A stretch of 61,692 nt of DNA from a virus (taxonomy: Duplodnaviria > Caudoviricetes). Positions 1-61,692 of the stretch are shown piece by piece. The stretch is taken from IMG/VR virus record IMGVR_UViG_3300007734_000739, positions 1 through 61,692 of that record, one strand, 5' to 3'. Made by a program: the position numbers and the translations under genes. Numbering within the stretch: the first letter of the stretch is position 1; the number at the start of each line of letters is the position of its first letter. Below the pieces are notes generated by a model, which saw only the letters and a list, made by a program, of their open reading frames with translations, ran no database searches and was not told where the DNA came from.

Positions 1-164
1 CCAACGCCGGGAACGCCTAGCGATGCAAGAACGGTTACACAGGCAAATTGGAACGGCGACAAACTAGATGGCACTGGAGCCAGTGGCATAACGCTTGACG
101 TTACCAAGACTCAGATTTTGTACTTTGACTTTGAGTGGCTAGGTGTTGGTCAAGTCAGATGCGG
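1..164. repeat. terminal direct repeat, left copy (circular assembly overlap)
   Basis: bases 1-164 identical to 61529-61692. Confidence 0.97.
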
Positions 165-831
165 ATTCTTCCAAGATGGTGAATTTATTGTCTGCCACAC
201 GTTTGACAATGAGAATGTGCAAGCGTATGTGTACATGACCACTGCTATCTTGCCTATTCGCTATGAAATAACTAACACAGCAGCAACTGCCTCGTCATCC
301 ACGATGCAGCAAATTTGCTCTACGGTAATTTCCAATGGTGGGTATCAACAATCTTCTGCTCTTCATTTGGCGCGGCGCACCACGGCGTTTGCAAACATTG
401 ATACAGCAGCGAACTTTTACCCAATCGTGTCTATTCGCTTGGCCTCCACCGCATTGAATGCGGTAGTGTTGCCCTTTCAGATTCAGTTTCAGCCCACTAC
501 TTTGCAAAACTATGAAGTGGCTTTAATCAAAAACCCTGTTCTGACAGGTGCTTCATGGGCGGCCTCGGCAAGTGATGCAAACGTAGAAATAGATGTATCT
601 GCCACTGCAATTGGCACTGCTGGAACAATTGTGCAGCAGGCATACATTGCAAACACCGGAGGCGGTGGTCAAGCAACCACACTTTTGCCGCAAGGATACA
701 ACTGGGACTTGCAGCTTGGTAGCTCACTTTCTTCAGTCAGCGACATTTACACATTGGGCGTAAGAACCATTTCTGGTGCAACCAAAGGCGATGGCGTAGG
801 CTCAATTTCTTTTTATGATTTGACTCAATAA
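1..831 (+). CDS. 3' part of virion/tail-associated protein that starts at 60965 and spans the circular junction (about 464 aa)
   Basis: ORF 118..831 is in frame with ATG 60965 through the 164-bp overlap; Thr/Ser-rich beta-type C-terminus. Confidence 0.8.
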   Translation, partial: PTPGTPSDARTVTQANWNGDKLDGTGASGITLDVTKTQILYFDFEWLGVGQVRCGFFQDGEFIVCHTFDNENVQAYVYMTTAILPIRYEITNTAATASSSTMQQICSTVISNGGYQQSSALHLARRTTAFANIDTAANFYPIVSIRLASTALNAVVLPFQIQFQPTTLQNYEVALIKNPVLTGASWAASASDANVEIDVSATAIGTAGTIVQQAYIANTGGGGQATTLLPQGYNWDLQLGSSLSSVSDIYTLGVRTISGATKGDGVGSISFYDLTQ

Positions 832-834
832 ACC

Positions 835-1200
835 ATGACGCTACAAGAAATTCTAAAATATTTTGCCGAGCATAACGATCAAGGTGCATCTTATGAAGAT
901 GCAGAAAAATTGGTTGTTGATGCTCAAAATGCAGGCGCAAGAATGGTTGCTGAAGGAAACACGCTTTTTCTTTTTTTAACAAACGATGAAGGTGTTTGTG
1001 AGTTTCAATTTTTAAACGCTGACAAAGAATCAGCTTTTGCAAAAAACTTAAAAGATTTTTTAAACTTAGCAAAAAAAATTGGTTATTCAAAAGCTATGAC
1101 AGACTGTGATGATTCAAAAGAATTGAATATGGTCAAAAAAGCTTTGTCTAACAAATTTAAATTTACTTCAATGCAAAGTTCTGTGGAGGTAAATTTATAA
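835..1200 (+). CDS. hypothetical protein in ejection-protein module
   Basis: 121-aa ORF tightly packed between neighbours; AT-rich. Confidence 0.7.
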   Translation: MTLQEILKYFAEHNDQGASYEDAEKLVVDAQNAGARMVAEGNTLFLFLTNDEGVCEFQFLNADKESAFAKNLKDFLNLAKKIGYSKAMTDCDDSKELNMVKKALSNKFKFTSMQSSVEVNL

Positions 1201-4200
1201 TGGGACTGTTTAAAGCATTAAAATGGGTTGCTTCAAAAGCTACGCAAGCCGTAACTTATGTTGCAAAAAAAATTGAAGATGTTGCAACTACTGTTGTCAA
1301 CACTGTATCCAACATATTAAAAGACCCAAAAGCTGTTGCAATTCTTGCCATAAATGTTATGGCTCCGGGAGCTGGGTCTGCTATTGGTGCATCTTTAGGG
1401 CTGTCGGGAACGATGGCTACATTCGTTGGCAACACGGTATTGAACACAGCATTAAATGGCGGCGATATTAATGCTGCTGCCAAGTCAGCTGCTCTTGCAC
1501 TTGGCGGTCAAGCGGTAGCTGATAAAGTTGTCTCTAATCTTTCTGATGGAGCAATCAGCGCAGCTACAAAACAAATAGTTGGTGGTACTGTTTCCAATGC
1601 AACGATGGCTGCCATTCAAGGGCAAGATCCTGTTGAAGCTATTAAGCGCGGCGGAGTTCTTGCTGGCGTAAACCTAATCACCAGCAACATTGATGGTTTC
1701 GCAACATTACCAGTTCCAGCACAAAACGCTTTAAAGACAACCTTATCTGCATCTTTGCAAGGTAAAGATGCAACAACAAGCATTGTGTATGGAGCGATTG
1801 CTGATGGATTGCAGGCATACAAAAACGTTTCTGATGCTAACGTAGCAACCCAAAAAGAATTGGGCAGAGATTTGACTGAAGATGAGGCAAAAAAGTTTGC
1901 TCTTTACACATCTGCTGGTTCTTTGAGCAGCGACATTAAAAATTTGGTTGTTGGTGAGAAAACAGCTCAGGCAATAGAAAACGGCAATACCTCATTTACC
2001 TATAATGGTAATCCTGTAAGCGTTACCAGCACTGACCTTAACAACTATTTCAAAAACAAACTAACTGCTGCTGGTCTGACTCCAACAGCCGATGACATCA
2101 ATGCAGCAACTGCTGCTTATGGCAAATCAAAAGACGCAACAAGTGCAACCAATGCAATTGTTGATGCCAGAACTGTTGATGCTCAAGAAGTCAAAGATAT
2201 TTTTGCCAAGGAAGGCATTACAAATCTTACGCCCCAGCAAATTGAACAATACGTCAAGTCAAATGTTGATGAGACTACTGCACTTGCTGACATTCAAAAA
2301 CAAGCTGACGAGTCTTACACAACCAGACAAGAGGTATTGGATGCGTTTAAGGGTACTGGATATACACCCACAGATGCAGACATTGCTAGGTTTGAAGGCG
2401 AAAAACCAGAGACTGTGCAAACAAATGCAGTGAATTCGTATGCTGATCCTTTGGTAACTGATTTAGATGAAGCAAAAGATTTTTTGAAATCAGTTCTTGG
2501 CAGGGAGCCAACTGACAGTGAGGCCTCTAAATTTGTTGCGCCAAAATCAGAACAAGAACAAAAAGAAACAATTGGCTTGTATGGCGATATTGTTAAAGCT
2601 TTTGAGCAAGAAAAAAACGAACCTTCAAGCTCAACAGAACTAGCAAAGCTTGCAGAAATTATTTCTGAACCCGGTGTCGTCTTAAGACTTCCAGATGGAA
2701 GAGTTTTAATTGATACAGGCAAAGCAAAAGACTACGGCGAAGGAGCTACTCTTCCTTTGATTAGAGTTATTGCTGATAAATCAGATACGGAAAATTTAAA
2801 TATTCCGACATTTGAAGAAACTCAATACGATGTTTTGCAAGCAATACAAAAACAAAACCCAACTGTAAAAGCTGATGAGTTGGTTACAGATGCCTTCAAT
2901 GCAATGCAAGAGAAGGGATATACCCCAAGCGTTGAGGATCTCATCAATGTCATTACTCAGACAAAAGACAAAACAAAAGCAAGTGTCACCAAAGCAGCTT
3001 CTGACTATGGAGATCAGAAGGTTGTAACAAAAGATGAAGCAAGACAGCGTTTAATTGACAATGGAATTGCAAAACCTACTGATGCGCAAATTAATCAATT
3101 TGTTAAAAAAGGAAACCAAGCTGATGTATTTAAAGAAATAGATACATACGCTAACCCTTTAGCAACTACTGCTGCCGAAGCAGAGCAGATGCTGAAAGAT
3201 GCTGGCATATCTAATCCAACCAAAGAACAGATTGCAATGTTCACAAAAGAAGGGTCACAAACAGATACTCAGCAAGCGTTACTTAAATACATAGATCCTT
3301 TTGTTGTTACAAGAGCGGAGGCAGAAGCTGCTTTAGAGAAGGCGGGTGTGACCAATCCAACGCAGGCGCAAATTGATTTGTTTGCAAAAGAAGGTAATCA
3401 AACAGATATTTTTGATGAGTTGAACAAGTATGGAACTTTAGCAACAGCTACGCAACAACAATATAACGAGCTATCTGCTGCTGATAAAAAACTTGCTGAC
3501 TCTCTTGTGGCTCAAGGCAAAACTTTGGGTGACTCTATTGCTGCTGTTAAGGCCGGTCTTGGAACGCAGATTTCTGATTTGGCAACGACTACACAAAAAC
3601 AATATGACACTCTTACTGCTGCGCAAAAAGCAGAAGTTGATGCTCGCGTCAAACAAGGTCAGGACTTGCAAAAGTCAATTACTGATGTGCAGTCTGGGCT
3701 TGGGACGCAGATTACAAATCTTGCTAAAACCACTCAAGATCAATACAACTCTTTATCTGCTGCGCAAAAGGCCGAAGTTAATGCAAGAGTTAAGGCTGGA
3801 GAATCAACTGACAAAGCGATTGCAACAGTCCAAACAAATATATCTAATCTTGATAAAAGGATTTCAGAGCTTGTCACGCAAGGGCAAGACTACCAAACTG
3901 CTACAAAAAATGCCATAAATGAGTTGTCTCAAAAGAACGCAGATTTATCTAGTCTTATTGGCACGGGCAAGAAAAATGTAACGCAAGCAGACATTGATTT
4001 TATGACTCAAATTGTTTCTGGCAAAGCTGCTGGAGACGCAAGATACGATGTGACTGGGGACAAGAAAGTTACCCAAGAAGACATTGATTATTTGAGCAAG
4101 TATCTTGGCACCGGAACTGGTACAGACACTTTTAAACCCGGCATGGGTACATATTGGGCACCTACGGGTCTATATGGTGAATTGTATGGAAATCAGTTGG

Positions 4201-4613
4201 CTCAAGAAGCTGCTGCTGCCAAGGCAGCTGAAGAAAGAGCGGCTGCCGAAAAAGCTGCTGCCGAAAAAGCTGCTGCTGCTGAGAAAGCCGCCGCAGCCAA
4301 AGCTGCTGCCGATAAATTAGCTTATCAAAAATCTTTAAAACAACAGGCTTACGCAAACAACATAATGATGAACATGGCGGCAAATGCGCCAAGTGGTAAC
4401 GTTACCACGGCTGCGCCTCCGCCTGTTGTTGAGGGCGCTCCTATATTTGATATAGCGGCCCCGCTAGATATTGGGTTTTTCAACCAACCACAAAACCCCA
4501 CACAAGATCAGCCCGGCGTAGTTAAAATTGCTGAAGGCGGGTATATGAACTATTTGTTTCCACCTGAAGAAGTCAGCATGGATGAAATCTTAAAAATTTT
4601 AGAAGGAAGATAG
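1200..4613 (+). CDS. large repeat-rich putative internal virion/ejection protein
   Basis: 1137 aa; Gly/Ala-rich hydrophobic N-terminus, about 46-aa and 44-aa repeats, dockerin/EF-hand-like DVTGDKKVTQED, C-terminal IAEGG; lies after tail nozzle. Confidence 0.65.
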   Translation: MGLFKALKWVASKATQAVTYVAKKIEDVATTVVNTVSNILKDPKAVAILAINVMAPGAGSAIGASLGLSGTMATFVGNTVLNTALNGGDINAAAKSAALALGGQAVADKVVSNLSDGAISAATKQIVGGTVSNATMAAIQGQDPVEAIKRGGVLAGVNLITSNIDGFATLPVPAQNALKTTLSASLQGKDATTSIVYGAIADGLQAYKNVSDANVATQKELGRDLTEDEAKKFALYTSAGSLSSDIKNLVVGEKTAQAIENGNTSFTYNGNPVSVTSTDLNNYFKNKLTAAGLTPTADDINAATAAYGKSKDATSATNAIVDARTVDAQEVKDIFAKEGITNLTPQQIEQYVKSNVDETTALADIQKQADESYTTRQEVLDAFKGTGYTPTDADIARFEGEKPETVQTNAVNSYADPLVTDLDEAKDFLKSVLGREPTDSEASKFVAPKSEQEQKETIGLYGDIVKAFEQEKNEPSSSTELAKLAEIISEPGVVLRLPDGRVLIDTGKAKDYGEGATLPLIRVIADKSDTENLNIPTFEETQYDVLQAIQKQNPTVKADELVTDAFNAMQEKGYTPSVEDLINVITQTKDKTKASVTKAASDYGDQKVVTKDEARQRLIDNGIAKPTDAQINQFVKKGNQADVFKEIDTYANPLATTAAEAEQMLKDAGISNPTKEQIAMFTKEGSQTDTQQALLKYIDPFVVTRAEAEAALEKAGVTNPTQAQIDLFAKEGNQTDIFDELNKYGTLATATQQQYNELSAADKKLADSLVAQGKTLGDSIAAVKAGLGTQISDLATTTQKQYDTLTAAQKAEVDARVKQGQDLQKSITDVQSGLGTQITNLAKTTQDQYNSLSAAQKAEVNARVKAGESTDKAIATVQTNISNLDKRISELVTQGQDYQTATKNAINELSQKNADLSSLIGTGKKNVTQADIDFMTQIVSGKAAGDARYDVTGDKKVTQEDIDYLSKYLGTGTGTDTFKPGMGTYWAPTGLYGELYGNQLAQEAAAAKAAEERAAAEKAAAEKAAAAEKAAAAKAAADKLAYQKSLKQQAYANNIMMNMAANAPSGNVTTAAPPPVVEGAPIFDIAAPLDIGFFNQPQNPTQDQPGVVKIAEGGYMNYLFPPEEVSMDEILKILEGR

Positions 4614-4614
4614 C

Positions 4615-6603
4615 ATGTACGATGACCAAAATTTTAACTTTGATAACTACGGAGCGGATGTCATCCCTGATTCTGCCAATACAAGCTCTCCTTCAGACTT
4701 GAGTGATTACGACTATGGTGATCCTGATCTGCTTGTAAATAATGATACAAGTTCGTACTATGGTGACAATACATTTGAGTACCCCGGAAATCCTTACGGC
4801 GGTGAAACCACATACTACGGTACTGGTGAACTAACCGACGCAGAAAAAGCAGAGCTTGCAAAGCAGACCAACCCCAGCGTTAGACAATTTATTTCAGATA
4901 CTGTCAATAAATTAGGCGATAAAGCAGGCGCATTTCTTAAAAATTACCTTTACGATCCCAAGACAGGAAAGCTCAATCTTGCTGGTATTGTTACAGGCGT
5001 GACAGCTTTAAAGGCTTTGAGCGGTGGAGATACGCCTAAATCTACAGCGTATCAAGGGAAGATCCCTAATCTGACGGCTGTAACACAGGCCATCAATTAC
5101 CAAGACCCCAATCGCAGGCCGGGAGAAAGTGGCAGACGCTACTTTACTGGTACTCAATACGTCACCCCTGAAAATGTGGCGGCAGCCGAAAGCGCTTCTC
5201 AGGCAAAAGCCGCTGGCATTTTGTCTGGATATAAGCCTAAAGAAACCCCTGAAGTTAACCCATATGCTGGTACTTTTGCCATGAAATTTGCAACACCCAT
5301 GTCTGGTGCTGGTAACGTTACCACTTCTCCTGCTTCTGGAGTAAGAAGCCTCTTGCCTGTACCCGAAGCAAGTGCCACAATGAATGAAGGGTTTGCTGGA
5401 GGTGGAATGGCACAAGGCAGATATTTAAAAGGCGCAACTGACGGAATGGCTGATGAAATCCCATCTTCTATTGATGGCAAGCAAAAAGCCGCTCTGAGTC
5501 ATGGAGAGTTTGTTATTCCTGCCGATGTGGTGTCCCACTTGGGTAATGGCAATTCTGACGCTGGTGCCAAAAAACTATATGAAATGATGGCGCGGGTGCG
5601 TAAAGCTCGCACTGGAAACGCAGAACAAGGCAAGAAGATCAATCCAAACCAGTTTATGCCCGGCGGTCAAGTCGGATATGCTGCTGGTGGCATTGCCAAG
5701 TTTGCTGGAACAGATGGAAGTTTGGTTGGCTCAAGCGGCACCACAGGCCCAGCTACAACTGGCGTGAGCACGCCTGCAATACCAAAACAAGGCGAATCTG
5801 TAGCTACTAATTTATCAGGCTGGGCAGGCCCATATGTTTCTGATTACCTTGGTAAAGGGCAGGCACTGTCTAATATGCCGTATCAGGCGTACACAGGGCC
5901 ATTGACTGCTGGCCCCTCGCAATTACAACAGCAGCAATACGCTGGACTTAGCGATATTGCCAAAACTGGATACACCCCCGGACAATTTACGGGCGGCATT
6001 TTTGATACTGCTGCTGCACAGCAATACATGAATCCATACTTGTCAGCTGCGCTTGACCCTCAGTTAGCAGAGCTGCGTCGCCAAGGACAGATTACCAATC
6101 TTGGCAACCAAGCTCAAGCTACAAAGATGGGTGTGTTTGGTGGCTCAGGTTCTACCTTGATGCAGACAGAAACACAGCGCAATGTGCTGGACAAAATGCA
6201 ACAAGCTTTGGGTCAAGGCTATAACACTGCCTATGACAAAGCAATGGCGCAGTACAACGCTGACCAACAGCGCAGAATACAAGCCGCTCAGGATGAAGAA
6301 TCCTCAAGACAGTTTGGCGCTAACTTTGGACTCAAGACACTGCAAGACCTTGGCGCAGCAGGCGCTACACAAAGAGATATTGCGCAACAAGGCATTACTG
6401 CTGACAAGGCTCAATTTGAAGAAGAAAGAGATTTCCCGTACAAGCAAGTTCAATTCCAAAAATCTTTGCTTACAGGTCTTCCAATAACCACGACAGACAC
6501 AACGCCTATGCAAAGTGATATTTCAAAGATTTCTGCTCAAATTCAAGGGCTTGCATCTTTGTATCAATTGCTTGCAGGTTTGGGGCAAACTCAGCCGAAA
6601 TGA
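4615..6603 (+). CDS. putative internal virion (DNA ejection) protein
   Basis: 662 aa, Gly/Ala/Gln-rich, YMNPY motif and LSHGEFVIPADVV block typical of podovirus-like DNA transfer proteins. Confidence 0.65.
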   Translation: MYDDQNFNFDNYGADVIPDSANTSSPSDLSDYDYGDPDLLVNNDTSSYYGDNTFEYPGNPYGGETTYYGTGELTDAEKAELAKQTNPSVRQFISDTVNKLGDKAGAFLKNYLYDPKTGKLNLAGIVTGVTALKALSGGDTPKSTAYQGKIPNLTAVTQAINYQDPNRRPGESGRRYFTGTQYVTPENVAAAESASQAKAAGILSGYKPKETPEVNPYAGTFAMKFATPMSGAGNVTTSPASGVRSLLPVPEASATMNEGFAGGGMAQGRYLKGATDGMADEIPSSIDGKQKAALSHGEFVIPADVVSHLGNGNSDAGAKKLYEMMARVRKARTGNAEQGKKINPNQFMPGGQVGYAAGGIAKFAGTDGSLVGSSGTTGPATTGVSTPAIPKQGESVATNLSGWAGPYVSDYLGKGQALSNMPYQAYTGPLTAGPSQLQQQQYAGLSDIAKTGYTPGQFTGGIFDTAAAQQYMNPYLSAALDPQLAELRRQGQITNLGNQAQATKMGVFGGSGSTLMQTETQRNVLDKMQQALGQGYNTAYDKAMAQYNADQQRRIQAAQDEESSRQFGANFGLKTLQDLGAAGATQRDIAQQGITADKAQFEEERDFPYKQVQFQKSLLTGLPITTTDTTPMQSDISKISAQIQGLASLYQLLAGLGQTQPK

Positions 6604-6612
6604 AAGAAAATT

Positions 6613-8235
6613 ATGAATCTTGTTCAAATTAACGAGCATTTAAAAGAAGTACCTTTGCAGGCATTGATGTCGTATGCAAATGGGGCCAACCCAATGGTGC
6701 CGCCTTACATGGCTACTGGCGAATTAAAACGCCGTGAAGTCATGCAGCAAAAGCAACAGCAGTCTCAGCAAGCCCAACAAGGCATGCCAACAGTAAAAGA
6801 TCAGGTCGAGCAGCAGGCTGGATTGATGGCATTACAGGCACAGCAACAAAAACAAGCACAAGAACAAATGATGCAGCAGGTTCAAACGCAGCCCATGCCT
6901 GTTCCTCCTGAAGTTCCGCAGCCTTCTATGCAAGAAGAAGAAGAGCCTGCTTATGCGTATGGCGGTATTGCAAAATTGCCAGTGCGTTCTGATATGTATG
7001 AATTCAATAGCGGTGGAATTATTGCCTTTGACGGAACAAAAGGCAGTCAAGTTCCTGTTGTAGAAGAAACTGAAGAAGAGAAAAAACGCAGAATTCAACG
7101 TTTGTTAACGCAGGGTTTGCCTTCTACACAAGGTGTTGCTCCTCCGCCAAGCGAAGCAATTGCAGCATCCAAAGAAGAGCCTGCTGGATTGCCTACTCTG
7201 ATGGGGTCATCAGAGCCACCTAAACCTGCGCCTCGCCCCGGCGAAGCAGAGATCCCCGGACTGTATGACACGCAAGCGTTAGATATAGTTAAACAACGTC
7301 TTACGCCAAGGACGCTGAAAGAAATTGCACAATCTCAAGCTGAAGCTGAAAAACTTGCTGGAGTTGAAGGCAAGTATGGCGAAAATCAAATAAAACGATT
7401 TGGTGAAGAAGAAGCACAATACAAGCAGATGCTTCAAGATCGAAACTTCAATCGCATGCTGGCTGTTTTGGGCGGCATAGCTCAAGGTGGATTAGGTGGT
7501 GCTGGCCCTGCTTACTTGCAAACACAAGCTGCTGAACAGGCTGCTGATATTGCTCAGAAGCGTCGAATGAATGAGTTGTATGGAAACGTTGAGGCCAAGC
7601 AGCGTGAAGAAGCTCGGGCTAAGTTCAAAGACATTACCACTCCTTATGAGGCTGGATATACACAAGCTGGTGATCTTGCTGGCAAGATGGCCTCTTCTAT
7701 AATGTCTAGTCAAACTGAGTTTGCCAAGGAAGCAATCAACAACAAGAATGCTTTGGATCGCTTGGATATTCAATACAAGAGAGACTTGGAAGCAGCACAA
7801 CGTAGGGTTGCTAGTGAAATAGAGTTGCGCAAACTTGAAAACGATTACGCTCTCAAGCGCGATGAAATCAACAAAAAAGCCCAAATTGATTTGGAAAATT
7901 ATCGCCGCACCGCACCGACTGATGAGCAAAAGAATATCAATGCATTTATTGCTCGCTGGAAAAAAGATCCAAAGAATAAAAACAAATCTGAAATTGATGC
8001 ATATGGCGATTACTTTGGGTATAGGCTCAATACCGAAATTAAAAATGAAAATATTCAATTGCAATCTTTAAAAGCTCGGCAAATTAGCTACAAAGATCAG
8101 CTTGAAAACAACTTCAGTTTGTCCAAAGAAAAACGCGCTGAAATTCAACAAAAATTAGATCAAGTAAATCAAGATCTTGAGCGCTTAGGGCAATTATCAA
8201 ATCCCGCAGGTAAACCTTCAGTGAGCAACTGGTAA
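6613..8235 (+). CDS. putative internal virion (ejection) protein, coiled-coil
   Basis: 540 aa, Q/E/A-rich helical; lies between ejection genes. Confidence 0.6.
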   Translation: MNLVQINEHLKEVPLQALMSYANGANPMVPPYMATGELKRREVMQQKQQQSQQAQQGMPTVKDQVEQQAGLMALQAQQQKQAQEQMMQQVQTQPMPVPPEVPQPSMQEEEEPAYAYGGIAKLPVRSDMYEFNSGGIIAFDGTKGSQVPVVEETEEEKKRRIQRLLTQGLPSTQGVAPPPSEAIAASKEEPAGLPTLMGSSEPPKPAPRPGEAEIPGLYDTQALDIVKQRLTPRTLKEIAQSQAEAEKLAGVEGKYGENQIKRFGEEEAQYKQMLQDRNFNRMLAVLGGIAQGGLGGAGPAYLQTQAAEQAADIAQKRRMNELYGNVEAKQREEARAKFKDITTPYEAGYTQAGDLAGKMASSIMSSQTEFAKEAINNKNALDRLDIQYKRDLEAAQRRVASEIELRKLENDYALKRDEINKKAQIDLENYRRTAPTDEQKNINAFIARWKKDPKNKNKSEIDAYGDYFGYRLNTEIKNENIQLQSLKARQISYKDQLENNFSLSKEKRAEIQQKLDQVNQDLERLGQLSNPAGKPSVSNW

Positions 8236-8237
8236 AA

Positions 8238-11200
8238 ATGCCACGCAATATCACAGTCACTTTTGATGATGGGTCTTCCCATGTTTACCAAAATGCTCCT
8301 GATGACGTAACACCTGATGCGGTTGCATCTAGGGCAAAGAAGGAGTTTGGTAAAAACGTAACCGCTTTGGATGGTGGTAGAGCTGCACCTGCTGCTCCAG
8401 CCAAACCTCCTGAACGCACATACGGAGAAGCTGCGCAAGACGTAGCCGGAAAACTTATCTCTGGTACTGGTTCTTTGGTTCAGTTTCCGGGTCAGCTTTA
8501 TGGCTTGGCTACTGGAGATTTTTCCAAGACAGGTCTACTGGGTGCTGGTGAGGATATTCAGAAGTATGGTGAGTCTTTGCTGTCTCCTGCATTGAAGGCC
8601 AAAGAAGAGGCAAGAGCGCAGAAGATTCAAGAGGCTGAGAAGACTGGTCAGCTTGCCGCTGCTGGTACAGCATTTACCGAAACAGTAAAAGATCCTGCCC
8701 TGCTGGTTGGGTTCTTGGTTGAGCAAGTTCCTCAATTGATCCCTGCTTTGTTAACGGGTGGCGGTACTGCTGCGTTGACTGCTGCTGGTATTGCTTCCAA
8801 AGAAGCTGCTGCATTGGTTGCCAGTGGTGCAGCCAAGGAAGCCGCCCAGATTGCAGCCAAAGAGATTGCTGCCAAGAAAGCTGGTGAGCTTGGTGCCAAG
8901 GCTGCTGTTGGTATGGGTGCTGTACAGCAAGGCGCTGACGTTGGTGCCGGTGCGTATGAAGACATCTACAAAGCAGCAATTGCCAAAGGTATACCTGAAG
9001 CTGAAGCCGCTAAGACTGCACTGAATGCTGCACGGGCTGCTGGTGCATCTGGTGCCATCATTTCTCTGTTGGCTCAAAGACTGCCGGGCGCACGGACACT
9101 TGAAGAATCTTTTGCTGGAGTACCCGGCACGACAGGGCGTTTGTTGGGTGCCGGTAAAGGTTTGCTTGGCGAGTCTGTTGGTGAAGTCACCGAAGAGGGC
9201 GGCGGCAAGTTTACTCAGAACTTGGCGATGCGAGAAGTCAATCCTGAGCAGGATTTATTGGCAGGTGTTGGTCAAGCTGCTGGTATGGCTGCTATTGGTG
9301 GTGGCGGTATGGGTGCTATTGCTGGTGGTCTGCGCACTCCAGAAACAAAACCAGTTGAGCCGCCCGGCAAACCCAAAGTGGAAACGTTACCACCAGCGCC
9401 TGAAGTGCCTCCTGAAGCTCCGCCTACGGCTGCAAAACCTCCACCACCTCCGCCTGAGCCTAAGAAGGAATTTAAGCCAGCAGATGTTGAGGCTTTGGCT
9501 AACTACACCGAAGGCTTGCCTGAAGATGCAGCCGACGTATTCCAGCGCTTACAGAACAGAGACAGGGCTACTCCCGCCTCTATTCAACAGATGCAAGGTA
9601 TCGCATCCAATCCTGACTATGATCGCCTGAAGACCTCTCCTGACTTTGGGTCTGGTGCGCCTGTGGTCATCAGCGACATCAAGATTCCTGACAGCCAAAT
9701 GGGACGGCAAGATATTGTCACTGCTTCAGACGGCAGAAAGATTCCTGTCCAGTATGCAGTTGTGGATGCTGGGGATTTGATGCCGTCTCACACGGCAAGC
9801 GGTCAGACAAACACCGAATATGGAAACGTTACCACTCCTGCGATCAGACCCGTGGCTGGTAATGGACGGGTGGCTGGGTTACAGGCCGCCTACAACCTTG
9901 ATGCAGCAAGCGACTATCGAGCAGCGTTGCAACTTGATACTCAGCACGGGGTAGACCAAGGTGCAATATTGGATATGGAACGACCTGTACTGGTCAGGAT
10001 CATGCCCAAGTCTTATGTCACGCCTGACATTGGTGATGTGTCCAATGTGGCTGGGCAGTTGCGCTTAAACCCTGTTGAAGCGGCAAAGAATGATGTCAAC
10101 CGCTTTGACTTAGAGGGCTTGCAGTTTAATGAAGACGGTGGCATCAACGCCAACTCTGTCATTCAGTTTATTCGTGCCATGCCCAAAGAAGAGCAGGGTG
10201 AACTGATTGATAAGAATGGTGCGCCAAATGCCATTGCTTTTGATCGACTGAACAATGCTGTGTTTTACAAGGCATATGGCAGCGACAGTTTGATTGACCT
10301 GTACGCACAAGCCGCTGACCCAGAAGCAAAGCTGATCTTGCAAGGCTTGGCTAAGGCTGCGCCCAGTGTTTCTCAGTTGGAAGGTGCAGGCGAATACGAC
10401 ATCAGACCAAACATTGTTGAGGCTGCTGAGTTGGCGGTCAATGCTCGTAGACAAGGTATCAAGCTCAAGGATTTTGTTGACCAAGGTCAGCTTGGCGTTG
10501 ATCCCAACACAATAGCTGTGCTGGAAATGTTTGCTGAACATGGACGTTCTGGTAAGCGCATGGGTGAATTGCTCAGTAACTTGGCAGACAAAGCTTACGA
10601 CCAAGCTCAAGCCGGTGAGGATATGTTTGGTGAAAAACCAAAACTTCCGTTGGCTGATGTGTTTAAAGCACTGAAGCCAGAAGCTGCGCCCGATCTATTT
10701 ACAGAACCACCCAAGTTGCCAGAAGTCCCAGAGCCAAAAGACTTTGTAGCCAAGAAGTCAATGGAAGAGATTGCCAAAGAAATCAAAGGCATGACTGCCA
10801 CTGAACTTTCTCAATGGGCTGTTGACAATGCGCCTAACAGTGCAGCCAAAGCAATTGCTGAAAAGGTTTTGATTCGCATCAAAGAGTTGGATGCAAGGAA
10901 TTTCTTTGACAAACCTGTTGAAGTGTTAAACAGGGACAACCTTACCTATCGCGGTAGATTTACTTATGCGCTTAACTTTAGCTACGGCAGATTGAAATTT
11001 GCTGGATTAAAGAACGGCAAAGCACATAGCGGCACAGGCACAAGATACATCACCATTTTGCATGAGCTGCTGCATGCGGCGACTGTTCCGGCATTAAGCA
11101 CCCGTGGCAAAGACTACAACGATTTGACAGTTGTTCTTAACAAAGTTAAGAAACAAATTAATGAAGATCAGAAGGCAGGCAAGACACACCCAGTTTTTGA

Positions 11201-14200
11201 CAAGATTAAACGTGGGGCAAACACAATTCAGAATGTCAAGGAACTGATTTCTTGGGGTTTGACCGATCCAGAGTTTCAGGATTATTTGAGCAAGGTAAAG
11301 GTTGGCGAAACCAATGCGTTGAATCGCATGGTTGAAATCTTCAGAAAGTTTCTTGGCTTGGATGTTAAGTATCAAACTGCTTTGGATGCGGTGGTTAAGA
11401 CAACTGACAATATCTTAGAAACACCCACAGAGACAATTGAAAAAGGTATTGGTCGCGGCATTGGAACCAAGAAGGTTGCGCCTGCTGCGCCTGCTGCGCC
11501 TGCAACAAAACCTGCTGCGCCCACAACGACTAAGCCTGCCGCTAAAGCTGCTCCGCCCAAGTTAACTGCGCCTGCTGGATTTAAATTAAAAGAAGGTCGC
11601 AACGAACAGGTTGTGTTGGCGGCAAGAGAGTTGGCTGCTGGAAGAATTACCAAGCAACAGTATGATGAGTATGTAAATTACTACACTCCCATCGGAGAAA
11701 TACTTGGCGACAAGTTAGAAGCTCCAATTAATGATGATTTAATGCGGTTAATCTTGGTAAACAAGATTCCTCAGAAAAAAGATCCAAAGCTTGTTAATGC
11801 TTCTGTTGCAGACGGCACAAAAGTTGGTTTGCGAATGGACATCCCTGCGTTGGAATGGGGAAGAGATAACGGCGTTAATGGTAGCGTAGTGTCCATCCAC
11901 GAAGGGAAACCCGCAACCAATGCAGCGGCTGGAAAGAATATCAGCTACAAGTCTGCTGGCGTTTTAAAGAATGCGGTGTTTGCCATTCGCTCTGAAGAGA
12001 AAGCGTTTGGCGTTGCTCAAATGAAAGAAGGTCGCGCAGGACAAAAAACACCGCAGCAGACCATTGAAGGTACTTGGGTCAACATGACTCCAGAGGAAAT
12101 CTTTAAGTCTGTTAAGGAAAAACTCAATGATCCAGAGTGGTCACAAGTCAGTCTTGATCCATTGCGTCACTCATATTTCTATGACAGAAAAACAAAGCAG
12201 CCTGTTGTCTCTGCCGATGAAGTGCTGCAAGTAGGTCGCTTTGTCTTGGCAAAGAACGTCAAGTATGCGCCTAGAGAAGAGTTTCTTTATGAGGATGTAG
12301 GTAAAGAACAAGCCGAAGAAGAAAGCGTAGGCGACAAACTAAAAGCCAAAGCCTCTGCTGCACTGCAAAAGCGCAAACCATTGGCACCAGAAAGTTTCCA
12401 AGGCGTTTCTCCTGACTTCCTTGACAAAGCAAATCCTATCTTTGCTCCTCAGAAGAAGACAATCATTGAACGTCTTGAGGATATGAAAGACCGTTTCTGG
12501 CAGCGCCTTGCCCAAGGTATTGCTGACCAGTTCCGCACCATCAAAGAATACAGTGAGCAGGCATACATACTTGCTCGTATGTCAAAGACTGTGGACGGCG
12601 CGCTAGAAGGCCTGATGTTCTATGGTCAAGTCTTTAACGACGGCGGTGCTTTGAATATCAAGCAAGGCACAAAAGGATTGATTGAAATCTTGAAGCCGTT
12701 GGGTAATGAAGTTGACCGTTACCAAATGTGGATTGCTTTGAATCGTGAATCAGAGTTGCCACCCAACAAGCGGTCACAGATAGATAACTTGGAAGAGCTG
12801 GTGCAGCGCAGAAATGAGCTGATTGCTGGTGACATAGATGGTAAGCCCCGTGAGCAGGTTTACAAAGCTGTGCGCACAGAGATGAACAAGCTCAACCGAT
12901 CTGTGCTGAAAGTTGCGTTGGATGCCGGACTGATCGACTCTACGGCAAATGCCATCGACAGACTGAACGCCAGAATCCAAGACACCTTGAACAACGACAA
13001 GCTGTCTGATGCCAAGAAAGATGAGCAGATTGCTGATCTTGAGGCGCAGATTGAAGAGCTACAGAAAAACCCAATTGGCTATGAGCGTTTTATTGCCGAC
13101 ATCAATTACATCCCGTTCTATCGTGAGATGGAAGATGGTGATGTTTCCAAGGTAATGACATCGACTGGTCTGTCGAATCAGCATTTCTCCAAAGCGCTTG
13201 AAGGTGGTGTCAGCCCCTTTGCGGATCTGATGGAAAACACTTTGCGTAACTGGAGTCACATCCTGTCTGCGTCTATGAAGAATCAGGCTGCTGCCGCTAC
13301 GCTGACCGCTGCTGAGAAATTGGGTGGCGCAGAGCCAAACCTCAAAGTGCCGTACTACATGATTGACGGCAAGGTCTACACCCGTGCAAACGATGAGATG
13401 GTGGGCGATGGGTCTGTCAAATCTTGGATGACCACGCAGGGTAAAGGCACAGTCAAGGTAATGGTTGAAGGTCAGCCTGTGTACTACAACGTGCTTGATC
13501 CTTTGCTGCTAGATGCCATCACTTCTATTGGTTACTTGGGGCCAAAGTCTAAGTTCTTGGATGTGGCAAGAGACTTTAAGAATGTCCTCCAGTTTGGCGT
13601 GACCATTTCACCTGCGTTCAAGGTGCGTAACTTGTTCCGTGATTCCATCTCTGCGATGGCTGTCAGTGACCTAAAAAAGAATCCGTTTGCCAACGTGGTT
13701 GAAGGTTGGGCGCTGAGTGATAAGGACAATCCTGCACACATCTCAGCATTGGCTGGCGGTGCGGTGTTTAACTTTGGCTCCATCGTTGAGGGAGATCAAG
13801 CCAAGTTGGTCAGGCGCTTAATCAAGATGGGCGTGAAAGAAGAGCATATTCTGGACACACCTGAGAAGATCAAAGATCAGCTCAAGAAAGCCTTTGACAA
13901 GTATCAGGATTGGGGCAACAAGTCTGAAGCAGCCAACCGCTTGGCTTTGTATCAGCAGTTGATAAACAAAGGCTACGGGCATTTGGAAGCCTCCTACTAT
14001 GCCAGAGACTTGCTGGACTTCTCTATGCAGGGATCATGGCCTGCCTTCCGTCTGCTGACGCAGGTTGTGCCGTTCTTGAATGCCCGTGTACAGGGTCTGT
14101 ACAAGCTGGGTAAGGACGGCATCAATCCTACTGTGCGGGTGTTCTACAACTCCATCACAGGTAAGCCGATTGAGCAGACTGATAAACAGAAAGCCGAGTC

Positions 14201-15155
14201 CTTTGGAATCGTTACCAGCGCTGTGTGCCTTGCATCCTTAGCCTTGTACTTTGCCTTCAAGGACGATGACGAGTTTAAGAAGCGGGATGAATGGGATCGG
14301 GATAACTTCTGGTGGTTCAAGCTGCCCGGCATGGACTATGCGCTGCGCATTCCCAAGCCGTTTGAGATTGGCGCATTTGGCACATTGGCTGAACGCACTG
14401 CCGAGCAGATCTTTGACAAGGGCGCAGAAGGTAAGCAGTTTGAGCAGTCTTTGGGTCGCATGATTACAGACACCTTTGCGTTTAACCTGCCGCAGTTTAT
14501 GAAGCCGCTGGTGGACTTGTATGCCAATAAGGATTCATTCACTGGTGCGCCTATTGAATCTGCTGGCATGGAGCGTTTATCCAAGCAAGAACGTGCGACA
14601 GACACCACCAGCCCCTTGGCTATTGCCTTGGGTGGATTGAGCAGCATAGGCCCCGGAGAAGGCCTGTCTCCTGTGCAGGTGGACTATGCCATCAAAGCCT
14701 ACTTTGGATGGCTTGGCGGCACCATTGCTGAGGCATCACACTATGCTGTCATGCCGTTCAAACAGGGCGCATATCCTGACACCAAGTGGGTAGACAAGGT
14801 GAGCGTTGGATTCATCAAGTCGCTGCCTGCCAACCAGTCCAAGTATGCAACCGCCTTCTATGAGAACAACAAAGAAATCAGTCAGGCATACGCTGACATG
14901 CGGCACTACGCTGAGATTGGGGATTCCGACAAGGTGTTGAAAATCTTGGAAGAGAAGAAGGACAAGATTGCCCTGTCCAAGTTCTACGACAAGACCGCCA
15001 AGAGCATGGCTAAGGTCAGGCTGCAAATCCGTGTGATTATGAATGACACTACGATGAGTGGCGCTGCCAAGCGAGAAGAGATTGACCGATTAAAAGAGAT
15101 CATCTCCATGCTGGCACAACAGGCCGAGGACACACGCAAAGCTTACGGGAAATAG
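8238..15155 (+). CDS. large polyvalent ejection protein: DdrB-like ParB domain, zincin-like HExxH domain, LPD38-like C-terminus
   Basis: 2305 aa; LQNRDRATPAS...VAGNGR (ParB-like), ILHELLH, C-terminal WDRDNFWWF...IPKPFEIG. Confidence 0.8.
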   Translation: MPRNITVTFDDGSSHVYQNAPDDVTPDAVASRAKKEFGKNVTALDGGRAAPAAPAKPPERTYGEAAQDVAGKLISGTGSLVQFPGQLYGLATGDFSKTGLLGAGEDIQKYGESLLSPALKAKEEARAQKIQEAEKTGQLAAAGTAFTETVKDPALLVGFLVEQVPQLIPALLTGGGTAALTAAGIASKEAAALVASGAAKEAAQIAAKEIAAKKAGELGAKAAVGMGAVQQGADVGAGAYEDIYKAAIAKGIPEAEAAKTALNAARAAGASGAIISLLAQRLPGARTLEESFAGVPGTTGRLLGAGKGLLGESVGEVTEEGGGKFTQNLAMREVNPEQDLLAGVGQAAGMAAIGGGGMGAIAGGLRTPETKPVEPPGKPKVETLPPAPEVPPEAPPTAAKPPPPPPEPKKEFKPADVEALANYTEGLPEDAADVFQRLQNRDRATPASIQQMQGIASNPDYDRLKTSPDFGSGAPVVISDIKIPDSQMGRQDIVTASDGRKIPVQYAVVDAGDLMPSHTASGQTNTEYGNVTTPAIRPVAGNGRVAGLQAAYNLDAASDYRAALQLDTQHGVDQGAILDMERPVLVRIMPKSYVTPDIGDVSNVAGQLRLNPVEAAKNDVNRFDLEGLQFNEDGGINANSVIQFIRAMPKEEQGELIDKNGAPNAIAFDRLNNAVFYKAYGSDSLIDLYAQAADPEAKLILQGLAKAAPSVSQLEGAGEYDIRPNIVEAAELAVNARRQGIKLKDFVDQGQLGVDPNTIAVLEMFAEHGRSGKRMGELLSNLADKAYDQAQAGEDMFGEKPKLPLADVFKALKPEAAPDLFTEPPKLPEVPEPKDFVAKKSMEEIAKEIKGMTATELSQWAVDNAPNSAAKAIAEKVLIRIKELDARNFFDKPVEVLNRDNLTYRGRFTYALNFSYGRLKFAGLKNGKAHSGTGTRYITILHELLHAATVPALSTRGKDYNDLTVVLNKVKKQINEDQKAGKTHPVFDKIKRGANTIQNVKELISWGLTDPEFQDYLSKVKVGETNALNRMVEIFRKFLGLDVKYQTALDAVVKTTDNILETPTETIEKGIGRGIGTKKVAPAAPAAPATKPAAPTTTKPAAKAAPPKLTAPAGFKLKEGRNEQVVLAARELAAGRITKQQYDEYVNYYTPIGEILGDKLEAPINDDLMRLILVNKIPQKKDPKLVNASVADGTKVGLRMDIPALEWGRDNGVNGSVVSIHEGKPATNAAAGKNISYKSAGVLKNAVFAIRSEEKAFGVAQMKEGRAGQKTPQQTIEGTWVNMTPEEIFKSVKEKLNDPEWSQVSLDPLRHSYFYDRKTKQPVVSADEVLQVGRFVLAKNVKYAPREEFLYEDVGKEQAEEESVGDKLKAKASAALQKRKPLAPESFQGVSPDFLDKANPIFAPQKKTIIERLEDMKDRFWQRLAQGIADQFRTIKEYSEQAYILARMSKTVDGALEGLMFYGQVFNDGGALNIKQGTKGLIEILKPLGNEVDRYQMWIALNRESELPPNKRSQIDNLEELVQRRNELIAGDIDGKPREQVYKAVRTEMNKLNRSVLKVALDAGLIDSTANAIDRLNARIQDTLNNDKLSDAKKDEQIADLEAQIEELQKNPIGYERFIADINYIPFYREMEDGDVSKVMTSTGLSNQHFSKALEGGVSPFADLMENTLRNWSHILSASMKNQAAAATLTAAEKLGGAEPNLKVPYYMIDGKVYTRANDEMVGDGSVKSWMTTQGKGTVKVMVEGQPVYYNVLDPLLLDAITSIGYLGPKSKFLDVARDFKNVLQFGVTISPAFKVRNLFRDSISAMAVSDLKKNPFANVVEGWALSDKDNPAHISALAGGAVFNFGSIVEGDQAKLVRRLIKMGVKEEHILDTPEKIKDQLKKAFDKYQDWGNKSEAANRLALYQQLINKGYGHLEASYYARDLLDFSMQGSWPAFRLLTQVVPFLNARVQGLYKLGKDGINPTVRVFYNSITGKPIEQTDKQKAESFGIVTSAVCLASLALYFAFKDDDEFKKRDEWDRDNFWWFKLPGMDYALRIPKPFEIGAFGTLAERTAEQIFDKGAEGKQFEQSLGRMITDTFAFNLPQFMKPLVDLYANKDSFTGAPIESAGMERLSKQERATDTTSPLAIALGGLSSIGPGEGLSPVQVDYAIKAYFGWLGGTIAEASHYAVMPFKQGAYPDTKWVDKVSVGFIKSLPANQSKYATAFYENNKEISQAYADMRHYAEIGDSDKVLKILEEKKDKIALSKFYDKTAKSMAKVRLQIRVIMNDTTMSGAAKREEIDRLKEIISMLAQQAEDTRKAYGK

Positions 15156-15169
15156 TGGTAACGTTTCCA
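15156..15169. promoter_or_regulatory. TGGWAACGTTWCCA palindrome filling the gap between convergent stop codons
   Basis: TAG-TGGTAACGTTTCCA-CTA; one of 12 exact copies. Confidence 0.75.
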
Positions 15170-16009
15170 CTAATCTCCGCAAAAACAAGACAAGCCTTCT
15201 TCGTTTGGGTCGAATAGGTTTGTCTGTGCTTGCGAGTAGGTAAGCATAGACGCATATCCCGGCCTGTCAGTTCGGAACTTATCGCCATCCTTAATCTTTG
15301 GGATATCAATGGATGATTCCATTTTTGCCCACCAAGTAGCCCTGCTTGGTTTTTCTGCAATCAAAGAAAATATTTGTGACGCACCTTTGAGAAAACAAAG
15401 ATCACAGTTTCCGTGATAGGTAATGCCGTTGATATTTGGCAAGCCCAAGTCAAACGGCTGCTCGCGCCAAAACTTACCTACATCTTCTTTGGTTATTCCA
15501 TCTTGAGCAAGCGGCATATATCTTGTTACGCCTTTTCTCCCGTCAGATGGATTGGCTCTGATCTTTGCCACCCGCCGCTGTTCATCCGCCCTGATTCCAA
15601 TAAGGTTGTCCCACTCAGTCCAACCAATTCCTTTTAGGTATCTTTCAAAGGTTAAGATTTTTAAATCGACAGTGCAAAACCTAGCGATGGGATTTGGCAA
15701 ATAATTCTTTTTCTTGATGAGCGCCTCAAACGGCTCCCCGTTTCTACTGGCTGTTTCGTATGTCACCACCTCGTATGGTGGTTCAGCATCACGATATTCC
15801 AGCCAAACTATTGGAACATTCCAATTGGTTTCGCAATCATGGACAAACTTCAGTGTGGCCTCATCCTCTTTGCCTGTATTGGCAAACATGACCACGGCCT
15901 CCTCTGGTAATCCATTGTTTTCTTGAAGCACACGCCAAAGCAAATAAGCTGATGTCCTGCCGCCGCTAAACGAAATGCAAGTTGGCGCATCTATTTTGTA
16001 TGGATTCAT
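15170..16009 (-). CDS. PAPS reductase (CysH-like) family protein
   Basis: PP-loop ISFSGGRTS, FANTGKE, RFCTVDLK, GIRADE, GNCDLCF, terminal CFCGD. Confidence 0.88.
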   Translation of the reverse strand: MNPYKIDAPTCISFSGGRTSAYLLWRVLQENNGLPEEAVVMFANTGKEDEATLKFVHDCETNWNVPIVWLEYRDAEPPYEVVTYETASRNGEPFEALIKKKNYLPNPIARFCTVDLKILTFERYLKGIGWTEWDNLIGIRADEQRRVAKIRANPSDGRKGVTRYMPLAQDGITKEDVGKFWREQPFDLGLPNINGITYHGNCDLCFLKGASQIFSLIAEKPSRATWWAKMESSIDIPKIKDGDKFRTDRPGYASMLTYSQAQTNLFDPNEEGLSCFCGD

Positions 16010-16269
16010 TGAGCGTCCAAAAGCCTTTCGATGGTTATGTTTAGAGCATCAAGCTCATTCATTTTCTTGATCTTCCACATCCGTTTTTGTCCATGCCAGC
16101 CCATCATGGAACCTTGGTGGCAGTCTTTACACAGAGCAACCACGCAATACTGAAGTGACTGTTCTATGTGGTGAGCATCTGATGGGGCAGGCGCATCACA
16201 GACAGAGCAAGGGAGCATCTTTACTCTGCCTATGTGAGCCTTTTGTTTAGCGGATAGATTGTTGTTCAA
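16006..16269 (-). CDS. small Zn-binding HNH-type nuclease (Ref/DUF968-like)
   Basis: LPCSVC...DAHHI...ALCKDCHQG...GWHG. Confidence 0.7.
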   Translation of the reverse strand: MNNNLSAKQKAHIGRVKMLPCSVCDAPAPSDAHHIEQSLQYCVVALCKDCHQGSMMGWHGQKRMWKIKKMNELDALNITIERLLDAQ

Positions 16270-16441
16270 CTTTGCGCAATTCTTTAAAGACCCAAACCAT
16301 TGTGCTGTTCAGGTCGTGAGTGATTGCCTCATTCAATTCATATATGCCATCGTAATTTTTGTGAAGCAGCTTTTCGTTCATTGCCTTTAGGTTTTTCTCT
16401 ACCCGCAACAAATAGGCAGACCAGTCATCCAAATCTTGCAT
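16247..16441 (-). CDS. hypothetical protein
   Basis: 64 aa, overlaps neighbours in leftward operon. Confidence 0.6.
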   Translation of the reverse strand: MQDLDDWSAYLLRVEKNLKAMNEKLLHKNYDGIYELNEAITHDLNSTMVWVFKELRKVEQQSIR

Positions 16442-16634
16442 TTCTTTCCCTTATCATGTCTTCTGCTATGTCATAGGCTGTCTTGGAAAAGTCTGGCATT
16501 GTCATACCAGTCTCGCTGATTAAGGCTTGCATTACCTTAGCCGCAAAGTAATCCACCAGCATCATGCCTTCATCGTACCCGTTGGATACGGGAGCCATGT
16601 TCTGCCAATTGTTTGTTGGAAATGCGCTCTTCAT
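16425..16634 (-). CDS. small phage protein, GMTLRDYFAAKAM-type family
   Basis: AFP...GMMLVDYFAAKVMQALI; paralog of 21911..22141. Confidence 0.7.
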   Translation of the reverse strand: MKSAFPTNNWQNMAPVSNGYDEGMMLVDYFAAKVMQALISETGMTMPDFSKTAYDIAEDMIRERNARFG

Positions 16635-16825
16635 AATCTTTTCTCCCTTTCTTTCATCATGGCCTCCGCCCTGTTGAAGGCATACTCTGCTGCTATTTCG
16701 TGTGGTTGAGTAGAAGCCATCACAGCAAAGGCTGCGTACCAGTCAAGCATTGTGATTTCTTGGATGGACACAGGCTCAGGCTTTGGAACAAGGGCTTCAA
16801 TGCCCTCAGACTTTTTTCGCACCAT
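16631..16825 (-). CDS. hypothetical protein
   Basis: 64 aa; ITMLDWYAAFA resembles neighbour. Confidence 0.6.
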   Translation of the reverse strand: MVRKKSEGIEALVPKPEPVSIQEITMLDWYAAFAVMASTQPHEIAAEYAFNRAEAMMKEREKRL

Positions 16826-17123
16826 GTTTGCCCCCTACGGATTGATTGAGAATCATGGCTCCAATCTGCGCAGAAAGAATATCGGCAATAGATTCGCCAC
16901 CCACGGAAATACTGCTGGCGCTCTCGTTCTCTTGGACAACAGCAATCGCATCTCTCAGCCCTTTGTTGTAGCCGCCATTGAACACATCATCGCCTTCTAC
17001 GATCAAGGTGATCGCGTCACGCACCAGCGCAGTGGCTTTGCGTTGACCCGCTGCCTCTTTCAGTTTTAAATAAATATCCTCTCTCAGGTGTACAGAGTAG
17101 GGGATCAGCCGTTTCGTTTCCAT
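16806..17123 (-). CDS. hypothetical protein, possible ribbon-helix-helix N-terminus
   Basis: YSVHLREDIYLKLKEAA...ALVRDAI. Confidence 0.55.
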   Translation of the reverse strand: METKRLIPYSVHLREDIYLKLKEAAGQRKATALVRDAITLIVEGDDVFNGGYNKGLRDAIAVVQENESASSISVGGESIADILSAQIGAMILNQSVGGKHGAKKV

Positions 17124-17530
17124 GCTTTAAATTCCTCGTTGATGTTTAATAAAGTTTGTGATGCCTCTGCGTTGGTCTTCAGCTCGGTGCGTGAAATGAC
17201 ACCCAACTCAGAACGCAACCAGTCTGTTGCCAGCTTTGTGTTGGCCTCTGGAATAAGTCCCAGCGACACCAACCACTCATGGAATTTTGGGTCGTTGCAT
17301 AAAATTCCTGCAAGCTGCACCACATCGCGTGGCAAGTCGTGATCTCTGTTCATTGGCTTTTCTTCGCCGTTGAGTCTGACCATTACCACCTGATAACGTG
17401 CGCCAACAAAATCACGCAGGATTTCGTCAGGCACTTCGTCAGGATGAATAGACAGGGTAAGTACATACCCCGTCTTATCCTGTTTCATTGCTACTTTTAC
17501 GCCCTCAAACTGACTGGTCTTCATGGTCAA
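17105..17530 (-). CDS. hypothetical protein
   Basis: 141-aa ORF in coupled operon. Confidence 0.7.
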   Translation of the reverse strand: MTMKTSQFEGVKVAMKQDKTGYVLTLSIHPDEVPDEILRDFVGARYQVVMVRLNGEEKPMNRDHDLPRDVVQLAGILCNDPKFHEWLVSLGLIPEANTKLATDWLRSELGVISRTELKTNAEASQTLLNINEEFKAWKRNG

Positions 17531-17835
17531 AAGGGTACGTCTTGGTCATCAAGTTTGTCAAACTTGGGCGCAGGTTCAGCGGCCTTGGGCGGCACATAGG
17601 GGTTGTCTTTTGGCTTGGGCTTGTAGTTATTCCAAGACATCCGATACCACTCTCCGTATTGGCCTGTCATCTTCCATACGCCAAGCTTGATAATGATGTC
17701 ATCTCCATCGTGTTCCTCCAGCAGCTGCTTGAGGGCTGATCTTTCCATAACCAGTTCGCCCACCATGTCAGGTTTTGCAGGGGTGTCTTTGTACTTGTTT
17801 GCGGAAAGCTTTCCACTGTTTGGATACTGTGCCAT
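17527..17835 (-). CDS. single-stranded DNA-binding-like protein
   Basis: acidic tail DDQDVPF; next to ERF recombinase. Confidence 0.6.
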   Translation of the reverse strand: MAQYPNSGKLSANKYKDTPAKPDMVGELVMERSALKQLLEEHDGDDIIIKLGVWKMTGQYGEWYRMSWNNYKPKPKDNPYVPPKAAEPAPKFDKLDDQDVPF

Positions 17836-17837
17836 TT

Positions 17838-18509
17838 TTATTCCTTGAAGTTATCTTTGCGAGCTTTGAATTCACCAAGCAAAGTTTGGTATTGATCTGC
17901 GTCCAAGTCTTTCATCTTGTCAAAGATTTCTCTGTTGACCTTGAAGATATTGGTCACATCACTTTCTGATGCAGCAGCTTGCAATTGGATGGCTGCTGAA
18001 CTTTTCACAAGATCAATCCACTCTTGAATGGAGCAGTTCTCGTCAGCCGTTATGGAAAGTTTCCACTCGCCTGTGTTCTTGCCTTCCATCTTTGTTGGTG
18101 GTTTCTTTGGGGTCACCTTTACAGGCTCAGATTTCTCTTCCTGTTTGGTTGCGTCCACGGAATCAGCCTCGACAATCTCCATCGCTAGTAGCCACAGATA
18201 CCTACGCAAATAGGTATGTGTGCTACCTAGCAACTGAATGGGCTGACCTTTGGCGGCCTCAGCGTAGACGATGGGCGTAGAGAATTCAATCTTGCCTTCG
18301 CCTTCTGCGTCATAGACTGTCAGGGTTGCTGTGTCACCAAAGGTAACAACACCGCACAGGCCAACCTCATCAAAGATTTTGTGGACTGTAGGAATGAAGT
18401 CACCCAGTTCGTAGTATTGCCATCCACCATAGGTGTTCAGGCCTGATTTTTTTATGTTGGCTCTCGAAAGCTGCAATCTAGCAGCTTGCAGTTTTTTATA
18501 GACTGACAT
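17838..18509 (-). CDS. erf: ERF-family ssDNA annealing protein
   Basis: MSVYKKLQAAR...KKSGLN...YYELGDF...IQLLGSTHTYLRRY; true start ATG 18509 after AGGA. Confidence 0.85.
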   Translation of the reverse strand: MSVYKKLQAARLQLSRANIKKSGLNTYGGWQYYELGDFIPTVHKIFDEVGLCGVVTFGDTATLTVYDAEGEGKIEFSTPIVYAEAAKGQPIQLLGSTHTYLRRYLWLLAMEIVEADSVDATKQEEKSEPVKVTPKKPPTKMEGKNTGEWKLSITADENCSIQEWIDLVKSSAAIQLQAAASESDVTNIFKVNREIFDKMKDLDADQYQTLLGEFKARKDNFKE

Positions 18510-18517
18510 TGGTTTCC

Positions 18518-18667
18518 TTAATAGCAAGTTGTGTTGCAAGAATTGCCGTAGCAGCAAGTGGTGCAAGTGACAGTGCGCCCGTTTTGGGAGTAGGTGCTGT
18601 AGGTGCATGATGCCCAAACCATTGTGGTGGAGGCGGCAATCCAAACGGCAAAAAGAACTTTTTTCAT
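18518..18667 (-). CDS. secreted cysteine-rich mini-protein, 49 aa (missing from ORF track)
   Basis: MKKVLFAVWIAASTTMVWA-SCTYSTYSQNGRTVTCTTCCYGNSCNTTCY; AAGGA RBS; ATGA overlap with upstream gene. Confidence 0.8.
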   Translation of the reverse strand: MKKVLFAVWIAASTTMVWASCTYSTYSQNGRTVTCTTCCYGNSCNTTCY

Positions 18668-19536
18668 GGTGTTTCCTTTGATGAAAGATAGGTTTGATAC
18701 TGACTACAAAATGCGCTGACCTGACAGTAGGATTCACATCGTGTGCGCGAACCGGGGCGGTGTTCAATGAAGTAGCCTTTTGGGGGCATCGCTAACTCCG
18801 CCTCGTCCCTACTGTCGTGCAACGACTTTGCTCTTACGCCGCCTTCTTTCTTGACGGCAAATTTCTCTGGCTTTTCCCACATCTCTTCTGCTGTGCATTC
18901 AGCCATCTCTCCATCTGTTTCGCTGTCGAAATAGGCTGCACTGTGCAAGTGGATGCGTTCATTGATGTATGCCTCTCTCTGTTCCATAGGCCACAAAGGT
19001 ATGTCTATTGTGGCAATGGGTGAGGATGGATAACCTTCTTTGGCTGTGTCTCTTGCTGACCAATCACGCACGATGGCAATGATCTGAAGTTTCTTGACAG
19101 GCTGTTTCTTTACCTTCTCTACCAGCCACGCATAGATGTTGAGCTGGTTGTGCCAGTCCTGTTTCTCATTCATCACAGACCATGCGCCTGTGACTTTGTA
19201 ATCGGAGATGATGATTCCATCCTCTTCAACTTCTTGTAGGTCAATCGCCCCGCTGAGTTTCCATCCCTCATGCTCGGCAAAGATACGTTCCTCCACGATG
19301 TGATGGGAATCTTTTCCATGCTCAAGAATGTTGTGAACGGCAGAGCCGAACAGCGCCCATACCATCTCGCTGGCATCAGTCTCAATCTCATCCCAATGCT
19401 TGCGTTTGAGTTGTACGATACGAGGGCTGTTGAGCAACTCTGTCACGGATATGTTTGCCTTCCCCTTGGTATAGGTCGGGCGTTGAATGACATTGACGAA
19501 TGTCTGCGGCAGTCCAAATTTGTTTGTTAGTTTCAT
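18664..19536 (-). CDS. PD-(D/E)XK family exonuclease
   Basis: GSAVHNILE, LSGAIDL, ISDYKVT, QLNIYAW, C-terminal RCESYCQVSAFC. Confidence 0.82.
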   Translation of the reverse strand: MKLTNKFGLPQTFVNVIQRPTYTKGKANISVTELLNSPRIVQLKRKHWDEIETDASEMVWALFGSAVHNILEHGKDSHHIVEERIFAEHEGWKLSGAIDLQEVEEDGIIISDYKVTGAWSVMNEKQDWHNQLNIYAWLVEKVKKQPVKKLQIIAIVRDWSARDTAKEGYPSSPIATIDIPLWPMEQREAYINERIHLHSAAYFDSETDGEMAECTAEEMWEKPEKFAVKKEGGVRAKSLHDSRDEAELAMPPKGYFIEHRPGSRTRCESYCQVSAFCSQYQTYLSSKETP

Positions 19537-19538
19537 GG

Positions 19539-19778
19539 CTAGTCTTCCAGCAAACCAATTTCTTTTAGAAACGCTGGTGTCGAATCGTAAAAGGATCTAC
19601 AGATTTCAAGATACTGATCTCTCGGTATGTTGTAAATATGGGCGCTAACCGCAGTCCCAATTCCAAAAATTGTCTGAACAACCATTGGATCTTCGCCATC
19701 CATTACCCATTTGTTCATGGTTTCTATAGCTATATCCAAAGCGCGATCTGCTCTTTCTCCATCCAATTTATCATTCAT
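19539..19778 (-). CDS. hypothetical protein, first gene of leftward recombination operon
   Basis: 79 aa, strong RBS GGAGGA. Confidence 0.7.
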   Translation of the reverse strand: MNDKLDGERADRALDIAIETMNKWVMDGEDPMVVQTIFGIGTAVSAHIYNIPRDQYLEICRSFYDSTPAFLKEIGLLED

Positions 19779-19810
19779 TTATTATCCTCCTGTCTGTTGA
19801 TTGGCATTGC

Positions 19811-19839
19811 AATATACCTGATGAATTGTGTGATGTCAA
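19811..19839 (-). promoter_or_regulatory. sigma70-type promoter for leftward operon
   Basis: minus strand TTGACA-17 nt-TATATT. Confidence 0.75.
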
Positions 19840-19871
19840 GCGGTATGTTATAACTGGTACATTCAAAACTC

Positions 19872-19885
19872 TGGAAACGTTACCA
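19872..19885. promoter_or_regulatory. TGGWAACGTTWCCA palindrome 2 nt upstream of ATG 19888
   Basis: TGGAAACGTTACCA in the divergent control region. Confidence 0.7.
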
Positions 19886-19887
19886 CT

Positions 19888-20175
19888 ATGCGCAGGGCAA
19901 ATCGTGTGGATGCCAATCAGGATCAGATTGTTGAGACTTTACGGGCTTGCGGTGCATATGTACGGGTGGTAACGATGGGGGATGGGGTTCCTGATCTGCT
20001 GGTTGGATACAGGGGATATACGCTGCTGCTGGAAGTTAAGGATGGCAAGAAGCCTCCGTCTGCGAGGGAGTTGACTCCGGCAGAGAAGAAGTTCTTTGAT
20101 GAGTGGACGGGCGGAATGCTGGCAGTGGTGAACAGTGTTGAAGAGGCTTTAGAGATTTTGAAAAAATGTGTATGA
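19888..20175 (+). CDS. VRR-NUC-like nuclease (putative Holliday junction resolvase)
   Basis: RVDANQ...GVPDLLVGY...LLEVKDG...LT...W.G. Confidence 0.75.
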   Translation: MRRANRVDANQDQIVETLRACGAYVRVVTMGDGVPDLLVGYRGYTLLLEVKDGKKPPSARELTPAEKKFFDEWTGGMLAVVNSVEEALEILKKCV

Positions 20176-20228
20176 TTGTGGCGTGGTAAGCAGTTGCCAC
20201 TGTTGATTGGTTTCATGTTGGTTCTCTT

Positions 20229-20257
20229 GTGGGGTCTTGATCGACCCCACTTTTTTT
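20229..20257 (+). terminator. intrinsic terminator
   Basis: GTGGGGTC-ttgatc-GACCCCAC followed by T7. Confidence 0.8.
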
Positions 20258-20368
20258 AAATTTACCGTATACTTGACCCATCATGAATACATCCCTCGAC
20301 CTTGCTCTACCCATAACCTCTGGGTGTATTGTCAGTCTGGCAACCAAACGATATTGATCCCCTTACAT

Positions 20369-20456
20369 GGGGATGCGGCACAGATGGCGAGGTGCGGCAG
20401 ACTGTAAATCTGTTTGCCTTCGGGCAGAGTTGGTTCGAATCCATCCATCCCCACCA
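20369..20456 (+). tRNA. tRNA-Tyr(GTA)
   Basis: acceptor GGGGATG/CATCCCC-A-CCA, anticodon loop CTGTAAA, long variable arm TGCCTTCGGGCA, T-loop TTCGAAT. Confidence 0.9.
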
Positions 20457-20457
20457 T

Positions 20458-20534
20458 GCCCAGTTGGCGAAATTGGCAGACGCAGCGGTCTTAGAAACCG
20501 AAAGCTGAAGGTTCGAGTCCTTCACTGGGCACCA
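20458..20534 (+). tRNA. tRNA-Leu(TAG), short variable loop
   Basis: acceptor GCCCAGT/ACTGGGC-A-CCA, loop CTTAGAA, T-arm GAAGG-TTCGAGT-CCTTC. Confidence 0.9.
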
Positions 20535-20535
20535 C

Positions 20536-20563
20536 TTGACACAGCCTGAAATTTGTGTAAAAT
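20536..20563 (+). promoter_or_regulatory. sigma70-type promoter for rightward replication operon
   Basis: TTGACA-16 nt-TAAAAT. Confidence 0.7.
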
Positions 20564-20600
20564 TATTCGCAGCTAGGACGTGGAACTCCAATGCAATTGA

Positions 20601-20690
20601 GCCGTTAAGTCAAACTCCGACCCCGCATGGGGTGCCATTTCTCCAAAAGAGTGATGGGTTCCACCGGGGTTTGACTTAACGGTTTTTTTT
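20601..20690 (+). ncRNA. C4/CI-like cloverleaf antisense RNA with terminator-like U-tract
   Basis: 19-bp closing stem 20601-20619/20665-20683, two internal hairpins, unpaired GTTCCAC complementary to GTGGAAC (20580) and GTGGAA (20750), T8 tail. Confidence 0.65.
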
Positions 20691-21151
20691 ATTGTTTGTT
20701 TCCATGCGCAGCCGTACTCCATACGATATTAAGCACCTGCATGGGTGGCGTGGAAGAGAACACCGATCCCCAAGGACGTAGATCCGGCGTGATGCACCCG
20801 CGCCCCCTAGTAGCGAAAGCGAACAGGATATACAGACTCCCACTTAAATGGGGAAAAGCCAGTTGATTCAGCAGTGGTAACCATTCCACTAATCACGCAC
20901 AGAAGGCCAGCGAGGTTCTCTGTGACGTAAGTGAATAGGCAGCGGAATAGCTCTCCGATAGCCGACAGTAGGGGAAACCCGAACACGGTAGAGTAGTCTG
21001 GTAAAGGATCCGTGGAGCCGCACTCCTCTGGCAGGCAGGCTTCATGGGTAAGAGTAATCTTACATGGGGATATAACTGGTAGGTGTTTGTCCTACCTGTG
21101 TGGTAGATGAATAATAGTGTATAGTTGTGCAACATTGTGCAAGGAGGCGAT

Positions 21152-21271
21152 ATGTGGGATGTGCTGGTAACGTTGATCCTGATGGGCTTTGGCGCATTCA
21201 TGGTGATTGTTTTGGGTGCTGTGTTTATTGCAGCGCTTTTCTATATGCAGAACGGAGGACGGGATGACTGA
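21152..21271 (+). CDS. small membrane peptide, 39 aa (missing from ORF track)
   Basis: AAGGAGG RBS; MWDVLVTLILMGFGAFMVIVLGAVFIAALFYMQNGGRDD. Confidence 0.7.
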   Translation: MWDVLVTLILMGFGAFMVIVLGAVFIAALFYMQNGGRDD

Positions 21272-21503
21272 GAAAGAAGAAACATTGATGGATGGGTTTG
21301 GCACAGGGCAGTTGCGCTACGTTGCCATCAAGGTCAACGACAAGATGCTTCAGTTCAATGCAGACGATGGTTTTGGAAAATTGTTTACAAACCCGCTGAA
21401 GACTGACAACGGTTTAACTGTTGGCGAGCGCAACAGGGCGGCACTGCATAGACGGTTGGACGCATGGCTTGATGGCACATGGCGGGAGGACAAGGATGAT
21501 TGA
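21264..21503 (+). CDS. hypothetical protein
   Basis: GGAGG RBS, MTEKEE start, overlaps neighbours. Confidence 0.65.
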   Translation: MTEKEETLMDGFGTGQLRYVAIKVNDKMLQFNADDGFGKLFTNPLKTDNGLTVGERNRAALHRRLDAWLDGTWREDKDD

Positions 21504-21735
21504 ACCAACAACACCTGACGAGGATGAAGCATTCAACGAGATTGAGCGCATGAGCAGGGTGAAGCAAGAGCTAATCAGGTGGCAGATGGAGCCAGTCAAA
21601 ACGCAACAGCAAGTCTATGACGAGCTGCGCAACGACATCCTTGAGCAAGTGGCACAGGACATTGAGAAGTTCAAAGGCTTTGGTCAGGACACCATCAGCA
21701 GTTTTGCAATCTACATCAGGGGAATGAAGAAATGA
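21496..21735 (+). CDS. hypothetical protein
   Basis: MIEPTTPDEDEAF..., coupled to neighbours. Confidence 0.65.
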   Translation: MIEPTTPDEDEAFNEIERMSRVKQELIRWQMEPVKTQQQVYDELRNDILEQVAQDIEKFKGFGQDTISSFAIYIRGMKK

Positions 21736-21914
21736 AACTGCGGATTAAACGAATCAAACAATACAGGGTTTGCTTGCAGGGCTGGTTTGAATCTGCTGGC
21801 TTTTTGGCTAGAGAAAAACGCAACAAAGAAAAACGTAGGTTACTGCGTGAGCGATACATGCGCGGTGAATATGTGATTATTGACGGTCAAGCTTGGATGC
21901 AGGAGGACAAATGA
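21732..21914 (+). CDS. hypothetical basic protein
   Basis: ATGA overlaps at both ends. Confidence 0.55.
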   Translation: MKLRIKRIKQYRVCLQGWFESAGFLAREKRNKEKRRLLRERYMRGEYVIIDGQAWMQEDK

Positions 21915-22141
21915 ACAACCCACCAGCATTTCCAAGCAAGCAAAAGGCTCTGATGATTAAGTCCGAGCACATTGGCATTGCCAGCGAATATGAGATTGAG
22001 CACAACGGCATGACCTTGCGGGACTACATGGCGGCTAAGGCTATGCAGGCGCTAATTGACAACGATGGTTTATTTTCAGAGATACCAGCACAGGCTTACG
22101 CATTGGCAGACGCAATGCTTGCCGCAAGGGAGAACAAATGA
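21911..22141 (+). CDS. small phage protein, GMTLRDYFAAKAM-type family
   Basis: PPAFP...GMTLRDYMAAKAMQ...ADAMLAAR. Confidence 0.75.
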   Translation: MNNPPAFPSKQKALMIKSEHIGIASEYEIEHNGMTLRDYMAAKAMQALIDNDGLFSEIPAQAYALADAMLAARENK

Positions 22142-22359
22142 GTTTCAGAGATTCAATGAGCAAATTTATTCGTGAAGTCACAAGGTCAAAGACCATCCAC
22201 GAAACCATAGCCAAGGAACTGCGGGAGGCGCACTTGAAGAAACTTGAAGCCGAGTCAGGTGTTGAGTATGCCCAGTCAGTTGTCTTGTACAACGAGCAAC
22301 GCATTGCACGACTGACCGCACGGTTGACGCAACACACAGAAGAAGGGTACTACACATGA
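22138..22359 (+). CDS. hypothetical coiled-coil protein
   Basis: ATGA overlaps, GGAG RBS. Confidence 0.65.
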   Translation: MSFRDSMSKFIREVTRSKTIHETIAKELREAHLKKLEAESGVEYAQSVVLYNEQRIARLTARLTQHTEEGYYT

Positions 22360-22556
22360 ATGCAAAAAAACTGCAATGTTTAACCACCGCATCTTGGTTG
22401 CGGGGGTATGCGGGTTCGTTGGATGAGTTTAAACATTCGTCACTTATTCACAAGCTAAATCAAGCGTCCGATTTGTTGGCAGAAACATGGGATGAATACG
22501 CCAAGGCAAACGGATATGAAGACATCAAAGTACCTGTATTGGAGAAGCAACCATGA
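22356..22556 (+). CDS. hypothetical protein
   Basis: ATGA overlap. Confidence 0.6.
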   Translation: MNAKKLQCLTTASWLRGYAGSLDEFKHSSLIHKLNQASDLLAETWDEYAKANGYEDIKVPVLEKQP

Positions 22557-22638
22557 GACAAATTTACATCTGCGTCCGATGCAAACGCCATATTTTGACA
22601 ATCATTACACGATGCCCTCATTGTGGAGGTAATCCGCA

Positions 22639-22911
22639 ATGACAAAAGATGAAGCATTGAAGCTGGCGCTTGAGGCGTTGGAAACAGAGTTGTCTATTGA
22701 TTGGACAAACAATGATGAGTTCAACGCATCAGCGGAAAAAATGCACGAAGCCATCACCGCCATCAAAGCAGCCTTGGCACAGTCAGTCGTATGGGTAGGG
22801 CTGACGGATGAGGAAAAATCAGAACTGTGGGAATTTAGTCGTGCGGCATTGCCCAGATATGCAACATATGCAAGCCTAATTGAAGCCAAACTCAAGGAGA
22901 AGAACACATGA
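22639..22911 (+). CDS. modular small protein 1 (MTKDEALKLALE...WVGLT...IEAKLKEKNT)
   Basis: shares terminal blocks with the next two ORFs. Confidence 0.7.
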   Translation: MTKDEALKLALEALETELSIDWTNNDEFNASAEKMHEAITAIKAALAQSVVWVGLTDEEKSELWEFSRAALPRYATYASLIEAKLKEKNT

Positions 22912-23282
22912 CAAAAGATGAAGCATTGAAGCTGGCGCTTGAATTTATTGAGAATTCGGAGTGTGGAACCGCAGACCTTGAAGCTCGTATCAAAGAAGCC
23001 TTGGCACAGCCAGAGCAGAAGCCTATGGCGTGGAAACTTCCTGACAAGAATGTGGTGTTTTGGGAGGACACAAAAGAGGTGGACGAATATCATGGGTTTG
23101 AACCAACTATTCCTCTTTACCCACACCCACAGCGCACATGGGTAGGGCTGACGAGAGCAGAGCGTTTTGAAATTGAAAAGGCCATGTCGAAGTATTACGA
23201 CTACCAACACGAGTGCAAAACTGTTTGCTTGCCTGAATTTGCCGCCGCTATTGAAGCCAAACTCAAGGAGAAGAACACATGA
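22908..23282 (+). CDS. modular small protein 2
   Basis: first 35 nt identical to 22639; last 33 nt identical to 22879-22911. Confidence 0.7.
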   Translation: MTKDEALKLALEFIENSECGTADLEARIKEALAQPEQKPMAWKLPDKNVVFWEDTKEVDEYHGFEPTIPLYPHPQRTWVGLTRAERFEIEKAMSKYYDYQHECKTVCLPEFAAAIEAKLKEKNT

Positions 23283-23680
23283 ACAGAACCACTTGCCCCA
23301 ATGGAATGGTTGATACTTGTTGTGAAAATTATGACCACTGTTCCCTTAGTTATTACGACAAAGATGCTGAAATCAAACGCCTCAACGAAAAGATTGAATT
23401 CCTTGCCAGAGCCAATATGCTGTACAGCGATTGGGAGCATCGTGAGACTCAGGTTACAAGCGAGTTAATCCGCAAAGGCATTGAGGAACACAAAATCAAT
23501 GCCGAGCTACGAGCAGAGATTAAACAGCTTAAACAACGCACATGGGTGGGGTTGACGGATGAGGAGATTGATGCAGTGACAGACTCGCAATGGGCAAAAG
23601 GTGTCAACAAGCCAATCTATGCAGCGCATCGTGCTTATGCCCGAGCCATTGAAGCCAAGTTAAAGGAACGCAACACATGA
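23279..23680 (+). CDS. modular small protein 3
   Basis: RTWVGLTDEE...IEAKLKERNT tail, different Cys-rich N-terminus. Confidence 0.7.
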   Translation: MNRTTCPNGMVDTCCENYDHCSLSYYDKDAEIKRLNEKIEFLARANMLYSDWEHRETQVTSELIRKGIEEHKINAELRAEIKQLKQRTWVGLTDEEIDAVTDSQWAKGVNKPIYAAHRAYARAIEAKLKERNT

Positions 23681-23889
23681 TTGATCGACTGATCCTAAGC
23701 GCAGTGCTAGGTACAGCGGGATGGAATGGTCTGTTCCCTGACCCACCGCCACCGCCGACACCGCTGACATTAAAAGCCAAAGCCAAAGAGCGCAGCCTAA
23801 GTCAGGTGTGTTCTCGAAAGGGACACAAGAAGCAAAGTGAAACAGTTAAACGTATATGTAGAGAATGGAAGGAGCAACAACGTGCTTGA
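23677..23889 (+). CDS. hypothetical protein, possibly exported
   Basis: hydrophobic N-terminus, Pro tract, Cys pair. Confidence 0.6.
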   Translation: MIDRLILSAVLGTAGWNGLFPDPPPPPTPLTLKAKAKERSLSQVCSRKGHKKQSETVKRICREWKEQQRA

Positions 23890-24049
23890 AGCAATCAGAA
23901 CATTTTTTGGTAGATCGCGTGGTTCGCATGGTGATCGCAGGACTGTTGTGCAAGAAGGACTTGTCTGGCGATGCAACAACTGCTATCTTATTTTTTTAAC
24001 TAAATCGGCTGGAGAAAATCACAAATGCCAAGACCCAAGACTGAGTTGA
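23882..24049 (+). CDS. small C2H2-like Zn-finger protein
   Basis: WRCNNC...F.TK...H.C; GTG start after AAGGAG. Confidence 0.55.
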   Translation: MLEAIRTFFGRSRGSHGDRRTVVQEGLVWRCNNCYLIFLTKSAGENHKCQDPRLS

Positions 24050-24186
24050 CTAGTAATCCAAAAATTGTTGGGGCAAGGCTGACACAAGAATTGTTTAAAG
24101 AATGGAGAAAACTTGGAGGGGCAGTATGGTTGAGAAAATTTTTGATGGAGAGTAGGAGGCAAAGAGATGCAACAGAATCTAAATAA
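24025..24186 (+). CDS. small DNA-binding-like protein, 53 aa (missing from ORF track)
   Basis: GGAG RBS; MPRPKTELT...GARLT...LGGAVWLR. Confidence 0.6.
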   Translation: MPRPKTELTSNPKIVGARLTQELFKEWRKLGGAVWLRKFLMESRRQRDATESK

Positions 24187-24337
24187 ACTGAGGCTGTCTT
24201 TCGAAGGATGGATGGCAGCAAAGGGGCGATCCGAGCAGCTCAAATGGATCGGTAACAAGTATGAACATCCACGAATTCAGTCTCAATGGACTGCGTTTGT
24301 GATGGGATGGACGATGTGTAATAACCAAAAAGGATAA
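24167..24337 (+). CDS. hypothetical protein, 56 aa (missing from ORF track)
   Basis: GGAGG RBS; stops 2 nt before parB. Confidence 0.6.
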   Translation: MQQNLNKLRLSFEGWMAAKGRSEQLKWIGNKYEHPRIQSQWTAFVMGWTMCNNQKG

Positions 24338-24339
24338 AA

Positions 24340-25134
24340 ATGTTAAACATAGAAGCAATCAGAATCGACAAAGGAACACAATCTCGCGTAGCTATCAGCC
24401 AAGAAACTGTGGATGATTACGCAAGGCAGATGGACGATGGGGCTAGGTTTCCACCAGTCATTGTCTTTCACGATGGTGTTGAGTATTATTTGGCAGATGG
24501 TTTCCACCGCTACTTTGCCAACCGCAAGCTCAAGCGGGATGGTATTGAGGCTGACATCCTAAAGGGGACGCTGCGCGAAGCCATCCTGTACAGCCTGAAA
24601 GCCAATAAATTACACGGACTGCGCCCAAGCAACGAAGACAAGCGCAATTCAGTCATCAAAATGCTGAACGACCACGAATGGAGGGAGTGGGCAGACCGAG
24701 AAATAGCCCGTCATTGTGGTGTTTCCCATGTTTTTGTAGCAAAAATGCGCAAAGAAGTGGCTGGTGGACAGGCGCAAGATACTCGTAAATTCAAGACCAA
24801 AGCTGGTAACGTTTCCACCTTTACCAACCGACCCGTCCAAGAACCCGAACCTGAAGCCCCAGCCTACGATGAAAAGCAAGAGATGCTGGAAGCGTTGATT
24901 GCCGAGAATGAAAAGCTGTCTGAGCAGCTTGCCATCGCCACGATTGACGGCACCAATGAAGAAAAAGACCTTGCCCAAACCCTGATTTCCGACCAGAAGG
25001 AAGAGATTCGCTTGCTCAAAATTGAATTGGTTGCTGTCAAAAAGAGCAGAGATATGTTCCAAGCGGAGAATGCCCAGCTCAAAAAGCAAGTAGCCATGCT
25101 GCAAAAGAAACTGAAGGCGCACGAAGATGCTTGA
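24340..25134 (+). CDS. parB: ParB/Srx N-terminal domain + HTH + coiled-coil protein
   Basis: TQSR...FPPVIV...LADGFHR (ParB box-like), ANKLHGL, HTH DREIARHCGVSHVFVAKMR, C-terminal coiled coil. Confidence 0.85.
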   Translation: MLNIEAIRIDKGTQSRVAISQETVDDYARQMDDGARFPPVIVFHDGVEYYLADGFHRYFANRKLKRDGIEADILKGTLREAILYSLKANKLHGLRPSNEDKRNSVIKMLNDHEWREWADREIARHCGVSHVFVAKMRKEVAGGQAQDTRKFKTKAGNVSTFTNRPVQEPEPEAPAYDEKQEMLEALIAENEKLSEQLAIATIDGTNEEKDLAQTLISDQKEEIRLLKIELVAVKKSRDMFQAENAQLKKQVAMLQKKLKAHEDA

Positions 25135-26599
25135 GCTGCGCGGCTATCAGAACGATACCTTGGAAGCTCTGCGTCTAGGTTTTGCTCAAGGCAGACAGGC
25201 GCAGATTCTTTACGCCCCAACAGGCGCTGGCAAAACAGAAATGGCTATTGCCTTGTTGGAAGCCACTCGCAAGAAGGGCAACAGGGCAGCGATGCTGCTT
25301 GACCGGATCATCCTTTGCGACCAGACCAGCCAACGGCTTGAGAAGTATTCCATCGACCACGGGGTAATGCAGTCAGGTCATTGGAGATACAGACCGCATG
25401 AACGCATCCAAGTTTGCTCTGCTCAAACGCTGGAAAGGAAGGGTGAATTCCCCGGCCTAAACCTACTGATCGTTGACGAAGCACATCAGACACGGCAGCA
25501 GACGATGGAGTTCATCAAGAACAATCCTGACATCAAGGTCATCGGGCTGACCGCTACACCTTTCACCAAAGGGCTGGGCAAGACATACACCAATGTCGTG
25601 TCCACAGTCACCACCAAGCAGCTTGTGGATCAGAATGTTCTTGTTCCCCTCAAAGTCTTTATCTCAAAAGAGATTGACATGACAGGGGCAAAGAAGGTTG
25701 CTGGTGAATGGAGTCAGATCGAAGCCACCACAAGGGGCATGAAGATCACTGGCGACATCGTTGCCGAGTGGGTAAAGAAAACCCATGAGATATTTGGCAA
25801 GCCGGTCAAGACCATCGTGTTCTGTTCAGGTGTAAACCACGGCGCAGATTTGGCGCGGAAGTTTGCTGAACAGGGATACAACTTTATTTCCGTCAGCTAT
25901 CGGGATGATGAAACCTTCAAGCGAGATGTGATTGAAGACTTTGCCAAGCCTGACACAGCGATTCATGGACTGATAGCCACCGACATCCTGACCAAAGGTT
26001 TTGATGTACCTGACGTAATGATCGGGGTATCGGCAAGACCATTCAGCAAGTCCTTGTCCTCCCATATCCAGCAGATGGGGCGCATCATGCGCGGCTGCGA
26101 GGGCAAAGAGTTTGCGGTTTGGCTGGATCATTCAGGCAATTACCTGAGATTCAGGTCAGATTGGGAAGATATTTTTGAGAATGGTGTGGATAAGCTGGAC
26201 GATGGCAAAGAAAAAGCCAAGCGTGAACCCACAGAACGAGAAAAGGAGGCGGCAAAGTGTCCAGTTTGTGAATCCTTGTGGCCTTCTAACTCAGATGCGT
26301 GTAGTAACTGCGGTCATGTGCGCGAAAGAAAGAACAAAGTCATTGAATTGCCGGGGGAGTTGAAGGAACTCAAAGGCACCATGTCCAAAGCTGACAAGCA
26401 AGAGTGGTGGTCAATGCTGCAATGGTATGTCCAAGTACAGGGCTGGTCGGCTGGACGGGCAGCTCATGTGTACAAAGATAAGTTTGGAGTATGGCCTCGC
26501 GGTTTGGTTGACCGAGCCATCCCACCCAGCGCAGAAGTGGTTAGGTTCATCGACAAAGGCATCAAAGCCTACATTCGGCAGATCAGAAGGGGAAGGTAA
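25127..26599 (+). CDS. superfamily 2 DEAH helicase with Zn ribbon
   Basis: LRGYQ, APTGAGKT, DEAH, LTATP, GFDVP, QQMGRIMR, CPVC...CSNCG. Confidence 0.92.
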   Translation: MLELRGYQNDTLEALRLGFAQGRQAQILYAPTGAGKTEMAIALLEATRKKGNRAAMLLDRIILCDQTSQRLEKYSIDHGVMQSGHWRYRPHERIQVCSAQTLERKGEFPGLNLLIVDEAHQTRQQTMEFIKNNPDIKVIGLTATPFTKGLGKTYTNVVSTVTTKQLVDQNVLVPLKVFISKEIDMTGAKKVAGEWSQIEATTRGMKITGDIVAEWVKKTHEIFGKPVKTIVFCSGVNHGADLARKFAEQGYNFISVSYRDDETFKRDVIEDFAKPDTAIHGLIATDILTKGFDVPDVMIGVSARPFSKSLSSHIQQMGRIMRGCEGKEFAVWLDHSGNYLRFRSDWEDIFENGVDKLDDGKEKAKREPTEREKEAAKCPVCESLWPSNSDACSNCGHVRERKNKVIELPGELKELKGTMSKADKQEWWSMLQWYVQVQGWSAGRAAHVYKDKFGVWPRGLVDRAIPPSAEVVRFIDKGIKAYIRQIRRGR

Positions 26600-27408
26600 T
26601 GGAGTTGGTAGATTTTTGTCGGGCGCATGGAATCATCATAGATGCGCCACCACCAATTGGATACTGGAAACGTTACCACACAGTTGACCACCCAAAGAAG
26701 ATGAATGGGGCTGTCAAGTTCATGGGCGACCATGCCTTTGTGCAAAACCATGCGACTGATACAGAGGTGTCCATATGGAAGCCTGACTCAATCAATGAGA
26801 GCAAGCGCAGAGACTATGTTCTGCTGGCGCAAAAAGCCGAGCAGGAAAAGATTCGGATGCAGGAAAAGGCGGCAGCCAAGGCAACGGAACTGCTCAAAGC
26901 ATCGGTCTTAGCCAAGCATCCATACCTGAAAGCGAAAGGATTTCCGGACGAACAAGGCTGGGTTAACGAAGACAAGCTCATCATTCCTGTTCGCGTGGAA
27001 GGTGAACTGGTCGGATGCCAAATCATAGATGAGACAGGGACAAAGAAGTTTCTGTATGGTCAAAGAACATCGGGCGCATCGTTTGACTTTGACAATAAGG
27101 GAAAACATTATCATTGCGAAGGCTATGCAACTGGTCTGTCATTGCGCCATGCCTTGCGAAGTTTGAAGCGTAACTATGTGATTCATGTATGTTTTTCTGC
27201 CCACAATTTGCTGAAGCTGGCGCAAAAATTCGGAGGGTATGTTATTGCTGACAACGATGAAAGCGGTACAGGCGAGAGGATTGCGAAGCAAACAGGGCTA
27301 CCATATTGGATGAGTGATGTAGTCGGAGAAGATGCCAACGATGCCCATCAGCGGCTCGGTCTGTTCAAGTTCACACAAAGCCTGACCCAATCATTGCCGA
27401 TACGATGA
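26599..27408 (+). CDS. TOPRIM-domain primase-like protein
   Basis: HPYLKAKG, CEGYATGLS, IADND...GE, DAND. Confidence 0.82.
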   Translation: MELVDFCRAHGIIIDAPPPIGYWKRYHTVDHPKKMNGAVKFMGDHAFVQNHATDTEVSIWKPDSINESKRRDYVLLAQKAEQEKIRMQEKAAAKATELLKASVLAKHPYLKAKGFPDEQGWVNEDKLIIPVRVEGELVGCQIIDETGTKKFLYGQRTSGASFDFDNKGKHYHCEGYATGLSLRHALRSLKRNYVIHVCFSAHNLLKLAQKFGGYVIADNDESGTGERIAKQTGLPYWMSDVVGEDANDAHQRLGLFKFTQSLTQSLPIR

Positions 27409-27597
27409 CATGGTAACTTTTTCAACATACAAGTTATCAGACAGTTTTTCTAACATCATCAGACCCTCTAGGATTTCCATGCCTAAATGGAAACTTTGTT
27501 CACCCTGACCTATGTATTCGGTTCGGACTGTCACAACACCCTGATCGTCCTCCATCAGGAACAGGGCAAACAAAGTCTTGGCTGGCTTTTGTTTCAT
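27391..27597 (-). CDS. hypothetical protein
   Basis: last ORF of leftward early arm. Confidence 0.6.
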   Translation of the reverse strand: MKQKPAKTLFALFLMEDDQGVVTVRTEYIGQGEQSFHLGMEILEGLMMLEKLSDNLYVEKVTMSSYRQ

Positions 27598-27782
27598 CGA
27601 CCTAGCTCAATTTCCATTTTGATGTACTCCTTGTATGTGTCCAAAATAATTTTTTCGGTATCCTCGTCAAAAAACTGTGCGGCTACATCGCCATCCGCAT
27701 GATCCAGTTGTCTCAGGATAAAACTTACCCCAGCAGTCAGGGCGCACTCGGCAAGATTTTTTATTTCGTACTCGGTCATCAT
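27594..27782 (-). CDS. hypothetical protein
   Basis: ATGA-type overlaps. Confidence 0.6.
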   Translation of the reverse strand: MMTEYEIKNLAECALTAGVSFILRQLDHADGDVAAQFFDEDTEKIILDTYKEYIKMEIELGR

Positions 27783-27961
27783 AACCCCTCTGCTATTTCT
27801 GCGGCGGCGGCTTTGGCGGCTTGCACTTGTTCTTTCGTCATGCCTTGCGCGATCATTATTGCCAACGCTAGAGCCAAGTTGCTTTTGTCCTCAGTCTTGG
27901 CGGTCAATCCAAGGATCAAGGCTTGGGTAAGGGCTTGTGTTCGGCTGATAGTTTCGGTCAT
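27779..27961 (-). CDS. hypothetical protein
   Basis: GAGGT RBS, coupled. Confidence 0.6.
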   Translation of the reverse strand: MTETISRTQALTQALILGLTAKTEDKSNLALALAIMIAQGMTKEQVQAAKAAAAEIAEGL

Positions 27962-28146
27962 GCTGCCACCTCTTTCATCTCATCCACCTGTAAAACGAAT
28001 TCTTCGGCATGGACTACTTTGAAATCTTCATCCCCAATAAATTCATCTCTTGCTACTTGCCTCGCGTGTTCCTCGTCATCCGCATGGACTTCTAAAAAAT
28101 AAACCTGATGCTCAATCCGAGCATATTGAACTTTGTATTTGGGCAT
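27958..28146 (-). CDS. hypothetical protein
   Basis: AAGGAG RBS; EVHADDEEHAR motif. Confidence 0.65.
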   Translation of the reverse strand: MPKYKVQYARIEHQVYFLEVHADDEEHARQVARDEFIGDEDFKVVHAEEFVLQVDEMKEVAA

Positions 28147-28156
28147 GGTGTTCTCC

Positions 28157-28648
28157 TTAAAACAAACAGACTTGGCAACTGGAAAAATTCGCACGATAGG
28201 TAATCGTTTTATCTGTCTCGCGGATTTTTTTGCCAGCGGATTTGCTCATGTTGATGTTCTGCTGTAACAAGGGGCGCAACTTTGAATCGGTATAGTCAAA
28301 GTCCACGACCTTGTTTGTTTCCTTGTCAATGACCGCGATTCCATTCCCGCAACCTCTGTATTTCTTTTCTAACAGATCACTCGGGATGGAATAAACCTTT
28401 TCATTTGACTTGCGGTTTTCTTTGCATTGCTCAATTGCGCGGTTGACATAGGTTTGCATGACCTCATCGGGTTCGTTGGCAGTCTTACCATCGTCATGCA
28501 AGAACATGGCGACCAAGCGCGGAAAGTTCCCAACCTCAATACCTTGCAAGACAAAGCCATTCATCATCTGCATGAGGCGCGGCTGACCCATAAGTGTGAT
28601 GCCCATGACATCAATGGCACTCCATTTATTCTGTAAATCTTCAAACAT
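28157..28648 (-). CDS. hypothetical protein
   Basis: AAGGAG RBS before MFEDLQ. Confidence 0.65.
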   Translation of the reverse strand: MFEDLQNKWSAIDVMGITLMGQPRLMQMMNGFVLQGIEVGNFPRLVAMFLHDDGKTANEPDEVMQTYVNRAIEQCKENRKSNEKVYSIPSDLLEKKYRGCGNGIAVIDKETNKVVDFDYTDSKLRPLLQQNINMSKSAGKKIRETDKTITYRANFSSCQVCLF

Positions 28649-29102
28649 TTGCGTTCTCCTTGTAAATTTTTCGGGCTTGGTCAAAAGGTAAATTGTTCAA
28701 AATCTGAATTGATTCGGATGGACTGATGCGGACTGCCTTACTAATTTCGTAAAGCTGTCCGTCCCTTGTAAAAAGGGTTTTTGTCTTCATCAGTCGTTTC
28801 AAATCCTTGTCGATCAACCAGTTCGTGAGCAAATCACCAAAAATGGTTTCGTGCGTCTGCTCTAAAAGCATTGGTTTGCCTGTGGTCGGATCATTCCATT
28901 CGCACACAATTGGTGGCAAAGTCTTGGCATAGGCATCTATCTCTTGTGCTAACTGCCAAGGGGTTACATGGTCGCACCCACCATGTCCGTCATTGCTTAC
29001 CAACCCTTCGCGTTTGCCATTGATGTAAATCGCTGCCTCGAAGCAGTTTGTCTCGCGGCTGGCAAACTCGCTGTGCTTGATGTTTTTCAGTTCGATCTTC
29101 AT
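28641..29102 (-). CDS. hypothetical early protein
   Basis: SRETNCFEA.IYING...NDGHGG motif. Confidence 0.7.
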   Translation of the reverse strand: MKIELKNIKHSEFASRETNCFEAAIYINGKREGLVSNDGHGGCDHVTPWQLAQEIDAYAKTLPPIVCEWNDPTTGKPMLLEQTHETIFGDLLTNWLIDKDLKRLMKTKTLFTRDGQLYEISKAVRISPSESIQILNNLPFDQARKIYKENANV

Positions 29103-29299
29103 GCTTGTTCCTTTGCAAATTTAATAGCCGATTCCCATATACACAAGGCATCCATGATGCTTGAGTAATACTCGCTAAATTCTTGATAAAGATCCTCATG
29201 GTCTTCGTGGTATCGACTAACGAATTCTCTAACCACAGTCTCAGGGGCAACCGCTACACACTTGCCATAGGCTTTGATAAATTCCTCGTCTTTGCTCAT
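29099..29299 (-). CDS. hypothetical protein
   Basis: coupled overlaps. Confidence 0.6.
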   Translation of the reverse strand: MSKDEEFIKAYGKCVAVAPETVVREFVSRYHEDHEDLYQEFSEYYSSIMDALCIWESAIKFAKEQA

Positions 29300-29688
29300 G
29301 CTGTCATCCCATTCTCAACATCTGTGCCGTATGTACATAGTTCCAAGTCTCTGCGTTCCGTGTATTCGTGGCGCAGTTCGGCATCGGTTTGGTTGTCATA
29401 GCCAACAAAGCCACAACGCAAAATTTCACAAATCCAACCCTTCATGTAGTTTCTGTCCAAGTCTTGCAAATCATCGTCCAGCAAAATGCTGATGATCTGC
29501 TCGCGGTCTAGTTGATCGGCTGGCAGAGAAAAAATTGTGTCAAATGATTCAATCTTCATGGTTCGTTTTCCTTTTTGTTGGGATTCATTCCATCCAGCAG
29601 TCCAAATAAATCTATCTCTGTCGGATAGATCTTGTTCGTTGTTGCGTCTTTCCCATTCGTGAAACGCATCATTGGCATCGGTCATCAT
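29296..29688 (-). CDS. hypothetical protein
   Basis: 130 aa, coupled overlaps. Confidence 0.6.
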   Translation of the reverse strand: MMTDANDAFHEWERRNNEQDLSDRDRFIWTAGWNESQQKGKRTMKIESFDTIFSLPADQLDREQIISILLDDDLQDLDRNYMKGWICEILRCGFVGYDNQTDAELRHEYTERRDLELCTYGTDVENGMTA

Positions 29689-30221
29689 TCGTACTCCTCT
29701 GCCTCGCCTATTCCCATTTCTTCTACTATGTCTTCAGGAATATTGCCCTTGGAAATTTCATAGCACTCATCCTCGCCATCGTTCCAGCGACCGCAAAAAT
29801 CACAACCAGTTTCAGCGTAATAGGCGCAAATTTCGTACCCCATCGCCTTCAATTTTTCGTATGCGACACAAGGGGGCGACCATGCGCTATCAAAATTTAC
29901 AGAAAAACTGTTACCTATAACAGTCGCCTCTTCGCCATATGAAGGGTGATAACCTACATCCCACTTCGTACCCCATTCGTTAACGCAGTATTCCCACCAA
30001 GTCGGGTAACCATACTTTTCAATATTGGCGGCTACCTTGGCATCGTTTGCTTTTTGTTCTTCTTCGTCACTTGTCCAACCCTTTACTGTTTCCATCAGTT
30101 CGGATGGACAAGGGACTAGAGTCTGCAAAAATTTGCCAGCGTTCCATGCGTCTGCGGCTTTTTGGATCATGGCTGGGTCGGAATGGCTGATCGTCATTGT
30201 GTTGTTGCACCAGTTTGGCAT
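29685..30221 (-). CDS. DUF1281/YubB-like ferredoxin-fold protein
   Basis: MPNWCNN, WGTKWD, FDSAWSPP, YYAETGCDFCG. Confidence 0.78.
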   Translation of the reverse strand: MPNWCNNTMTISHSDPAMIQKAADAWNAGKFLQTLVPCPSELMETVKGWTSDEEEQKANDAKVAANIEKYGYPTWWEYCVNEWGTKWDVGYHPSYGEEATVIGNSFSVNFDSAWSPPCVAYEKLKAMGYEICAYYAETGCDFCGRWNDGEDECYEISKGNIPEDIVEEMGIGEAEEYE

Positions 30222-30232
30222 GATGGTTCTCC

Positions 30233-30529
30233 TCAGTTGTAATGGTTAAGTGCTTGGGTTCGGATGCTGTCCAGCATGGCAAGCGCGGCAGTATGTTGTC
30301 TTTCAACTGCTGGTTTTGTGCATCGTTCGGATGATTGAATCAATGTCTGATTAAAGTCGGTGAATGGTGAAAAGGTAAAAAAATAATCTTCTTGGATGCC
30401 GACCTTGGCGGTGGTGGTAATGTTTCCACTTGATCGTTTCATTGTGGTAACGCAGATTTTTTGGTTTTCTTTGAACGGCAAAAATGATTCTGCCATCCAA
30501 GTGCCATAGCATGATTTGAAAATTTTCAT
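30233..30529 (-). CDS. hypothetical protein
   Basis: AAAGGA RBS before MKIFKS. Confidence 0.65.
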   Translation of the reverse strand: MKIFKSCYGTWMAESFLPFKENQKICVTTMKRSSGNITTTAKVGIQEDYFFTFSPFTDFNQTLIQSSERCTKPAVERQHTAALAMLDSIRTQALNHYN

Positions 30530-30596
30530 TCGTATGATCCTTTCTGTTTTGGCAAAAGTGCCACCCAAACCCTGACAACAGGGCTTGAATAGTGTT

Positions 30597-30773
30597 TTAC
30601 ATATCAAAGGAATAATCTTCTAGACTGGTTACAAGTCCGTCAAAGTCTTCGTTTTTGCCCAAAATGTCAGCAAGTGCATAAACAATGTCGCGCGGATAGT
30701 CTTCACACAGGCTCTCTAAGTATTCCTTGCGGTTTGAAAATCCGTTTAACTGGTATTCGTTTGGTATATTCAT
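30597..30773 (-). CDS. small acidic protein, 58 aa (missing from ORF track)
   Basis: MNIPNEYQLNGFSNRKEYLESLCEDY...EDFDGLVTSLED. Confidence 0.65.
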   Translation of the reverse strand: MNIPNEYQLNGFSNRKEYLESLCEDYPRDIVYALADILGKNEDFDGLVTSLEDYSFDM

Positions 30774-30875
30774 GGTCTGCCTTTCGTTGGTTGGTTCGGA
30801 TGGTATCTGTTAGGTTGGGTATCAACCTAACAGGCAGTATCGTGATCGTGATTCTGCCTGTCCAGTGAATTTTTT

Positions 30876-31055
30876 CTATCGGTTCGGGGTGGTCGATAGT
30901 CGGGCTTCTTGTCTGCCCTGTTCGATTAATCTTCGCGCCTCGGTGCGGTGCGGTATCGTTTCGGATTCGATCATGTGGCGGAGTGTTTCGGCTGGGGTTT
31001 TGCCCTTTTCATAGGCATAGCCAGCGCGGATATATTCGGATTCGGGGTGGTTCAT
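30876..31055 (-). CDS. hypothetical protein, 59 aa (missing from ORF track)
   Basis: ATGA overlap with 31052..31261. Confidence 0.55.
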   Translation of the reverse strand: MNHPESEYIRAGYAYEKGKTPAETLRHMIESETIPHRTEARRLIEQGRQEARLSTTPNR

Positions 31056-31261
31056 GTTGTCCCTTTCAATAATTTATTGCAAGCGTTTTCGTAAATTTCC
31101 CTCGCGTTTTCGTTCAATGTTTCCACCGATAGCATGGGCGATGGTTTGAAATAACGCATGAGCTTGCACAATCTTGCGTATTCTTTTGACCATTGCCCAT
31201 TATGACAATGGGACAATGCCAAAAAATAAGCCTCGCAAATATCAAAGCGATCAAAATACAT
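31052..31261 (-). CDS. hypothetical protein
   Basis: MYFDRFDICEAY...H.GQWS..YARL; AAAGG RBS. Confidence 0.7.
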   Translation of the reverse strand: MYFDRFDICEAYFLALSHCHNGQWSKEYARLCKLMRYFKPSPMLSVETLNENAREIYENACNKLLKGTT

Positions 31262-31271
31262 GATTAACCTT

Positions 31272-31562
31272 TCAAAATAAATCTAGGGTTGTGTCTTTTC
31301 GGGGTGCTGCTGGCGGTGGTTGCAATTGGAAGTGCGCGGATTCTTCTTCTTTGAAGTGGTCGGCATCGGCTCGCGGCTCAAAATCCCCCAAAGTTCCGTC
31401 CCAATAATGGGTTGGATGCGGTTCTACTTTGAAGGTTTTGGCGACTGCCAGCACTTCGTCTGCTGTTTTTTTGTGCTCGCACAATGGCATTTCTTGGTAA
31501 ATTAAACTCCAGCCGTGGGGCGAGTGCGAAAGATAGCATTTTGGGGTTTCGGTCGGTTTCAT
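31272..31562 (-). CDS. hypothetical protein
   Basis: 96 aa ending in TLDLF (sliding-clamp-binding-like tail). Confidence 0.6.
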   Translation of the reverse strand: MKPTETPKCYLSHSPHGWSLIYQEMPLCEHKKTADEVLAVAKTFKVEPHPTHYWDGTLGDFEPRADADHFKEEESAHFQLQPPPAAPRKDTTLDLF

Positions 31563-31723
31563 TGGTCATTTCTCCATTGTTTACAGGGTCTACGGCTCAA
31601 ATAATAGGTGGCGGTCGGGTCGCTGATTCGATATTCGATTAGCGCGGCTCGCGCGGCTTTTAGATTGTCGAATTCGTCAACTGTTTCAAGCTGGCGGCTG
31701 TCTTTTCGTTGGATGTAGATCAT
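31559..31723 (-). CDS. hypothetical protein, 54 aa (missing from ORF track)
   Basis: MIYIQRKD...LETVDEF; ATGA overlaps at both ends. Confidence 0.65.
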   Translation of the reverse strand: MIYIQRKDSRQLETVDEFDNLKAARAALIEYRISDPTATYYLSRRPCKQWRNDQ

Positions 31724-32178
31724 GTGTTCACCTCTTCCAGCATGGCTACGGCTTCTCTCATGGCTGCGGCTTGATTGGTCAAGCGGTTGGCGCGGTGCTT
31801 GAATTCAGCGCGGTAATATGTTGCTGGGTCGATCTTTTCGGACATTTCCCAAAATTTCAGCGCGGTGGCTTTGCTGTTTGTGCATTCTTCGAATTTTGGG
31901 CGGAAAATCGGTTGTCCGAACAGGTCGAAAACGATAACCCGAAAACCTCGGCAAGTGTTGTCGTAATTGAGGGCGACACTTTCGACCATCTTGAAAAACA
32001 ACCCTTCTTCTATCGGTTCCCCCGAAACAATTCGGGCATGAAAAAATTTCAGCGAGTTATCCTCTGCGTAATGTGTCCGTCCAGCTAGGTTTTTTTGCGT
32101 GTTGTGTTTTGGGTCTCTGGATTTGTGGGTGAACAGTTCAACATTTGCGGTTGTGCTGATAAGCTTGGCGGTTTTCAT
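31720..32178 (-). CDS. hypothetical protein
   Basis: 152 aa, AAGGA RBS. Confidence 0.7.
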   Translation of the reverse strand: MKTAKLISTTANVELFTHKSRDPKHNTQKNLAGRTHYAEDNSLKFFHARIVSGEPIEEGLFFKMVESVALNYDNTCRGFRVIVFDLFGQPIFRPKFEECTNSKATALKFWEMSEKIDPATYYRAEFKHRANRLTNQAAAMREAVAMLEEVNT

Positions 32179-32181
32179 GGT

Positions 32182-32511
32182 TTATCCTTTGATTAGTTTG
32201 GCGGCTTTGAATGCTGCTTTCCAGTATTTGGCGGCTCGGTTGTCGTTGTTGCGTGAAAAGTGCAAGCTGTAGATTGTTTCTTCGCCTGTTTGATAGTCAG
32301 GTTCAGGGTATGTGTCCAGCCATTCATAGGGTTCGCCTGTCGCTGGCGAACAGCTAGGATTGTGGAAACCTTCGCGGTCAATCAGGGTTAACAGTTCGCG
32401 GAGGGTGTAGGGTTCATCTTCGAAAATAAACCCATGGTCGGCAATATCGCCATCTTCTGCGGATTCGGGGGTAATGGTTTGGTATGTTTTGGATATGAGA
32501 ATCATGGTCAA
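32182..32511 (-). CDS. hypothetical protein
   Basis: YQTITPESAEDGD..GF motif. Confidence 0.7.
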   Translation of the reverse strand: MTMILISKTYQTITPESAEDGDIADHGFIFEDEPYTLRELLTLIDREGFHNPSCSPATGEPYEWLDTYPEPDYQTGEETIYSLHFSRNNDNRAAKYWKAAFKAAKLIKG

Positions 32512-32780
32512 AATCCTATTTCAAAGCGTGGAAGGTTGCGAATAAAAGAATCGTGGCTTGTGTGTTTTTGGGTGGTGGCGATTGTCCAGCCCTTGCTGTC
32601 AGCGGCTCGCAAATAATGGGGTGCATCGCAGTCTTCCTCCAAAAACACGCGGTCGGCTTTTTGGTAGGAATAGCGGCTTATCTTATGCGCGATATTCAAG
32701 GTTTCAAGGTCTGCGCGGTCAACTTCTAACCATCCGTGGGAAGGGTCAGCGTGGAAGGTGAGAGTTTTTTTCATGGTCAA
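32508..32780 (-). CDS. hypothetical protein
   Basis: DPSHGWL...ISRYSY...LEEDCD motif. Confidence 0.72.
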   Translation of the reverse strand: MTMKKTLTFHADPSHGWLEVDRADLETLNIAHKISRYSYQKADRVFLEEDCDAPHYLRAADSKGWTIATTQKHTSHDSFIRNLPRFEIGF

Positions 32781-33073
32781 TTTTCCTTGTTAATGTTAAA
32801 AAATTCGTCCAGTTGGTCGGCAAAATGGTCGCCTCGCCAAGCGTTGCCATCTGACATTTCAATAATCCCTTGGTTGAGCAAATCAAGGTCGAAAACGGCT
32901 ATTTTGGGCGCGGTGAATCCGTTTTCGTCTTTCGGGTCGTCTTTAAATCGAATGGCAAGCATTCGGCAAGGGTCTTGATTGTTTTCTTTCATGGTGAAAG
33001 TCAACACCTCAAAGGGATCGCCACAAACCCCATTCCTGTGCCAAGCTGGGGCGGATATGTTCTCAAGTTTCAT
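32777..33073 (-). CDS. hypothetical protein
   Basis: HRNGVCG.PF...NAWRGDHF motif. Confidence 0.7.
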   Translation of the reverse strand: MKLENISAPAWHRNGVCGDPFEVLTFTMKENNQDPCRMLAIRFKDDPKDENGFTAPKIAVFDLDLLNQGIIEMSDGNAWRGDHFADQLDEFFNINKEN

Positions 33074-33075
33074 TG

Positions 33076-33315
33076 TTAACCCTTTGCGACAAAGTAAAAA
33101 AGAACAGGGGAAACAAAAATTGCGAGCATCAAAAACGCGATGCTGGCGCGGTGCGCCATCTCTGCGCGGTACTGTTTGCGGTGGTATGCGTCCAGCAGTT
33201 CGGTGCTAGGTATGTGCCAAAAAATGGCGGCATTGACCACAGCATTTGTCAACGGATAACCTTTTTGAAGGTCGGCATCTATCATTTGAAAAACGGCTTT
33301 GTGGATGTATGTCAT
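33076..33315 (-). CDS. small protein with C-terminal TM helix
   Basis: IAFLMLAIFVSPVLFYFV. Confidence 0.6.
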   Translation of the reverse strand: MTYIHKAVFQMIDADLQKGYPLTNAVVNAAIFWHIPSTELLDAYHRKQYRAEMAHRASIAFLMLAIFVSPVLFYFVAKG

Positions 33316-33325
33316 GGTTTACCTT

Positions 33326-33511
33326 TCAGAGGTGGATTAATTGGGGGGTTTGTTGAATCACTTCAAAGCCTAGAGCTTTGATGGTTTTCAGGGCTTGAGG
33401 GGTGAGAGTTTTCGTTCCCAGTAATTGCGCGAACAATTGCGCGGTCGGGCAAGCTGGGTAGGCGGTAATGTTTCCATATACCGATTTGATGGTGACTGTG
33501 ACTGTCTGCAT
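33326..33511 (-). CDS. hypothetical protein
   Basis: GGAG RBS; KSVYG...YP.C..A.LFA.L.GTKTLT. Confidence 0.7.
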   Translation of the reverse strand: MQTVTVTIKSVYGNITAYPACPTAQLFAQLLGTKTLTPQALKTIKALGFEVIQQTPQLIHL

Positions 33512-33572
33512 TGTTTTCTCCGGTTGTGTGCAAAATGGCACTGATAAACCCCGAGGGGCTTATCGCTGACAT

Positions 33573-33872
33573 TTAGGCGGTCTGGTTGTAGGCTGCATCC
33601 CATGTATTCATGAATTCATTCTCGGAACAGTCTGCAACCGTTTCATCATCTTCTAAGCCAAAGGGGATAATCAAAGCCCATCCCTTGTAACCCTCGCCCC
33701 TTGTGTCGGATTTGCTATAGATTTTGATTTGAGCTTCTTCGACCGACTCAACAGCGTCAACGATTGCCTTGTATGCGCTTGATTTGCTAACCTGCCATTC
33801 TTCGCCATCGAATACAGAGACAAGGCAATTGTTTGCCAGTGCGTATTTGATAAGGTGCTTGTATGCTTTCAT
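33573..33872 (-). CDS. hypothetical protein, first gene of early arm
   Basis: AAGGGG RBS; VSVFDGEE motif. Confidence 0.7.
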   Translation of the reverse strand: MKAYKHLIKYALANNCLVSVFDGEEWQVSKSSAYKAIVDAVESVEEAQIKIYSKSDTRGEGYKGWALIIPFGLEDDETVADCSENEFMNTWDAAYNQTA

Positions 33873-34059
33873 GATTTCCCCTTTGAGTGTTTGATGTAGC
33901 AGCTACATAGACTGTCTATGTATCAGCTACAACGACAATGCTAGTTAGATCGTTGACAGCGGTCTAATGAATAGTTTCAATGGTGCGATTAGGGGTGATT
34001 GATTTTCTCTATTTGTTCCCTGTATACTGCGCCCACCCAAACAGCGAAGCGGAACAGTT

Positions 34060-34737
34060 ATGAGGAAGCTATCAAGGAAAGCAATCAACGAAGGATTGGA
34101 TACGATACCAATAGCAGAGATACTAGGTGTTTCCCCAAAATCTAAAGGGTTGACACATAAGCAGCAGACATTTGCCCGAGAGCTTGCGAAGGGAACAACG
34201 AAAGCAGAGGCATATCGGAAAGCATATAAAAAGAACGCATCGCCACACACATTAGCGGCAGAGCCTTATCGTATCGCGGCAGACCCGAGAATAACTGCGG
34301 AGGTCGATGCCTACAAGCTGGCAATAGAGTCGGCTAAACATAGAACCCCTGAAGCTTTACGACAGTTAGTTATCAAAACCTTGGTTGATGTAGCTATTTC
34401 CCCTGACGCGAAGGACGCTGTTAAGGTGCAAGCTGTGAAGGTACTTGGCACTGTCGTTGAAGTAGGCGCATTCCTAGAACGAAGGGAAGTAATCAATACC
34501 ACCAATAGCAAACAAGCGAAGGAAGAACTACTCCAGCAGATTAGAACGCTGATGATTGGTGACGCGACCGATGCGGTTGAGGTTGACGCTGACAGTTTAC
34601 TGCGCGAGCTAACCCCAGAAGTGGAAACGCTGCCAGCCGACACCCACCCATCCCACACCCCCCACGATGGCGAGACGGAGTCCCAAGCTGACAAACATAC
34701 TATTCCACACAAACAATCCCAAGATTTATCAGAATGA
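34060..34737 (+). CDS. terS: terminase small subunit
   Basis: LTHKQQTFARELAKG...EAYRKAY HTH; upstream of terL. Confidence 0.75.
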   Translation: MRKLSRKAINEGLDTIPIAEILGVSPKSKGLTHKQQTFARELAKGTTKAEAYRKAYKKNASPHTLAAEPYRIAADPRITAEVDAYKLAIESAKHRTPEALRQLVIKTLVDVAISPDAKDAVKVQAVKVLGTVVEVGAFLERREVINTTNSKQAKEELLQQIRTLMIGDATDAVEVDADSLLRELTPEVETLPADTHPSHTPHDGETESQADKHTIPHKQSQDLSE

Positions 34738-34849
34738 CCCCCCCATGCAAAATCTAAACAAGCCCCCCCGGGGTAGCAAAAAAATTTTTAATGCAAAGAT
34801 GATTCCTCGGCAGGGGGATATGACGTATGAGGAGTGTTTGGAGAAAAAG

Positions 34850-35074
34850 ATGAGTCCAGCGCAGAATGAAGTTTTTTTGGTGATAGATGAGTGGTGGAAG
34901 AAGTACCACTATGCACCGACCTTGCGGGATATTGCGTATATCCGTGGAAAGATGGGACTGGCAAATACGAAGAGATTGGTGGATAGGCTGGTGGATTTGG
35001 GAGTGGTAAAGAAAATAGAGAAGAGAGGTAGGACGGTCAGACCCGTCTACATTAAGTTCAGAGATTTGGAGTAA
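34850..35074 (+). CDS. LexA-like winged-helix DNA-binding domain protein (no peptidase domain)
   Basis: MSPAQNEVFLVI..WW...YAPTLRDIA...LVDLGV...GRTVRP; GGAG RBS. Confidence 0.75.
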   Translation: MSPAQNEVFLVIDEWWKKYHYAPTLRDIAYIRGKMGLANTKRLVDRLVDLGVVKKIEKRGRTVRPVYIKFRDLE

Positions 35075-35168
35075 GAAATCTGTAAGGTGGTAACGTTACC
35101 ACTTTACACGAAACTTACAGTAAGGAAACAGTAAGGTGGAAACGTTACCAGTTTACGTGAAACTTACA
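35071..35168. repeat. two imperfect 49-bp tandem units, each with the TGGWAACGTTWCCA palindrome
   Basis: units 35071-35119 and 35120-35168; cores at 35088 and 35137. Confidence 0.9.
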
Positions 35169-35181
35169 ATAGAAAGAGACT

Positions 35182-36672
35182 ATGAAACTTGAGGAATTGA
35201 TAGATAAATTAGAACCGCATGAGTATGAGAAGTTCATGGCTCAGGTGATGGAGTATCGTGGGGCGGTGGAGAGGGAGAGGGCGCAGGACAAGTTTATGGA
35301 GTATGTGAAGATGATGTGGCCCGGATTTGTGAGTGGGCGGCATCATGCTTTGATGGCGAAGAAGTTTGAGGATATTGCGAATGGGAAGATAAAGAGGGCG
35401 ATTATCAATATGCCGCCTCGACATACGAAGAGTGAGTTTGCGTCTTATCTTTTGCCGAGTTGGTTTCTTGGCAAGTTTCCGAATAAGAAGGTGATCCAGT
35501 GTTCGAACACGGCGGAACTAGCTGTTGGGTTTGGACGTAAGGTCAGGAACTTGGTGGGGAGTGAACAGTACGCGAAGGTATTTCCGAATGTCGCTTTGAG
35601 ACAGGACAGTAAGGCAGCTGGCAGATGGGCTACGAATGGCGGGGGTGAGTATTTTGCGATTGGTGTTGGGGGTACTGTTACGGGTAAGGGTGCTGATCTA
35701 TTGATTATTGATGACCCGCATTCAGAACAAGAAGCTGCTTTGGCGGCTGGGGATCCGAGTGTTTACGATAAGGTATATGAGTGGTATACGTCTGGCCCAC
35801 GGCAACGTTTACAGCCGGGTGGATCTATTGTGATTGTGATGACTCGTTGGGGAGACAGGGATCTAACGGGTAGAGTGATTAAGGATGCAGCAGGCAGAGA
35901 TAAGGGTGAAGAGTGGGAGATTATTGAATTGCCTGCTATCATGCCGTCGGGGAATCCTTTGTGGCCTGAGTTTTGGAGTATTGATGAGCTGACTGCTTTA
36001 AAGGAGGAGTTGCCACCTGCTAAGTGGAACGCTCAATACCAGCAGAGTCCGACTGGCGAAGAGGGTGCGATTGTGAAGCGGGAGTGGTGGAAGCGGTGGA
36101 CGAAAGAGGATCCACCTCCATGTCAGTTCATTATTCAGAGTTGGGACACGGCGTTTACGAAGAGTGAGAGAAGTGACTATTCTGCGTGTACGACTTGGGG
36201 GGTTTTTTATTTGAATGAGAACCCAGAGGATGCGAATGTTATTTTGTTGGATGCGTTTAAGAAGCGGATGGAGTTTCCTGAGTTGAAGGAAAAGGCGCAT
36301 CAGAATTATTTGTACTGGGAGCCTGATGCTTTTGTGATTGAGGCGAAAGCGGCGGGTAGTCCGTTGATATTTGAATTGAGACAGATGGGCATTGTGGTGA
36401 GTGAATATACGCCGAGCCGTGGAAATGATAAGTTTGTGAGGATCAATTCAGTTGCTGATTTATTTAGTTCAGGTAAAGTGTGGGCACCAGAAACTCGCTG
36501 GGCTGATGAATTGATCGAAGAGATGGCAGCGTTTCCTAATGCGCCGAATGATGACTTGGTGGATTCCTCCACGCAGGCGTTGATTAGATTTCGCAAAGGT
36601 GGCTTTTTGAGACTTGCATCTGATGAGAGAGAAGAGCTTAAAAGCTTTCGCAGAAAACAATCTTACTATTGA
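35182..36672 (+). CDS. terL: terminase large subunit
   Basis: INMPPRHTKS Walker A, LLIIDDP Walker B, SWDTA, IEAKAAG, DDLVD. Confidence 0.95.
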   Translation: MKLEELIDKLEPHEYEKFMAQVMEYRGAVERERAQDKFMEYVKMMWPGFVSGRHHALMAKKFEDIANGKIKRAIINMPPRHTKSEFASYLLPSWFLGKFPNKKVIQCSNTAELAVGFGRKVRNLVGSEQYAKVFPNVALRQDSKAAGRWATNGGGEYFAIGVGGTVTGKGADLLIIDDPHSEQEAALAAGDPSVYDKVYEWYTSGPRQRLQPGGSIVIVMTRWGDRDLTGRVIKDAAGRDKGEEWEIIELPAIMPSGNPLWPEFWSIDELTALKEELPPAKWNAQYQQSPTGEEGAIVKREWWKRWTKEDPPPCQFIIQSWDTAFTKSERSDYSACTTWGVFYLNENPEDANVILLDAFKKRMEFPELKEKAHQNYLYWEPDAFVIEAKAAGSPLIFELRQMGIVVSEYTPSRGNDKFVRINSVADLFSSGKVWAPETRWADELIEEMAAFPNAPNDDLVDSSTQALIRFRKGGFLRLASDEREELKSFRRKQSYY

Positions 36673-36679
36673 GGATTAA

Positions 36680-39082
36680 ATGGACATTGCAAAATCACTT
36701 TATGCCGCGCCCCAAGGTCTTGAGTCTTTAGCGGAACCTGACTTGGAAATTGAAATTGAAAATCCTGATGCTGTATCTATTGGCATGGGTGGAGTTGAAA
36801 TTACCCTAGAGCCTGAGCGCGAAGGCAAAGAAGGTGAGCAGTTTGATTCCAATCTCGCTGAGTTCATGGATGAAGGCGAGTTAGAAAAAGTTGGCGCTGA
36901 CATTATGGATATGGTCGAAGCCGACATCAATTCGCGTAAGGATTGGGTAGAGATGTTTGTCAAAGGATTGGAAGTCCTTGGCATGAAGTATGAAGAGAGA
37001 ACCGAGCCGTGGAACGGAGCTTGTGGTGTTTTCTCTACGATACTGACAGAGGCTGCTGTAAGATTCCAATCAGAAATGATTGTGGAAACGTTTCCAGCAG
37101 CGGGGCCGGTGAAGACGGAAATCATTGGTGCCATCAATAAATTAAAAGAGGATGCAGCTGAACGTGTCAGAGATGACATGAACTATCAGTTGACAGAGGC
37201 GATGCCTGAGTACAGACCAGAGCATGAGAGGATGCTCTTTAATTTGGGTCTGGCGGGATCAGCTTTTAAGAAAGTGTATTTTGATCCAGCGCTGGGTAGA
37301 CAGACCTCTATATATATACCAGCAGAGGATGTGATTATTCCTTACGGCTCAAGCGGGGCGAGAACAGCAGAGCGTGTAACTCATGTGATGCGCAAGACGA
37401 AAAATGATGTTCGTAAATTGCAGGCCGCAGGTTTTTATTGTGATGTAGATTTGGGTGAGCCGGTTGCTATACATACTGATGTAGAAAAGAAGAAGGCCGA
37501 AGAGCAAGGCTACTCTTTGACTGACGATGATCGGTATCAGATTTACGAAGTACAGATTGATTACGACTTGCCCGGCTATGAAGATGAAGACGAGATAGCC
37601 CTGCCGTATATCGTGTCGATTGACGCTGGCACAGGGAAAGTTTTATCTATCTATCGTAACTACGAAGAAGAAGATCCGATGCGTCTGAAGCGACAGCATA
37701 TGGTTCAGTATGACTATGTGCCGGGTTTTGGTGCTTATGGATTTGGCTACATACATTTGATTGGCGGGTATGCAAGGGCAGGCACTTCACTAATTCGTCA
37801 GTTGATTGATGCGGGTACTTTGAGTAACTTGCCCGGCGGCTTGAAGTCACGTGGTTTACGAGTGAAAGGTGACGATACGCCTATCTCTCCCGGAGAGTTC
37901 AGAGATGTGGATGTACCCAGTGGGTCTATCAAAGACAACATCATGGCACTTCCATATAAGGAGCCGAGCCAAGTATTGGCTGGGTTGCTGGATAAGATCA
38001 CGGAAGAGGGCAGAAGACTGGGTTCTATTGCTGACATGAAAGTCAGTGACATGAGTGCGAATGCGCCTGTTGGAACAACGCTGGCTATTCTTGAGCGACA
38101 GTTAAAAACGATGTCTGCTGTGCAAGCGCGAGTTCACTTTTCGATGAAGCAGGAATTCAAAATCCTGAAGAACATCATTCGTGACTATGCTCCTAAAGAG
38201 TATGAATACGATCCTGAAAAGGGTGATCGTAAGGCCAAGCAAGAAGACTACGACATGGTGGAAGTTATTCCAGTGTCGGATCCGAACAGCGCAACGATGG
38301 CGCAGCGGATCATGCAGTACCAAGCTGTTATCCAGTTGGCTCAACAAGCTCCGCAGATTTACAACTTGCCTCAATTGCATCGTCAGATGATTGAAGTTTT
38401 GGGTGTGAAGAATGCTGATAAGTTGGTGCCAACAAAAGACGATCAGCAGCCGAGAGATCCGATCAGCGAGAACATGGCGTTCTTGCGAGGCGAGCCGACA
38501 AAGGCTTTCATTTATCAGGATCAAGATGCGCACATTCAGGCGCACCAATCGTTTATGCAGGATCCAAAGATTGCCGCAGTGATTGGTCAAAATCCTATGG
38601 CGCAGCAAATGCAGGCTGCAATCATGGCGCACATTGCAGAACACTTGGCATTCAAATATCGCAAGGATGTGGAAGAGCAAGTCGGTGTACCGCTGCCTAA
38701 CCCAGATGCAGAGTTACCAGAAGATGTTGAAGTTCAGTTGTCTCGTTTGGTGGCGCAGGGTTCACAGCAGTTGATGCAAAAGAACATGGCTGAAGCACAG
38801 CAAGAGCAGGCACAACAAATGCAGCAAGATCCGTTGATTCAGATTCAGCAAGCAGAGCTGCAAGTCAAGCAAGCTGATGTGCAACGCAAAACACAAAAAG
38901 ACCAGACGGATGCGCAGATTGCAATGCAGAAATTGCAGTTGGAGAAGCAGCGTATTGAGGCGGAGATTACCAAAGAGTCGCAACGTCTTCAGTCTCAAGA
39001 GTTGCAGGCAAAAGCAAGAATCCAAGCTGATATGACTATGCGTCAATTGGAATCGTTAACAAGACCAAAGAAGGTTGAATGA
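36680..39082 (+). CDS. portal protein
   Basis: 800 aa directly after terL; C-terminal Q-rich coiled coil as in P22-like portals. Confidence 0.85.
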   Translation: MDIAKSLYAAPQGLESLAEPDLEIEIENPDAVSIGMGGVEITLEPEREGKEGEQFDSNLAEFMDEGELEKVGADIMDMVEADINSRKDWVEMFVKGLEVLGMKYEERTEPWNGACGVFSTILTEAAVRFQSEMIVETFPAAGPVKTEIIGAINKLKEDAAERVRDDMNYQLTEAMPEYRPEHERMLFNLGLAGSAFKKVYFDPALGRQTSIYIPAEDVIIPYGSSGARTAERVTHVMRKTKNDVRKLQAAGFYCDVDLGEPVAIHTDVEKKKAEEQGYSLTDDDRYQIYEVQIDYDLPGYEDEDEIALPYIVSIDAGTGKVLSIYRNYEEEDPMRLKRQHMVQYDYVPGFGAYGFGYIHLIGGYARAGTSLIRQLIDAGTLSNLPGGLKSRGLRVKGDDTPISPGEFRDVDVPSGSIKDNIMALPYKEPSQVLAGLLDKITEEGRRLGSIADMKVSDMSANAPVGTTLAILERQLKTMSAVQARVHFSMKQEFKILKNIIRDYAPKEYEYDPEKGDRKAKQEDYDMVEVIPVSDPNSATMAQRIMQYQAVIQLAQQAPQIYNLPQLHRQMIEVLGVKNADKLVPTKDDQQPRDPISENMAFLRGEPTKAFIYQDQDAHIQAHQSFMQDPKIAAVIGQNPMAQQMQAAIMAHIAEHLAFKYRKDVEEQVGVPLPNPDAELPEDVEVQLSRLVAQGSQQLMQKNMAEAQQEQAQQMQQDPLIQIQQAELQVKQADVQRKTQKDQTDAQIAMQKLQLEKQRIEAEITKESQRLQSQELQAKARIQADMTMRQLESLTRPKKVE

Positions 39083-39279
39083 TGGATCCAAAGCTGGCTG
39101 AACATTTGAATAAAAAAATTCAAGAACACATTAACCAACATTTAGGAGTGCTGAGTGATGGCGTAGCTAAAGACTACGCACATTACAAAGAGCTGTGCGG
39201 AGCAATCCGGGGTCTGCAAACCGCACAGATGGAAATAAATGACCTTGTGCGGAAACTAAAGGATGTTGATGATGACTGA
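39079..39279 (+). CDS. hypothetical head-module protein
   Basis: DYAHYKELCG.IRGL. Confidence 0.7.
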   Translation: MMDPKLAEHLNKKIQEHINQHLGVLSDGVAKDYAHYKELCGAIRGLQTAQMEINDLVRKLKDVDDD

Positions 39280-39670
39280 GTTTGATGTTCAAGCTGTTGA
39301 TCTTTCGGGGATTTTGAATGCCTCGGCGGAAGAAAAGGCAAAACAAGTACCCGATCCTGTGACTTACCACCTTCTGTGCGTTCTTCCAGAGGTGGATGAG
39401 GAGTATGAGAGTGGTCTTGTTAAGGCTGGGCAAACAATTCACTATGAAGAGCTGCTGTCGCCAGTGCTGTTTGTGGTGAAAATGGGGCCTGATGCCTTCA
39501 AAGACGAGAAGCGATTCCCAAGCGGCCCGTCTTGCAAGGTGGGAGACTTTGTGTTGGTACGTCCCAACACTGGTACTCGCATCAAAATTCACGGAAAAGA
39601 GTTCAGAGTAATCAACGATGACTCTGTTGAGGCTGTGGTTCAAGACCCTCGCGGCATTTCCAGAGTATAA
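39272..39670 (+). CDS. groES: GroES-like co-chaperonin
   Basis: VVKMGPD...CKVGDFVL...GTRIKIHGKEFRVINDDSVEAVV. Confidence 0.8.
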   Translation: MTEFDVQAVDLSGILNASAEEKAKQVPDPVTYHLLCVLPEVDEEYESGLVKAGQTIHYEELLSPVLFVVKMGPDAFKDEKRFPSGPSCKVGDFVLVRPNTGTRIKIHGKEFRVINDDSVEAVVQDPRGISRV

Positions 39671-39680
39671 GGAGGGGAAA

Positions 39681-40628
39681 ATGGATAAAACTGAGTACAA
39701 ATTCCCTGATGAAGTCGATAAAAAGGCTGAAAAAGCATCAAAAGATGATGATTTTAAGGTTGAAATCGAAGGTGAGGGTGAAACTGAGATAGAAATTGTC
39801 GATGACACGCCCAAATCCAGCAAAAAGATGGAAGAACCTCCGAAAGAAATTGACGAGGACGAGTTAAACAGCTATGGCGAGAAAGTTAGGCGCAGGATTC
39901 AGCACTTGCAAAAGGGCTATCACGAAGAAAAGCGCAAAACTGAACAGGCTTTAAAGGAAAGAGAAGAGGCCATTCGTGCTGCTCAGTTCATTGCTGAGGA
40001 GAACAAGAAGCTCAAAGGCTCTTTAAATCAGGGTCAAGCCGCATTGTTGGAACAAGCCAAGAAAACAGTGGCTTCTGAGATGGAAGAGGCTCGCAGAAAG
40101 TACAAGGAAGCATACGAATCGGGAGATTCTGAGGCTCTTGTTGATGCTCAGGAAAATTTGACTGCTGCCAAGCTCAAATTAGACAGAGTAAATAATTTCA
40201 AGCCAACCCCTTTACAAGAAGAAGAAACTGAGGTAAAAATACCGCAGGCTCCCTCCGTTGATGTGAAAGCAGCAAAATGGCGGGAGAAGAATGAATGGTT
40301 TGGGTCGGACGATGAAATGACCAGTTTTGCGCTTGGACTCCACAACAAGCTGGTCAAAAGTGGAGTGAATCCGGCTTCAGATGAATACTACGAGAAAATT
40401 GATTCTCGTATGCGCCAAGTGTTCCCAGATGCCTTCGAATCTGACGAACCCGCTGAAGAGCCTGAAAAGGAAGTTAAGCGAACCAAATCGAATGTGGTTG
40501 CGCCAGCAACGAGAAGCTCTGCCCCTAAGAAGGTAACGCTTACTCAAACCCAAGTAAATATCGCCAAACGTCTGGGTGTTCCGTTGGAACTCTATGCGCG
40601 TAAGGTTGCGGAACAAATGAGGACTTAA
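39681..40628 (+). CDS. putative capsid scaffolding protein
   Basis: acidic N-terminus, long coiled coil, C-terminal IAKRLGV..E.YA; between portal and capsid. Confidence 0.7.
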   Translation: MDKTEYKFPDEVDKKAEKASKDDDFKVEIEGEGETEIEIVDDTPKSSKKMEEPPKEIDEDELNSYGEKVRRRIQHLQKGYHEEKRKTEQALKEREEAIRAAQFIAEENKKLKGSLNQGQAALLEQAKKTVASEMEEARRKYKEAYESGDSEALVDAQENLTAAKLKLDRVNNFKPTPLQEEETEVKIPQAPSVDVKAAKWREKNEWFGSDDEMTSFALGLHNKLVKSGVNPASDEYYEKIDSRMRQVFPDAFESDEPAEEPEKEVKRTKSNVVAPATRSSAPKKVTLTQTQVNIAKRLGVPLELYARKVAEQMRT

Positions 40629-40630
40629 AA

Positions 40631-41089
40631 ATGACAGATGCAAATCAAACCCGCGCAAAGCGCGAAACTGAAAGCCGTGCAGCAGCCGAGCGTCCAAAAA
40701 AATGGATGCCTCCCCAACTTCTGCCTGATCCTCATCCAGAGGAAGGGTATGCGTTCCGTTGGATCCGTCTAGCTACACTTGGCTCCGCAGATGCCATGAA
40801 TATTTCCTCAAAACTTCGTGAAGGCTGGGAACCCGTCAAAGCCTCTGAACACCCTGAAATTGTTTTGATGAGTGGTCAAGCTAACCGCTTTCCAGACAGT
40901 ATTGAGATTGGTGGACTGTTGCTTTGTAAGACCCCAGTTGAATTTACTAAAGACCGTGATGCTTACTTCCAGCAACAAGCGGAAGCGCAAATGGCTTCAG
41001 TAGATAACACTTATATGCGCGAAAACGATCCTCGGATGCCTATGTTCAAAGAACGTAGTTCTAAGGTGACTTTTGGCAAAGGTCATTAA
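40631..41089 (+). CDS. head-module protein
   Basis: FRWIR...KLREGWEPV...IGGLLLCK. Confidence 0.7.
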   Translation: MTDANQTRAKRETESRAAAERPKKWMPPQLLPDPHPEEGYAFRWIRLATLGSADAMNISSKLREGWEPVKASEHPEIVLMSGQANRFPDSIEIGGLLLCKTPVEFTKDRDAYFQQQAEAQMASVDNTYMRENDPRMPMFKERSSKVTFGKGH

Positions 41090-41108
41090 TTTTTTTGGAG
41101 CTTAAAAC

Positions 41109-41708
41109 ATGGCTTACCCCACTGTCTCAGCACCCTACGGTCTAAAGCCAATCAATTCAATTGATGGCAAGCCCTACGCAGGTGCTTTCCGACAGATTCC
41201 TGTTGCTGCATCCTACGCTACCGCTATTTTCAATGGCGATACTGTGGCGATTGACAGCACCGGTTATCTGGTCAAATCAACCACCACCGACTCCGGCGCT
41301 ATCGTCGGCGTTTGCATGGGCGGTCAGTATGTGAACTCTAGCGGTCAAACCGTTCAGGGTCAGTACATCCCCGCACTTGCTTCCACCACAGCAAATCCGG
41401 CTTACGCCTATGTTGTGGATGATCCCATGGCTCTGTTCCAAGTTGCTGTTGTTGCAGTTGGCACCACTACTATTGCTACCGCTGGTCGCACTGTGGTTGG
41501 TACTAACCTGCCTCTGGTCATCAACGCTGGTAGCACTACCACTGGTGATTCAGCTTTCGGAGTTACTACCACTGGCGCAAACACTACATCTACTATCCCA
41601 ATTCGGGTTATTGATGTTGTGCCTGCAACTGCCACTGGTTCTGACGCTTATGTGGAACTGTTGGTGAAGATTAACACTCACCAATATAACAACACCACTG
41701 GTGTTTAA
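41109..41708 (+). CDS. capsid decoration/cement-like protein
   Basis: PYGLKP, IFNGD, VVDDP; Thr/Gly-rich; directly before major capsid gene. Confidence 0.65.
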   Translation: MAYPTVSAPYGLKPINSIDGKPYAGAFRQIPVAASYATAIFNGDTVAIDSTGYLVKSTTTDSGAIVGVCMGGQYVNSSGQTVQGQYIPALASTTANPAYAYVVDDPMALFQVAVVAVGTTTIATAGRTVVGTNLPLVINAGSTTTGDSAFGVTTTGANTTSTIPIRVIDVVPATATGSDAYVELLVKINTHQYNNTTGV

Positions 41709-41720
41709 GGAGTAACTTAA

Positions 41721-42632
41721 ATGGCTATTTCACGCGCACAACTATTGAAAGAACTGCTCCCCGGCTTGAACGCTTTGTTCGGCTTGGAGTACGCTAAGTA
41801 TGGCGAGGAACATAAAGAGATTTATGAAACCGAAACCTCTGAGCGTTCGTTCGAAGAAGAAACAAAACTGTCTGGTTTCTCTGCCGCACCAGTCAAAAAC
41901 GAAGGCTCTGCCATCGCTTATGACAATGCGCAAGAAGCATGGACTGCTCGTTACAACCACGAAACCATTGCAATGGGCTTCTCCATCACTGAAGAAGCAG
42001 TGGAAGACAACCTGTATGACAGCTTGTCCAGCCGCTACACCAAAGCTTTGGCTCGCGCTATGGCTTATACCAAGCAGGTCAAAGCAGCCTATGTGTTGAA
42101 CAATGCGTTCACCACTGGTGTTGTTTACGGTGACGGCGTTACCTTGTGTAGCACTGCCCACCCATTGATCTCTGGTGGTGTCAACAGCAACCGCCCAACT
42201 ACTGGCGCTGACTTGAATGAAACTTCTCTTGAGAATGCTGTCATTCAAATCGCAGGCTGGACAGATGAGCGCGGTTTGTTGATTGCAGCCAAGCCCAAAA
42301 AGCTGGTCGTTCCTCCTGCTTTGATGTTCGTTGCTACTCGTTTGTTGGAAACCGAACTCCGTGTTTCTACAGCCGACAATGACATCAACGCATTGAAGAA
42401 CAATGGCTCAATCCCTGAAGGCTATACAGTCAACCACTATTTGACTGATACCAACGCATGGTTCCTGATGACTGATGTCCCCAATGGTCTGAAGCACTTT
42501 GTCCGTACTCCGCTGCAAAACAGCATGGACGGCGACTTCGACACTGGTAACGTTCGTTACAAGGCCCGTGAGCGTTATAGCTTCGGTGTATCAGATCCTC
42601 TGGGTATCTTCGGATCACCCGGTTCGTCCTGA
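41721..42632 (+). CDS. major capsid protein
   Basis: MAISRAQLLKELLPGLNALFG...DGDFDTGNVRYKARERYSFG; followed by strong terminator. Confidence 0.88.
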   Translation: MAISRAQLLKELLPGLNALFGLEYAKYGEEHKEIYETETSERSFEEETKLSGFSAAPVKNEGSAIAYDNAQEAWTARYNHETIAMGFSITEEAVEDNLYDSLSSRYTKALARAMAYTKQVKAAYVLNNAFTTGVVYGDGVTLCSTAHPLISGGVNSNRPTTGADLNETSLENAVIQIAGWTDERGLLIAAKPKKLVVPPALMFVATRLLETELRVSTADNDINALKNNGSIPEGYTVNHYLTDTNAWFLMTDVPNGLKHFVRTPLQNSMDGDFDTGNVRYKARERYSFGVSDPLGIFGSPGSS

Positions 42633-42641
42633 TAAAAAAAT

Positions 42642-42675
42642 AAGAGAAGGGGGTCAAAAGCCCCCTTTTCTTTTT
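42642..42675 (+). terminator. intrinsic terminator after major capsid gene
   Basis: AAGAGAAGGGGG-tcaaaag-CCCCCTTTTCTT then T run. Confidence 0.85.
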
Positions 42676-42702
42676 GTGAATTTCGTGTATATTCAAACCA
42701 TT

Positions 42703-42776
42703 CCGGGGTTCTCCGGCGTATCAAACAGTCCCGGCTGACGACATGCAGATTGATACGCTTAACTTGCATGTGAGGA
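42703..42776 (+). ncRNA. candidate cis-regulatory RNA, chained double pseudoknot
   Basis: CCGGGG/TCCCGG, GCGTATCAA/TTGATACGC and ACATGCA/TGCATGT interleaved, ending at RBS. Confidence 0.55.
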
Positions 42777-42782
42777 AAAATC

Positions 42783-43184
42783 ATGTCAAATACTACATTC
42801 AGCGGCCCAGTTCGGTCACAGAACGGCTTTCAATCTATTACTGTTAACGCCACCACTGGTGCCGTTACTGTTAACTCCACTTTTGACACTGGCATTGTTT
42901 TTGGCAATCAAAACTTGTCTGGTGCTGGCGCGGTTGACGTTACTAATGCTTTAACTTCTTTGACTACTACTGGTGCATCTCAAGCCTTGACTTTGGCTGA
43001 TGGTACTGTTGGTGAAATGAAGGTGATTGTTCACACAGTAGACGGCGGTTCAGCCATTCTGACCCCCACTACAAAAATTGGTTTTTCAACCATTACTTTC
43101 ACTGCTGTAGGCGATAGCGCCACTTTGATTTACACAGCTACTGGTTGGGCAATCATCGGTTCTCGCGGCGTAACCATTGCTTAA
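42783..43184 (+). CDS. putative virion structural protein
   Basis: MSNTTFSGPVRS, Thr/Gly-rich. Confidence 0.65.
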   Translation: MSNTTFSGPVRSQNGFQSITVNATTGAVTVNSTFDTGIVFGNQNLSGAGAVDVTNALTSLTTTGASQALTLADGTVGEMKVIVHTVDGGSAILTPTTKIGFSTITFTAVGDSATLIYTATGWAIIGSRGVTIA

Positions 43185-43197
43185 TTAGGAGCCAAAC

Positions 43198-43503
43198 ATG
43201 GCTATGCAAACTGATGTCTTAGCAAGTCAAGCATTGACTGCCGATGGGCAAATGCTTGACCAAGCTGGAAACAATATTGGCAGATGCAGGGTCAAGGCTA
43301 TATACGTAATTCCATCTGGTACAGCTGGAAGCGTTGTATTTAAAGACGGTGGGTCAAGCGGAACAATTCGCTTGACTTTGAACACTGTTGCCTCTGCAAC
43401 TCAGCCAACTTATTTGCTGATCCCAGATCAAGGGATTTTGTTTTCTACTGATGTTTATGCGGATGTGACAACCATTGGCTCTGTCACCATTTTCTATGGC
43501 TGA
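43198..43503 (+). CDS. putative virion structural protein
   Basis: 101 aa, beta-rich, IPDQGILF. Confidence 0.6.
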   Translation: MAMQTDVLASQALTADGQMLDQAGNNIGRCRVKAIYVIPSGTAGSVVFKDGGSSGTIRLTLNTVASATQPTYLLIPDQGILFSTDVYADVTTIGSVTIFYG

Positions 43504-44233
43504 TGATGAACGTCCTATGAGTGTGGCTGGGCGCAAGCTTATGATTGCGATCCCAGCCTACGATGGCAAGCTGAATATCAAATCAGCATTTGCCTTGGCA
43601 GAGCTTGTTCCGCAAGCAGCCAAATATGGCGTTGAAATTCAGTTATCCCAAGTCTCAGGTTGCTCCATCATCACCAAAGCAAGAAACGCTTTGGTCGGTG
43701 AATTTATGCGTTCTGATTGCACTGATCTATTGTTTGTAGATGCAGATGTGATTGTGAATGCTGATGCAGTTTTGAGACTGTTGGCACTTAGCACAAACAA
43801 AGATGTGACCGCAGGCATTTATCCGCGCCGCGCCAGCGACAGACGTTTCTTCCTTGACTTTTACGTTGATGAAAACAATGAATTGGTCATTGATGAAAAC
43901 GGCATGGTGCAGGTGTTGCACATTGGTACAGGATTTATGATGATCCGCCGCCATGTGTTGGAGCAAATGATTGCAGCTCATCCTGAGTGGAAATACACAG
44001 GCAATGATGGTGTTTCCAAAGACAGTGCAGTTTTTGAATTTGCAGTGATAGATGGCGAATATATTGGAGAAGATTACTTGTTCTGTCGCAGAGCGATAGA
44101 GCATGGATTCTCAATTTATCTTGACCCGTCTATCAGTCTTCCACACATTGGCACAGAGGCATTCTCACGGGACTTCATGGAAGATGTGATGATTCCACTG
44201 CGCCAGCCAAAGTTGAAAGTTTCAAATGGCTAG
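43496..44233 (+). CDS. GT-A fold glycosyltransferase-like protein
   Basis: IAIPAY, ITKARN, LLFVDAD (DxD), GTGFMMIRR, GEDYLFC. Confidence 0.8.
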   Translation: MADDERPMSVAGRKLMIAIPAYDGKLNIKSAFALAELVPQAAKYGVEIQLSQVSGCSIITKARNALVGEFMRSDCTDLLFVDADVIVNADAVLRLLALSTNKDVTAGIYPRRASDRRFFLDFYVDENNELVIDENGMVQVLHIGTGFMMIRRHVLEQMIAAHPEWKYTGNDGVSKDSAVFEFAVIDGEYIGEDYLFCRRAIEHGFSIYLDPSISLPHIGTEAFSRDFMEDVMIPLRQPKLKVSNG

Positions 44234-44468
44234 TCCAGCATGGCAGAGGAAAGAAGGCAAATCGGAGAAGGGCGGATTGAACGCCAAGGGCCGCGCCTCT
44301 GCGAAGAAACAAGGTATGAATCTGAAGCCTCCGCAGCCAGAGGGCGGCAAACGGCGAGACTCTTTTTGCGCAAGAATGAGTGGAATGAAAAAGAAACTTA
44401 CGAGCGCAAAGACCGCAAACGATCCCAATTCGAGGATTAACAAAGCTTTAAGGGCATGGAACTGCTGA
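44226..44468 (+). CDS. small basic late protein (DUF6321-like)
   Basis: AWQRKEGK..GGLN.KGR...SFCARM...LRAWNC. Confidence 0.7.
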   Translation: MASPAWQRKEGKSEKGGLNAKGRASAKKQGMNLKPPQPEGGKRRDSFCARMSGMKKKLTSAKTANDPNSRINKALRAWNC

Positions 44469-44469
44469 A

Positions 44470-44706
44470 ATGGACATTAGCACAATTTGGTCGTTGGCCC
44501 TGTCCGCTGTTTTGGGTGGATTTTGGTTTTTCATCCGCGAGAAGTTTGAGGATGTGAAGCGCATTGAAAGATTGTTAAATATCACACGCGAGGAGATTGC
44601 CCGTGATTACGCAACTAACGCAGAAGTTCAGAGAATTACTGACCACATTGACCAGCGGTTTAACCGCCTTGAAGCAAAAATTGACCAGCTTATTCAGAAG
44701 GGATAA
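44470..44706 (+). CDS. small TM + coiled-coil protein
   Basis: N-terminal TM, TREEIARDY, RLEAKID. Confidence 0.7.
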   Translation: MDISTIWSLALSAVLGGFWFFIREKFEDVKRIERLLNITREEIARDYATNAEVQRITDHIDQRFNRLEAKIDQLIQKG

Positions 44707-44712
44707 ATAATT

Positions 44713-45240
44713 ATGGCACTCAGCGCATTTGAAAAAGAATTTAAAGCAGCCCGTGATGCGGGTAAAACAGAATTTGATTTTGGCGGCAAGAAGTACACCA
44801 CAAAATACAAAGAGGAGGCCGAAGCTTCTTCTAAGCCTGCTGCTAAAAAATCACAGTCAACCCCAAGAGAAGCGGCTATTGCAGAGGCTAATGATTTGAC
44901 TTCACCACCTCCAAAAAGAAGCGGTGGAATTGGCCCATACAACATAGGTGCTGGCCCAACCGAAGAAGAAAAACAAGCGGCTTATGATCGGTATGCTGAG
45001 AATCGTAAAAAAATGGGCGACTCAGGTAGCGATGACAGCGGCTCTAAACCTATTGCAGAATCTGACTGGGCAAAGAGTGTTCGTGCTGCGCAGGCGGCTA
45101 GTCCAGAGGGCGGCATGCTTGGTAAGCGTATGCGTGCGGCGCTTGGCTCTTCTTACAAAAAAGGTGGAAGCGTTTCCAGCGCCAGCAAACGTGCTGACGG
45201 CTGCGCCCAGCGCGGAAAAACGAAAGGCAGGATGATTTAA
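44713..45240 (+). CDS. small late protein with KKGG / RADG..RGKTKG motifs
   Basis: FEKEFKAAR..GK.EF.FGGKKYTT N-terminal module. Confidence 0.7.
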   Translation: MALSAFEKEFKAARDAGKTEFDFGGKKYTTKYKEEAEASSKPAAKKSQSTPREAAIAEANDLTSPPPKRSGGIGPYNIGAGPTEEEKQAAYDRYAENRKKMGDSGSDDSGSKPIAESDWAKSVRAAQAASPEGGMLGKRMRAALGSSYKKGGSVSSASKRADGCAQRGKTKGRMI

Positions 45241-45830
45241 TGCCTGCGACATCAGCAAAACAAAAGAAATTCATGGATGCTGCGGCGCACAACCCAGCGT
45301 TTGCGAAGAAGGTTGGCGTACCTGTAAAGGTTGCCAAAGAGTTCAGCAAGGCCAGCAAAGGTCAAACTTTTAAAGAAGGTGGCGAAATGAAAGAATCCAA
45401 AGGAATGACAAGAAAAGAAGTCAGCTTTATGAAGGCCAAGGGCGCACCAAAGTCTATGGTCAAGCATGAAGAAGCTGAAATGAAAGAAATGAAAAAGGGC
45501 GGCAAAGTCCAAAAATATGGTTTGGGTGGCATATTAAAAAATGTAGCAAGCCGAGTGGCTCCTGCTGTTAGGAGCGCAGCGGCAGAAACTATGGCAAAGC
45601 CTTCTGGCCCTGTAGGACCAGGCGGCTCATCCATGCCAAATGTTGGCCCTGTCTCAAGAGCTATTACTGGCGCAATGCGTCGCGGCATGGCTGCTGGTGG
45701 TAACGTTACCAAAATGGGCGCAGTAAAAACTGCCAAGCCTACCGCTGGTTCTGCATCCAGCCGTGCTGATGGTATTGCTCAAAAAGGCAAAACCAAAGGT
45801 AAGTTGCTCAACAAAGGCGGGAAGTGCTGA
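45240..45830 (+). CDS. basic late protein with five xxGG motifs
   Basis: FKEGG, MKKGG, YGLGG, MAAGG, LNKGG; RADGIAQKGKTKG. Confidence 0.7.
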   Translation: MPATSAKQKKFMDAAAHNPAFAKKVGVPVKVAKEFSKASKGQTFKEGGEMKESKGMTRKEVSFMKAKGAPKSMVKHEEAEMKEMKKGGKVQKYGLGGILKNVASRVAPAVRSAAAETMAKPSGPVGPGGSSMPNVGPVSRAITGAMRRGMAAGGNVTKMGAVKTAKPTAGSASSRADGIAQKGKTKGKLLNKGGKC

Positions 45831-45831
45831 G

Positions 45832-46107
45832 ATGAGAGCCTCGCGTGGTATGGGGGCTATCAGCCCCTCCAAAATGCCTAAAGGCGTGAGAAAGCCACGC
45901 CGAGACAATACTGATTTCACTCAGTATGCAGAAGGTGGCAAAGTTAACGCTGCTGGTAACTACACCAAACCCAGTCTGCGCAAGCGGATCGTGGCTCAGG
46001 TCAAAGCCGCAGCCACCCAAGGTACTGGTGCAGGTCAATGGTCAGCGAGGAAAGCTCAATTGGTAGCCAAGAAGTACAAGGCCGCTGGCGGGGGTTACAG
46101 AGATTGA
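45832..46107 (+). CDS. basic late protein (resembles DUF5872 N-half)
   Basis: YTKPSLRKRI...GQWSARKAQL...YKAAGGGY. Confidence 0.7.
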   Translation: MRASRGMGAISPSKMPKGVRKPRRDNTDFTQYAEGGKVNAAGNYTKPSLRKRIVAQVKAAATQGTGAGQWSARKAQLVAKKYKAAGGGYRD

Positions 46108-46337
46108 AAGCGCCGCAGCAATCCCTCAAGGATTGGACGGCCCAGAAATGGCGTACCAAATCTGGTAAGCGGTCTTCTGACACGGGCGAACGGTACTTGC
46201 CGGAGAAGGCGATCAAGGCGTTGAGTCCTGCTGAGTATGCGGCAACGACAAGAGCCAAGAGAGCAGGGAAAGCGGCAGGCAAGCAGTTTGTAAAACAACC
46301 ACCCAAGGTGGCAAAGAAAACAGCGGGGTACAGGTAA
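46104..46337 (+). CDS. basic late protein (resembles DUF5872 C-half)
   Basis: TTG start overlapping TGA; QSLKDWT.QKWRT...ERYLP...GKQFV. Confidence 0.65.
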   Translation: MKAPQQSLKDWTAQKWRTKSGKRSSDTGERYLPEKAIKALSPAEYAATTRAKRAGKAAGKQFVKQPPKVAKKTAGYR

Positions 46338-46606
46338 TGGCAAGCAAATTTCCTGACTTGACAGGGGACGGCAAAGTAACGAAAGCCGATGTTTTAAAAG
46401 GTCGTGGTGTTGAGGGCATGAAAAAAGGCGGCAGCACCGACAAATGGATTCAAAAAGCTATTAAGAAGCCGGGTGCTTTGAAGAAGTCTCTTGGCGTGGC
46501 AAGTGACAAACCAATTCCTGCAAAGAAGTTGGCTGCTGCTGCCAAGAAGCCCGGCAAGATGGGACAAAGAGCAAGATTGGCTCAGACACTTAAAGGCATG
46601 AAATGA
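46337..46606 (+). CDS. basic late protein with EF-hand-like loop
   Basis: FPDLTGDGKVTKAD; WIQKAIKKPGAL...RARLAQTL. Confidence 0.7.
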   Translation: MASKFPDLTGDGKVTKADVLKGRGVEGMKKGGSTDKWIQKAIKKPGALKKSLGVASDKPIPAKKLAAAAKKPGKMGQRARLAQTLKGMK

Positions 46607-47538
46607 GCTACACCACAGGCACAACTCTTTTCAACATGGAATTCACGGAGATCGCTGAAGAAGCGTGGGAACGTGCAGGCCGTGAAATGAGAAGCGGTTA
46701 TGACCTGAGAACGGCTCGCAGGTCAATGAACTTGATGACCATTGAGTGGGCGAATCGTGGCTTGAATATGTGGACGATTGAGGCTGGTTCGTTCCCGTTA
46801 ACGCCGGGATTGAATACTTATCCACTTCCATTGGATACTATTGATCTGCTGGATCATGTGATCCGCACGGGGGCAAACAGCTCAACAACTCAGGCTGATT
46901 TGACAATTTCTCGTATCAGCGTGTCCACATACGCCACAATTCCTAACAAATTGCAGCAAGCCAGACCCATTCAGGTGTGGATTCAGCGGCTTTCTGGGGA
47001 AACAAACCCAACAACTTTGACCTTAAATGGAAACATTACCAGTGCCGTAACTACGATTTCGCTGAGTTCCACTGCTGGGTTGGCCTCATCAGGCTACATC
47101 AAGCTTGATGATGAAGTGATTTACTACGGATACATATCTGGAAATGATCTTGGCGGCTGTTTCCGTGCGCAGAATGACACGACAGCAGCTTCTCATTTAA
47201 GCAATACGCCTGTATTTGTTCCACAACTTCCGGCAATTACTGTTTGGCCTACGCCAGACAATTCCACTCCGTATGAGTTTGTGTACTACAGGATGCGTCG
47301 CATTCAAGATGCAGGCTCTGGTATCCAGATTGCCGACATGAATTTCCGTTTCTTGCCTTGTGTGGTGGCTGGATTGGCTTACTACATAGCAATGAAGGTT
47401 CCTGAATTGATGCCTCGCATGGATATGCTCAAACAGGCATACGATGAGCAATTCAACTTGGCTGCTGGTGAAGACCACGAAAAAGCGCCGCTGCGGTTTG
47501 TGCCGAGACAGATGTTCATTGGTGGGAGTACGCCCTAA
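46603..47538 (+). CDS. putative head-tail adaptor
   Basis: EEAWERAG...ARRSMNL...WANRG.N.W; GLAYYIAMK. Confidence 0.65.
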   Translation: MSYTTGTTLFNMEFTEIAEEAWERAGREMRSGYDLRTARRSMNLMTIEWANRGLNMWTIEAGSFPLTPGLNTYPLPLDTIDLLDHVIRTGANSSTTQADLTISRISVSTYATIPNKLQQARPIQVWIQRLSGETNPTTLTLNGNITSAVTTISLSSTAGLASSGYIKLDDEVIYYGYISGNDLGGCFRAQNDTTAASHLSNTPVFVPQLPAITVWPTPDNSTPYEFVYYRMRRIQDAGSGIQIADMNFRFLPCVVAGLAYYIAMKVPELMPRMDMLKQAYDEQFNLAAGEDHEKAPLRFVPRQMFIGGSTP

Positions 47539-47951
47539 TGGGTAATACATACTCATCAGGCAAATTTGCAATTGCTGAGTGTGATCGGTGTGGTCAACAG
47601 TTCAAGCTCAAAAAGCTTAAAACAGAGATCATCAAGACCAAGCGGTATGAGTTGAAAGTATGTCCAGAATGCTGGGATCCCGATCATCCTCAGTTGCTGC
47701 TGGGTATGTATCCTGTAGAAGACCCGCAGGCGTTGAGATCGCCTCGCAGGGACACGACATACATAACGGCTGGTGTGAATGGATTGCAGCTCAACCAAAA
47801 CGGGTTTGGTGGGTATCCAACTGGTGGCTCAAGAGACATTCAGTGGGGATGGAATCCAGTGGGCGGGGCAAGAAATTTTGATAGTGAATTGACCCCAAAT
47901 TACTTGGTGGCAACGACAAGTGTTGGTACAGTAGAGGTTAATCCGACTTAG
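47538..47951 (+). CDS. Zn-ribbon protein
   Basis: CDRCG...VCPECWDP.HPQL. Confidence 0.7.
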   Translation: MGNTYSSGKFAIAECDRCGQQFKLKKLKTEIIKTKRYELKVCPECWDPDHPQLLLGMYPVEDPQALRSPRRDTTYITAGVNGLQLNQNGFGGYPTGGSRDIQWGWNPVGGARNFDSELTPNYLVATTSVGTVEVNPT

Positions 47952-47957
47952 GAGTGA

Positions 47958-48158
47958 ATGATGGAAAAAGCACAGGTAAAAAAGATTGCTGATGTAGAGG
48001 CTAACAAGGCTGTAAAAAGCCATGAGCGTTCTATGCACGGTGTAAAGAAAATGGCAAAAGGCGGTAAAACTAATCTGCAAATGAAGCAGCTTGGTCGCGG
48101 TTTGGCTAAAGTTGCCAATCAGAAGAAGTCTTCTTTCACCTACAAGCGCGGAGGCTGA
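47958..48158 (+). CDS. small basic late protein
   Basis: MAKGG and terminal YKRGG. Confidence 0.65.
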   Translation: MMEKAQVKKIADVEANKAVKSHERSMHGVKKMAKGGKTNLQMKQLGRGLAKVANQKKSSFTYKRGG

Positions 48159-48159
48159 T

Positions 48160-48420
48160 ATGGGATACAGCAAAAAAATGATGGGCAAAGAAGTTGGTGA
48201 TGCTGCCACTTATGCTGCGCCGCACAACATGCAGGGTAAGGCAGAGCCTATCCAATCAAATCCCGGCAAACGTGCGCCAAAGCGTGACAACAATCCTGAT
48301 TGGACTCCAATGGACGGTGTTGCAATTGGCAGCAACAATGGCGTGAAAACCACTGGCATCAAGATTCGCGGCACAGGTGCAGCTACTAAAGGTGTGATGG
48401 CAAGAGGCCCAATGGCATGA
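48160..48420 (+). CDS. small basic late protein
   Basis: GIKIRGTGAATKG..ARGPMA. Confidence 0.65.
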   Translation: MGYSKKMMGKEVGDAATYAAPHNMQGKAEPIQSNPGKRAPKRDNNPDWTPMDGVAIGSNNGVKTTGIKIRGTGAATKGVMARGPMA

Positions 48421-49070
48421 ACTACGCCGATCTTGTCATCGCTGTTTCTGACTATTGTGAGAACACGTTTCCCACAGTAGACATGAACATAATGATTAAG
48501 CAGGCTGAACAGCGTATCTATAACACTGTTCAGATTGCGAATCTGCGCAAAAACATGACTGGTACTGTTACCGCTGGTAATCCATATCTGTCTGCGCCTG
48601 ATGACTTTTTATCTGCTTATTCTTTGGCTGTGATTGATGGAAGCGAATATCTTTATTTGTTGAATAAAGATGTGAACTTCATGCGTGAAGCATATCCAAA
48701 TACGGCTGTTGCTTATCGTGGCAAGCCTAAACACTATGCCATCTTTGGCCCTCAATCATCCAATGTGACTGAGTTGTCTTTCATGCTTGGCCCAACACCA
48801 AACGCAACTTATTCGGTGGAGTTGCACTTCTATTACTACCCTGAATCAATTGTTACAGCTGGTACAACATGGCTTGGTGATAACTTTGATTCTGCGCTGC
48901 TTAATGCAACGATGGTCGAGGCCATTCGATACATGAAGGGTGAGCCAGACATGGTTAAGTTTTACCAAGATATGTATCTTCAGTCGATTGCTCTTCTCAA
49001 GAATTTGGGCGATGGCAAACAGCGCATGGATGCTTATCGTGATGGACAAGTCAGGACACAAGTTCAATGA
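48417..49070 (+). CDS. putative adaptor/tail tubular protein A-like
   Basis: MNYADL...QAEQRI...GPTP...Y.VELHFY...TTWLG. Confidence 0.7.
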   Translation: MNYADLVIAVSDYCENTFPTVDMNIMIKQAEQRIYNTVQIANLRKNMTGTVTAGNPYLSAPDDFLSAYSLAVIDGSEYLYLLNKDVNFMREAYPNTAVAYRGKPKHYAIFGPQSSNVTELSFMLGPTPNATYSVELHFYYYPESIVTAGTTWLGDNFDSALLNATMVEAIRYMKGEPDMVKFYQDMYLQSIALLKNLGDGKQRMDAYRDGQVRTQVQ

Positions 49071-49489
49071 GTATTGTTCAAACACAAACCACTTCATTCA
49101 AAGCCGAGTTGTATCAAGGCATTCACGATCTCACAACAGATCAGATCAAGATTGCTTTGTATACAGCAAACGCAAATTTGAATGCAGACACTACCACCTA
49201 CTCTTCTAACAATGAAAGTAGTGGCGGTAATTATGTGGCTGGTGGTTTGGTTTTGACACCCATCACTGTAAGCAGCTCTGGTTACACGGCGTATGTTGGG
49301 TTTCCAAATGCGTCATGGACTGGAGCTATCACCGCAAGATGTGCATTGATTTATAACGCTACCAAGGGTAATAAATCAGTTGCTGTTTTGGATTTTGGGT
49401 CTGATAAATCATCTACATCAGGCGGTACGTTTGTTATAACAATGCCAGCAAACACGGCAACAGAGGCACTTATTAGGAGTTCAAATTGA
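49067..49489 (+). CDS. putative tail structural protein
   Basis: SFKAEL...KIALYT...ALIYN...VLDFG. Confidence 0.65.
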   Translation: MSIVQTQTTSFKAELYQGIHDLTTDQIKIALYTANANLNADTTTYSSNNESSGGNYVAGGLVLTPITVSSSGYTAYVGFPNASWTGAITARCALIYNATKGNKSVAVLDFGSDKSSTSGGTFVITMPANTATEALIRSSN

Positions 49490-49677
49490 TAGTCACAACT
49501 ACCAAAGGCGAAATGGATGATTCTTTGCTTGAAAAGCGTGAGGGCACCATTGACAATGAAAATGAATTAACCACATGGGTTGAGTATTGGTTAGATGGAG
49601 AACTTGTCCATCGCTCTGCGCATGTAACTTTAAAAAAACCACCTACATTTGTTGGCGGTGAAGCAGCTTCGTTTTAA
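49486..49677 (+). CDS. hypothetical protein
   Basis: TTG start after AGGAG; WVEYWLDGELVHRS. Confidence 0.65.
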   Translation: MIVTTTKGEMDDSLLEKREGTIDNENELTTWVEYWLDGELVHRSAHVTLKKPPTFVGGEAASF

Positions 49678-49688
49678 GGAGAACTAAA

Positions 49689-50165
49689 ATGGCAAATACT
49701 CAATCAATGTGCACCTCGTTTATGGGCGAGCTGATGACAGCAACCCATAATTTTGGCACCGCACCAATCCGCGCCGCATCTACTGCGGACACCTTTAAAG
49801 GGGCGTTGTACTTGGCCTCAGCCACGATCAATGCTTCTACCACTGCTTATACAGTGACAGGTGAAGTCTCTGGCGCAGGTTATTCGGCTGGTGGTGTAAC
49901 GGTAACCAATGCAACAGCGCCGATTGCAACTAACAGCTCTGCTACCGCAGGCGTAGCGTATTGGACACCTTCTGCCAGTTTGACTTACACATCTGTGACG
50001 CTGACCACAGCGTTTGACTGCGTATTAATTTACAACAGTACTCAAAGTAACAAAGCTGTATCTGTCCACACATTTGGTTCACAAACCATTACGGCAGGTA
50101 CTTTTACTTTGACAATGCCTTCAAACACCACAACCACCGCATTACTGCGCTTGGCAACTACCTAA
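49689..50165 (+). CDS. putative tail structural protein, paralog of 49067
   Basis: TSFMGEL...FKGALY...LIYNS...GTFTLTMP. Confidence 0.65.
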   Translation: MANTQSMCTSFMGELMTATHNFGTAPIRAASTADTFKGALYLASATINASTTAYTVTGEVSGAGYSAGGVTVTNATAPIATNSSATAGVAYWTPSASLTYTSVTLTTAFDCVLIYNSTQSNKAVSVHTFGSQTITAGTFTLTMPSNTTTTALLRLATT

Positions 50166-50174
50166 AGGTAGCTT

Positions 50175-51863
50175 ATGTCTCTCGGATGGGGCGACGGTAC
50201 ATGGAGTAGCGGCCCTTGGGGTGGAGGGACTGTCTATCCAACAGGCAATTCGGCGACCGGCTCCGTTGGAGCTGTTTCGCCTAGCCGCACCGTTGCGCTA
50301 TCCGGTGTATCTGCAAGAGGAAATGTTGGTAATGTTACCGAGACAAATAACCGAACAGAAAATGGTAATCTTGCTTCTGGATTTGTTGGAACGGTCACAT
50401 CTAGTCGTACTATTGCTCTTGCAGGTGTAGCTGCCACTGGAAATGTAGGCACAGTAAGCAATGGAACAAGAACCGTTGACCTTACAGGATCGTCTGCTGT
50501 TGGAGATGTTGGAGCTGCAACAGTTCTTTGCACAACATCCATAACAAACGTATTTGCAATTGGAGATGTTGGTTCGGTTGTAGAAACTGTTGCAGTTTCC
50601 CTTACCGGAGCACAAGCCAGCGGAAACATTGGAGATGTCACTGAAACAAATACAACCCCAGAGACAGGCGATCAAGCCAACGGTTTTGTTGGCGCTGTTG
50701 AAGTTAATCTTTCTGTTAATTTAACAGGTGCGTCTGCGTTTGGAAGTGTTGATACGGTTGGTTCTAGTTACACAATTGAATTAACCAATGTTTTAGCAAT
50801 AGGCAGCACGGGAATTGTTTCCCCCGTAAGCTCAGAAGATCAGACAGGCAATCAGGCATTAGGCAGCGTTGGAACGGTTGGTGCAGATTTTTCTGTTGCC
50901 CTTACTGGAGTTTTATGCCACCCAGACATTGGCGGTGTTTCAGAAGAAATCAACCCTGAAATTCAAGAAGTTCACGCCAATGGTTACTCTGGTACAACCA
51001 CTCCTACTCTATCTATTGCGCTATTTGGCGTAGCGGCTTCTGGCTCGGTTGGCGCTGTCACAGTTGATGAGCGTCAAATTGCCATTTCTGGGGTTCAGGC
51101 CATCGGCTCTGTTGGCACGGTTATTTACACGATTGACCAGTTTGAAACTGGAGATCAAGCAAACGGTTACGTTGGTACAGTTGAACCCACACTGACGGTA
51201 GCTCTGTCTGGCGTTGGAGCTGCGGGTCTGGTCGGCACAGTCGTTAGGGGCGAAACCCAGTTTGGCATAACAGGGGTTGAGGCTTCGGGTTCTGTTGGCA
51301 CGGTTGCGGCTGTAAACACACACGCGCTGACAGGCGTAGCCGCATCCGGTGAAGTTGGGTCTGTTGTCCACGGCAAAGAAATTGCCCTGACTGGCGTTCA
51401 GGCTGATGGCACGGTTGGCACAGTTTCCGTAACAAACACTGAAGCTCTGACGGGCGATGATGCCACTGGGGGTGTTGGCACAGTCACATACAACCTAATA
51501 AGGGCGTTGACCGGCGTATCTGCCGCAGGGTCTGTTGGCAATGTTGAGTTTGTCCAAGTAGCGGATTTGACTGGCAGTGCAGCGATAGGCGCAGCTGGAA
51601 CAGTTGGCCCACGAATCGGCGTGGCTTTGTCTGGGGTTCAAGCCGCAGGCGCAGTCGGAGATGTGCTTGCCGTCTATTGGAAATTGATTGATGATAGTCA
51701 AACAGCAAATTGGGCGGGTATCTTTAACACACAAACGGCAGGTTGGTCAAATATAGATGACACGCAGTCTGGAAACTGGCAAAATATCAATAACCCACAA
51801 ATTCCCGGATGGGCAGTCATTGATGATGAGCAAACTGCAGATTGGGAAGAAGTAGTAACTTGA
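50175..51863 (+). CDS. repeat-rich fibre-like virion protein
   Basis: many 19-21-aa repeats LTGVxAxGxVGxV; WGxG N-terminus; W-spaced C-terminal repeats. Confidence 0.7.
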   Translation: MSLGWGDGTWSSGPWGGGTVYPTGNSATGSVGAVSPSRTVALSGVSARGNVGNVTETNNRTENGNLASGFVGTVTSSRTIALAGVAATGNVGTVSNGTRTVDLTGSSAVGDVGAATVLCTTSITNVFAIGDVGSVVETVAVSLTGAQASGNIGDVTETNTTPETGDQANGFVGAVEVNLSVNLTGASAFGSVDTVGSSYTIELTNVLAIGSTGIVSPVSSEDQTGNQALGSVGTVGADFSVALTGVLCHPDIGGVSEEINPEIQEVHANGYSGTTTPTLSIALFGVAASGSVGAVTVDERQIAISGVQAIGSVGTVIYTIDQFETGDQANGYVGTVEPTLTVALSGVGAAGLVGTVVRGETQFGITGVEASGSVGTVAAVNTHALTGVAASGEVGSVVHGKEIALTGVQADGTVGTVSVTNTEALTGDDATGGVGTVTYNLIRALTGVSAAGSVGNVEFVQVADLTGSAAIGAAGTVGPRIGVALSGVQAAGAVGDVLAVYWKLIDDSQTANWAGIFNTQTAGWSNIDDTQSGNWQNINNPQIPGWAVIDDEQTADWEEVVT

Positions 51864-51871
51864 GGTAAAAC

Positions 51872-53257
51872 ATGGCTACAGCATACACATCACTTTTGGG
51901 TTTGGCACTTCCCGTCACGGGCGAACTGTCAGGAACATGGGGGGATACTGTAAATAATAGTATCACTTCATTGTTAGATACTGCGATTGCAGGCACTACA
52001 ACTTTAAGTACTGATGCAGATGTCACGCTGACAACTACTACAGGCGCATCAAATCAATCACGACAGGCCGTATTACTATGTTCTGGGGCTAGAACAGCAA
52101 TCCGCACTATTACCGCTCCGGCTCAATCCAAAATTTATACCATTATTAATTCCACCACAGGGGGTTTTGCGGTCAAAATTGTAGGCGTTGGCCCAACTAC
52201 TGGTATATCAATTTCTGCGGGCGAATCAGCGTTAGTTGCGTGGAATGGATCTGATTTTGTCAAAGTAAGTAGTCAAGGGGGCGCTGGAGTATTCACCTCA
52301 TTGACTGATAGTGCATTAACTTCTGGTCGAGTAACTTATGCTTCGACTGGTGGTTTATTGGTAGATTCTGCCAATTTATTATTTAATGGAACAACTCTTA
52401 CAGCTAATACGTTAAATTTGACCAATGCTCTTGGCGTGGCTTATGGTGGCACAGGTCAAACAAGCTACACCGATGGTCAGCTTTTGATTGGTAACAGCAC
52501 AGGCAATACCTTAGCAAAATCCACCCTGACGCAAGGTACAGGGATCACCATCACAAATGGGTCTGGAGCGATCACGATTGCCAACGCATCGCCGATGACG
52601 TACCCCGGTGCTGGTATTCCAAATTCCACTGGAACCGCATGGGGAACTTCTTATTCAACCAGCGGAAGTGGAACAGTAGTAGCTCTTGCAACTTCGCCAT
52701 CTTTTACAACTCCAACACTTGGTGTAGCAACCGCCACATCCATCAACAAAGTTGCTTTGACTGCGCCAGCAACAGGTTCGACTTTGACCATAGCAGATGG
52801 AAAAACACTGACGGTCAATAACAGCATCACATTGAGTGGTACTGACGCAACCATAATGACTTTCCCATCAACCAGCCAAACAATTGCGGGTTTGGGGAAC
52901 ACACAGACATTTACCAACACCAACACTTTTTATCAAATCAACTTTACGGTTAACGTAGTCACTGTTGCCGCAAATGCTGGAACGGTGCCAATTACTTATC
53001 GTCTGAACAATTTCACAAACAGTTCAGCGGCAACCATGACAATTACTTTGGCAACTGCAAGTGCAGTTGATGGGCAAATGTCGATTGTCAGAATTTATGA
53101 TTTCAGCGCAGTAGCACAAACGATTTCTTGGGTGAATACAGAAAACAGTACAGTTACTGTTCCAACCACTTCAAATGGCTCAACAACACTGCCACTGACT
53201 GTTGGATTTATGTACAACTCAGCAACATCAAAATGGCGTTGCATTGCGTCAGCATAA
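51872..53257 (+). CDS. tail fibre protein
   Basis: TGELSGTWG anchor, VAYGGTG/GQLLIGN repeats, C-terminal YNSATSKWRCIA. Confidence 0.75.
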   Translation: MATAYTSLLGLALPVTGELSGTWGDTVNNSITSLLDTAIAGTTTLSTDADVTLTTTTGASNQSRQAVLLCSGARTAIRTITAPAQSKIYTIINSTTGGFAVKIVGVGPTTGISISAGESALVAWNGSDFVKVSSQGGAGVFTSLTDSALTSGRVTYASTGGLLVDSANLLFNGTTLTANTLNLTNALGVAYGGTGQTSYTDGQLLIGNSTGNTLAKSTLTQGTGITITNGSGAITIANASPMTYPGAGIPNSTGTAWGTSYSTSGSGTVVALATSPSFTTPTLGVATATSINKVALTAPATGSTLTIADGKTLTVNNSITLSGTDATIMTFPSTSQTIAGLGNTQTFTNTNTFYQINFTVNVVTVAANAGTVPITYRLNNFTNSSAATMTITLATASAVDGQMSIVRIYDFSAVAQTISWVNTENSTVTVPTTSNGSTTLPLTVGFMYNSATSKWRCIASA

Positions 53258-53266
53258 GGACAAAAC

Positions 53267-53488
53267 ATGAAAATTGATTTTTCTTTTGATACTGAACATG
53301 GAAAATTTGCAGACGCTTTGCATTTGCCAGACGATCATGGCTTAACTGATGCTGAGATTGAAAACATGAAGCAACAGCGTTTGGCTAATTGGATAGCAGT
53401 CATTACTGCACCACAACCCAACTATGTATTGGACGCTGACGAAAACATTGTTTTTGATACTGATGGCAACCCAGTTATTGCGGAGTAA
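53267..53488 (+). CDS. tail fibre-associated small protein/chaperone
   Basis: directly after fibre; FADALHL. Confidence 0.55.
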   Translation: MKIDFSFDTEHGKFADALHLPDDHGLTDAEIENMKQQRLANWIAVITAPQPNYVLDADENIVFDTDGNPVIAE

Positions 53489-53491
53489 AAC

Positions 53492-56200
53492 ATGGCAGAT
53501 CGTTATTGGGTTGGTGGATCAGGTACATGGGATACCACCAGTACGACTAATTGGTCAACAAGTTCTGGTGGTGCTTCAGGCGCATCTGCGCCTACAGCAT
53601 CTGATAACGTCTTCTTTGACTCCAACTCCAATGTAGGAACAGGCGCTTTTACCGTTACTGTTTCTGCGGCTGTTTGTAACGACTTCAATGCCCCCGGCGC
53701 ATCGACTGCATTAGATGGCGCAATGACGCTGGCTATGGGGTCATCTACACTGACCGTATCTGGCTCATGGACGAATCAAGCAACTAACTTTGCTGTAACA
53801 AACACAGCAGGAACACTGACGTTTAACGCCACCACTACAGGAAAAACAATCACAACCAATGGTGTAACTATTGGCGTTAATACTACGCTAAATGGTGTTG
53901 GTGGTGCATGGACACTTGGTTCTGCGTTAAATATTAGTACGTTTCAGCTTACGCTAACCAACGGAACGTTTGATACTTCTAGTGCTAGTAACTATTCTTT
54001 GACTTTAGGAAGTTTCAGTTCTAGTAGTGGCGCTACAAGAATACTTAATTTAAACGCATCAACAGTATCAATGCCATCTTTTGCTGGCACATCTTGGAGT
54101 ACCAATGCTGGTCTAACACTTAACCGAGGCACTTCTACAATAAATATAACCCAGAGTGCTAGTAGTGCTATTATGAGTACTGGCGGTTTAACTTTTTATA
54201 ATTTATCAATTACTCTTTTTAATACTAATGTTAGTAGTGCTGGCGGTTTTACATTTAATGATAACAATACTTTTAATAACTTAACTTTTACTCTTCCTTT
54301 AAACTTTAATCCAATTGCCAGCGTAATTTTTACTCAAAATAGTACTGTGCAGGGTAGCTTGGCTGCTACAGGATCAAGTGGAGCATATCGTATTTTTATG
54401 CGCTCTAGCGCAATTAATCTTGGACGCACTCTTACTTGCGCAGCTTTTGGATCAGTGTCCGATGTTGACTTTAGAGACATTATAATTGCAGGTGCGGCTG
54501 GTACGTTATCTGGTACTCGTTTAGGTGATTGCGGAGGTAACAGCAATATTACGTTTGTTGCTGGCACAAATAAATATTGGAATTCGACGGCTGGTGGTAA
54601 CTGGGCATCTCCTGCTTGGGCAACAAGTTCCGGGGGTAGTGCATCAACTGTCAATTATCCATTGCCACAAGATACGGCAATTATTGAAAATACAGGATTA
54701 ACTGCTGGAAACACAATAACAATTAATGACTCTTTAAACATTAGCACATTAGATGCATCAACACGCACTAACGCAATGACGTTAGCGTCAAGTACAACTA
54801 CACCAACTTTCTACGGAAACTTTACTTACGGATCAGGCGTAACGCCTACTGGCACTGGAACGTACACATTTTCTAATCGCTCCACAAAAACGCTTAATTC
54901 TGGTGGTAAAACATTTACTCAGCCAATAACAATAAATGCGCCCAGTGGAGGTATTCAGCTTGTTACAAATAACTTGACATTAGGCTCAACGCTTACCACT
55001 ACTTTAACGTTAGGTACGTTAGACCTGAATAACCTGACATTAACAACAGGTTTATTTTCTTCAAGCAACTCAAGCACCAGAACAATTGCATTTGGTACTG
55101 GAAATATATCTTGTTCTGGTACGGGTACGGTTTGGACTACTGCAACTGCAACCAACTTAACTACAACAGGAACTCAAGTAGTCAACGTCACTTCAGCAGG
55201 GTCAACGGCAATTACTGTTTCACCCGGCGCATTATCAGAAGCTAATTCCATCAGCTTTAATTTTACTGGCGGTACTTATGCCTTAACTTTTTTAGGAACA
55301 AGTAGTCATACAGCAAGAAATGTAAATTTCACAGGATATGCTGGTACATGGCAGGCTACTAGCACCGCTAATTTTATATACGGAAATCTTACACTTTCCA
55401 CAGGAATGTCATTAACTGCTACAACTAACGGCGTGACTTTTGGTGCAACAAGTGGAACCCAGCAAATTACCAGCAATGGTAAAACGATAGATTTTCCAAT
55501 TACGTTTAACGGTGTTGGTGGTACGTTTAGTCTTCAGGATGCAATGACTCTTGGTTCTACAAAAACTATGACATTGACAAACGGCACATTGAACCTGAAT
55601 GGTAAAACTTGCACAGTAGGAACAGCGTTTACAACTGCTACAGGAACTAAAAACCTAACATTTAATGGCGGCACATTAGTTTGCCCAACCGCATCTACAA
55701 CCGCATTTAACAACGCTCAACCAACTAACTTTACCACCACAGCAGGTACTGGCACAGGCACAATCTCTATGACTGCCGCAACTGCAAAAACATTTGTTGG
55801 GGGTGGTTCAACTTACAACTGCACATTAAATCAAGGTGGTGCTGGTGATTTGACCATCACAGGCTCAAACACATTTGACAACATCACAAATACGGTTCAA
55901 CCAGCATCGGTCTTATTCACCGCAGGAACAACAAGTACGTTCTTGTCTGGGTTTTCACTGTCTGGCACTGCTGGAAACCTGATAACCATAGGTTCTGTCA
56001 CTGCCGCAAGCCACACGCTGTCCAAAGCAAGTGGTACTGTGTCTGTGTCTTACTGCTCCATCAGTAGATCATCTGCCACAGGTGGGGCTGCATGGTATGC
56101 GGGAACTACTTCAACAAATGGAGGTAATAACACAGGATGGATATTTACCGCTCCTCCTCCTCCTTCAGCGGCAACAGGCAATTTCATAATGTTTTTTTAA
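53492..56200 (+). CDS. large Thr/Gly/Ser-rich beta-solenoid receptor-binding-like protein
   Basis: RYWVGGSGTW repeats, LTLTNGTL repeats; 902 aa. Confidence 0.7.
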   Translation: MADRYWVGGSGTWDTTSTTNWSTSSGGASGASAPTASDNVFFDSNSNVGTGAFTVTVSAAVCNDFNAPGASTALDGAMTLAMGSSTLTVSGSWTNQATNFAVTNTAGTLTFNATTTGKTITTNGVTIGVNTTLNGVGGAWTLGSALNISTFQLTLTNGTFDTSSASNYSLTLGSFSSSSGATRILNLNASTVSMPSFAGTSWSTNAGLTLNRGTSTINITQSASSAIMSTGGLTFYNLSITLFNTNVSSAGGFTFNDNNTFNNLTFTLPLNFNPIASVIFTQNSTVQGSLAATGSSGAYRIFMRSSAINLGRTLTCAAFGSVSDVDFRDIIIAGAAGTLSGTRLGDCGGNSNITFVAGTNKYWNSTAGGNWASPAWATSSGGSASTVNYPLPQDTAIIENTGLTAGNTITINDSLNISTLDASTRTNAMTLASSTTTPTFYGNFTYGSGVTPTGTGTYTFSNRSTKTLNSGGKTFTQPITINAPSGGIQLVTNNLTLGSTLTTTLTLGTLDLNNLTLTTGLFSSSNSSTRTIAFGTGNISCSGTGTVWTTATATNLTTTGTQVVNVTSAGSTAITVSPGALSEANSISFNFTGGTYALTFLGTSSHTARNVNFTGYAGTWQATSTANFIYGNLTLSTGMSLTATTNGVTFGATSGTQQITSNGKTIDFPITFNGVGGTFSLQDAMTLGSTKTMTLTNGTLNLNGKTCTVGTAFTTATGTKNLTFNGGTLVCPTASTTAFNNAQPTNFTTTAGTGTGTISMTAATAKTFVGGGSTYNCTLNQGGAGDLTITGSNTFDNITNTVQPASVLFTAGTTSTFLSGFSLSGTAGNLITIGSVTAASHTLSKASGTVSVSYCSISRSSATGGAAWYAGTTSTNGGNNTGWIFTAPPPPSAATGNFIMFF

Positions 56201-56234
56201 AAAAATTAAACCAGAAGTTTTTGCGGAGTAAAAA

Positions 56235-56933
56235 ATTGACCCAATCAGCCTTCTCTTCGCCGCCAATGCTTGCGTTGCCGCCATTAAAGAAGGTTGTGAG
56301 TTATACAAGCAGGCGAAGACTTCTTTCATGGAGGTCAAAGCCACGGTTGACGAGGCCATCGGGGTTGGAAAAGAAATCTATGGATTTTGGGGAAAGATTT
56401 CTGCTTTCCTTGGCGCGAAGCCTAAAGCTCGACCAGCGTCGAAGCCTGTGGCGAAAAAGAAAGAGAAGTTCGTTGCCGTTGACGAAACCCAAGTCATGGT
56501 TGATGTTGTCAAGCAACTCACCGAGTTCTTCAGAATTCAGGAACAGTTAGCTGCACACATTCGGGAAGAGGAGGAAAAGTCCAGAAACGTCTACGAGCCT
56601 GACCAAAACCAAATGGAAGCCGCATTGAAGCGGGTGATGGCGATGGATCAGATGGCGGAGCTGGAGAAAACGATCAGGGAGACGATGGTTTATCAGAGTC
56701 CACCAGAGATGGGGGCGCTGTATTCCAAGGTGTTTGAGATGCGGGATGTCATCGCCGCTGAACAAGAAGCCGCTAGATTGGCGCAGGAACAGCGGGAGCG
56801 AAGACTGAGATGGCAACGACACCAAAGGGAAAGAAGCCAAAACCTGCGAGCAGGAGCAGCCGTCCTAACCTTGATTCTTATCGCATACCTGTGGACGTGG
56901 TTCCTGTGGTTGAAACAACTGAGGAGCGTTTGA
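56235..56933 (+). CDS. coiled-coil protein with C-terminal TM, probable ATT start
   Basis: GGAG RBS, then ATT-GAC-CCA (IDPISLL) in frame with ATG 56328; in-frame TAA just upstream. Confidence 0.65.
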   Translation: MDPISLLFAANACVAAIKEGCELYKQAKTSFMEVKATVDEAIGVGKEIYGFWGKISAFLGAKPKARPASKPVAKKKEKFVAVDETQVMVDVVKQLTEFFRIQEQLAAHIREEEEKSRNVYEPDQNQMEAALKRVMAMDQMAELEKTIRETMVYQSPPEMGALYSKVFEMRDVIAAEQEAARLAQEQRERRLRWQRHQRERSQNLRAGAAVLTLILIAYLWTWFLWLKQLRSV

Positions 56934-57151
56934 TGGGGATGCTGGGTTGGATTGTGGCGGTGGTGTTGGTTGCGTTCATGCTGCCCTTGCTGGCGTTTCT
57001 GTATTTGGACATATTGGAGACTAAGCATGAGAGCAAGGCGCAGATCGAAAAGGTAGAGAAACTACGACGGGAAGTGGAGAGGAAGAATCGGGACAGTCCA
57101 AAAGAATTCACGGACAACCCCATTTTTGACCGGAGAAAGAAACATGAGTAA
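56933..57151 (+). CDS. small membrane protein (lysis region)
   Basis: N-terminal TM, basic tail. Confidence 0.6.
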   Translation: MGMLGWIVAVVLVAFMLPLLAFLYLDILETKHESKAQIEKVEKLRREVERKNRDSPKEFTDNPIFDRRKKHE

Positions 57152-57470
57152 GCAACTGGAAAAAGACTCAAGTTACAACCAATTTGACACCGACCACGAC
57201 GGCGTGGTGACGGATACGGAGTTGGCTCGCTCCGAACGGATGATGCAGATTGAGAACATGGACAAGATGGCTGACCAGCAGCGCATCATGGCTTGGGCGG
57301 CACTGGTTGCTCCTCCTGCCTTGATTGCTTTCTTGGCCTCTAGTCTAGTGGCCTTAGAGAAGGTTAATGCCCTGAATGGATTGGTTACCACCTACTGTGC
57401 AGCTATGGGAACGATTGTGGTGGCATTCATGGCGGCACAAGCCTACGTCCGTGGTAAAGCGGGGGAGTAA
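57144..57470 (+). CDS. holin-like 2-TM protein with EF-hand-like loop
   Basis: DTDHDGVVTDTE then two TM segments. Confidence 0.6.
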   Translation: MSKQLEKDSSYNQFDTDHDGVVTDTELARSERMMQIENMDKMADQQRIMAWAALVAPPALIAFLASSLVALEKVNALNGLVTTYCAAMGTIVVAFMAAQAYVRGKAGE

Positions 57471-57472
57471 AT

Positions 57473-57715
57473 ATGGAACAGACACTGCGGGGAAAACTGA
57501 CCTACAAGGTGACCTTGATGGTTGCCGCCACCCTGTGCATTGTGGTGTGCAGTATGGTATTTACGCTGATGTTTGGACTGTTTGACGAAAAAGTGGACAA
57601 CACCGAAATTTTTAAACTAATCAGTCCTGCGTTTCAGACGGTGGTTGGTGGATTTATTGGGTTGCTGGCGGGTATCAAACTTAGCCACGATGACGAAGAA
57701 GTCAACAAACCATGA
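57473..57715 (+). CDS. holin-like 2-TM protein
   Basis: two hydrophobic helices, PAFQTVVGGFIGLL. Confidence 0.55.
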   Translation: MEQTLRGKLTYKVTLMVAATLCIVVCSMVFTLMFGLFDEKVDNTEIFKLISPAFQTVVGGFIGLLAGIKLSHDDEEVNKP

Positions 57716-58182
57716 GCCTGCTCAACCCATATGTCATTCTTGGCTTTGTGCTTGCCCTGCTGGGCAGCTTTGGGGCTGGATATTGGCAGGGAAAAGATGC
57801 AGAATACACCCGTCAGCAATTAGAGATTGCCGCCTTGAACGAGAAGGCACGGGAGACAGAACAGCGCATGGCGCAGGTGGCACAAACCTACGCCCAGACT
57901 TTGAGGAAAGCCAACGATGTTGCACGGATTAAAGAGACTAAGCTGCGTACTGATCTTGCCGATGGCAGTCTCAAGCTGCGCATTCCTGTCAAAGCCAGCT
58001 GCCCCGTATCAGTGTCCGAACCCTCCGCCCCTGCCAGCGGAAGTGACAACGGAGCCGCATCAGCCGAACTTGACCGACAGGCTGCTGAAACTCTTATCGC
58101 CATCGCCGCAGAAGGCGACGCAGCCATCCGCAAACTCAACACCTGCATCGAGCAGTACAACCAAATAAGGAGTGCAAAATGA
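57712..58182 (+). CDS. Rz: Rz-like inner-membrane spanin
   Basis: N-terminal TM, coiled coil, G.LKLRIPV..C, AAEGD.AIRKLNTCIEQY. Confidence 0.8.
   Translation: MSLLNPYVILGFVLALLGSFGAGYWQGKDAEYTRQQLEIAALNEKARETEQRMAQVAQTYAQTLRKANDVARIKETKLRTDLADGSLKLRIPVKASCPVSVSEPSAPASGSDNGAASAELDRQAAETLIAIAAEGDAAIRKLNTCIEQYNQIRSAK
57917..58168 (+). CDS. Rz1: Rz1-like outer-membrane lipoprotein spanin embedded in Rz
   Basis: +1 frame inside Rz, GAGG RBS, signal ending AVSSC, Pro-rich mature part. Confidence 0.7.
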   Translation: MLHGLKRLSCVLILPMAVSSCAFLSKPAAPYQCPNPPPLPAEVTTEPHQPNLTDRLLKLLSPSPQKATQPSANSTPASSSTTK

Positions 58183-58646
58183 CACAGTTGACCGCCAACT
58201 TTTCCCTGCACGAACTGACTAAATCTGAGACAGCCTTGCGCATGGGTCTGGACAACACGCCCGGCCCAGTGGAGACTGAGCATTTGAAAATTCTTTGTGA
58301 GCGAGTCCTCCAGCCTGTGCGCGATCACTTCCAAAAAGGTGTCAAGGTGAACTCTGGGTATCGCTCTCCTGACTCAAATGCAGCGGTGAATGGATCTCGT
58401 ACCTCAGACCATTGCAAGGGCCAAGCAGCCGATATAGAGATTCCCGGCGTACCTAACGCTGAGTTGGCGCAATGGATCATGGACAATCTGGACTACACCC
58501 AGTTGATTCTGGAGTTCTACACCCCCGGCATCCCTGATAGCGGTTGGGTGCATGTGAGTTACGACCCAGACAACTTGAAGAAACAAGAGTTGACTGCTAC
58601 CAAAGTCGCTGGTAAAACAACTTATCTCCCCGGATTGGTTGCCTAA
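58179..58646 (+). CDS. peptidase M15A-family endolysin
   Basis: NFSLHEL, SGYRS, SDHCKGQAAD, WVHVS. Confidence 0.88.
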   Translation: MTQLTANFSLHELTKSETALRMGLDNTPGPVETEHLKILCERVLQPVRDHFQKGVKVNSGYRSPDSNAAVNGSRTSDHCKGQAADIEIPGVPNAELAQWIMDNLDYTQLILEFYTPGIPDSGWVHVSYDPDNLKKQELTATKVAGKTTYLPGLVA

Positions 58647-60968
58647 ATGTTGAAAAAACTTGTTCTTAAACCCGGCGTTAATAAAGAAAATACTCGCTAC
58701 ACAAATGAGAACGGGTGGTATGACTGCGACAAAATTCGTTTCCGTCAGGGTACGCCTGAAAAAATAGGCGGATGGGAAAAAATATCAAACAGCACATTCA
58801 TTGGTGTTTGCCGATCTTTGTGGGCATGGGTAACACTTGGCTATCAAAAACTACTTGGTGTTGGTACAAACTTAAAGTTTTTTATTGAAAGCGGCGGAGA
58901 TTATTACGACATAACTCCCTTAAGGTCAGCGGTAACTTTGACTAATCCTTTTGCAATGGTTAGCGGATCATCAACTGTGACTGTGACTGACACAAACGGT
59001 GGATACATTAACAATGATTTCGTAACATTTACTGGCTCCACAGCAAATGGCGGCATTACTTTGCTTGGTGAATATCAAATAACAACAATAAGCCCAACAA
59101 GTTATACAGTGACAGCAGAATCTGTAGCTGCTATTTCTATTGCAAATCCAGCTGTTTTTACAACGCAATTTAAGCTTGCAAACAATGTTCAGGTAACCTT
59201 ATCTACAACAGGAATATTGCCATCTCCATTTGTTGCTGGAACAACTTACTATGTAGTAAATACATCTGGATATACATTTAGCCTTTCTGCTACGCTTGGC
59301 GGAACAGCAATAAGTACGGTTGGATCCACACAATCTGGCACCCAAAAAGTTACAGCCAAAGCCTCATCAACAGCTACTGGAGGAGGCACAGTTCGCGCAA
59401 GTTATCAAATAAATACTGGCCCTGCATATGCCGTGTCTGTAACTGGATGGGGTGCAGGGACATGGGGTTCAGGAACTTGGGGATACGGATCATCTTCCAA
59501 TGATGTTATGCGCCTATGGAGCCAAAGTAATTTTGGTGAAGATTTAATATTTGGCCCAAGAGGTGGGGGTATTTATTACTGGGACGCATCAACTGGAGTT
59601 GTTGGAACAATTTTTACGGTGACAATTGCTTCACCTGCTGTATTAAATACAACTATTACATTGACAAATGGAATGGCTATTTATCTGACTACTGATGGCG
59701 AATTGCCTACAGGATTAAGTGTTGGGCAAGTTTACTATGTTATTAATTCAACAGGTGTAACTTGTAATCTATCTGCTACTTATGGTGGATCGGCAATAAA
59801 CACCACTGGATCACAATCAGGAACACACAAAATTTCTTCAAGAGCAATTTCTCTTGCAATCATGGGTGGCGCATCTGATGTGCCAACCCAACAAAACTGT
59901 TTGCTTGTATCTGACTCTAGTCGTTTTGTTTTTGCTTTTGGCGCAACAGAACTTGGTTCAACAGCATTTAACCCAATGTTGATTCGATGGTCAGATCAAG
60001 GCGATCCTGTGAACTGGACACCAAGTGCAACAGTGCAGGCTGGTTATACATACCTTTCTCATGGATCAGAAATCATAACTTCCATGCAGGCTCGCCAAGA
60101 GATACTTGTGTGGACAGATTCTTCTTTGTATTCTTTGCAATACCAAGGAGCGCCTATTGTTTGGTCTGTTCAGATTGTGGGGGACAACACTTCTATTGCC
60201 GGAGAAAATGCTGTTGCTTACGCTAACGGCGTTGCATACTGGATGGGTGTAGACAAGTTCTATATGTACAACGGACGCACCCAAACGTTGCCTTGCGACT
60301 TGCGTCAGTTTGTTTTTGAAAACATCAATAAATCACAATTCTCTCAAGTTGTTGCCGGAACAAATGAAGGCTTTAATGAGATTTGGTGGTTCTATTGTTC
60401 CGATGAAAGTACAACAATTGATAGCTATGTGGTTTATAACTACTTGGAAAACCAAGGGCAAGGAGCTTGGTACTACGGAACAATGGGGAGGACAGCTTGG
60501 CTTGATAGCGGCTTAAGAGATTACCCAATTGGGGCAACATATGACTACAACATTGTTAACCATGAAAGTGGTGTAGATGACAACACCACCGCTACGACAT
60601 TACCAATTGAGGCATACATAACTTCTGCCGAGTTTGACCTTGATGACGGTGACCGGTTTGGATTTGTGTGGCGTGTGCTGCCAGACATTACTTTTAGAGG
60701 GTCAACTGCTGCCAGTCCTCAAGTGACTATGTATTTGAAGCCCATGCAGAACTCTGGTTCAGGATATAACGTGCCTGCATCTGTTGGCGGAGAAAATAAT
60801 GCCACTGTCACAAGAACGGCAGTGTTACCAATTGAAGAATTTACTGGTCAAATTTACACCCGTGTGCGCGGCAGACAAATGGCAATGGAAGTGAGATCAA
60901 CTGCTACAGGGGTAACTTGGCAGCTTGGCTCTCCTCGTATTGACATCAAACAGGATGGCAGACGATGA
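58647..60968 (+). CDS. tail nozzle / DNA stabilization (P22 gp10-like) protein with inserted beta modules
   Basis: PEKIGGW, IRWSDQ, YWMG..KFY.Y.G, F.EIWWFY, terminal DGRR. Confidence 0.75.
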   Translation: MLKKLVLKPGVNKENTRYTNENGWYDCDKIRFRQGTPEKIGGWEKISNSTFIGVCRSLWAWVTLGYQKLLGVGTNLKFFIESGGDYYDITPLRSAVTLTNPFAMVSGSSTVTVTDTNGGYINNDFVTFTGSTANGGITLLGEYQITTISPTSYTVTAESVAAISIANPAVFTTQFKLANNVQVTLSTTGILPSPFVAGTTYYVVNTSGYTFSLSATLGGTAISTVGSTQSGTQKVTAKASSTATGGGTVRASYQINTGPAYAVSVTGWGAGTWGSGTWGYGSSSNDVMRLWSQSNFGEDLIFGPRGGGIYYWDASTGVVGTIFTVTIASPAVLNTTITLTNGMAIYLTTDGELPTGLSVGQVYYVINSTGVTCNLSATYGGSAINTTGSQSGTHKISSRAISLAIMGGASDVPTQQNCLLVSDSSRFVFAFGATELGSTAFNPMLIRWSDQGDPVNWTPSATVQAGYTYLSHGSEIITSMQARQEILVWTDSSLYSLQYQGAPIVWSVQIVGDNTSIAGENAVAYANGVAYWMGVDKFYMYNGRTQTLPCDLRQFVFENINKSQFSQVVAGTNEGFNEIWWFYCSDESTTIDSYVVYNYLENQGQGAWYYGTMGRTAWLDSGLRDYPIGATYDYNIVNHESGVDDNTTATTLPIEAYITSAEFDLDDGDRFGFVWRVLPDITFRGSTAASPQVTMYLKPMQNSGSGYNVPASVGGENNATVTRTAVLPIEEFTGQIYTRVRGRQMAMEVRSTATGVTWQLGSPRIDIKQDGRR

Positions 60969-61692
60969 CATTGATTGTCACTTCTGACTTTGCGATCAAC
61001 AGGGTTGCTGCGCCAGCGTTGCCTTTCCCGCCAAATCAATATGATCGGATGTATCAGGATCAGCTGAATAATGTCCTGCGTATCTATTTCAATCGACTTG
61101 ACAGTATTTTGGGGCAGCTCATGGCAACGGACACAACAGTACCAATTACTTTTCCGCCAACATCTTTGGATGCTTTTGGTCGACTGCAAGTTGCTGAGCC
61201 GTACACCATTTTTGATAGTCAAAATAGATACACTGCCGACAATCAGTTTGATACAAGCACCGCTTCTGGTGGAACAACTACATACAACTCAAACTTAGCA
61301 AGCGTGTCTATGACTGTAGACACGACAAACGGCTCATCCGTTGTTCGCCAGTCCTATCGTTGCATGCCTTATCAACCCGGCAAAGGTTTGGAAGCCATGA
61401 TGACATTCACCATGAATGCAGCAAAGACTGGATTGCGTCAGCGGGTTGGATATTTCAATACTCAAAATGGCGTGTTCTTGCAGCAAGATGGGAATACTTT
61501 GTCTTTTGTACTGCGGTCTAATTCCATCCCAACGCCGGGAACGCCTAGCGATGCAAGAACGGTTACACAGGCAAATTGGAACGGCGACAAACTAGATGGC
61601 ACTGGAGCCAGTGGCATAACGCTTGACGTTACCAAGACTCAGATTTTGTACTTTGACTTTGAGTGGCTAGGTGTTGGTCAAGTCAGATGCGG
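60965..61692 (+). CDS. 5' part of junction-spanning virion protein (continues to 831)
   Basis: ATG overlaps nozzle stop; APALP...NNVLRIYFNRLD...DAFGRLQV; open into the overlap. Confidence 0.8.
   Translation, partial: MTLIVTSDFAINRVAAPALPFPPNQYDRMYQDQLNNVLRIYFNRLDSILGQLMATDTTVPITFPPTSLDAFGRLQVAEPYTIFDSQNRYTADNQFDTSTASGGTTTYNSNLASVSMTVDTTNGSSVVRQSYRCMPYQPGKGLEAMMTFTMNAAKTGLRQRVGYFNTQNGVFLQQDGNTLSFVLRSNSIPTPGTPSDARTVTQANWNGDKLDGTGASGITLDVTKTQILYFDFEWLGVGQVRC
61529..61692. repeat. terminal direct repeat, right copy
   Basis: identical to 1-164. Confidence 0.97.

Follow-up and report, generated by a model that had tools for sequence, protein, structure and literature searches.

Dispersed 14-bp palindromes in a freshwater phage genome and an orphan ParB-like protein as their candidate binder

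Genes and palindromic sites in the phage genome

The window, the whole stretch of DNA analysed here (61.7 kb, from an IMG/VR record), is the complete genome of a freshwater phage, referred to as G000, with a G+C content of 46.6%. No integrase was found in the genome and the phage looks virulent; the screen of 33 ORFs identified no repressor. Copies of the palindrome TGGWAACGTTWCCA are dispersed along the genome, within genes and at their junctions, as follows (strand is given where it applies).

4394-4407: exact site (TGGTAACGTTACCA), within ORF 1200-4613 (SGNVTT)
5310-5323: exact site, within ORF 4615-6603 (AGNVTT); the orthologous place in G001 keeps the site
9379-9392: exact site, within a 2305-aa ORF (VETLP); kept in G001
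9821-9834: exact site, same 2305-aa ORF (YGNVTT); conserved in G001 and, with W flipped, in G003
14204-14217: one-mismatch copy (TGGAATCGTTACCA), from the mismatch search
15156-15169: exact site, the whole 14-bp gap between two convergent stop codons
19811-19839, minus: promoter-like TTGACA-17-TATATT (11/12, consensus match only), pointing into the minus-strand recombination genes
19872-19885: exact intergenic site; the ATG of ORF 19888-20175 begins 2 nt after it
24340-25134, plus: ParB-like candidate binder, 264 aa (profile and model)
24804-24817: exact site in the ParB-like gene (AGNVST, the predicted hairpin/linker tip); kept in G002 and G014
25127-26599, plus: SF2 (ResIII/DEAD) helicase; start overlaps the ParB-like stop, synteny family-wide
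26599-27408, plus: primase-like (Toprim) protein
26665-26678: exact site (WKRYH) within the 5' portion of the primase gene; G002 and G014 keep it
30415-30428: one-mismatch copy (TGGTAATGTTTCCA), from the mismatch search
34060-34737, plus: small terminase subunit (TerS), from weak matches
34667-35074, plus: LexA-N-domain-like winged-helix protein (wHTH), directly upstream of TerL family-wide
35088-35101: exact site, upstream member of a pair that separates the wHTH gene from TerL; 80 nt lie between it and the TerL ATG
35137-35150: exact site, downstream member of that pair; 31 nt lie between it and the TerL ATG
35182-36672, plus: large terminase subunit (TerL), with sites upstream in all lineages examined
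37083-37096: exact site (VETFP) within the portal gene; G001 keeps it, G002 has one mismatch, G003 has lost it
45165-45178: one-mismatch copy (TGGAAGCGTTTCCA); the orthologous place in G001 has an exact site
45698-45711: exact site in ORF 45240-45830 (GGNVTK)
47028-47041: one-mismatch copy (TGGAAACATTACCA), from the mismatch search

The convergent pair around the 15156 site consists of the giant ORF on the plus strand and a PAPS-reductase ORF on the minus strand, and G002, G014 and G003 retain this site, with flipped W positions. The 19872 site, which lies 32 bp from the -35 hexamer of the region's best promoter-like match, is kept in G001, G002 and G014. The pair at 35088 and 35137 sits in an insertion of about 100 bp that consists of two direct repeats of about 45 bp each.

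All 12 exact copies reported in the initial annotation are present, against none in 100 dinucleotide shuffles, and with up to two mismatches allowed there are 26 matches where 0.91 are expected. The degenerate copies that it named are also real, with one mismatch at 14204, 30415 and 45165 and two at 20875, 34622 and 50327; the one-mismatch copy at 47028 is an addition to its list. Four copies (15156, 19872, 35088 and 35137) are indeed intergenic, and the remaining eight lie inside genes in all three frames, encoding xGNV(T/S)x five times, VET(L/F)P twice and WKRYH once, while codon-preserving shuffles contain a mean of 0.08 coding copies and a maximum of 2. The two W positions vary independently across the 12 sites (four T/T, seven mixed, one A/A), which fits two protein half-sites and not a hairpin. 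The suggested extension by G or C on either side is visible in the flanking bases, with G in 7/12 and C in 4/12 on the 5' side, and C in 9/12 and G in 2/12 on the 3' side.

Purifying selection on the DNA itself holds the sites, inside genes as well as between them. All 12 fixed letters are kept at 19 of the 21 alignable orthologous places in the relatives G001, G002, G003 and G014, where the flanks are 70-90% identical; a W is flipped in seven of these 19 sites, and no other position changes. Together with the excess of coding copies, this conservation upholds the earlier view that selection acts on the DNA rather than on the peptide.

The spacing of the sites gives a weaker signal. The copies had been described as falling near multiples of 5 kb, and the best period is 5.1-5.25 kb, with p = 0.04-0.12 in G000, about 0.05 in G001 and 0.03-0.09 for the exact sites of G002; however, the periodicity is not significant in G014, G003, G015 and G010, or in G002 when one-mismatch sites are included. 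The arc free of exact copies, from 45711 round the ends to 4394, exists in G000, but G001 has sites there, and the gap is therefore lineage-specific.

The ParB-like protein and the dyads of sister lineages

The protein encoded at 24340-25134 is predicted to comprise a ParB/Srx-fold N-domain (containing DGFHR), an HTH, a beta-hairpin and a C-terminal coiled coil. In the AF2 model (pLDDT 85), the HTH helices occupy residues 119-126 and 130-140, and the coiled coil residues 178-263. This model matches ParB, Noc and KorB over 140-147 columns spanning the N-domain and the HTH (E 3e-7 to 1e-5), and searching with the family profile gives hits to sulfiredoxin at 5.8e-7 and to M. xanthus ParB at 7.8e-6. 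Of 10 family members, 5 reach Pfam ParB_N, the window's protein not being among them. The three ParB nucleotide-binding boxes align with Q14-x-R16, G54, R57 and N89, residues that show at least 90% conservation or no variation at all (n = 58 sequences). Box II, however, reads DGFHR where the CTP-clamp motif of ParB is GERR, and the catalytic Glu is replaced by Phe, which makes CTPase-clamp behaviour uncertain. All relatives, GenBank record MW202545 among them, share the gene order ParB-helicase-primase. No ParA gene was found in the genome, which speaks against classical partition, and orphan ParB-fold proteins are described as frequent on phages and other mobile elements (PMC12704722).

Sister lineages carry other dispersed dyads, and the dyad type switches between lineages along the clades of the ParB-like protein. 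G015 contains TGGCAACGTTGCCA 11 times, G010 contains TGGAAC-NN-GTTCCA ten times, and G007 and G004 contain a 22-bp dyad seven times and a 20-bp dyad six times, respectively, all far above shuffles; the positions differ between motif lineages except near TerL. On the local scale, position 2 of the recognition helix agrees with base 4 (T with C, P with T) in 12/12 rows, counted in a ParB-ascertained set, and in L130 an H-to-Y change at helix position 1 accompanies a G-to-A change at base 3. There are exceptions to this rule: W-type sites occur in L339 and L394 (helix SHTF), one of the four half-sites of L321 (helix SHPF) has an A, and L144/L172 mix two flank types. The anticipated co-variation of motif and ParB HTH thus holds for clades and for the first set, and breaks at L339, L394 and L144. 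As only two to three contrasts are phylogenetically independent, a sign test cannot reach significance, and clade-level covariation is equally expected for any linked phage gene or host factor.

Both cultured relatives that lack the ParB-like gene, DSL-LC04 and 023Pt_psg01 (50 kb each; relatedness in TerL 57%), are free of any dyad array, and 15 of the 16 IMG/VR loci with at least two sites recovered by the bare 14-mer carry genes of this phage family. Few or no sites were detected, despite the presence of ParB, in G005, G012, G013, G009/G011 and the bacterial prophage relatives L233 and L266. Three conserved small proteins of unknown fold (16806-17123, 17105-17530 and 17527-17835) are also possible binders.

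Alternative binders and functions

A host repressor, which the initial annotation did not consider, is a live rival, since clusters of the 14-mer lie beside LacI-family regulators in 3 of the 401 Burkholderiales genomes sampled. The word is no host-wide repeat in this sample, being present in nine genomes and absent from 392. In the three genomes concerned (G156, G433 and G200), 3-5 copies are clustered within 15-30 kb, in loci encoding TonB-dependent receptors, a sugar ABC transporter (SBP, permease and MalK-like ATPase), a GH16 glycosidase and, in each case, an orthologous LacI-family regulator with a near-identical HTH, TIKDVA(R/K)LAGVGLGTASRVVSG. Judging from this arrangement, the 14-mer appears to be the operator of the sugar regulator there; a P2-like prophage in a genome that lacks this ParB family also contains the 14-mer, so that other proteins can use the word. 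The phage sites might then be operators of a host LacI-family repressor, either coupling phage development to the carbohydrate state of the host through roadblocks or operators, or acting as a decoy that soaks up the repressor after phage DNA amplification. The W positions vary at the bacterial loci too, and the AACGTT-core variants of the sister phages have the central CG that LacI-family operators typically contain. However, the bacteria with clusters have 63-66% G+C, compared with 46.6% for the phage, and are thus unlikely hosts, while the dyads of G010, G007 and G004 lack a central CG, so that one host-repressor family does not explain them. The W preference also differs (16 A / 4 T at host loci, 64 T / 44 A in five phage genomes), as do the flanks (A/T at host sites, G...C at phage sites); the multi-site viral loci fall in one phage family rather than in assorted phages, and the phage itself encodes no LacI and no LacI-type HTH. 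We therefore regard this explanation as unlikely, although it deserves some weight.

The terminase region suggests another reading. In 11/11 genomes, which represent seven motif types, the 1.5 kb upstream of TerL contain one site or more, against 0.10-0.55 expected per genome; the usual place is the TerS/wHTH junction, 273-389 nt ahead of the ATG. Family-wide, TerL directly adjoins the wHTH gene, whose product weakly resembles the LexA DNA-binding domain (PF01726, 7.5e-5, below the cut-off; TIGR00498, 2.5e-4). The sites could accordingly belong to a packaging or late module and be bound by the wHTH or TerS, for pac-type recognition or as late-operon operators, which we consider improbable. The wHTH recognition helix GNVHR(V/I)VKKLC spans three motif states (G007; G009/G011; and G012, which has none). 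Moreover, L058 has the G000 motif (two copies in 4.6 kb) yet a helix near-identical to that of G009 and G011 and close to those of G007 and G012, and G009 and G011 hold no copy of the L058 motif in 40-64 kb. Motif changes thus do not follow the LexA-like protein, which had been named as the alternative binder. As for TerS, that of L058 is only 39% identical to the G000 protein. Most sites are 5-25 kb away from the terminase genes and conserved there, and 12 dispersed copies are unnecessary for pac function.

A replication role is similarly doubtful: bound to the sites, the ParB-like protein would initiate replication or load the helicase, and the palindromes would provide dispersed origins, or priming points, for the co-transcribed helicase and primase. 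The overlap of its stop with the helicase start and the conserved gene order would suit such a role, as would the site in the linker of its own gene, the one in the primase gene, and the lack of a polymerase among the 33 ORFs screened; the sites, however, are single and not clustered as iterons, their flanks show no AT enrichment (50-52% A+T, compared with 53% genome-wide), and their positions are not conserved across lineages except near TerL.

A structural or restriction element (hairpin, cruciform, terminator, or a methylase/restriction target kept for protection) is very improbable: the motif is a perfect or near-perfect palindrome, extended to 26 bp at the 35088 site in the relative L007, and there are fewer AACGTT words outside the motif than codon shuffles would give (9 observed; about 23.5 in all in the shuffles), but 8/12 copies are imperfect exactly at the independently varying W positions, the sites lack a loop and a T-tract, restriction targets are usually avoided whereas these are enriched, and screening of the 33 ORFs revealed no methyltransferase or restriction gene.

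Proposed role and relation to known systems

The sites, the selection on them, the family-wide turnover of motifs along ParB clades and the protein's fold are established, and we give an even chance to the reading that the palindromes are KorB-like operators, the cognate sites of the orphan ParB-fold protein. This assignment, proposed in the initial annotation, gains from the fold, the clade tracking, the array-free relatives, the lack of a host-wide repeat in the 401 genomes sampled and the failure of the motif to track the wHTH, and loses from the exceptions to the residue code, the absence of GERR, the weak 5-kb spacing and the LacI-linked bacterial copies. The protein, which probably forms a coiled-coil dimer whose N-domain has a ParB/Srx fold of the nucleotide-binding type and whose HTH is central, may bind the palindromes, each HTH reading one half-site TGGWAAC, and may also bind nucleotide and spread. 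The sites would serve as KorB-style loading or binding points from which the protein controls or organises the whole phage genome, presumably with regulation, and not partition or replication, as the outcome. Of the control points, the one just upstream of the terminase/late operon would be the most conserved; further ones would lie at the promoter-proximal junction (19872) and the convergent operon boundary (15156).

Among phage systems, the ParBs associated with 5mYOX are described as having no obvious DNA-binding domain and as activating a thymine dioxygenase (PMC13229309). As far as that account goes, they are orphan phage ParB-fold proteins that act in something other than segregation, as is presumed for the present protein; the latter, however, carries an HTH, and screening of the 33 ORFs turned up no 2OG-oxygenase. 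The stoperators of actinophage L5 and the conserved inverted repeats of phiC31 comprise tens of copies of one short site, through which one phage protein, the immunity repressor, silences transcription genome-wide in these temperate phages. The dispersal of one short site is shared, but stoperators are asymmetric, oriented and intergenic, whereas the present sites are palindromic, mostly intragenic, and found in a genome in which no integrase was detected. The LacI operators of the Burkholderiales sugar loci share the identical 14-mer with the same two degenerate positions; the recognition helices, however, are unrelated (GVGLGTASRVV in LacI, GVSHVFVAKMR in the phage protein), and besides the differing W preference and flanks, the bacterial sites are few per 5-6-Mb genome and lie at sugar-gene promoters.

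The best structural matches, with E 3e-7 to 3e-6 across the N-domain and the HTH, are M. xanthus and C. crescentus ParB and Noc, whose cognate sites, parS and NBS, are palindromes of similar size, those of Noc being scattered over the genome; the phage protein differs in lacking the CTPase catalytic Glu. The KorB operators (OB) of the IncP plasmid RK2 are present in about a dozen dispersed copies on a replicon of about 60 kb. In contrast to RK2, the present replicon is a virulent-looking phage, without a ParA/IncC partner and with no KorA-like lock identified; 8/12 of its sites are inside genes, and its protein has DGFHR instead of GERR in Box II, a long coiled-coil C-terminus and putative DNA binding, nucleotide use and sliding. 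Nevertheless, both systems combine a ParB-fold N-domain and an HTH with a short dispersed palindrome, some copies of which are at promoters and some far from them, and the KorB chains 8qa8 and 8qa9 are among the fold-search matches of the phage protein. KorB itself, a CTP-dependent sliding clamp of the ParB family, is described as reaching promoters as distant as 1.5 kb from its operators (PMC11790492).

The palindrome array in the window and in close relatives

All 12 exact copies of the 14-bp palindrome TGGWAACGTTWCCA that the initial annotation had located in the window were recovered in place, and 100 dinucleotide shuffles gave none. Allowing up to two mismatches raises the count to 26, against 0.91 expected; the 12 exact and four one-mismatch copies resemble the many dispersed copies of one operator in a KorB-type regulator. 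The earlier proposal that selection acts on the DNA rather than on the peptide is borne out as well, as eight copies are intragenic and use all three frames, against a mean of 0.08 coding copies in synonymous-codon shuffles within genes. The two W positions vary independently of each other (four T/T, seven mixed and one A/A among the 12 exact copies), which indicates that the unit is a doubled half-site TGGWAAC, of the kind that a protein dimer reads, rather than a hairpin. The suggested spacing of about 5 kb fared less well: gaps of 4–5.5 kb are frequent, but Rayleigh scans were only marginal for the window (p = 0.04–0.12), for the relative G001 (about 0.05) and, with exact sites, for G002 (0.03–0.09), and not significant in G014, G003, G015, G010, or in G002 with one-mismatch sites added. 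We do not treat the spacing as a feature.

The core AACGTT is scarce outside the full motif: 9 of its 21 occurrences lie beyond the exact sites, against about 23.5 in all in codon-preserving shuffles, and partial sites may be avoided in the window. The record is a complete IMG/VR virus of 61,692 bp (CheckV 100%, 46.6% G+C). Because its 164-bp terminal repeat (1–164 and 61529–61692) lies inside an ORF that continues across both record ends, the genome is probably circular or permuted, and the repeat an overlap left by assembly and not a physical end. Megablast of the window against GenBank phages gave no match, and the metagenomes found to hold its sequence in a sequencing-run search are labelled freshwater, estuary, drinking-water and aquaculture.

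A search of IMG/VR for relatives of the large terminase subunit, TerL, confirmed 599 of 600 candidate stretches, of which the best 80 were kept. Three of the 13 long records examined carry the motif, in 13, 11 and 6 copies, all with a TerL at least 89% identical. G014 holds 12 exact copies, or 15 with a shorter core. Dispersed copies number 11–16 in G001, G002, G014 and, for its own dyad, G015. Alignment of 400 bp around each window site to G001, G002, G003 and G014 yielded 21 alignable orthologous places. All 12 fixed letters are kept at 19 of these, in flanks only 70–90% identical, and W differs from the window at 7 of the 19. Some sites are lineage-specific, such as those of G001 in the tail region, which corresponds to a 20-kb site gap in the window. 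These comparisons indicate that the array is real, selected and family-wide.

Dyad turnover and the sites upstream of TerL

More distant relatives have no copy of the window's word and carry dispersed dyads of their own instead, each far above shuffles.

Dispersed dyads in more distant relatives
Genome: dyad; copies
G015: TGGCAACGTTGCCA; 11
G010: TGGAAC-NN-GTTCCA; 10
G007: 22 bp; 7
G004: 20 bp; 6
G017, G016, G006, G019: weaker dyad sets

Crude searches detected no dyad in G005, G012 and G013, and G009/G011 gave weak signals. The window features that bear on placement and binding are:

24340–25134 (+), ParB-like protein of 264 aa, the candidate binder
34667–35074, winged-helix protein resembling the LexA N-domain (wHTH)
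35060–35181, spacer between wHTH and TerL
35182–36672, TerL

All 11 genomes with both TerL and a defined motif, representing seven motif types, have one or more sites in the 1.5 kb preceding the TerL start, where 0.10–0.55 sites per genome are expected. Such sites stand 20–82 nt before the ATG in three genomes of the window's clade, 273–389 nt or about 24 nt before it in G003, G004, G007, G015, G016 and G017, and 516 and 786 nt before it in G010 and G006. The two TerL-proximal sites of the window's clade fall inside an insertion that is absent from other lineages.

This clade-specific insertion of about 100 bp occupies the spacer (also seen in L005–L011) and comprises two direct repeats of about 45 bp, rich in GTAAG/CTTAC. 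At the TerL locus L007, the site corresponding to that at 35088 is lengthened to a perfect 26-bp palindrome. G014 and G019 were considered as mosaics without wHTH and TerL; this was rejected, as their contigs break in the terminase region. In small-gene clusters of G004 (9944–13018) and G006 (25007–30453), one leader sequence recurs unchanged at the ribosome-binding sites and start codons of the genes (GGAGACCATCCGATG in G004, for instance); this local repeat is separate from the dispersed dyads.

Candidate binding factors

Three DNA-binding candidates are conserved family-wide: the ParB-like protein, the small terminase subunit TerS, and the wHTH directly upstream of TerL. The initial annotation favoured the first. 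Of 595 candidate relatives of the ParB-like protein, 196 were confirmed; in 80 loci surrounding such relatives and in five additional complete records, locus-enriched palindromes track the ParB clades. Within the group with an AACGTT core, V at recognition-helix position 2 accompanies W at base 4 (the window's clade), T accompanies C (G015, L134, L138, G019, L172 and L130), and P accompanies T (L131–133, L128 and L146/149); in L130, an H-to-Y change at helix position 1 accompanies G-to-A at base 3. Residue and base agree in 12 of 12 rows, a count that leaves out L144, L150, L147 and L139, whose calls were mixed, single or absent; since the rows hold only two to three independent contrasts, no significance is attainable for a residue–base rule. 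Exceptions appear among the loci found via the bare 14-mer: L339 and L394 (helix SHTF) have W-type sites, and one of the four half-sites of L321 (helix SHPF) carries an A. Elsewhere, L144/L172 mix two flank types. Given these exceptions, the sequence data make the association of motif and ParB solid at the clade level, and the one-residue recognition code not solid. The earlier choice of binder is partly supported: the motif follows the ParB clades and does not follow the wHTH, with exceptions at the level of single residues.

The cultured relatives DSL-LC04 and 023Pt_psg01 served as controls for the association of motif and ParB. These have a TerL 57% identical to that of the window, a different replication module and no match to the ParB-like protein, and no dispersed dyad was seen in the 50 kb examined of each. 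We scanned IMG/VR for TGGTAACGTTACCA and examined 79 loci among the matches listed, at least 46 of which carry genes of this phage family, as do 15 of the 16 with two or more sites. One group (L386, L381, L333 and L395) has a TerL only about 30% identical and shares the early genes, which suggests that array and early/replication module move together. No AACGTT-type array was seen around relatives of the ParB-like protein in bacterial prophages (L233, L266 and others; 37–39% identity). The most likely binder of the array is an orphan ParB-fold protein of the phage.

The protein itself has an N-domain of the ParB/sulfiredoxin fold (profile against PDB: sulfiredoxin 5.8e-7, ParB 7.8e-6), and Foldseek aligned its model to ParB, Noc and KorB at E-values of 3e-7 to 1e-5 over 140–147 columns, spanning the N-domain and HTH. 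Pfam ParB_N matched 5 of 10 family members (best 4.1e-5) and gave no match to the window's own protein. The AlphaFold2 model (pLDDT 85) places HTH helices at 119–126 and 130–140 right after the N-domain, followed by a beta-hairpin, and predicts a long coiled-coil-type helix (178–263) where ParB has its C-terminal clamp-closing dimerisation domain. In 58 sequences, Q14 and R16 of Box I are invariant and align with QPR of M. xanthus ParB, and N89 of Box III, which aligns with its EN, is at least 90% conserved. Box II reads DGFHRYFA, not GERRxRA, with G54 and R57 invariant, Phe at the position of the catalytic Glu and His at that of the first Arg, and resembles the sulfiredoxin type. The family comprises 1879 proteins at E ≤ 1e-5 with automatic names only, and NCBIfam has no name for the protein. 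According to a 2025 survey (PMC12704722), phages and other mobile elements widely encode orphan ParB-fold proteins, with functions and ligands mostly unknown, and ParB folds may bind ATP or GTP in place of CTP.

Binding by a host LacI-family repressor is an alternative that we consider improbable. Its basis is that the same 14-mer is clustered in carbohydrate loci of three of the 401 Burkholderiales genomes sampled (G156, G433 and G200). These loci (L306–L311 and L314–L316) encode TonB-dependent receptors, a sugar ABC transporter and a GH16 glycosidase, and at each there is an orthologous LacI-family regulator whose HTH is nearly identical across the three genomes. Since the clusters lie beside these regulators, the 14-mer is there very probably their operator, and the clusters would form a putative LacI-family regulon that has the phage motif as its operator word, an apparent overlap that was unexpected. 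However, these genomes have 63–66% G+C against 46.6% in the phage, W preference and flanks differ between host loci and phage, sister lineages such as G010, G007 and G004 use dyads with no central CG, and multi-site viral loci are nearly limited to one phage family among the matches listed. A six-frame search of the phage with PF00356 (LacI) found no cognate regulator. A host-wide repeat, which the initial annotation had named as a refuting case, was not seen: the 401 Burkholderiales genomes show no genome-wide excess, with 392 holding no copy and the maximum being five.

In the bacterial genome G401, a P2-like prophage (L312–L313, with tape measure and baseplate J genes) carries two exact and two one-mismatch copies, which precede tail genes by about 75 bp. 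The exact copies are the only ones in the 3.8-Mb genome, which has no member of this ParB family.

The wHTH does not track the motif: a nearly identical recognition helix occurs in G007, G009/G011 and G012 with different motifs or none. L058 holds two copies of the window's word in 4.6 kb together with a near-identical wHTH helix, and its TerS is only 39% identical to that of the window. The wHTH gene stands directly upstream of TerL in nearly the whole family (TerL loci L005–L084), often with overlapping stop and start, and its product may itself be a factor for packaging specificity or for late genes. For three small conserved proteins, searches of PDB, PHROG and Pfam found nothing.

Possible functions and comparison with known systems

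Searched in six frames for ParA (PF13614), the complete 61.7-kb record gave nothing at E ≤ 0.01, with a positive control in 14 of 14 genomes, and an equivalent search of the phage genome found no integrase. The lack of ParA, integrase and LacI-type genes speaks against classical partition and against lysogenic immunity. The ParB-like gene is the first of an overlapping ParB–helicase–primase unit, and since relatives and GenBank record MW202545 share this unit, a replication role is possible; against it, the sites occur singly, in flanks that are not rich in A+T. A complex prediction for the ParB-like protein with the helicase scored 0.00 and speaks neither way. Unlike a pac or cos site at one locus in or beside the terminase genes, the array has two copies beside TerL and ten others that are spread over 41 kb and conserved at those places.

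The best promoter-like sequence near the site at 19872, judged by consensus matching (11 of 12), is 32 bp away from it, and the site at 15156 exactly fills a convergent operon junction. By analogy with KorB, these placements and those upstream of TerL fit use as operators or roadblocks. Around these sites and further downstream we also observed:

15170–16009 (−), PAPS-reductase-like protein matching only positions 154–411 of PHROG 424 (460 positions), the N-terminal part of the profile being missing
16006–16269, ORF of 87 aa and unknown family just upstream of it
19888–20175 (+), endonuclease- or Holliday-junction-resolvase-like ORF of 95 aa, the lone plus-strand gene in a minus-strand block, starting 2 nt past the site at 19872
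20229–20250, strong terminator-like hairpin after this ORF
22335–23668, pile-up of metagenome contigs from four runs, with many joints and loose ends and a summed word depth of up to about 9700 against tens elsewhere
22639–23282, small ORFs, apparently either common to many other elements or hypervariable

On the KorB analogy, the protein would spread from its sites, use a nucleotide and regulate genes. A fuller reading is speculative and, taken whole, rather unlikely: a virulent freshwater phage would tile its genome with loading sites for a ParA-less orphan ParB-fold clamp, which would spread chromosome-wide to switch or insulate the late/packaging operon, and might also shield the genome or counter silencing, with its specificity re-tuned by lineage. 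Because a LacI-type sugar repressor of bacteria probably has the word of the window's clade as its operator, the array might in addition read or titrate that repressor, tying phage development to the carbohydrate state of the host.

Literature searches on phage ParB-like and CTP proteins, dispersed palindromes, the HTVC023P group and the motif strings found no description of the array; the supplementary files of PMC12704722 may list the family. Our analysis pairs a large uncharacterised phage family with candidate cognate sites and a natural series of specificity variants, so that binding, the nucleotide used and spreading become directly testable questions. If the proposed mechanism is true, lytic phages as well as plasmids would use KorB-style long-range control, and the family would offer a compact system for the evolution of ParB-type HTH specificity. 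The coincidence with a LacI-type operator, if functional, would give phages a new means of sensing or manipulating the metabolism of the host.

Among known systems, the stoperator or CIR arrays of temperate phages, whose oriented, intergenic sites are bound by the immunity repressor, differ from the present one, as the window has no integrase and its sites are palindromic, with 8 of 12 intragenic. With the ParB-CTPase clamps, the phage protein shares the N-domain fold, the Box I and Box III contacts and the position of the HTH, but it departs from them in Box II, in the absence of ParA and in its predicted coiled-coil C-terminus. The closest analogue of the array is KorB with its OB operators on RK2, from which KorB slides up to 1.5 kb according to PMC11790492. 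Because of the Box II, ParA and C-terminal differences, we class the phage protein as one that would work like KorB, rather than as a member of its family.
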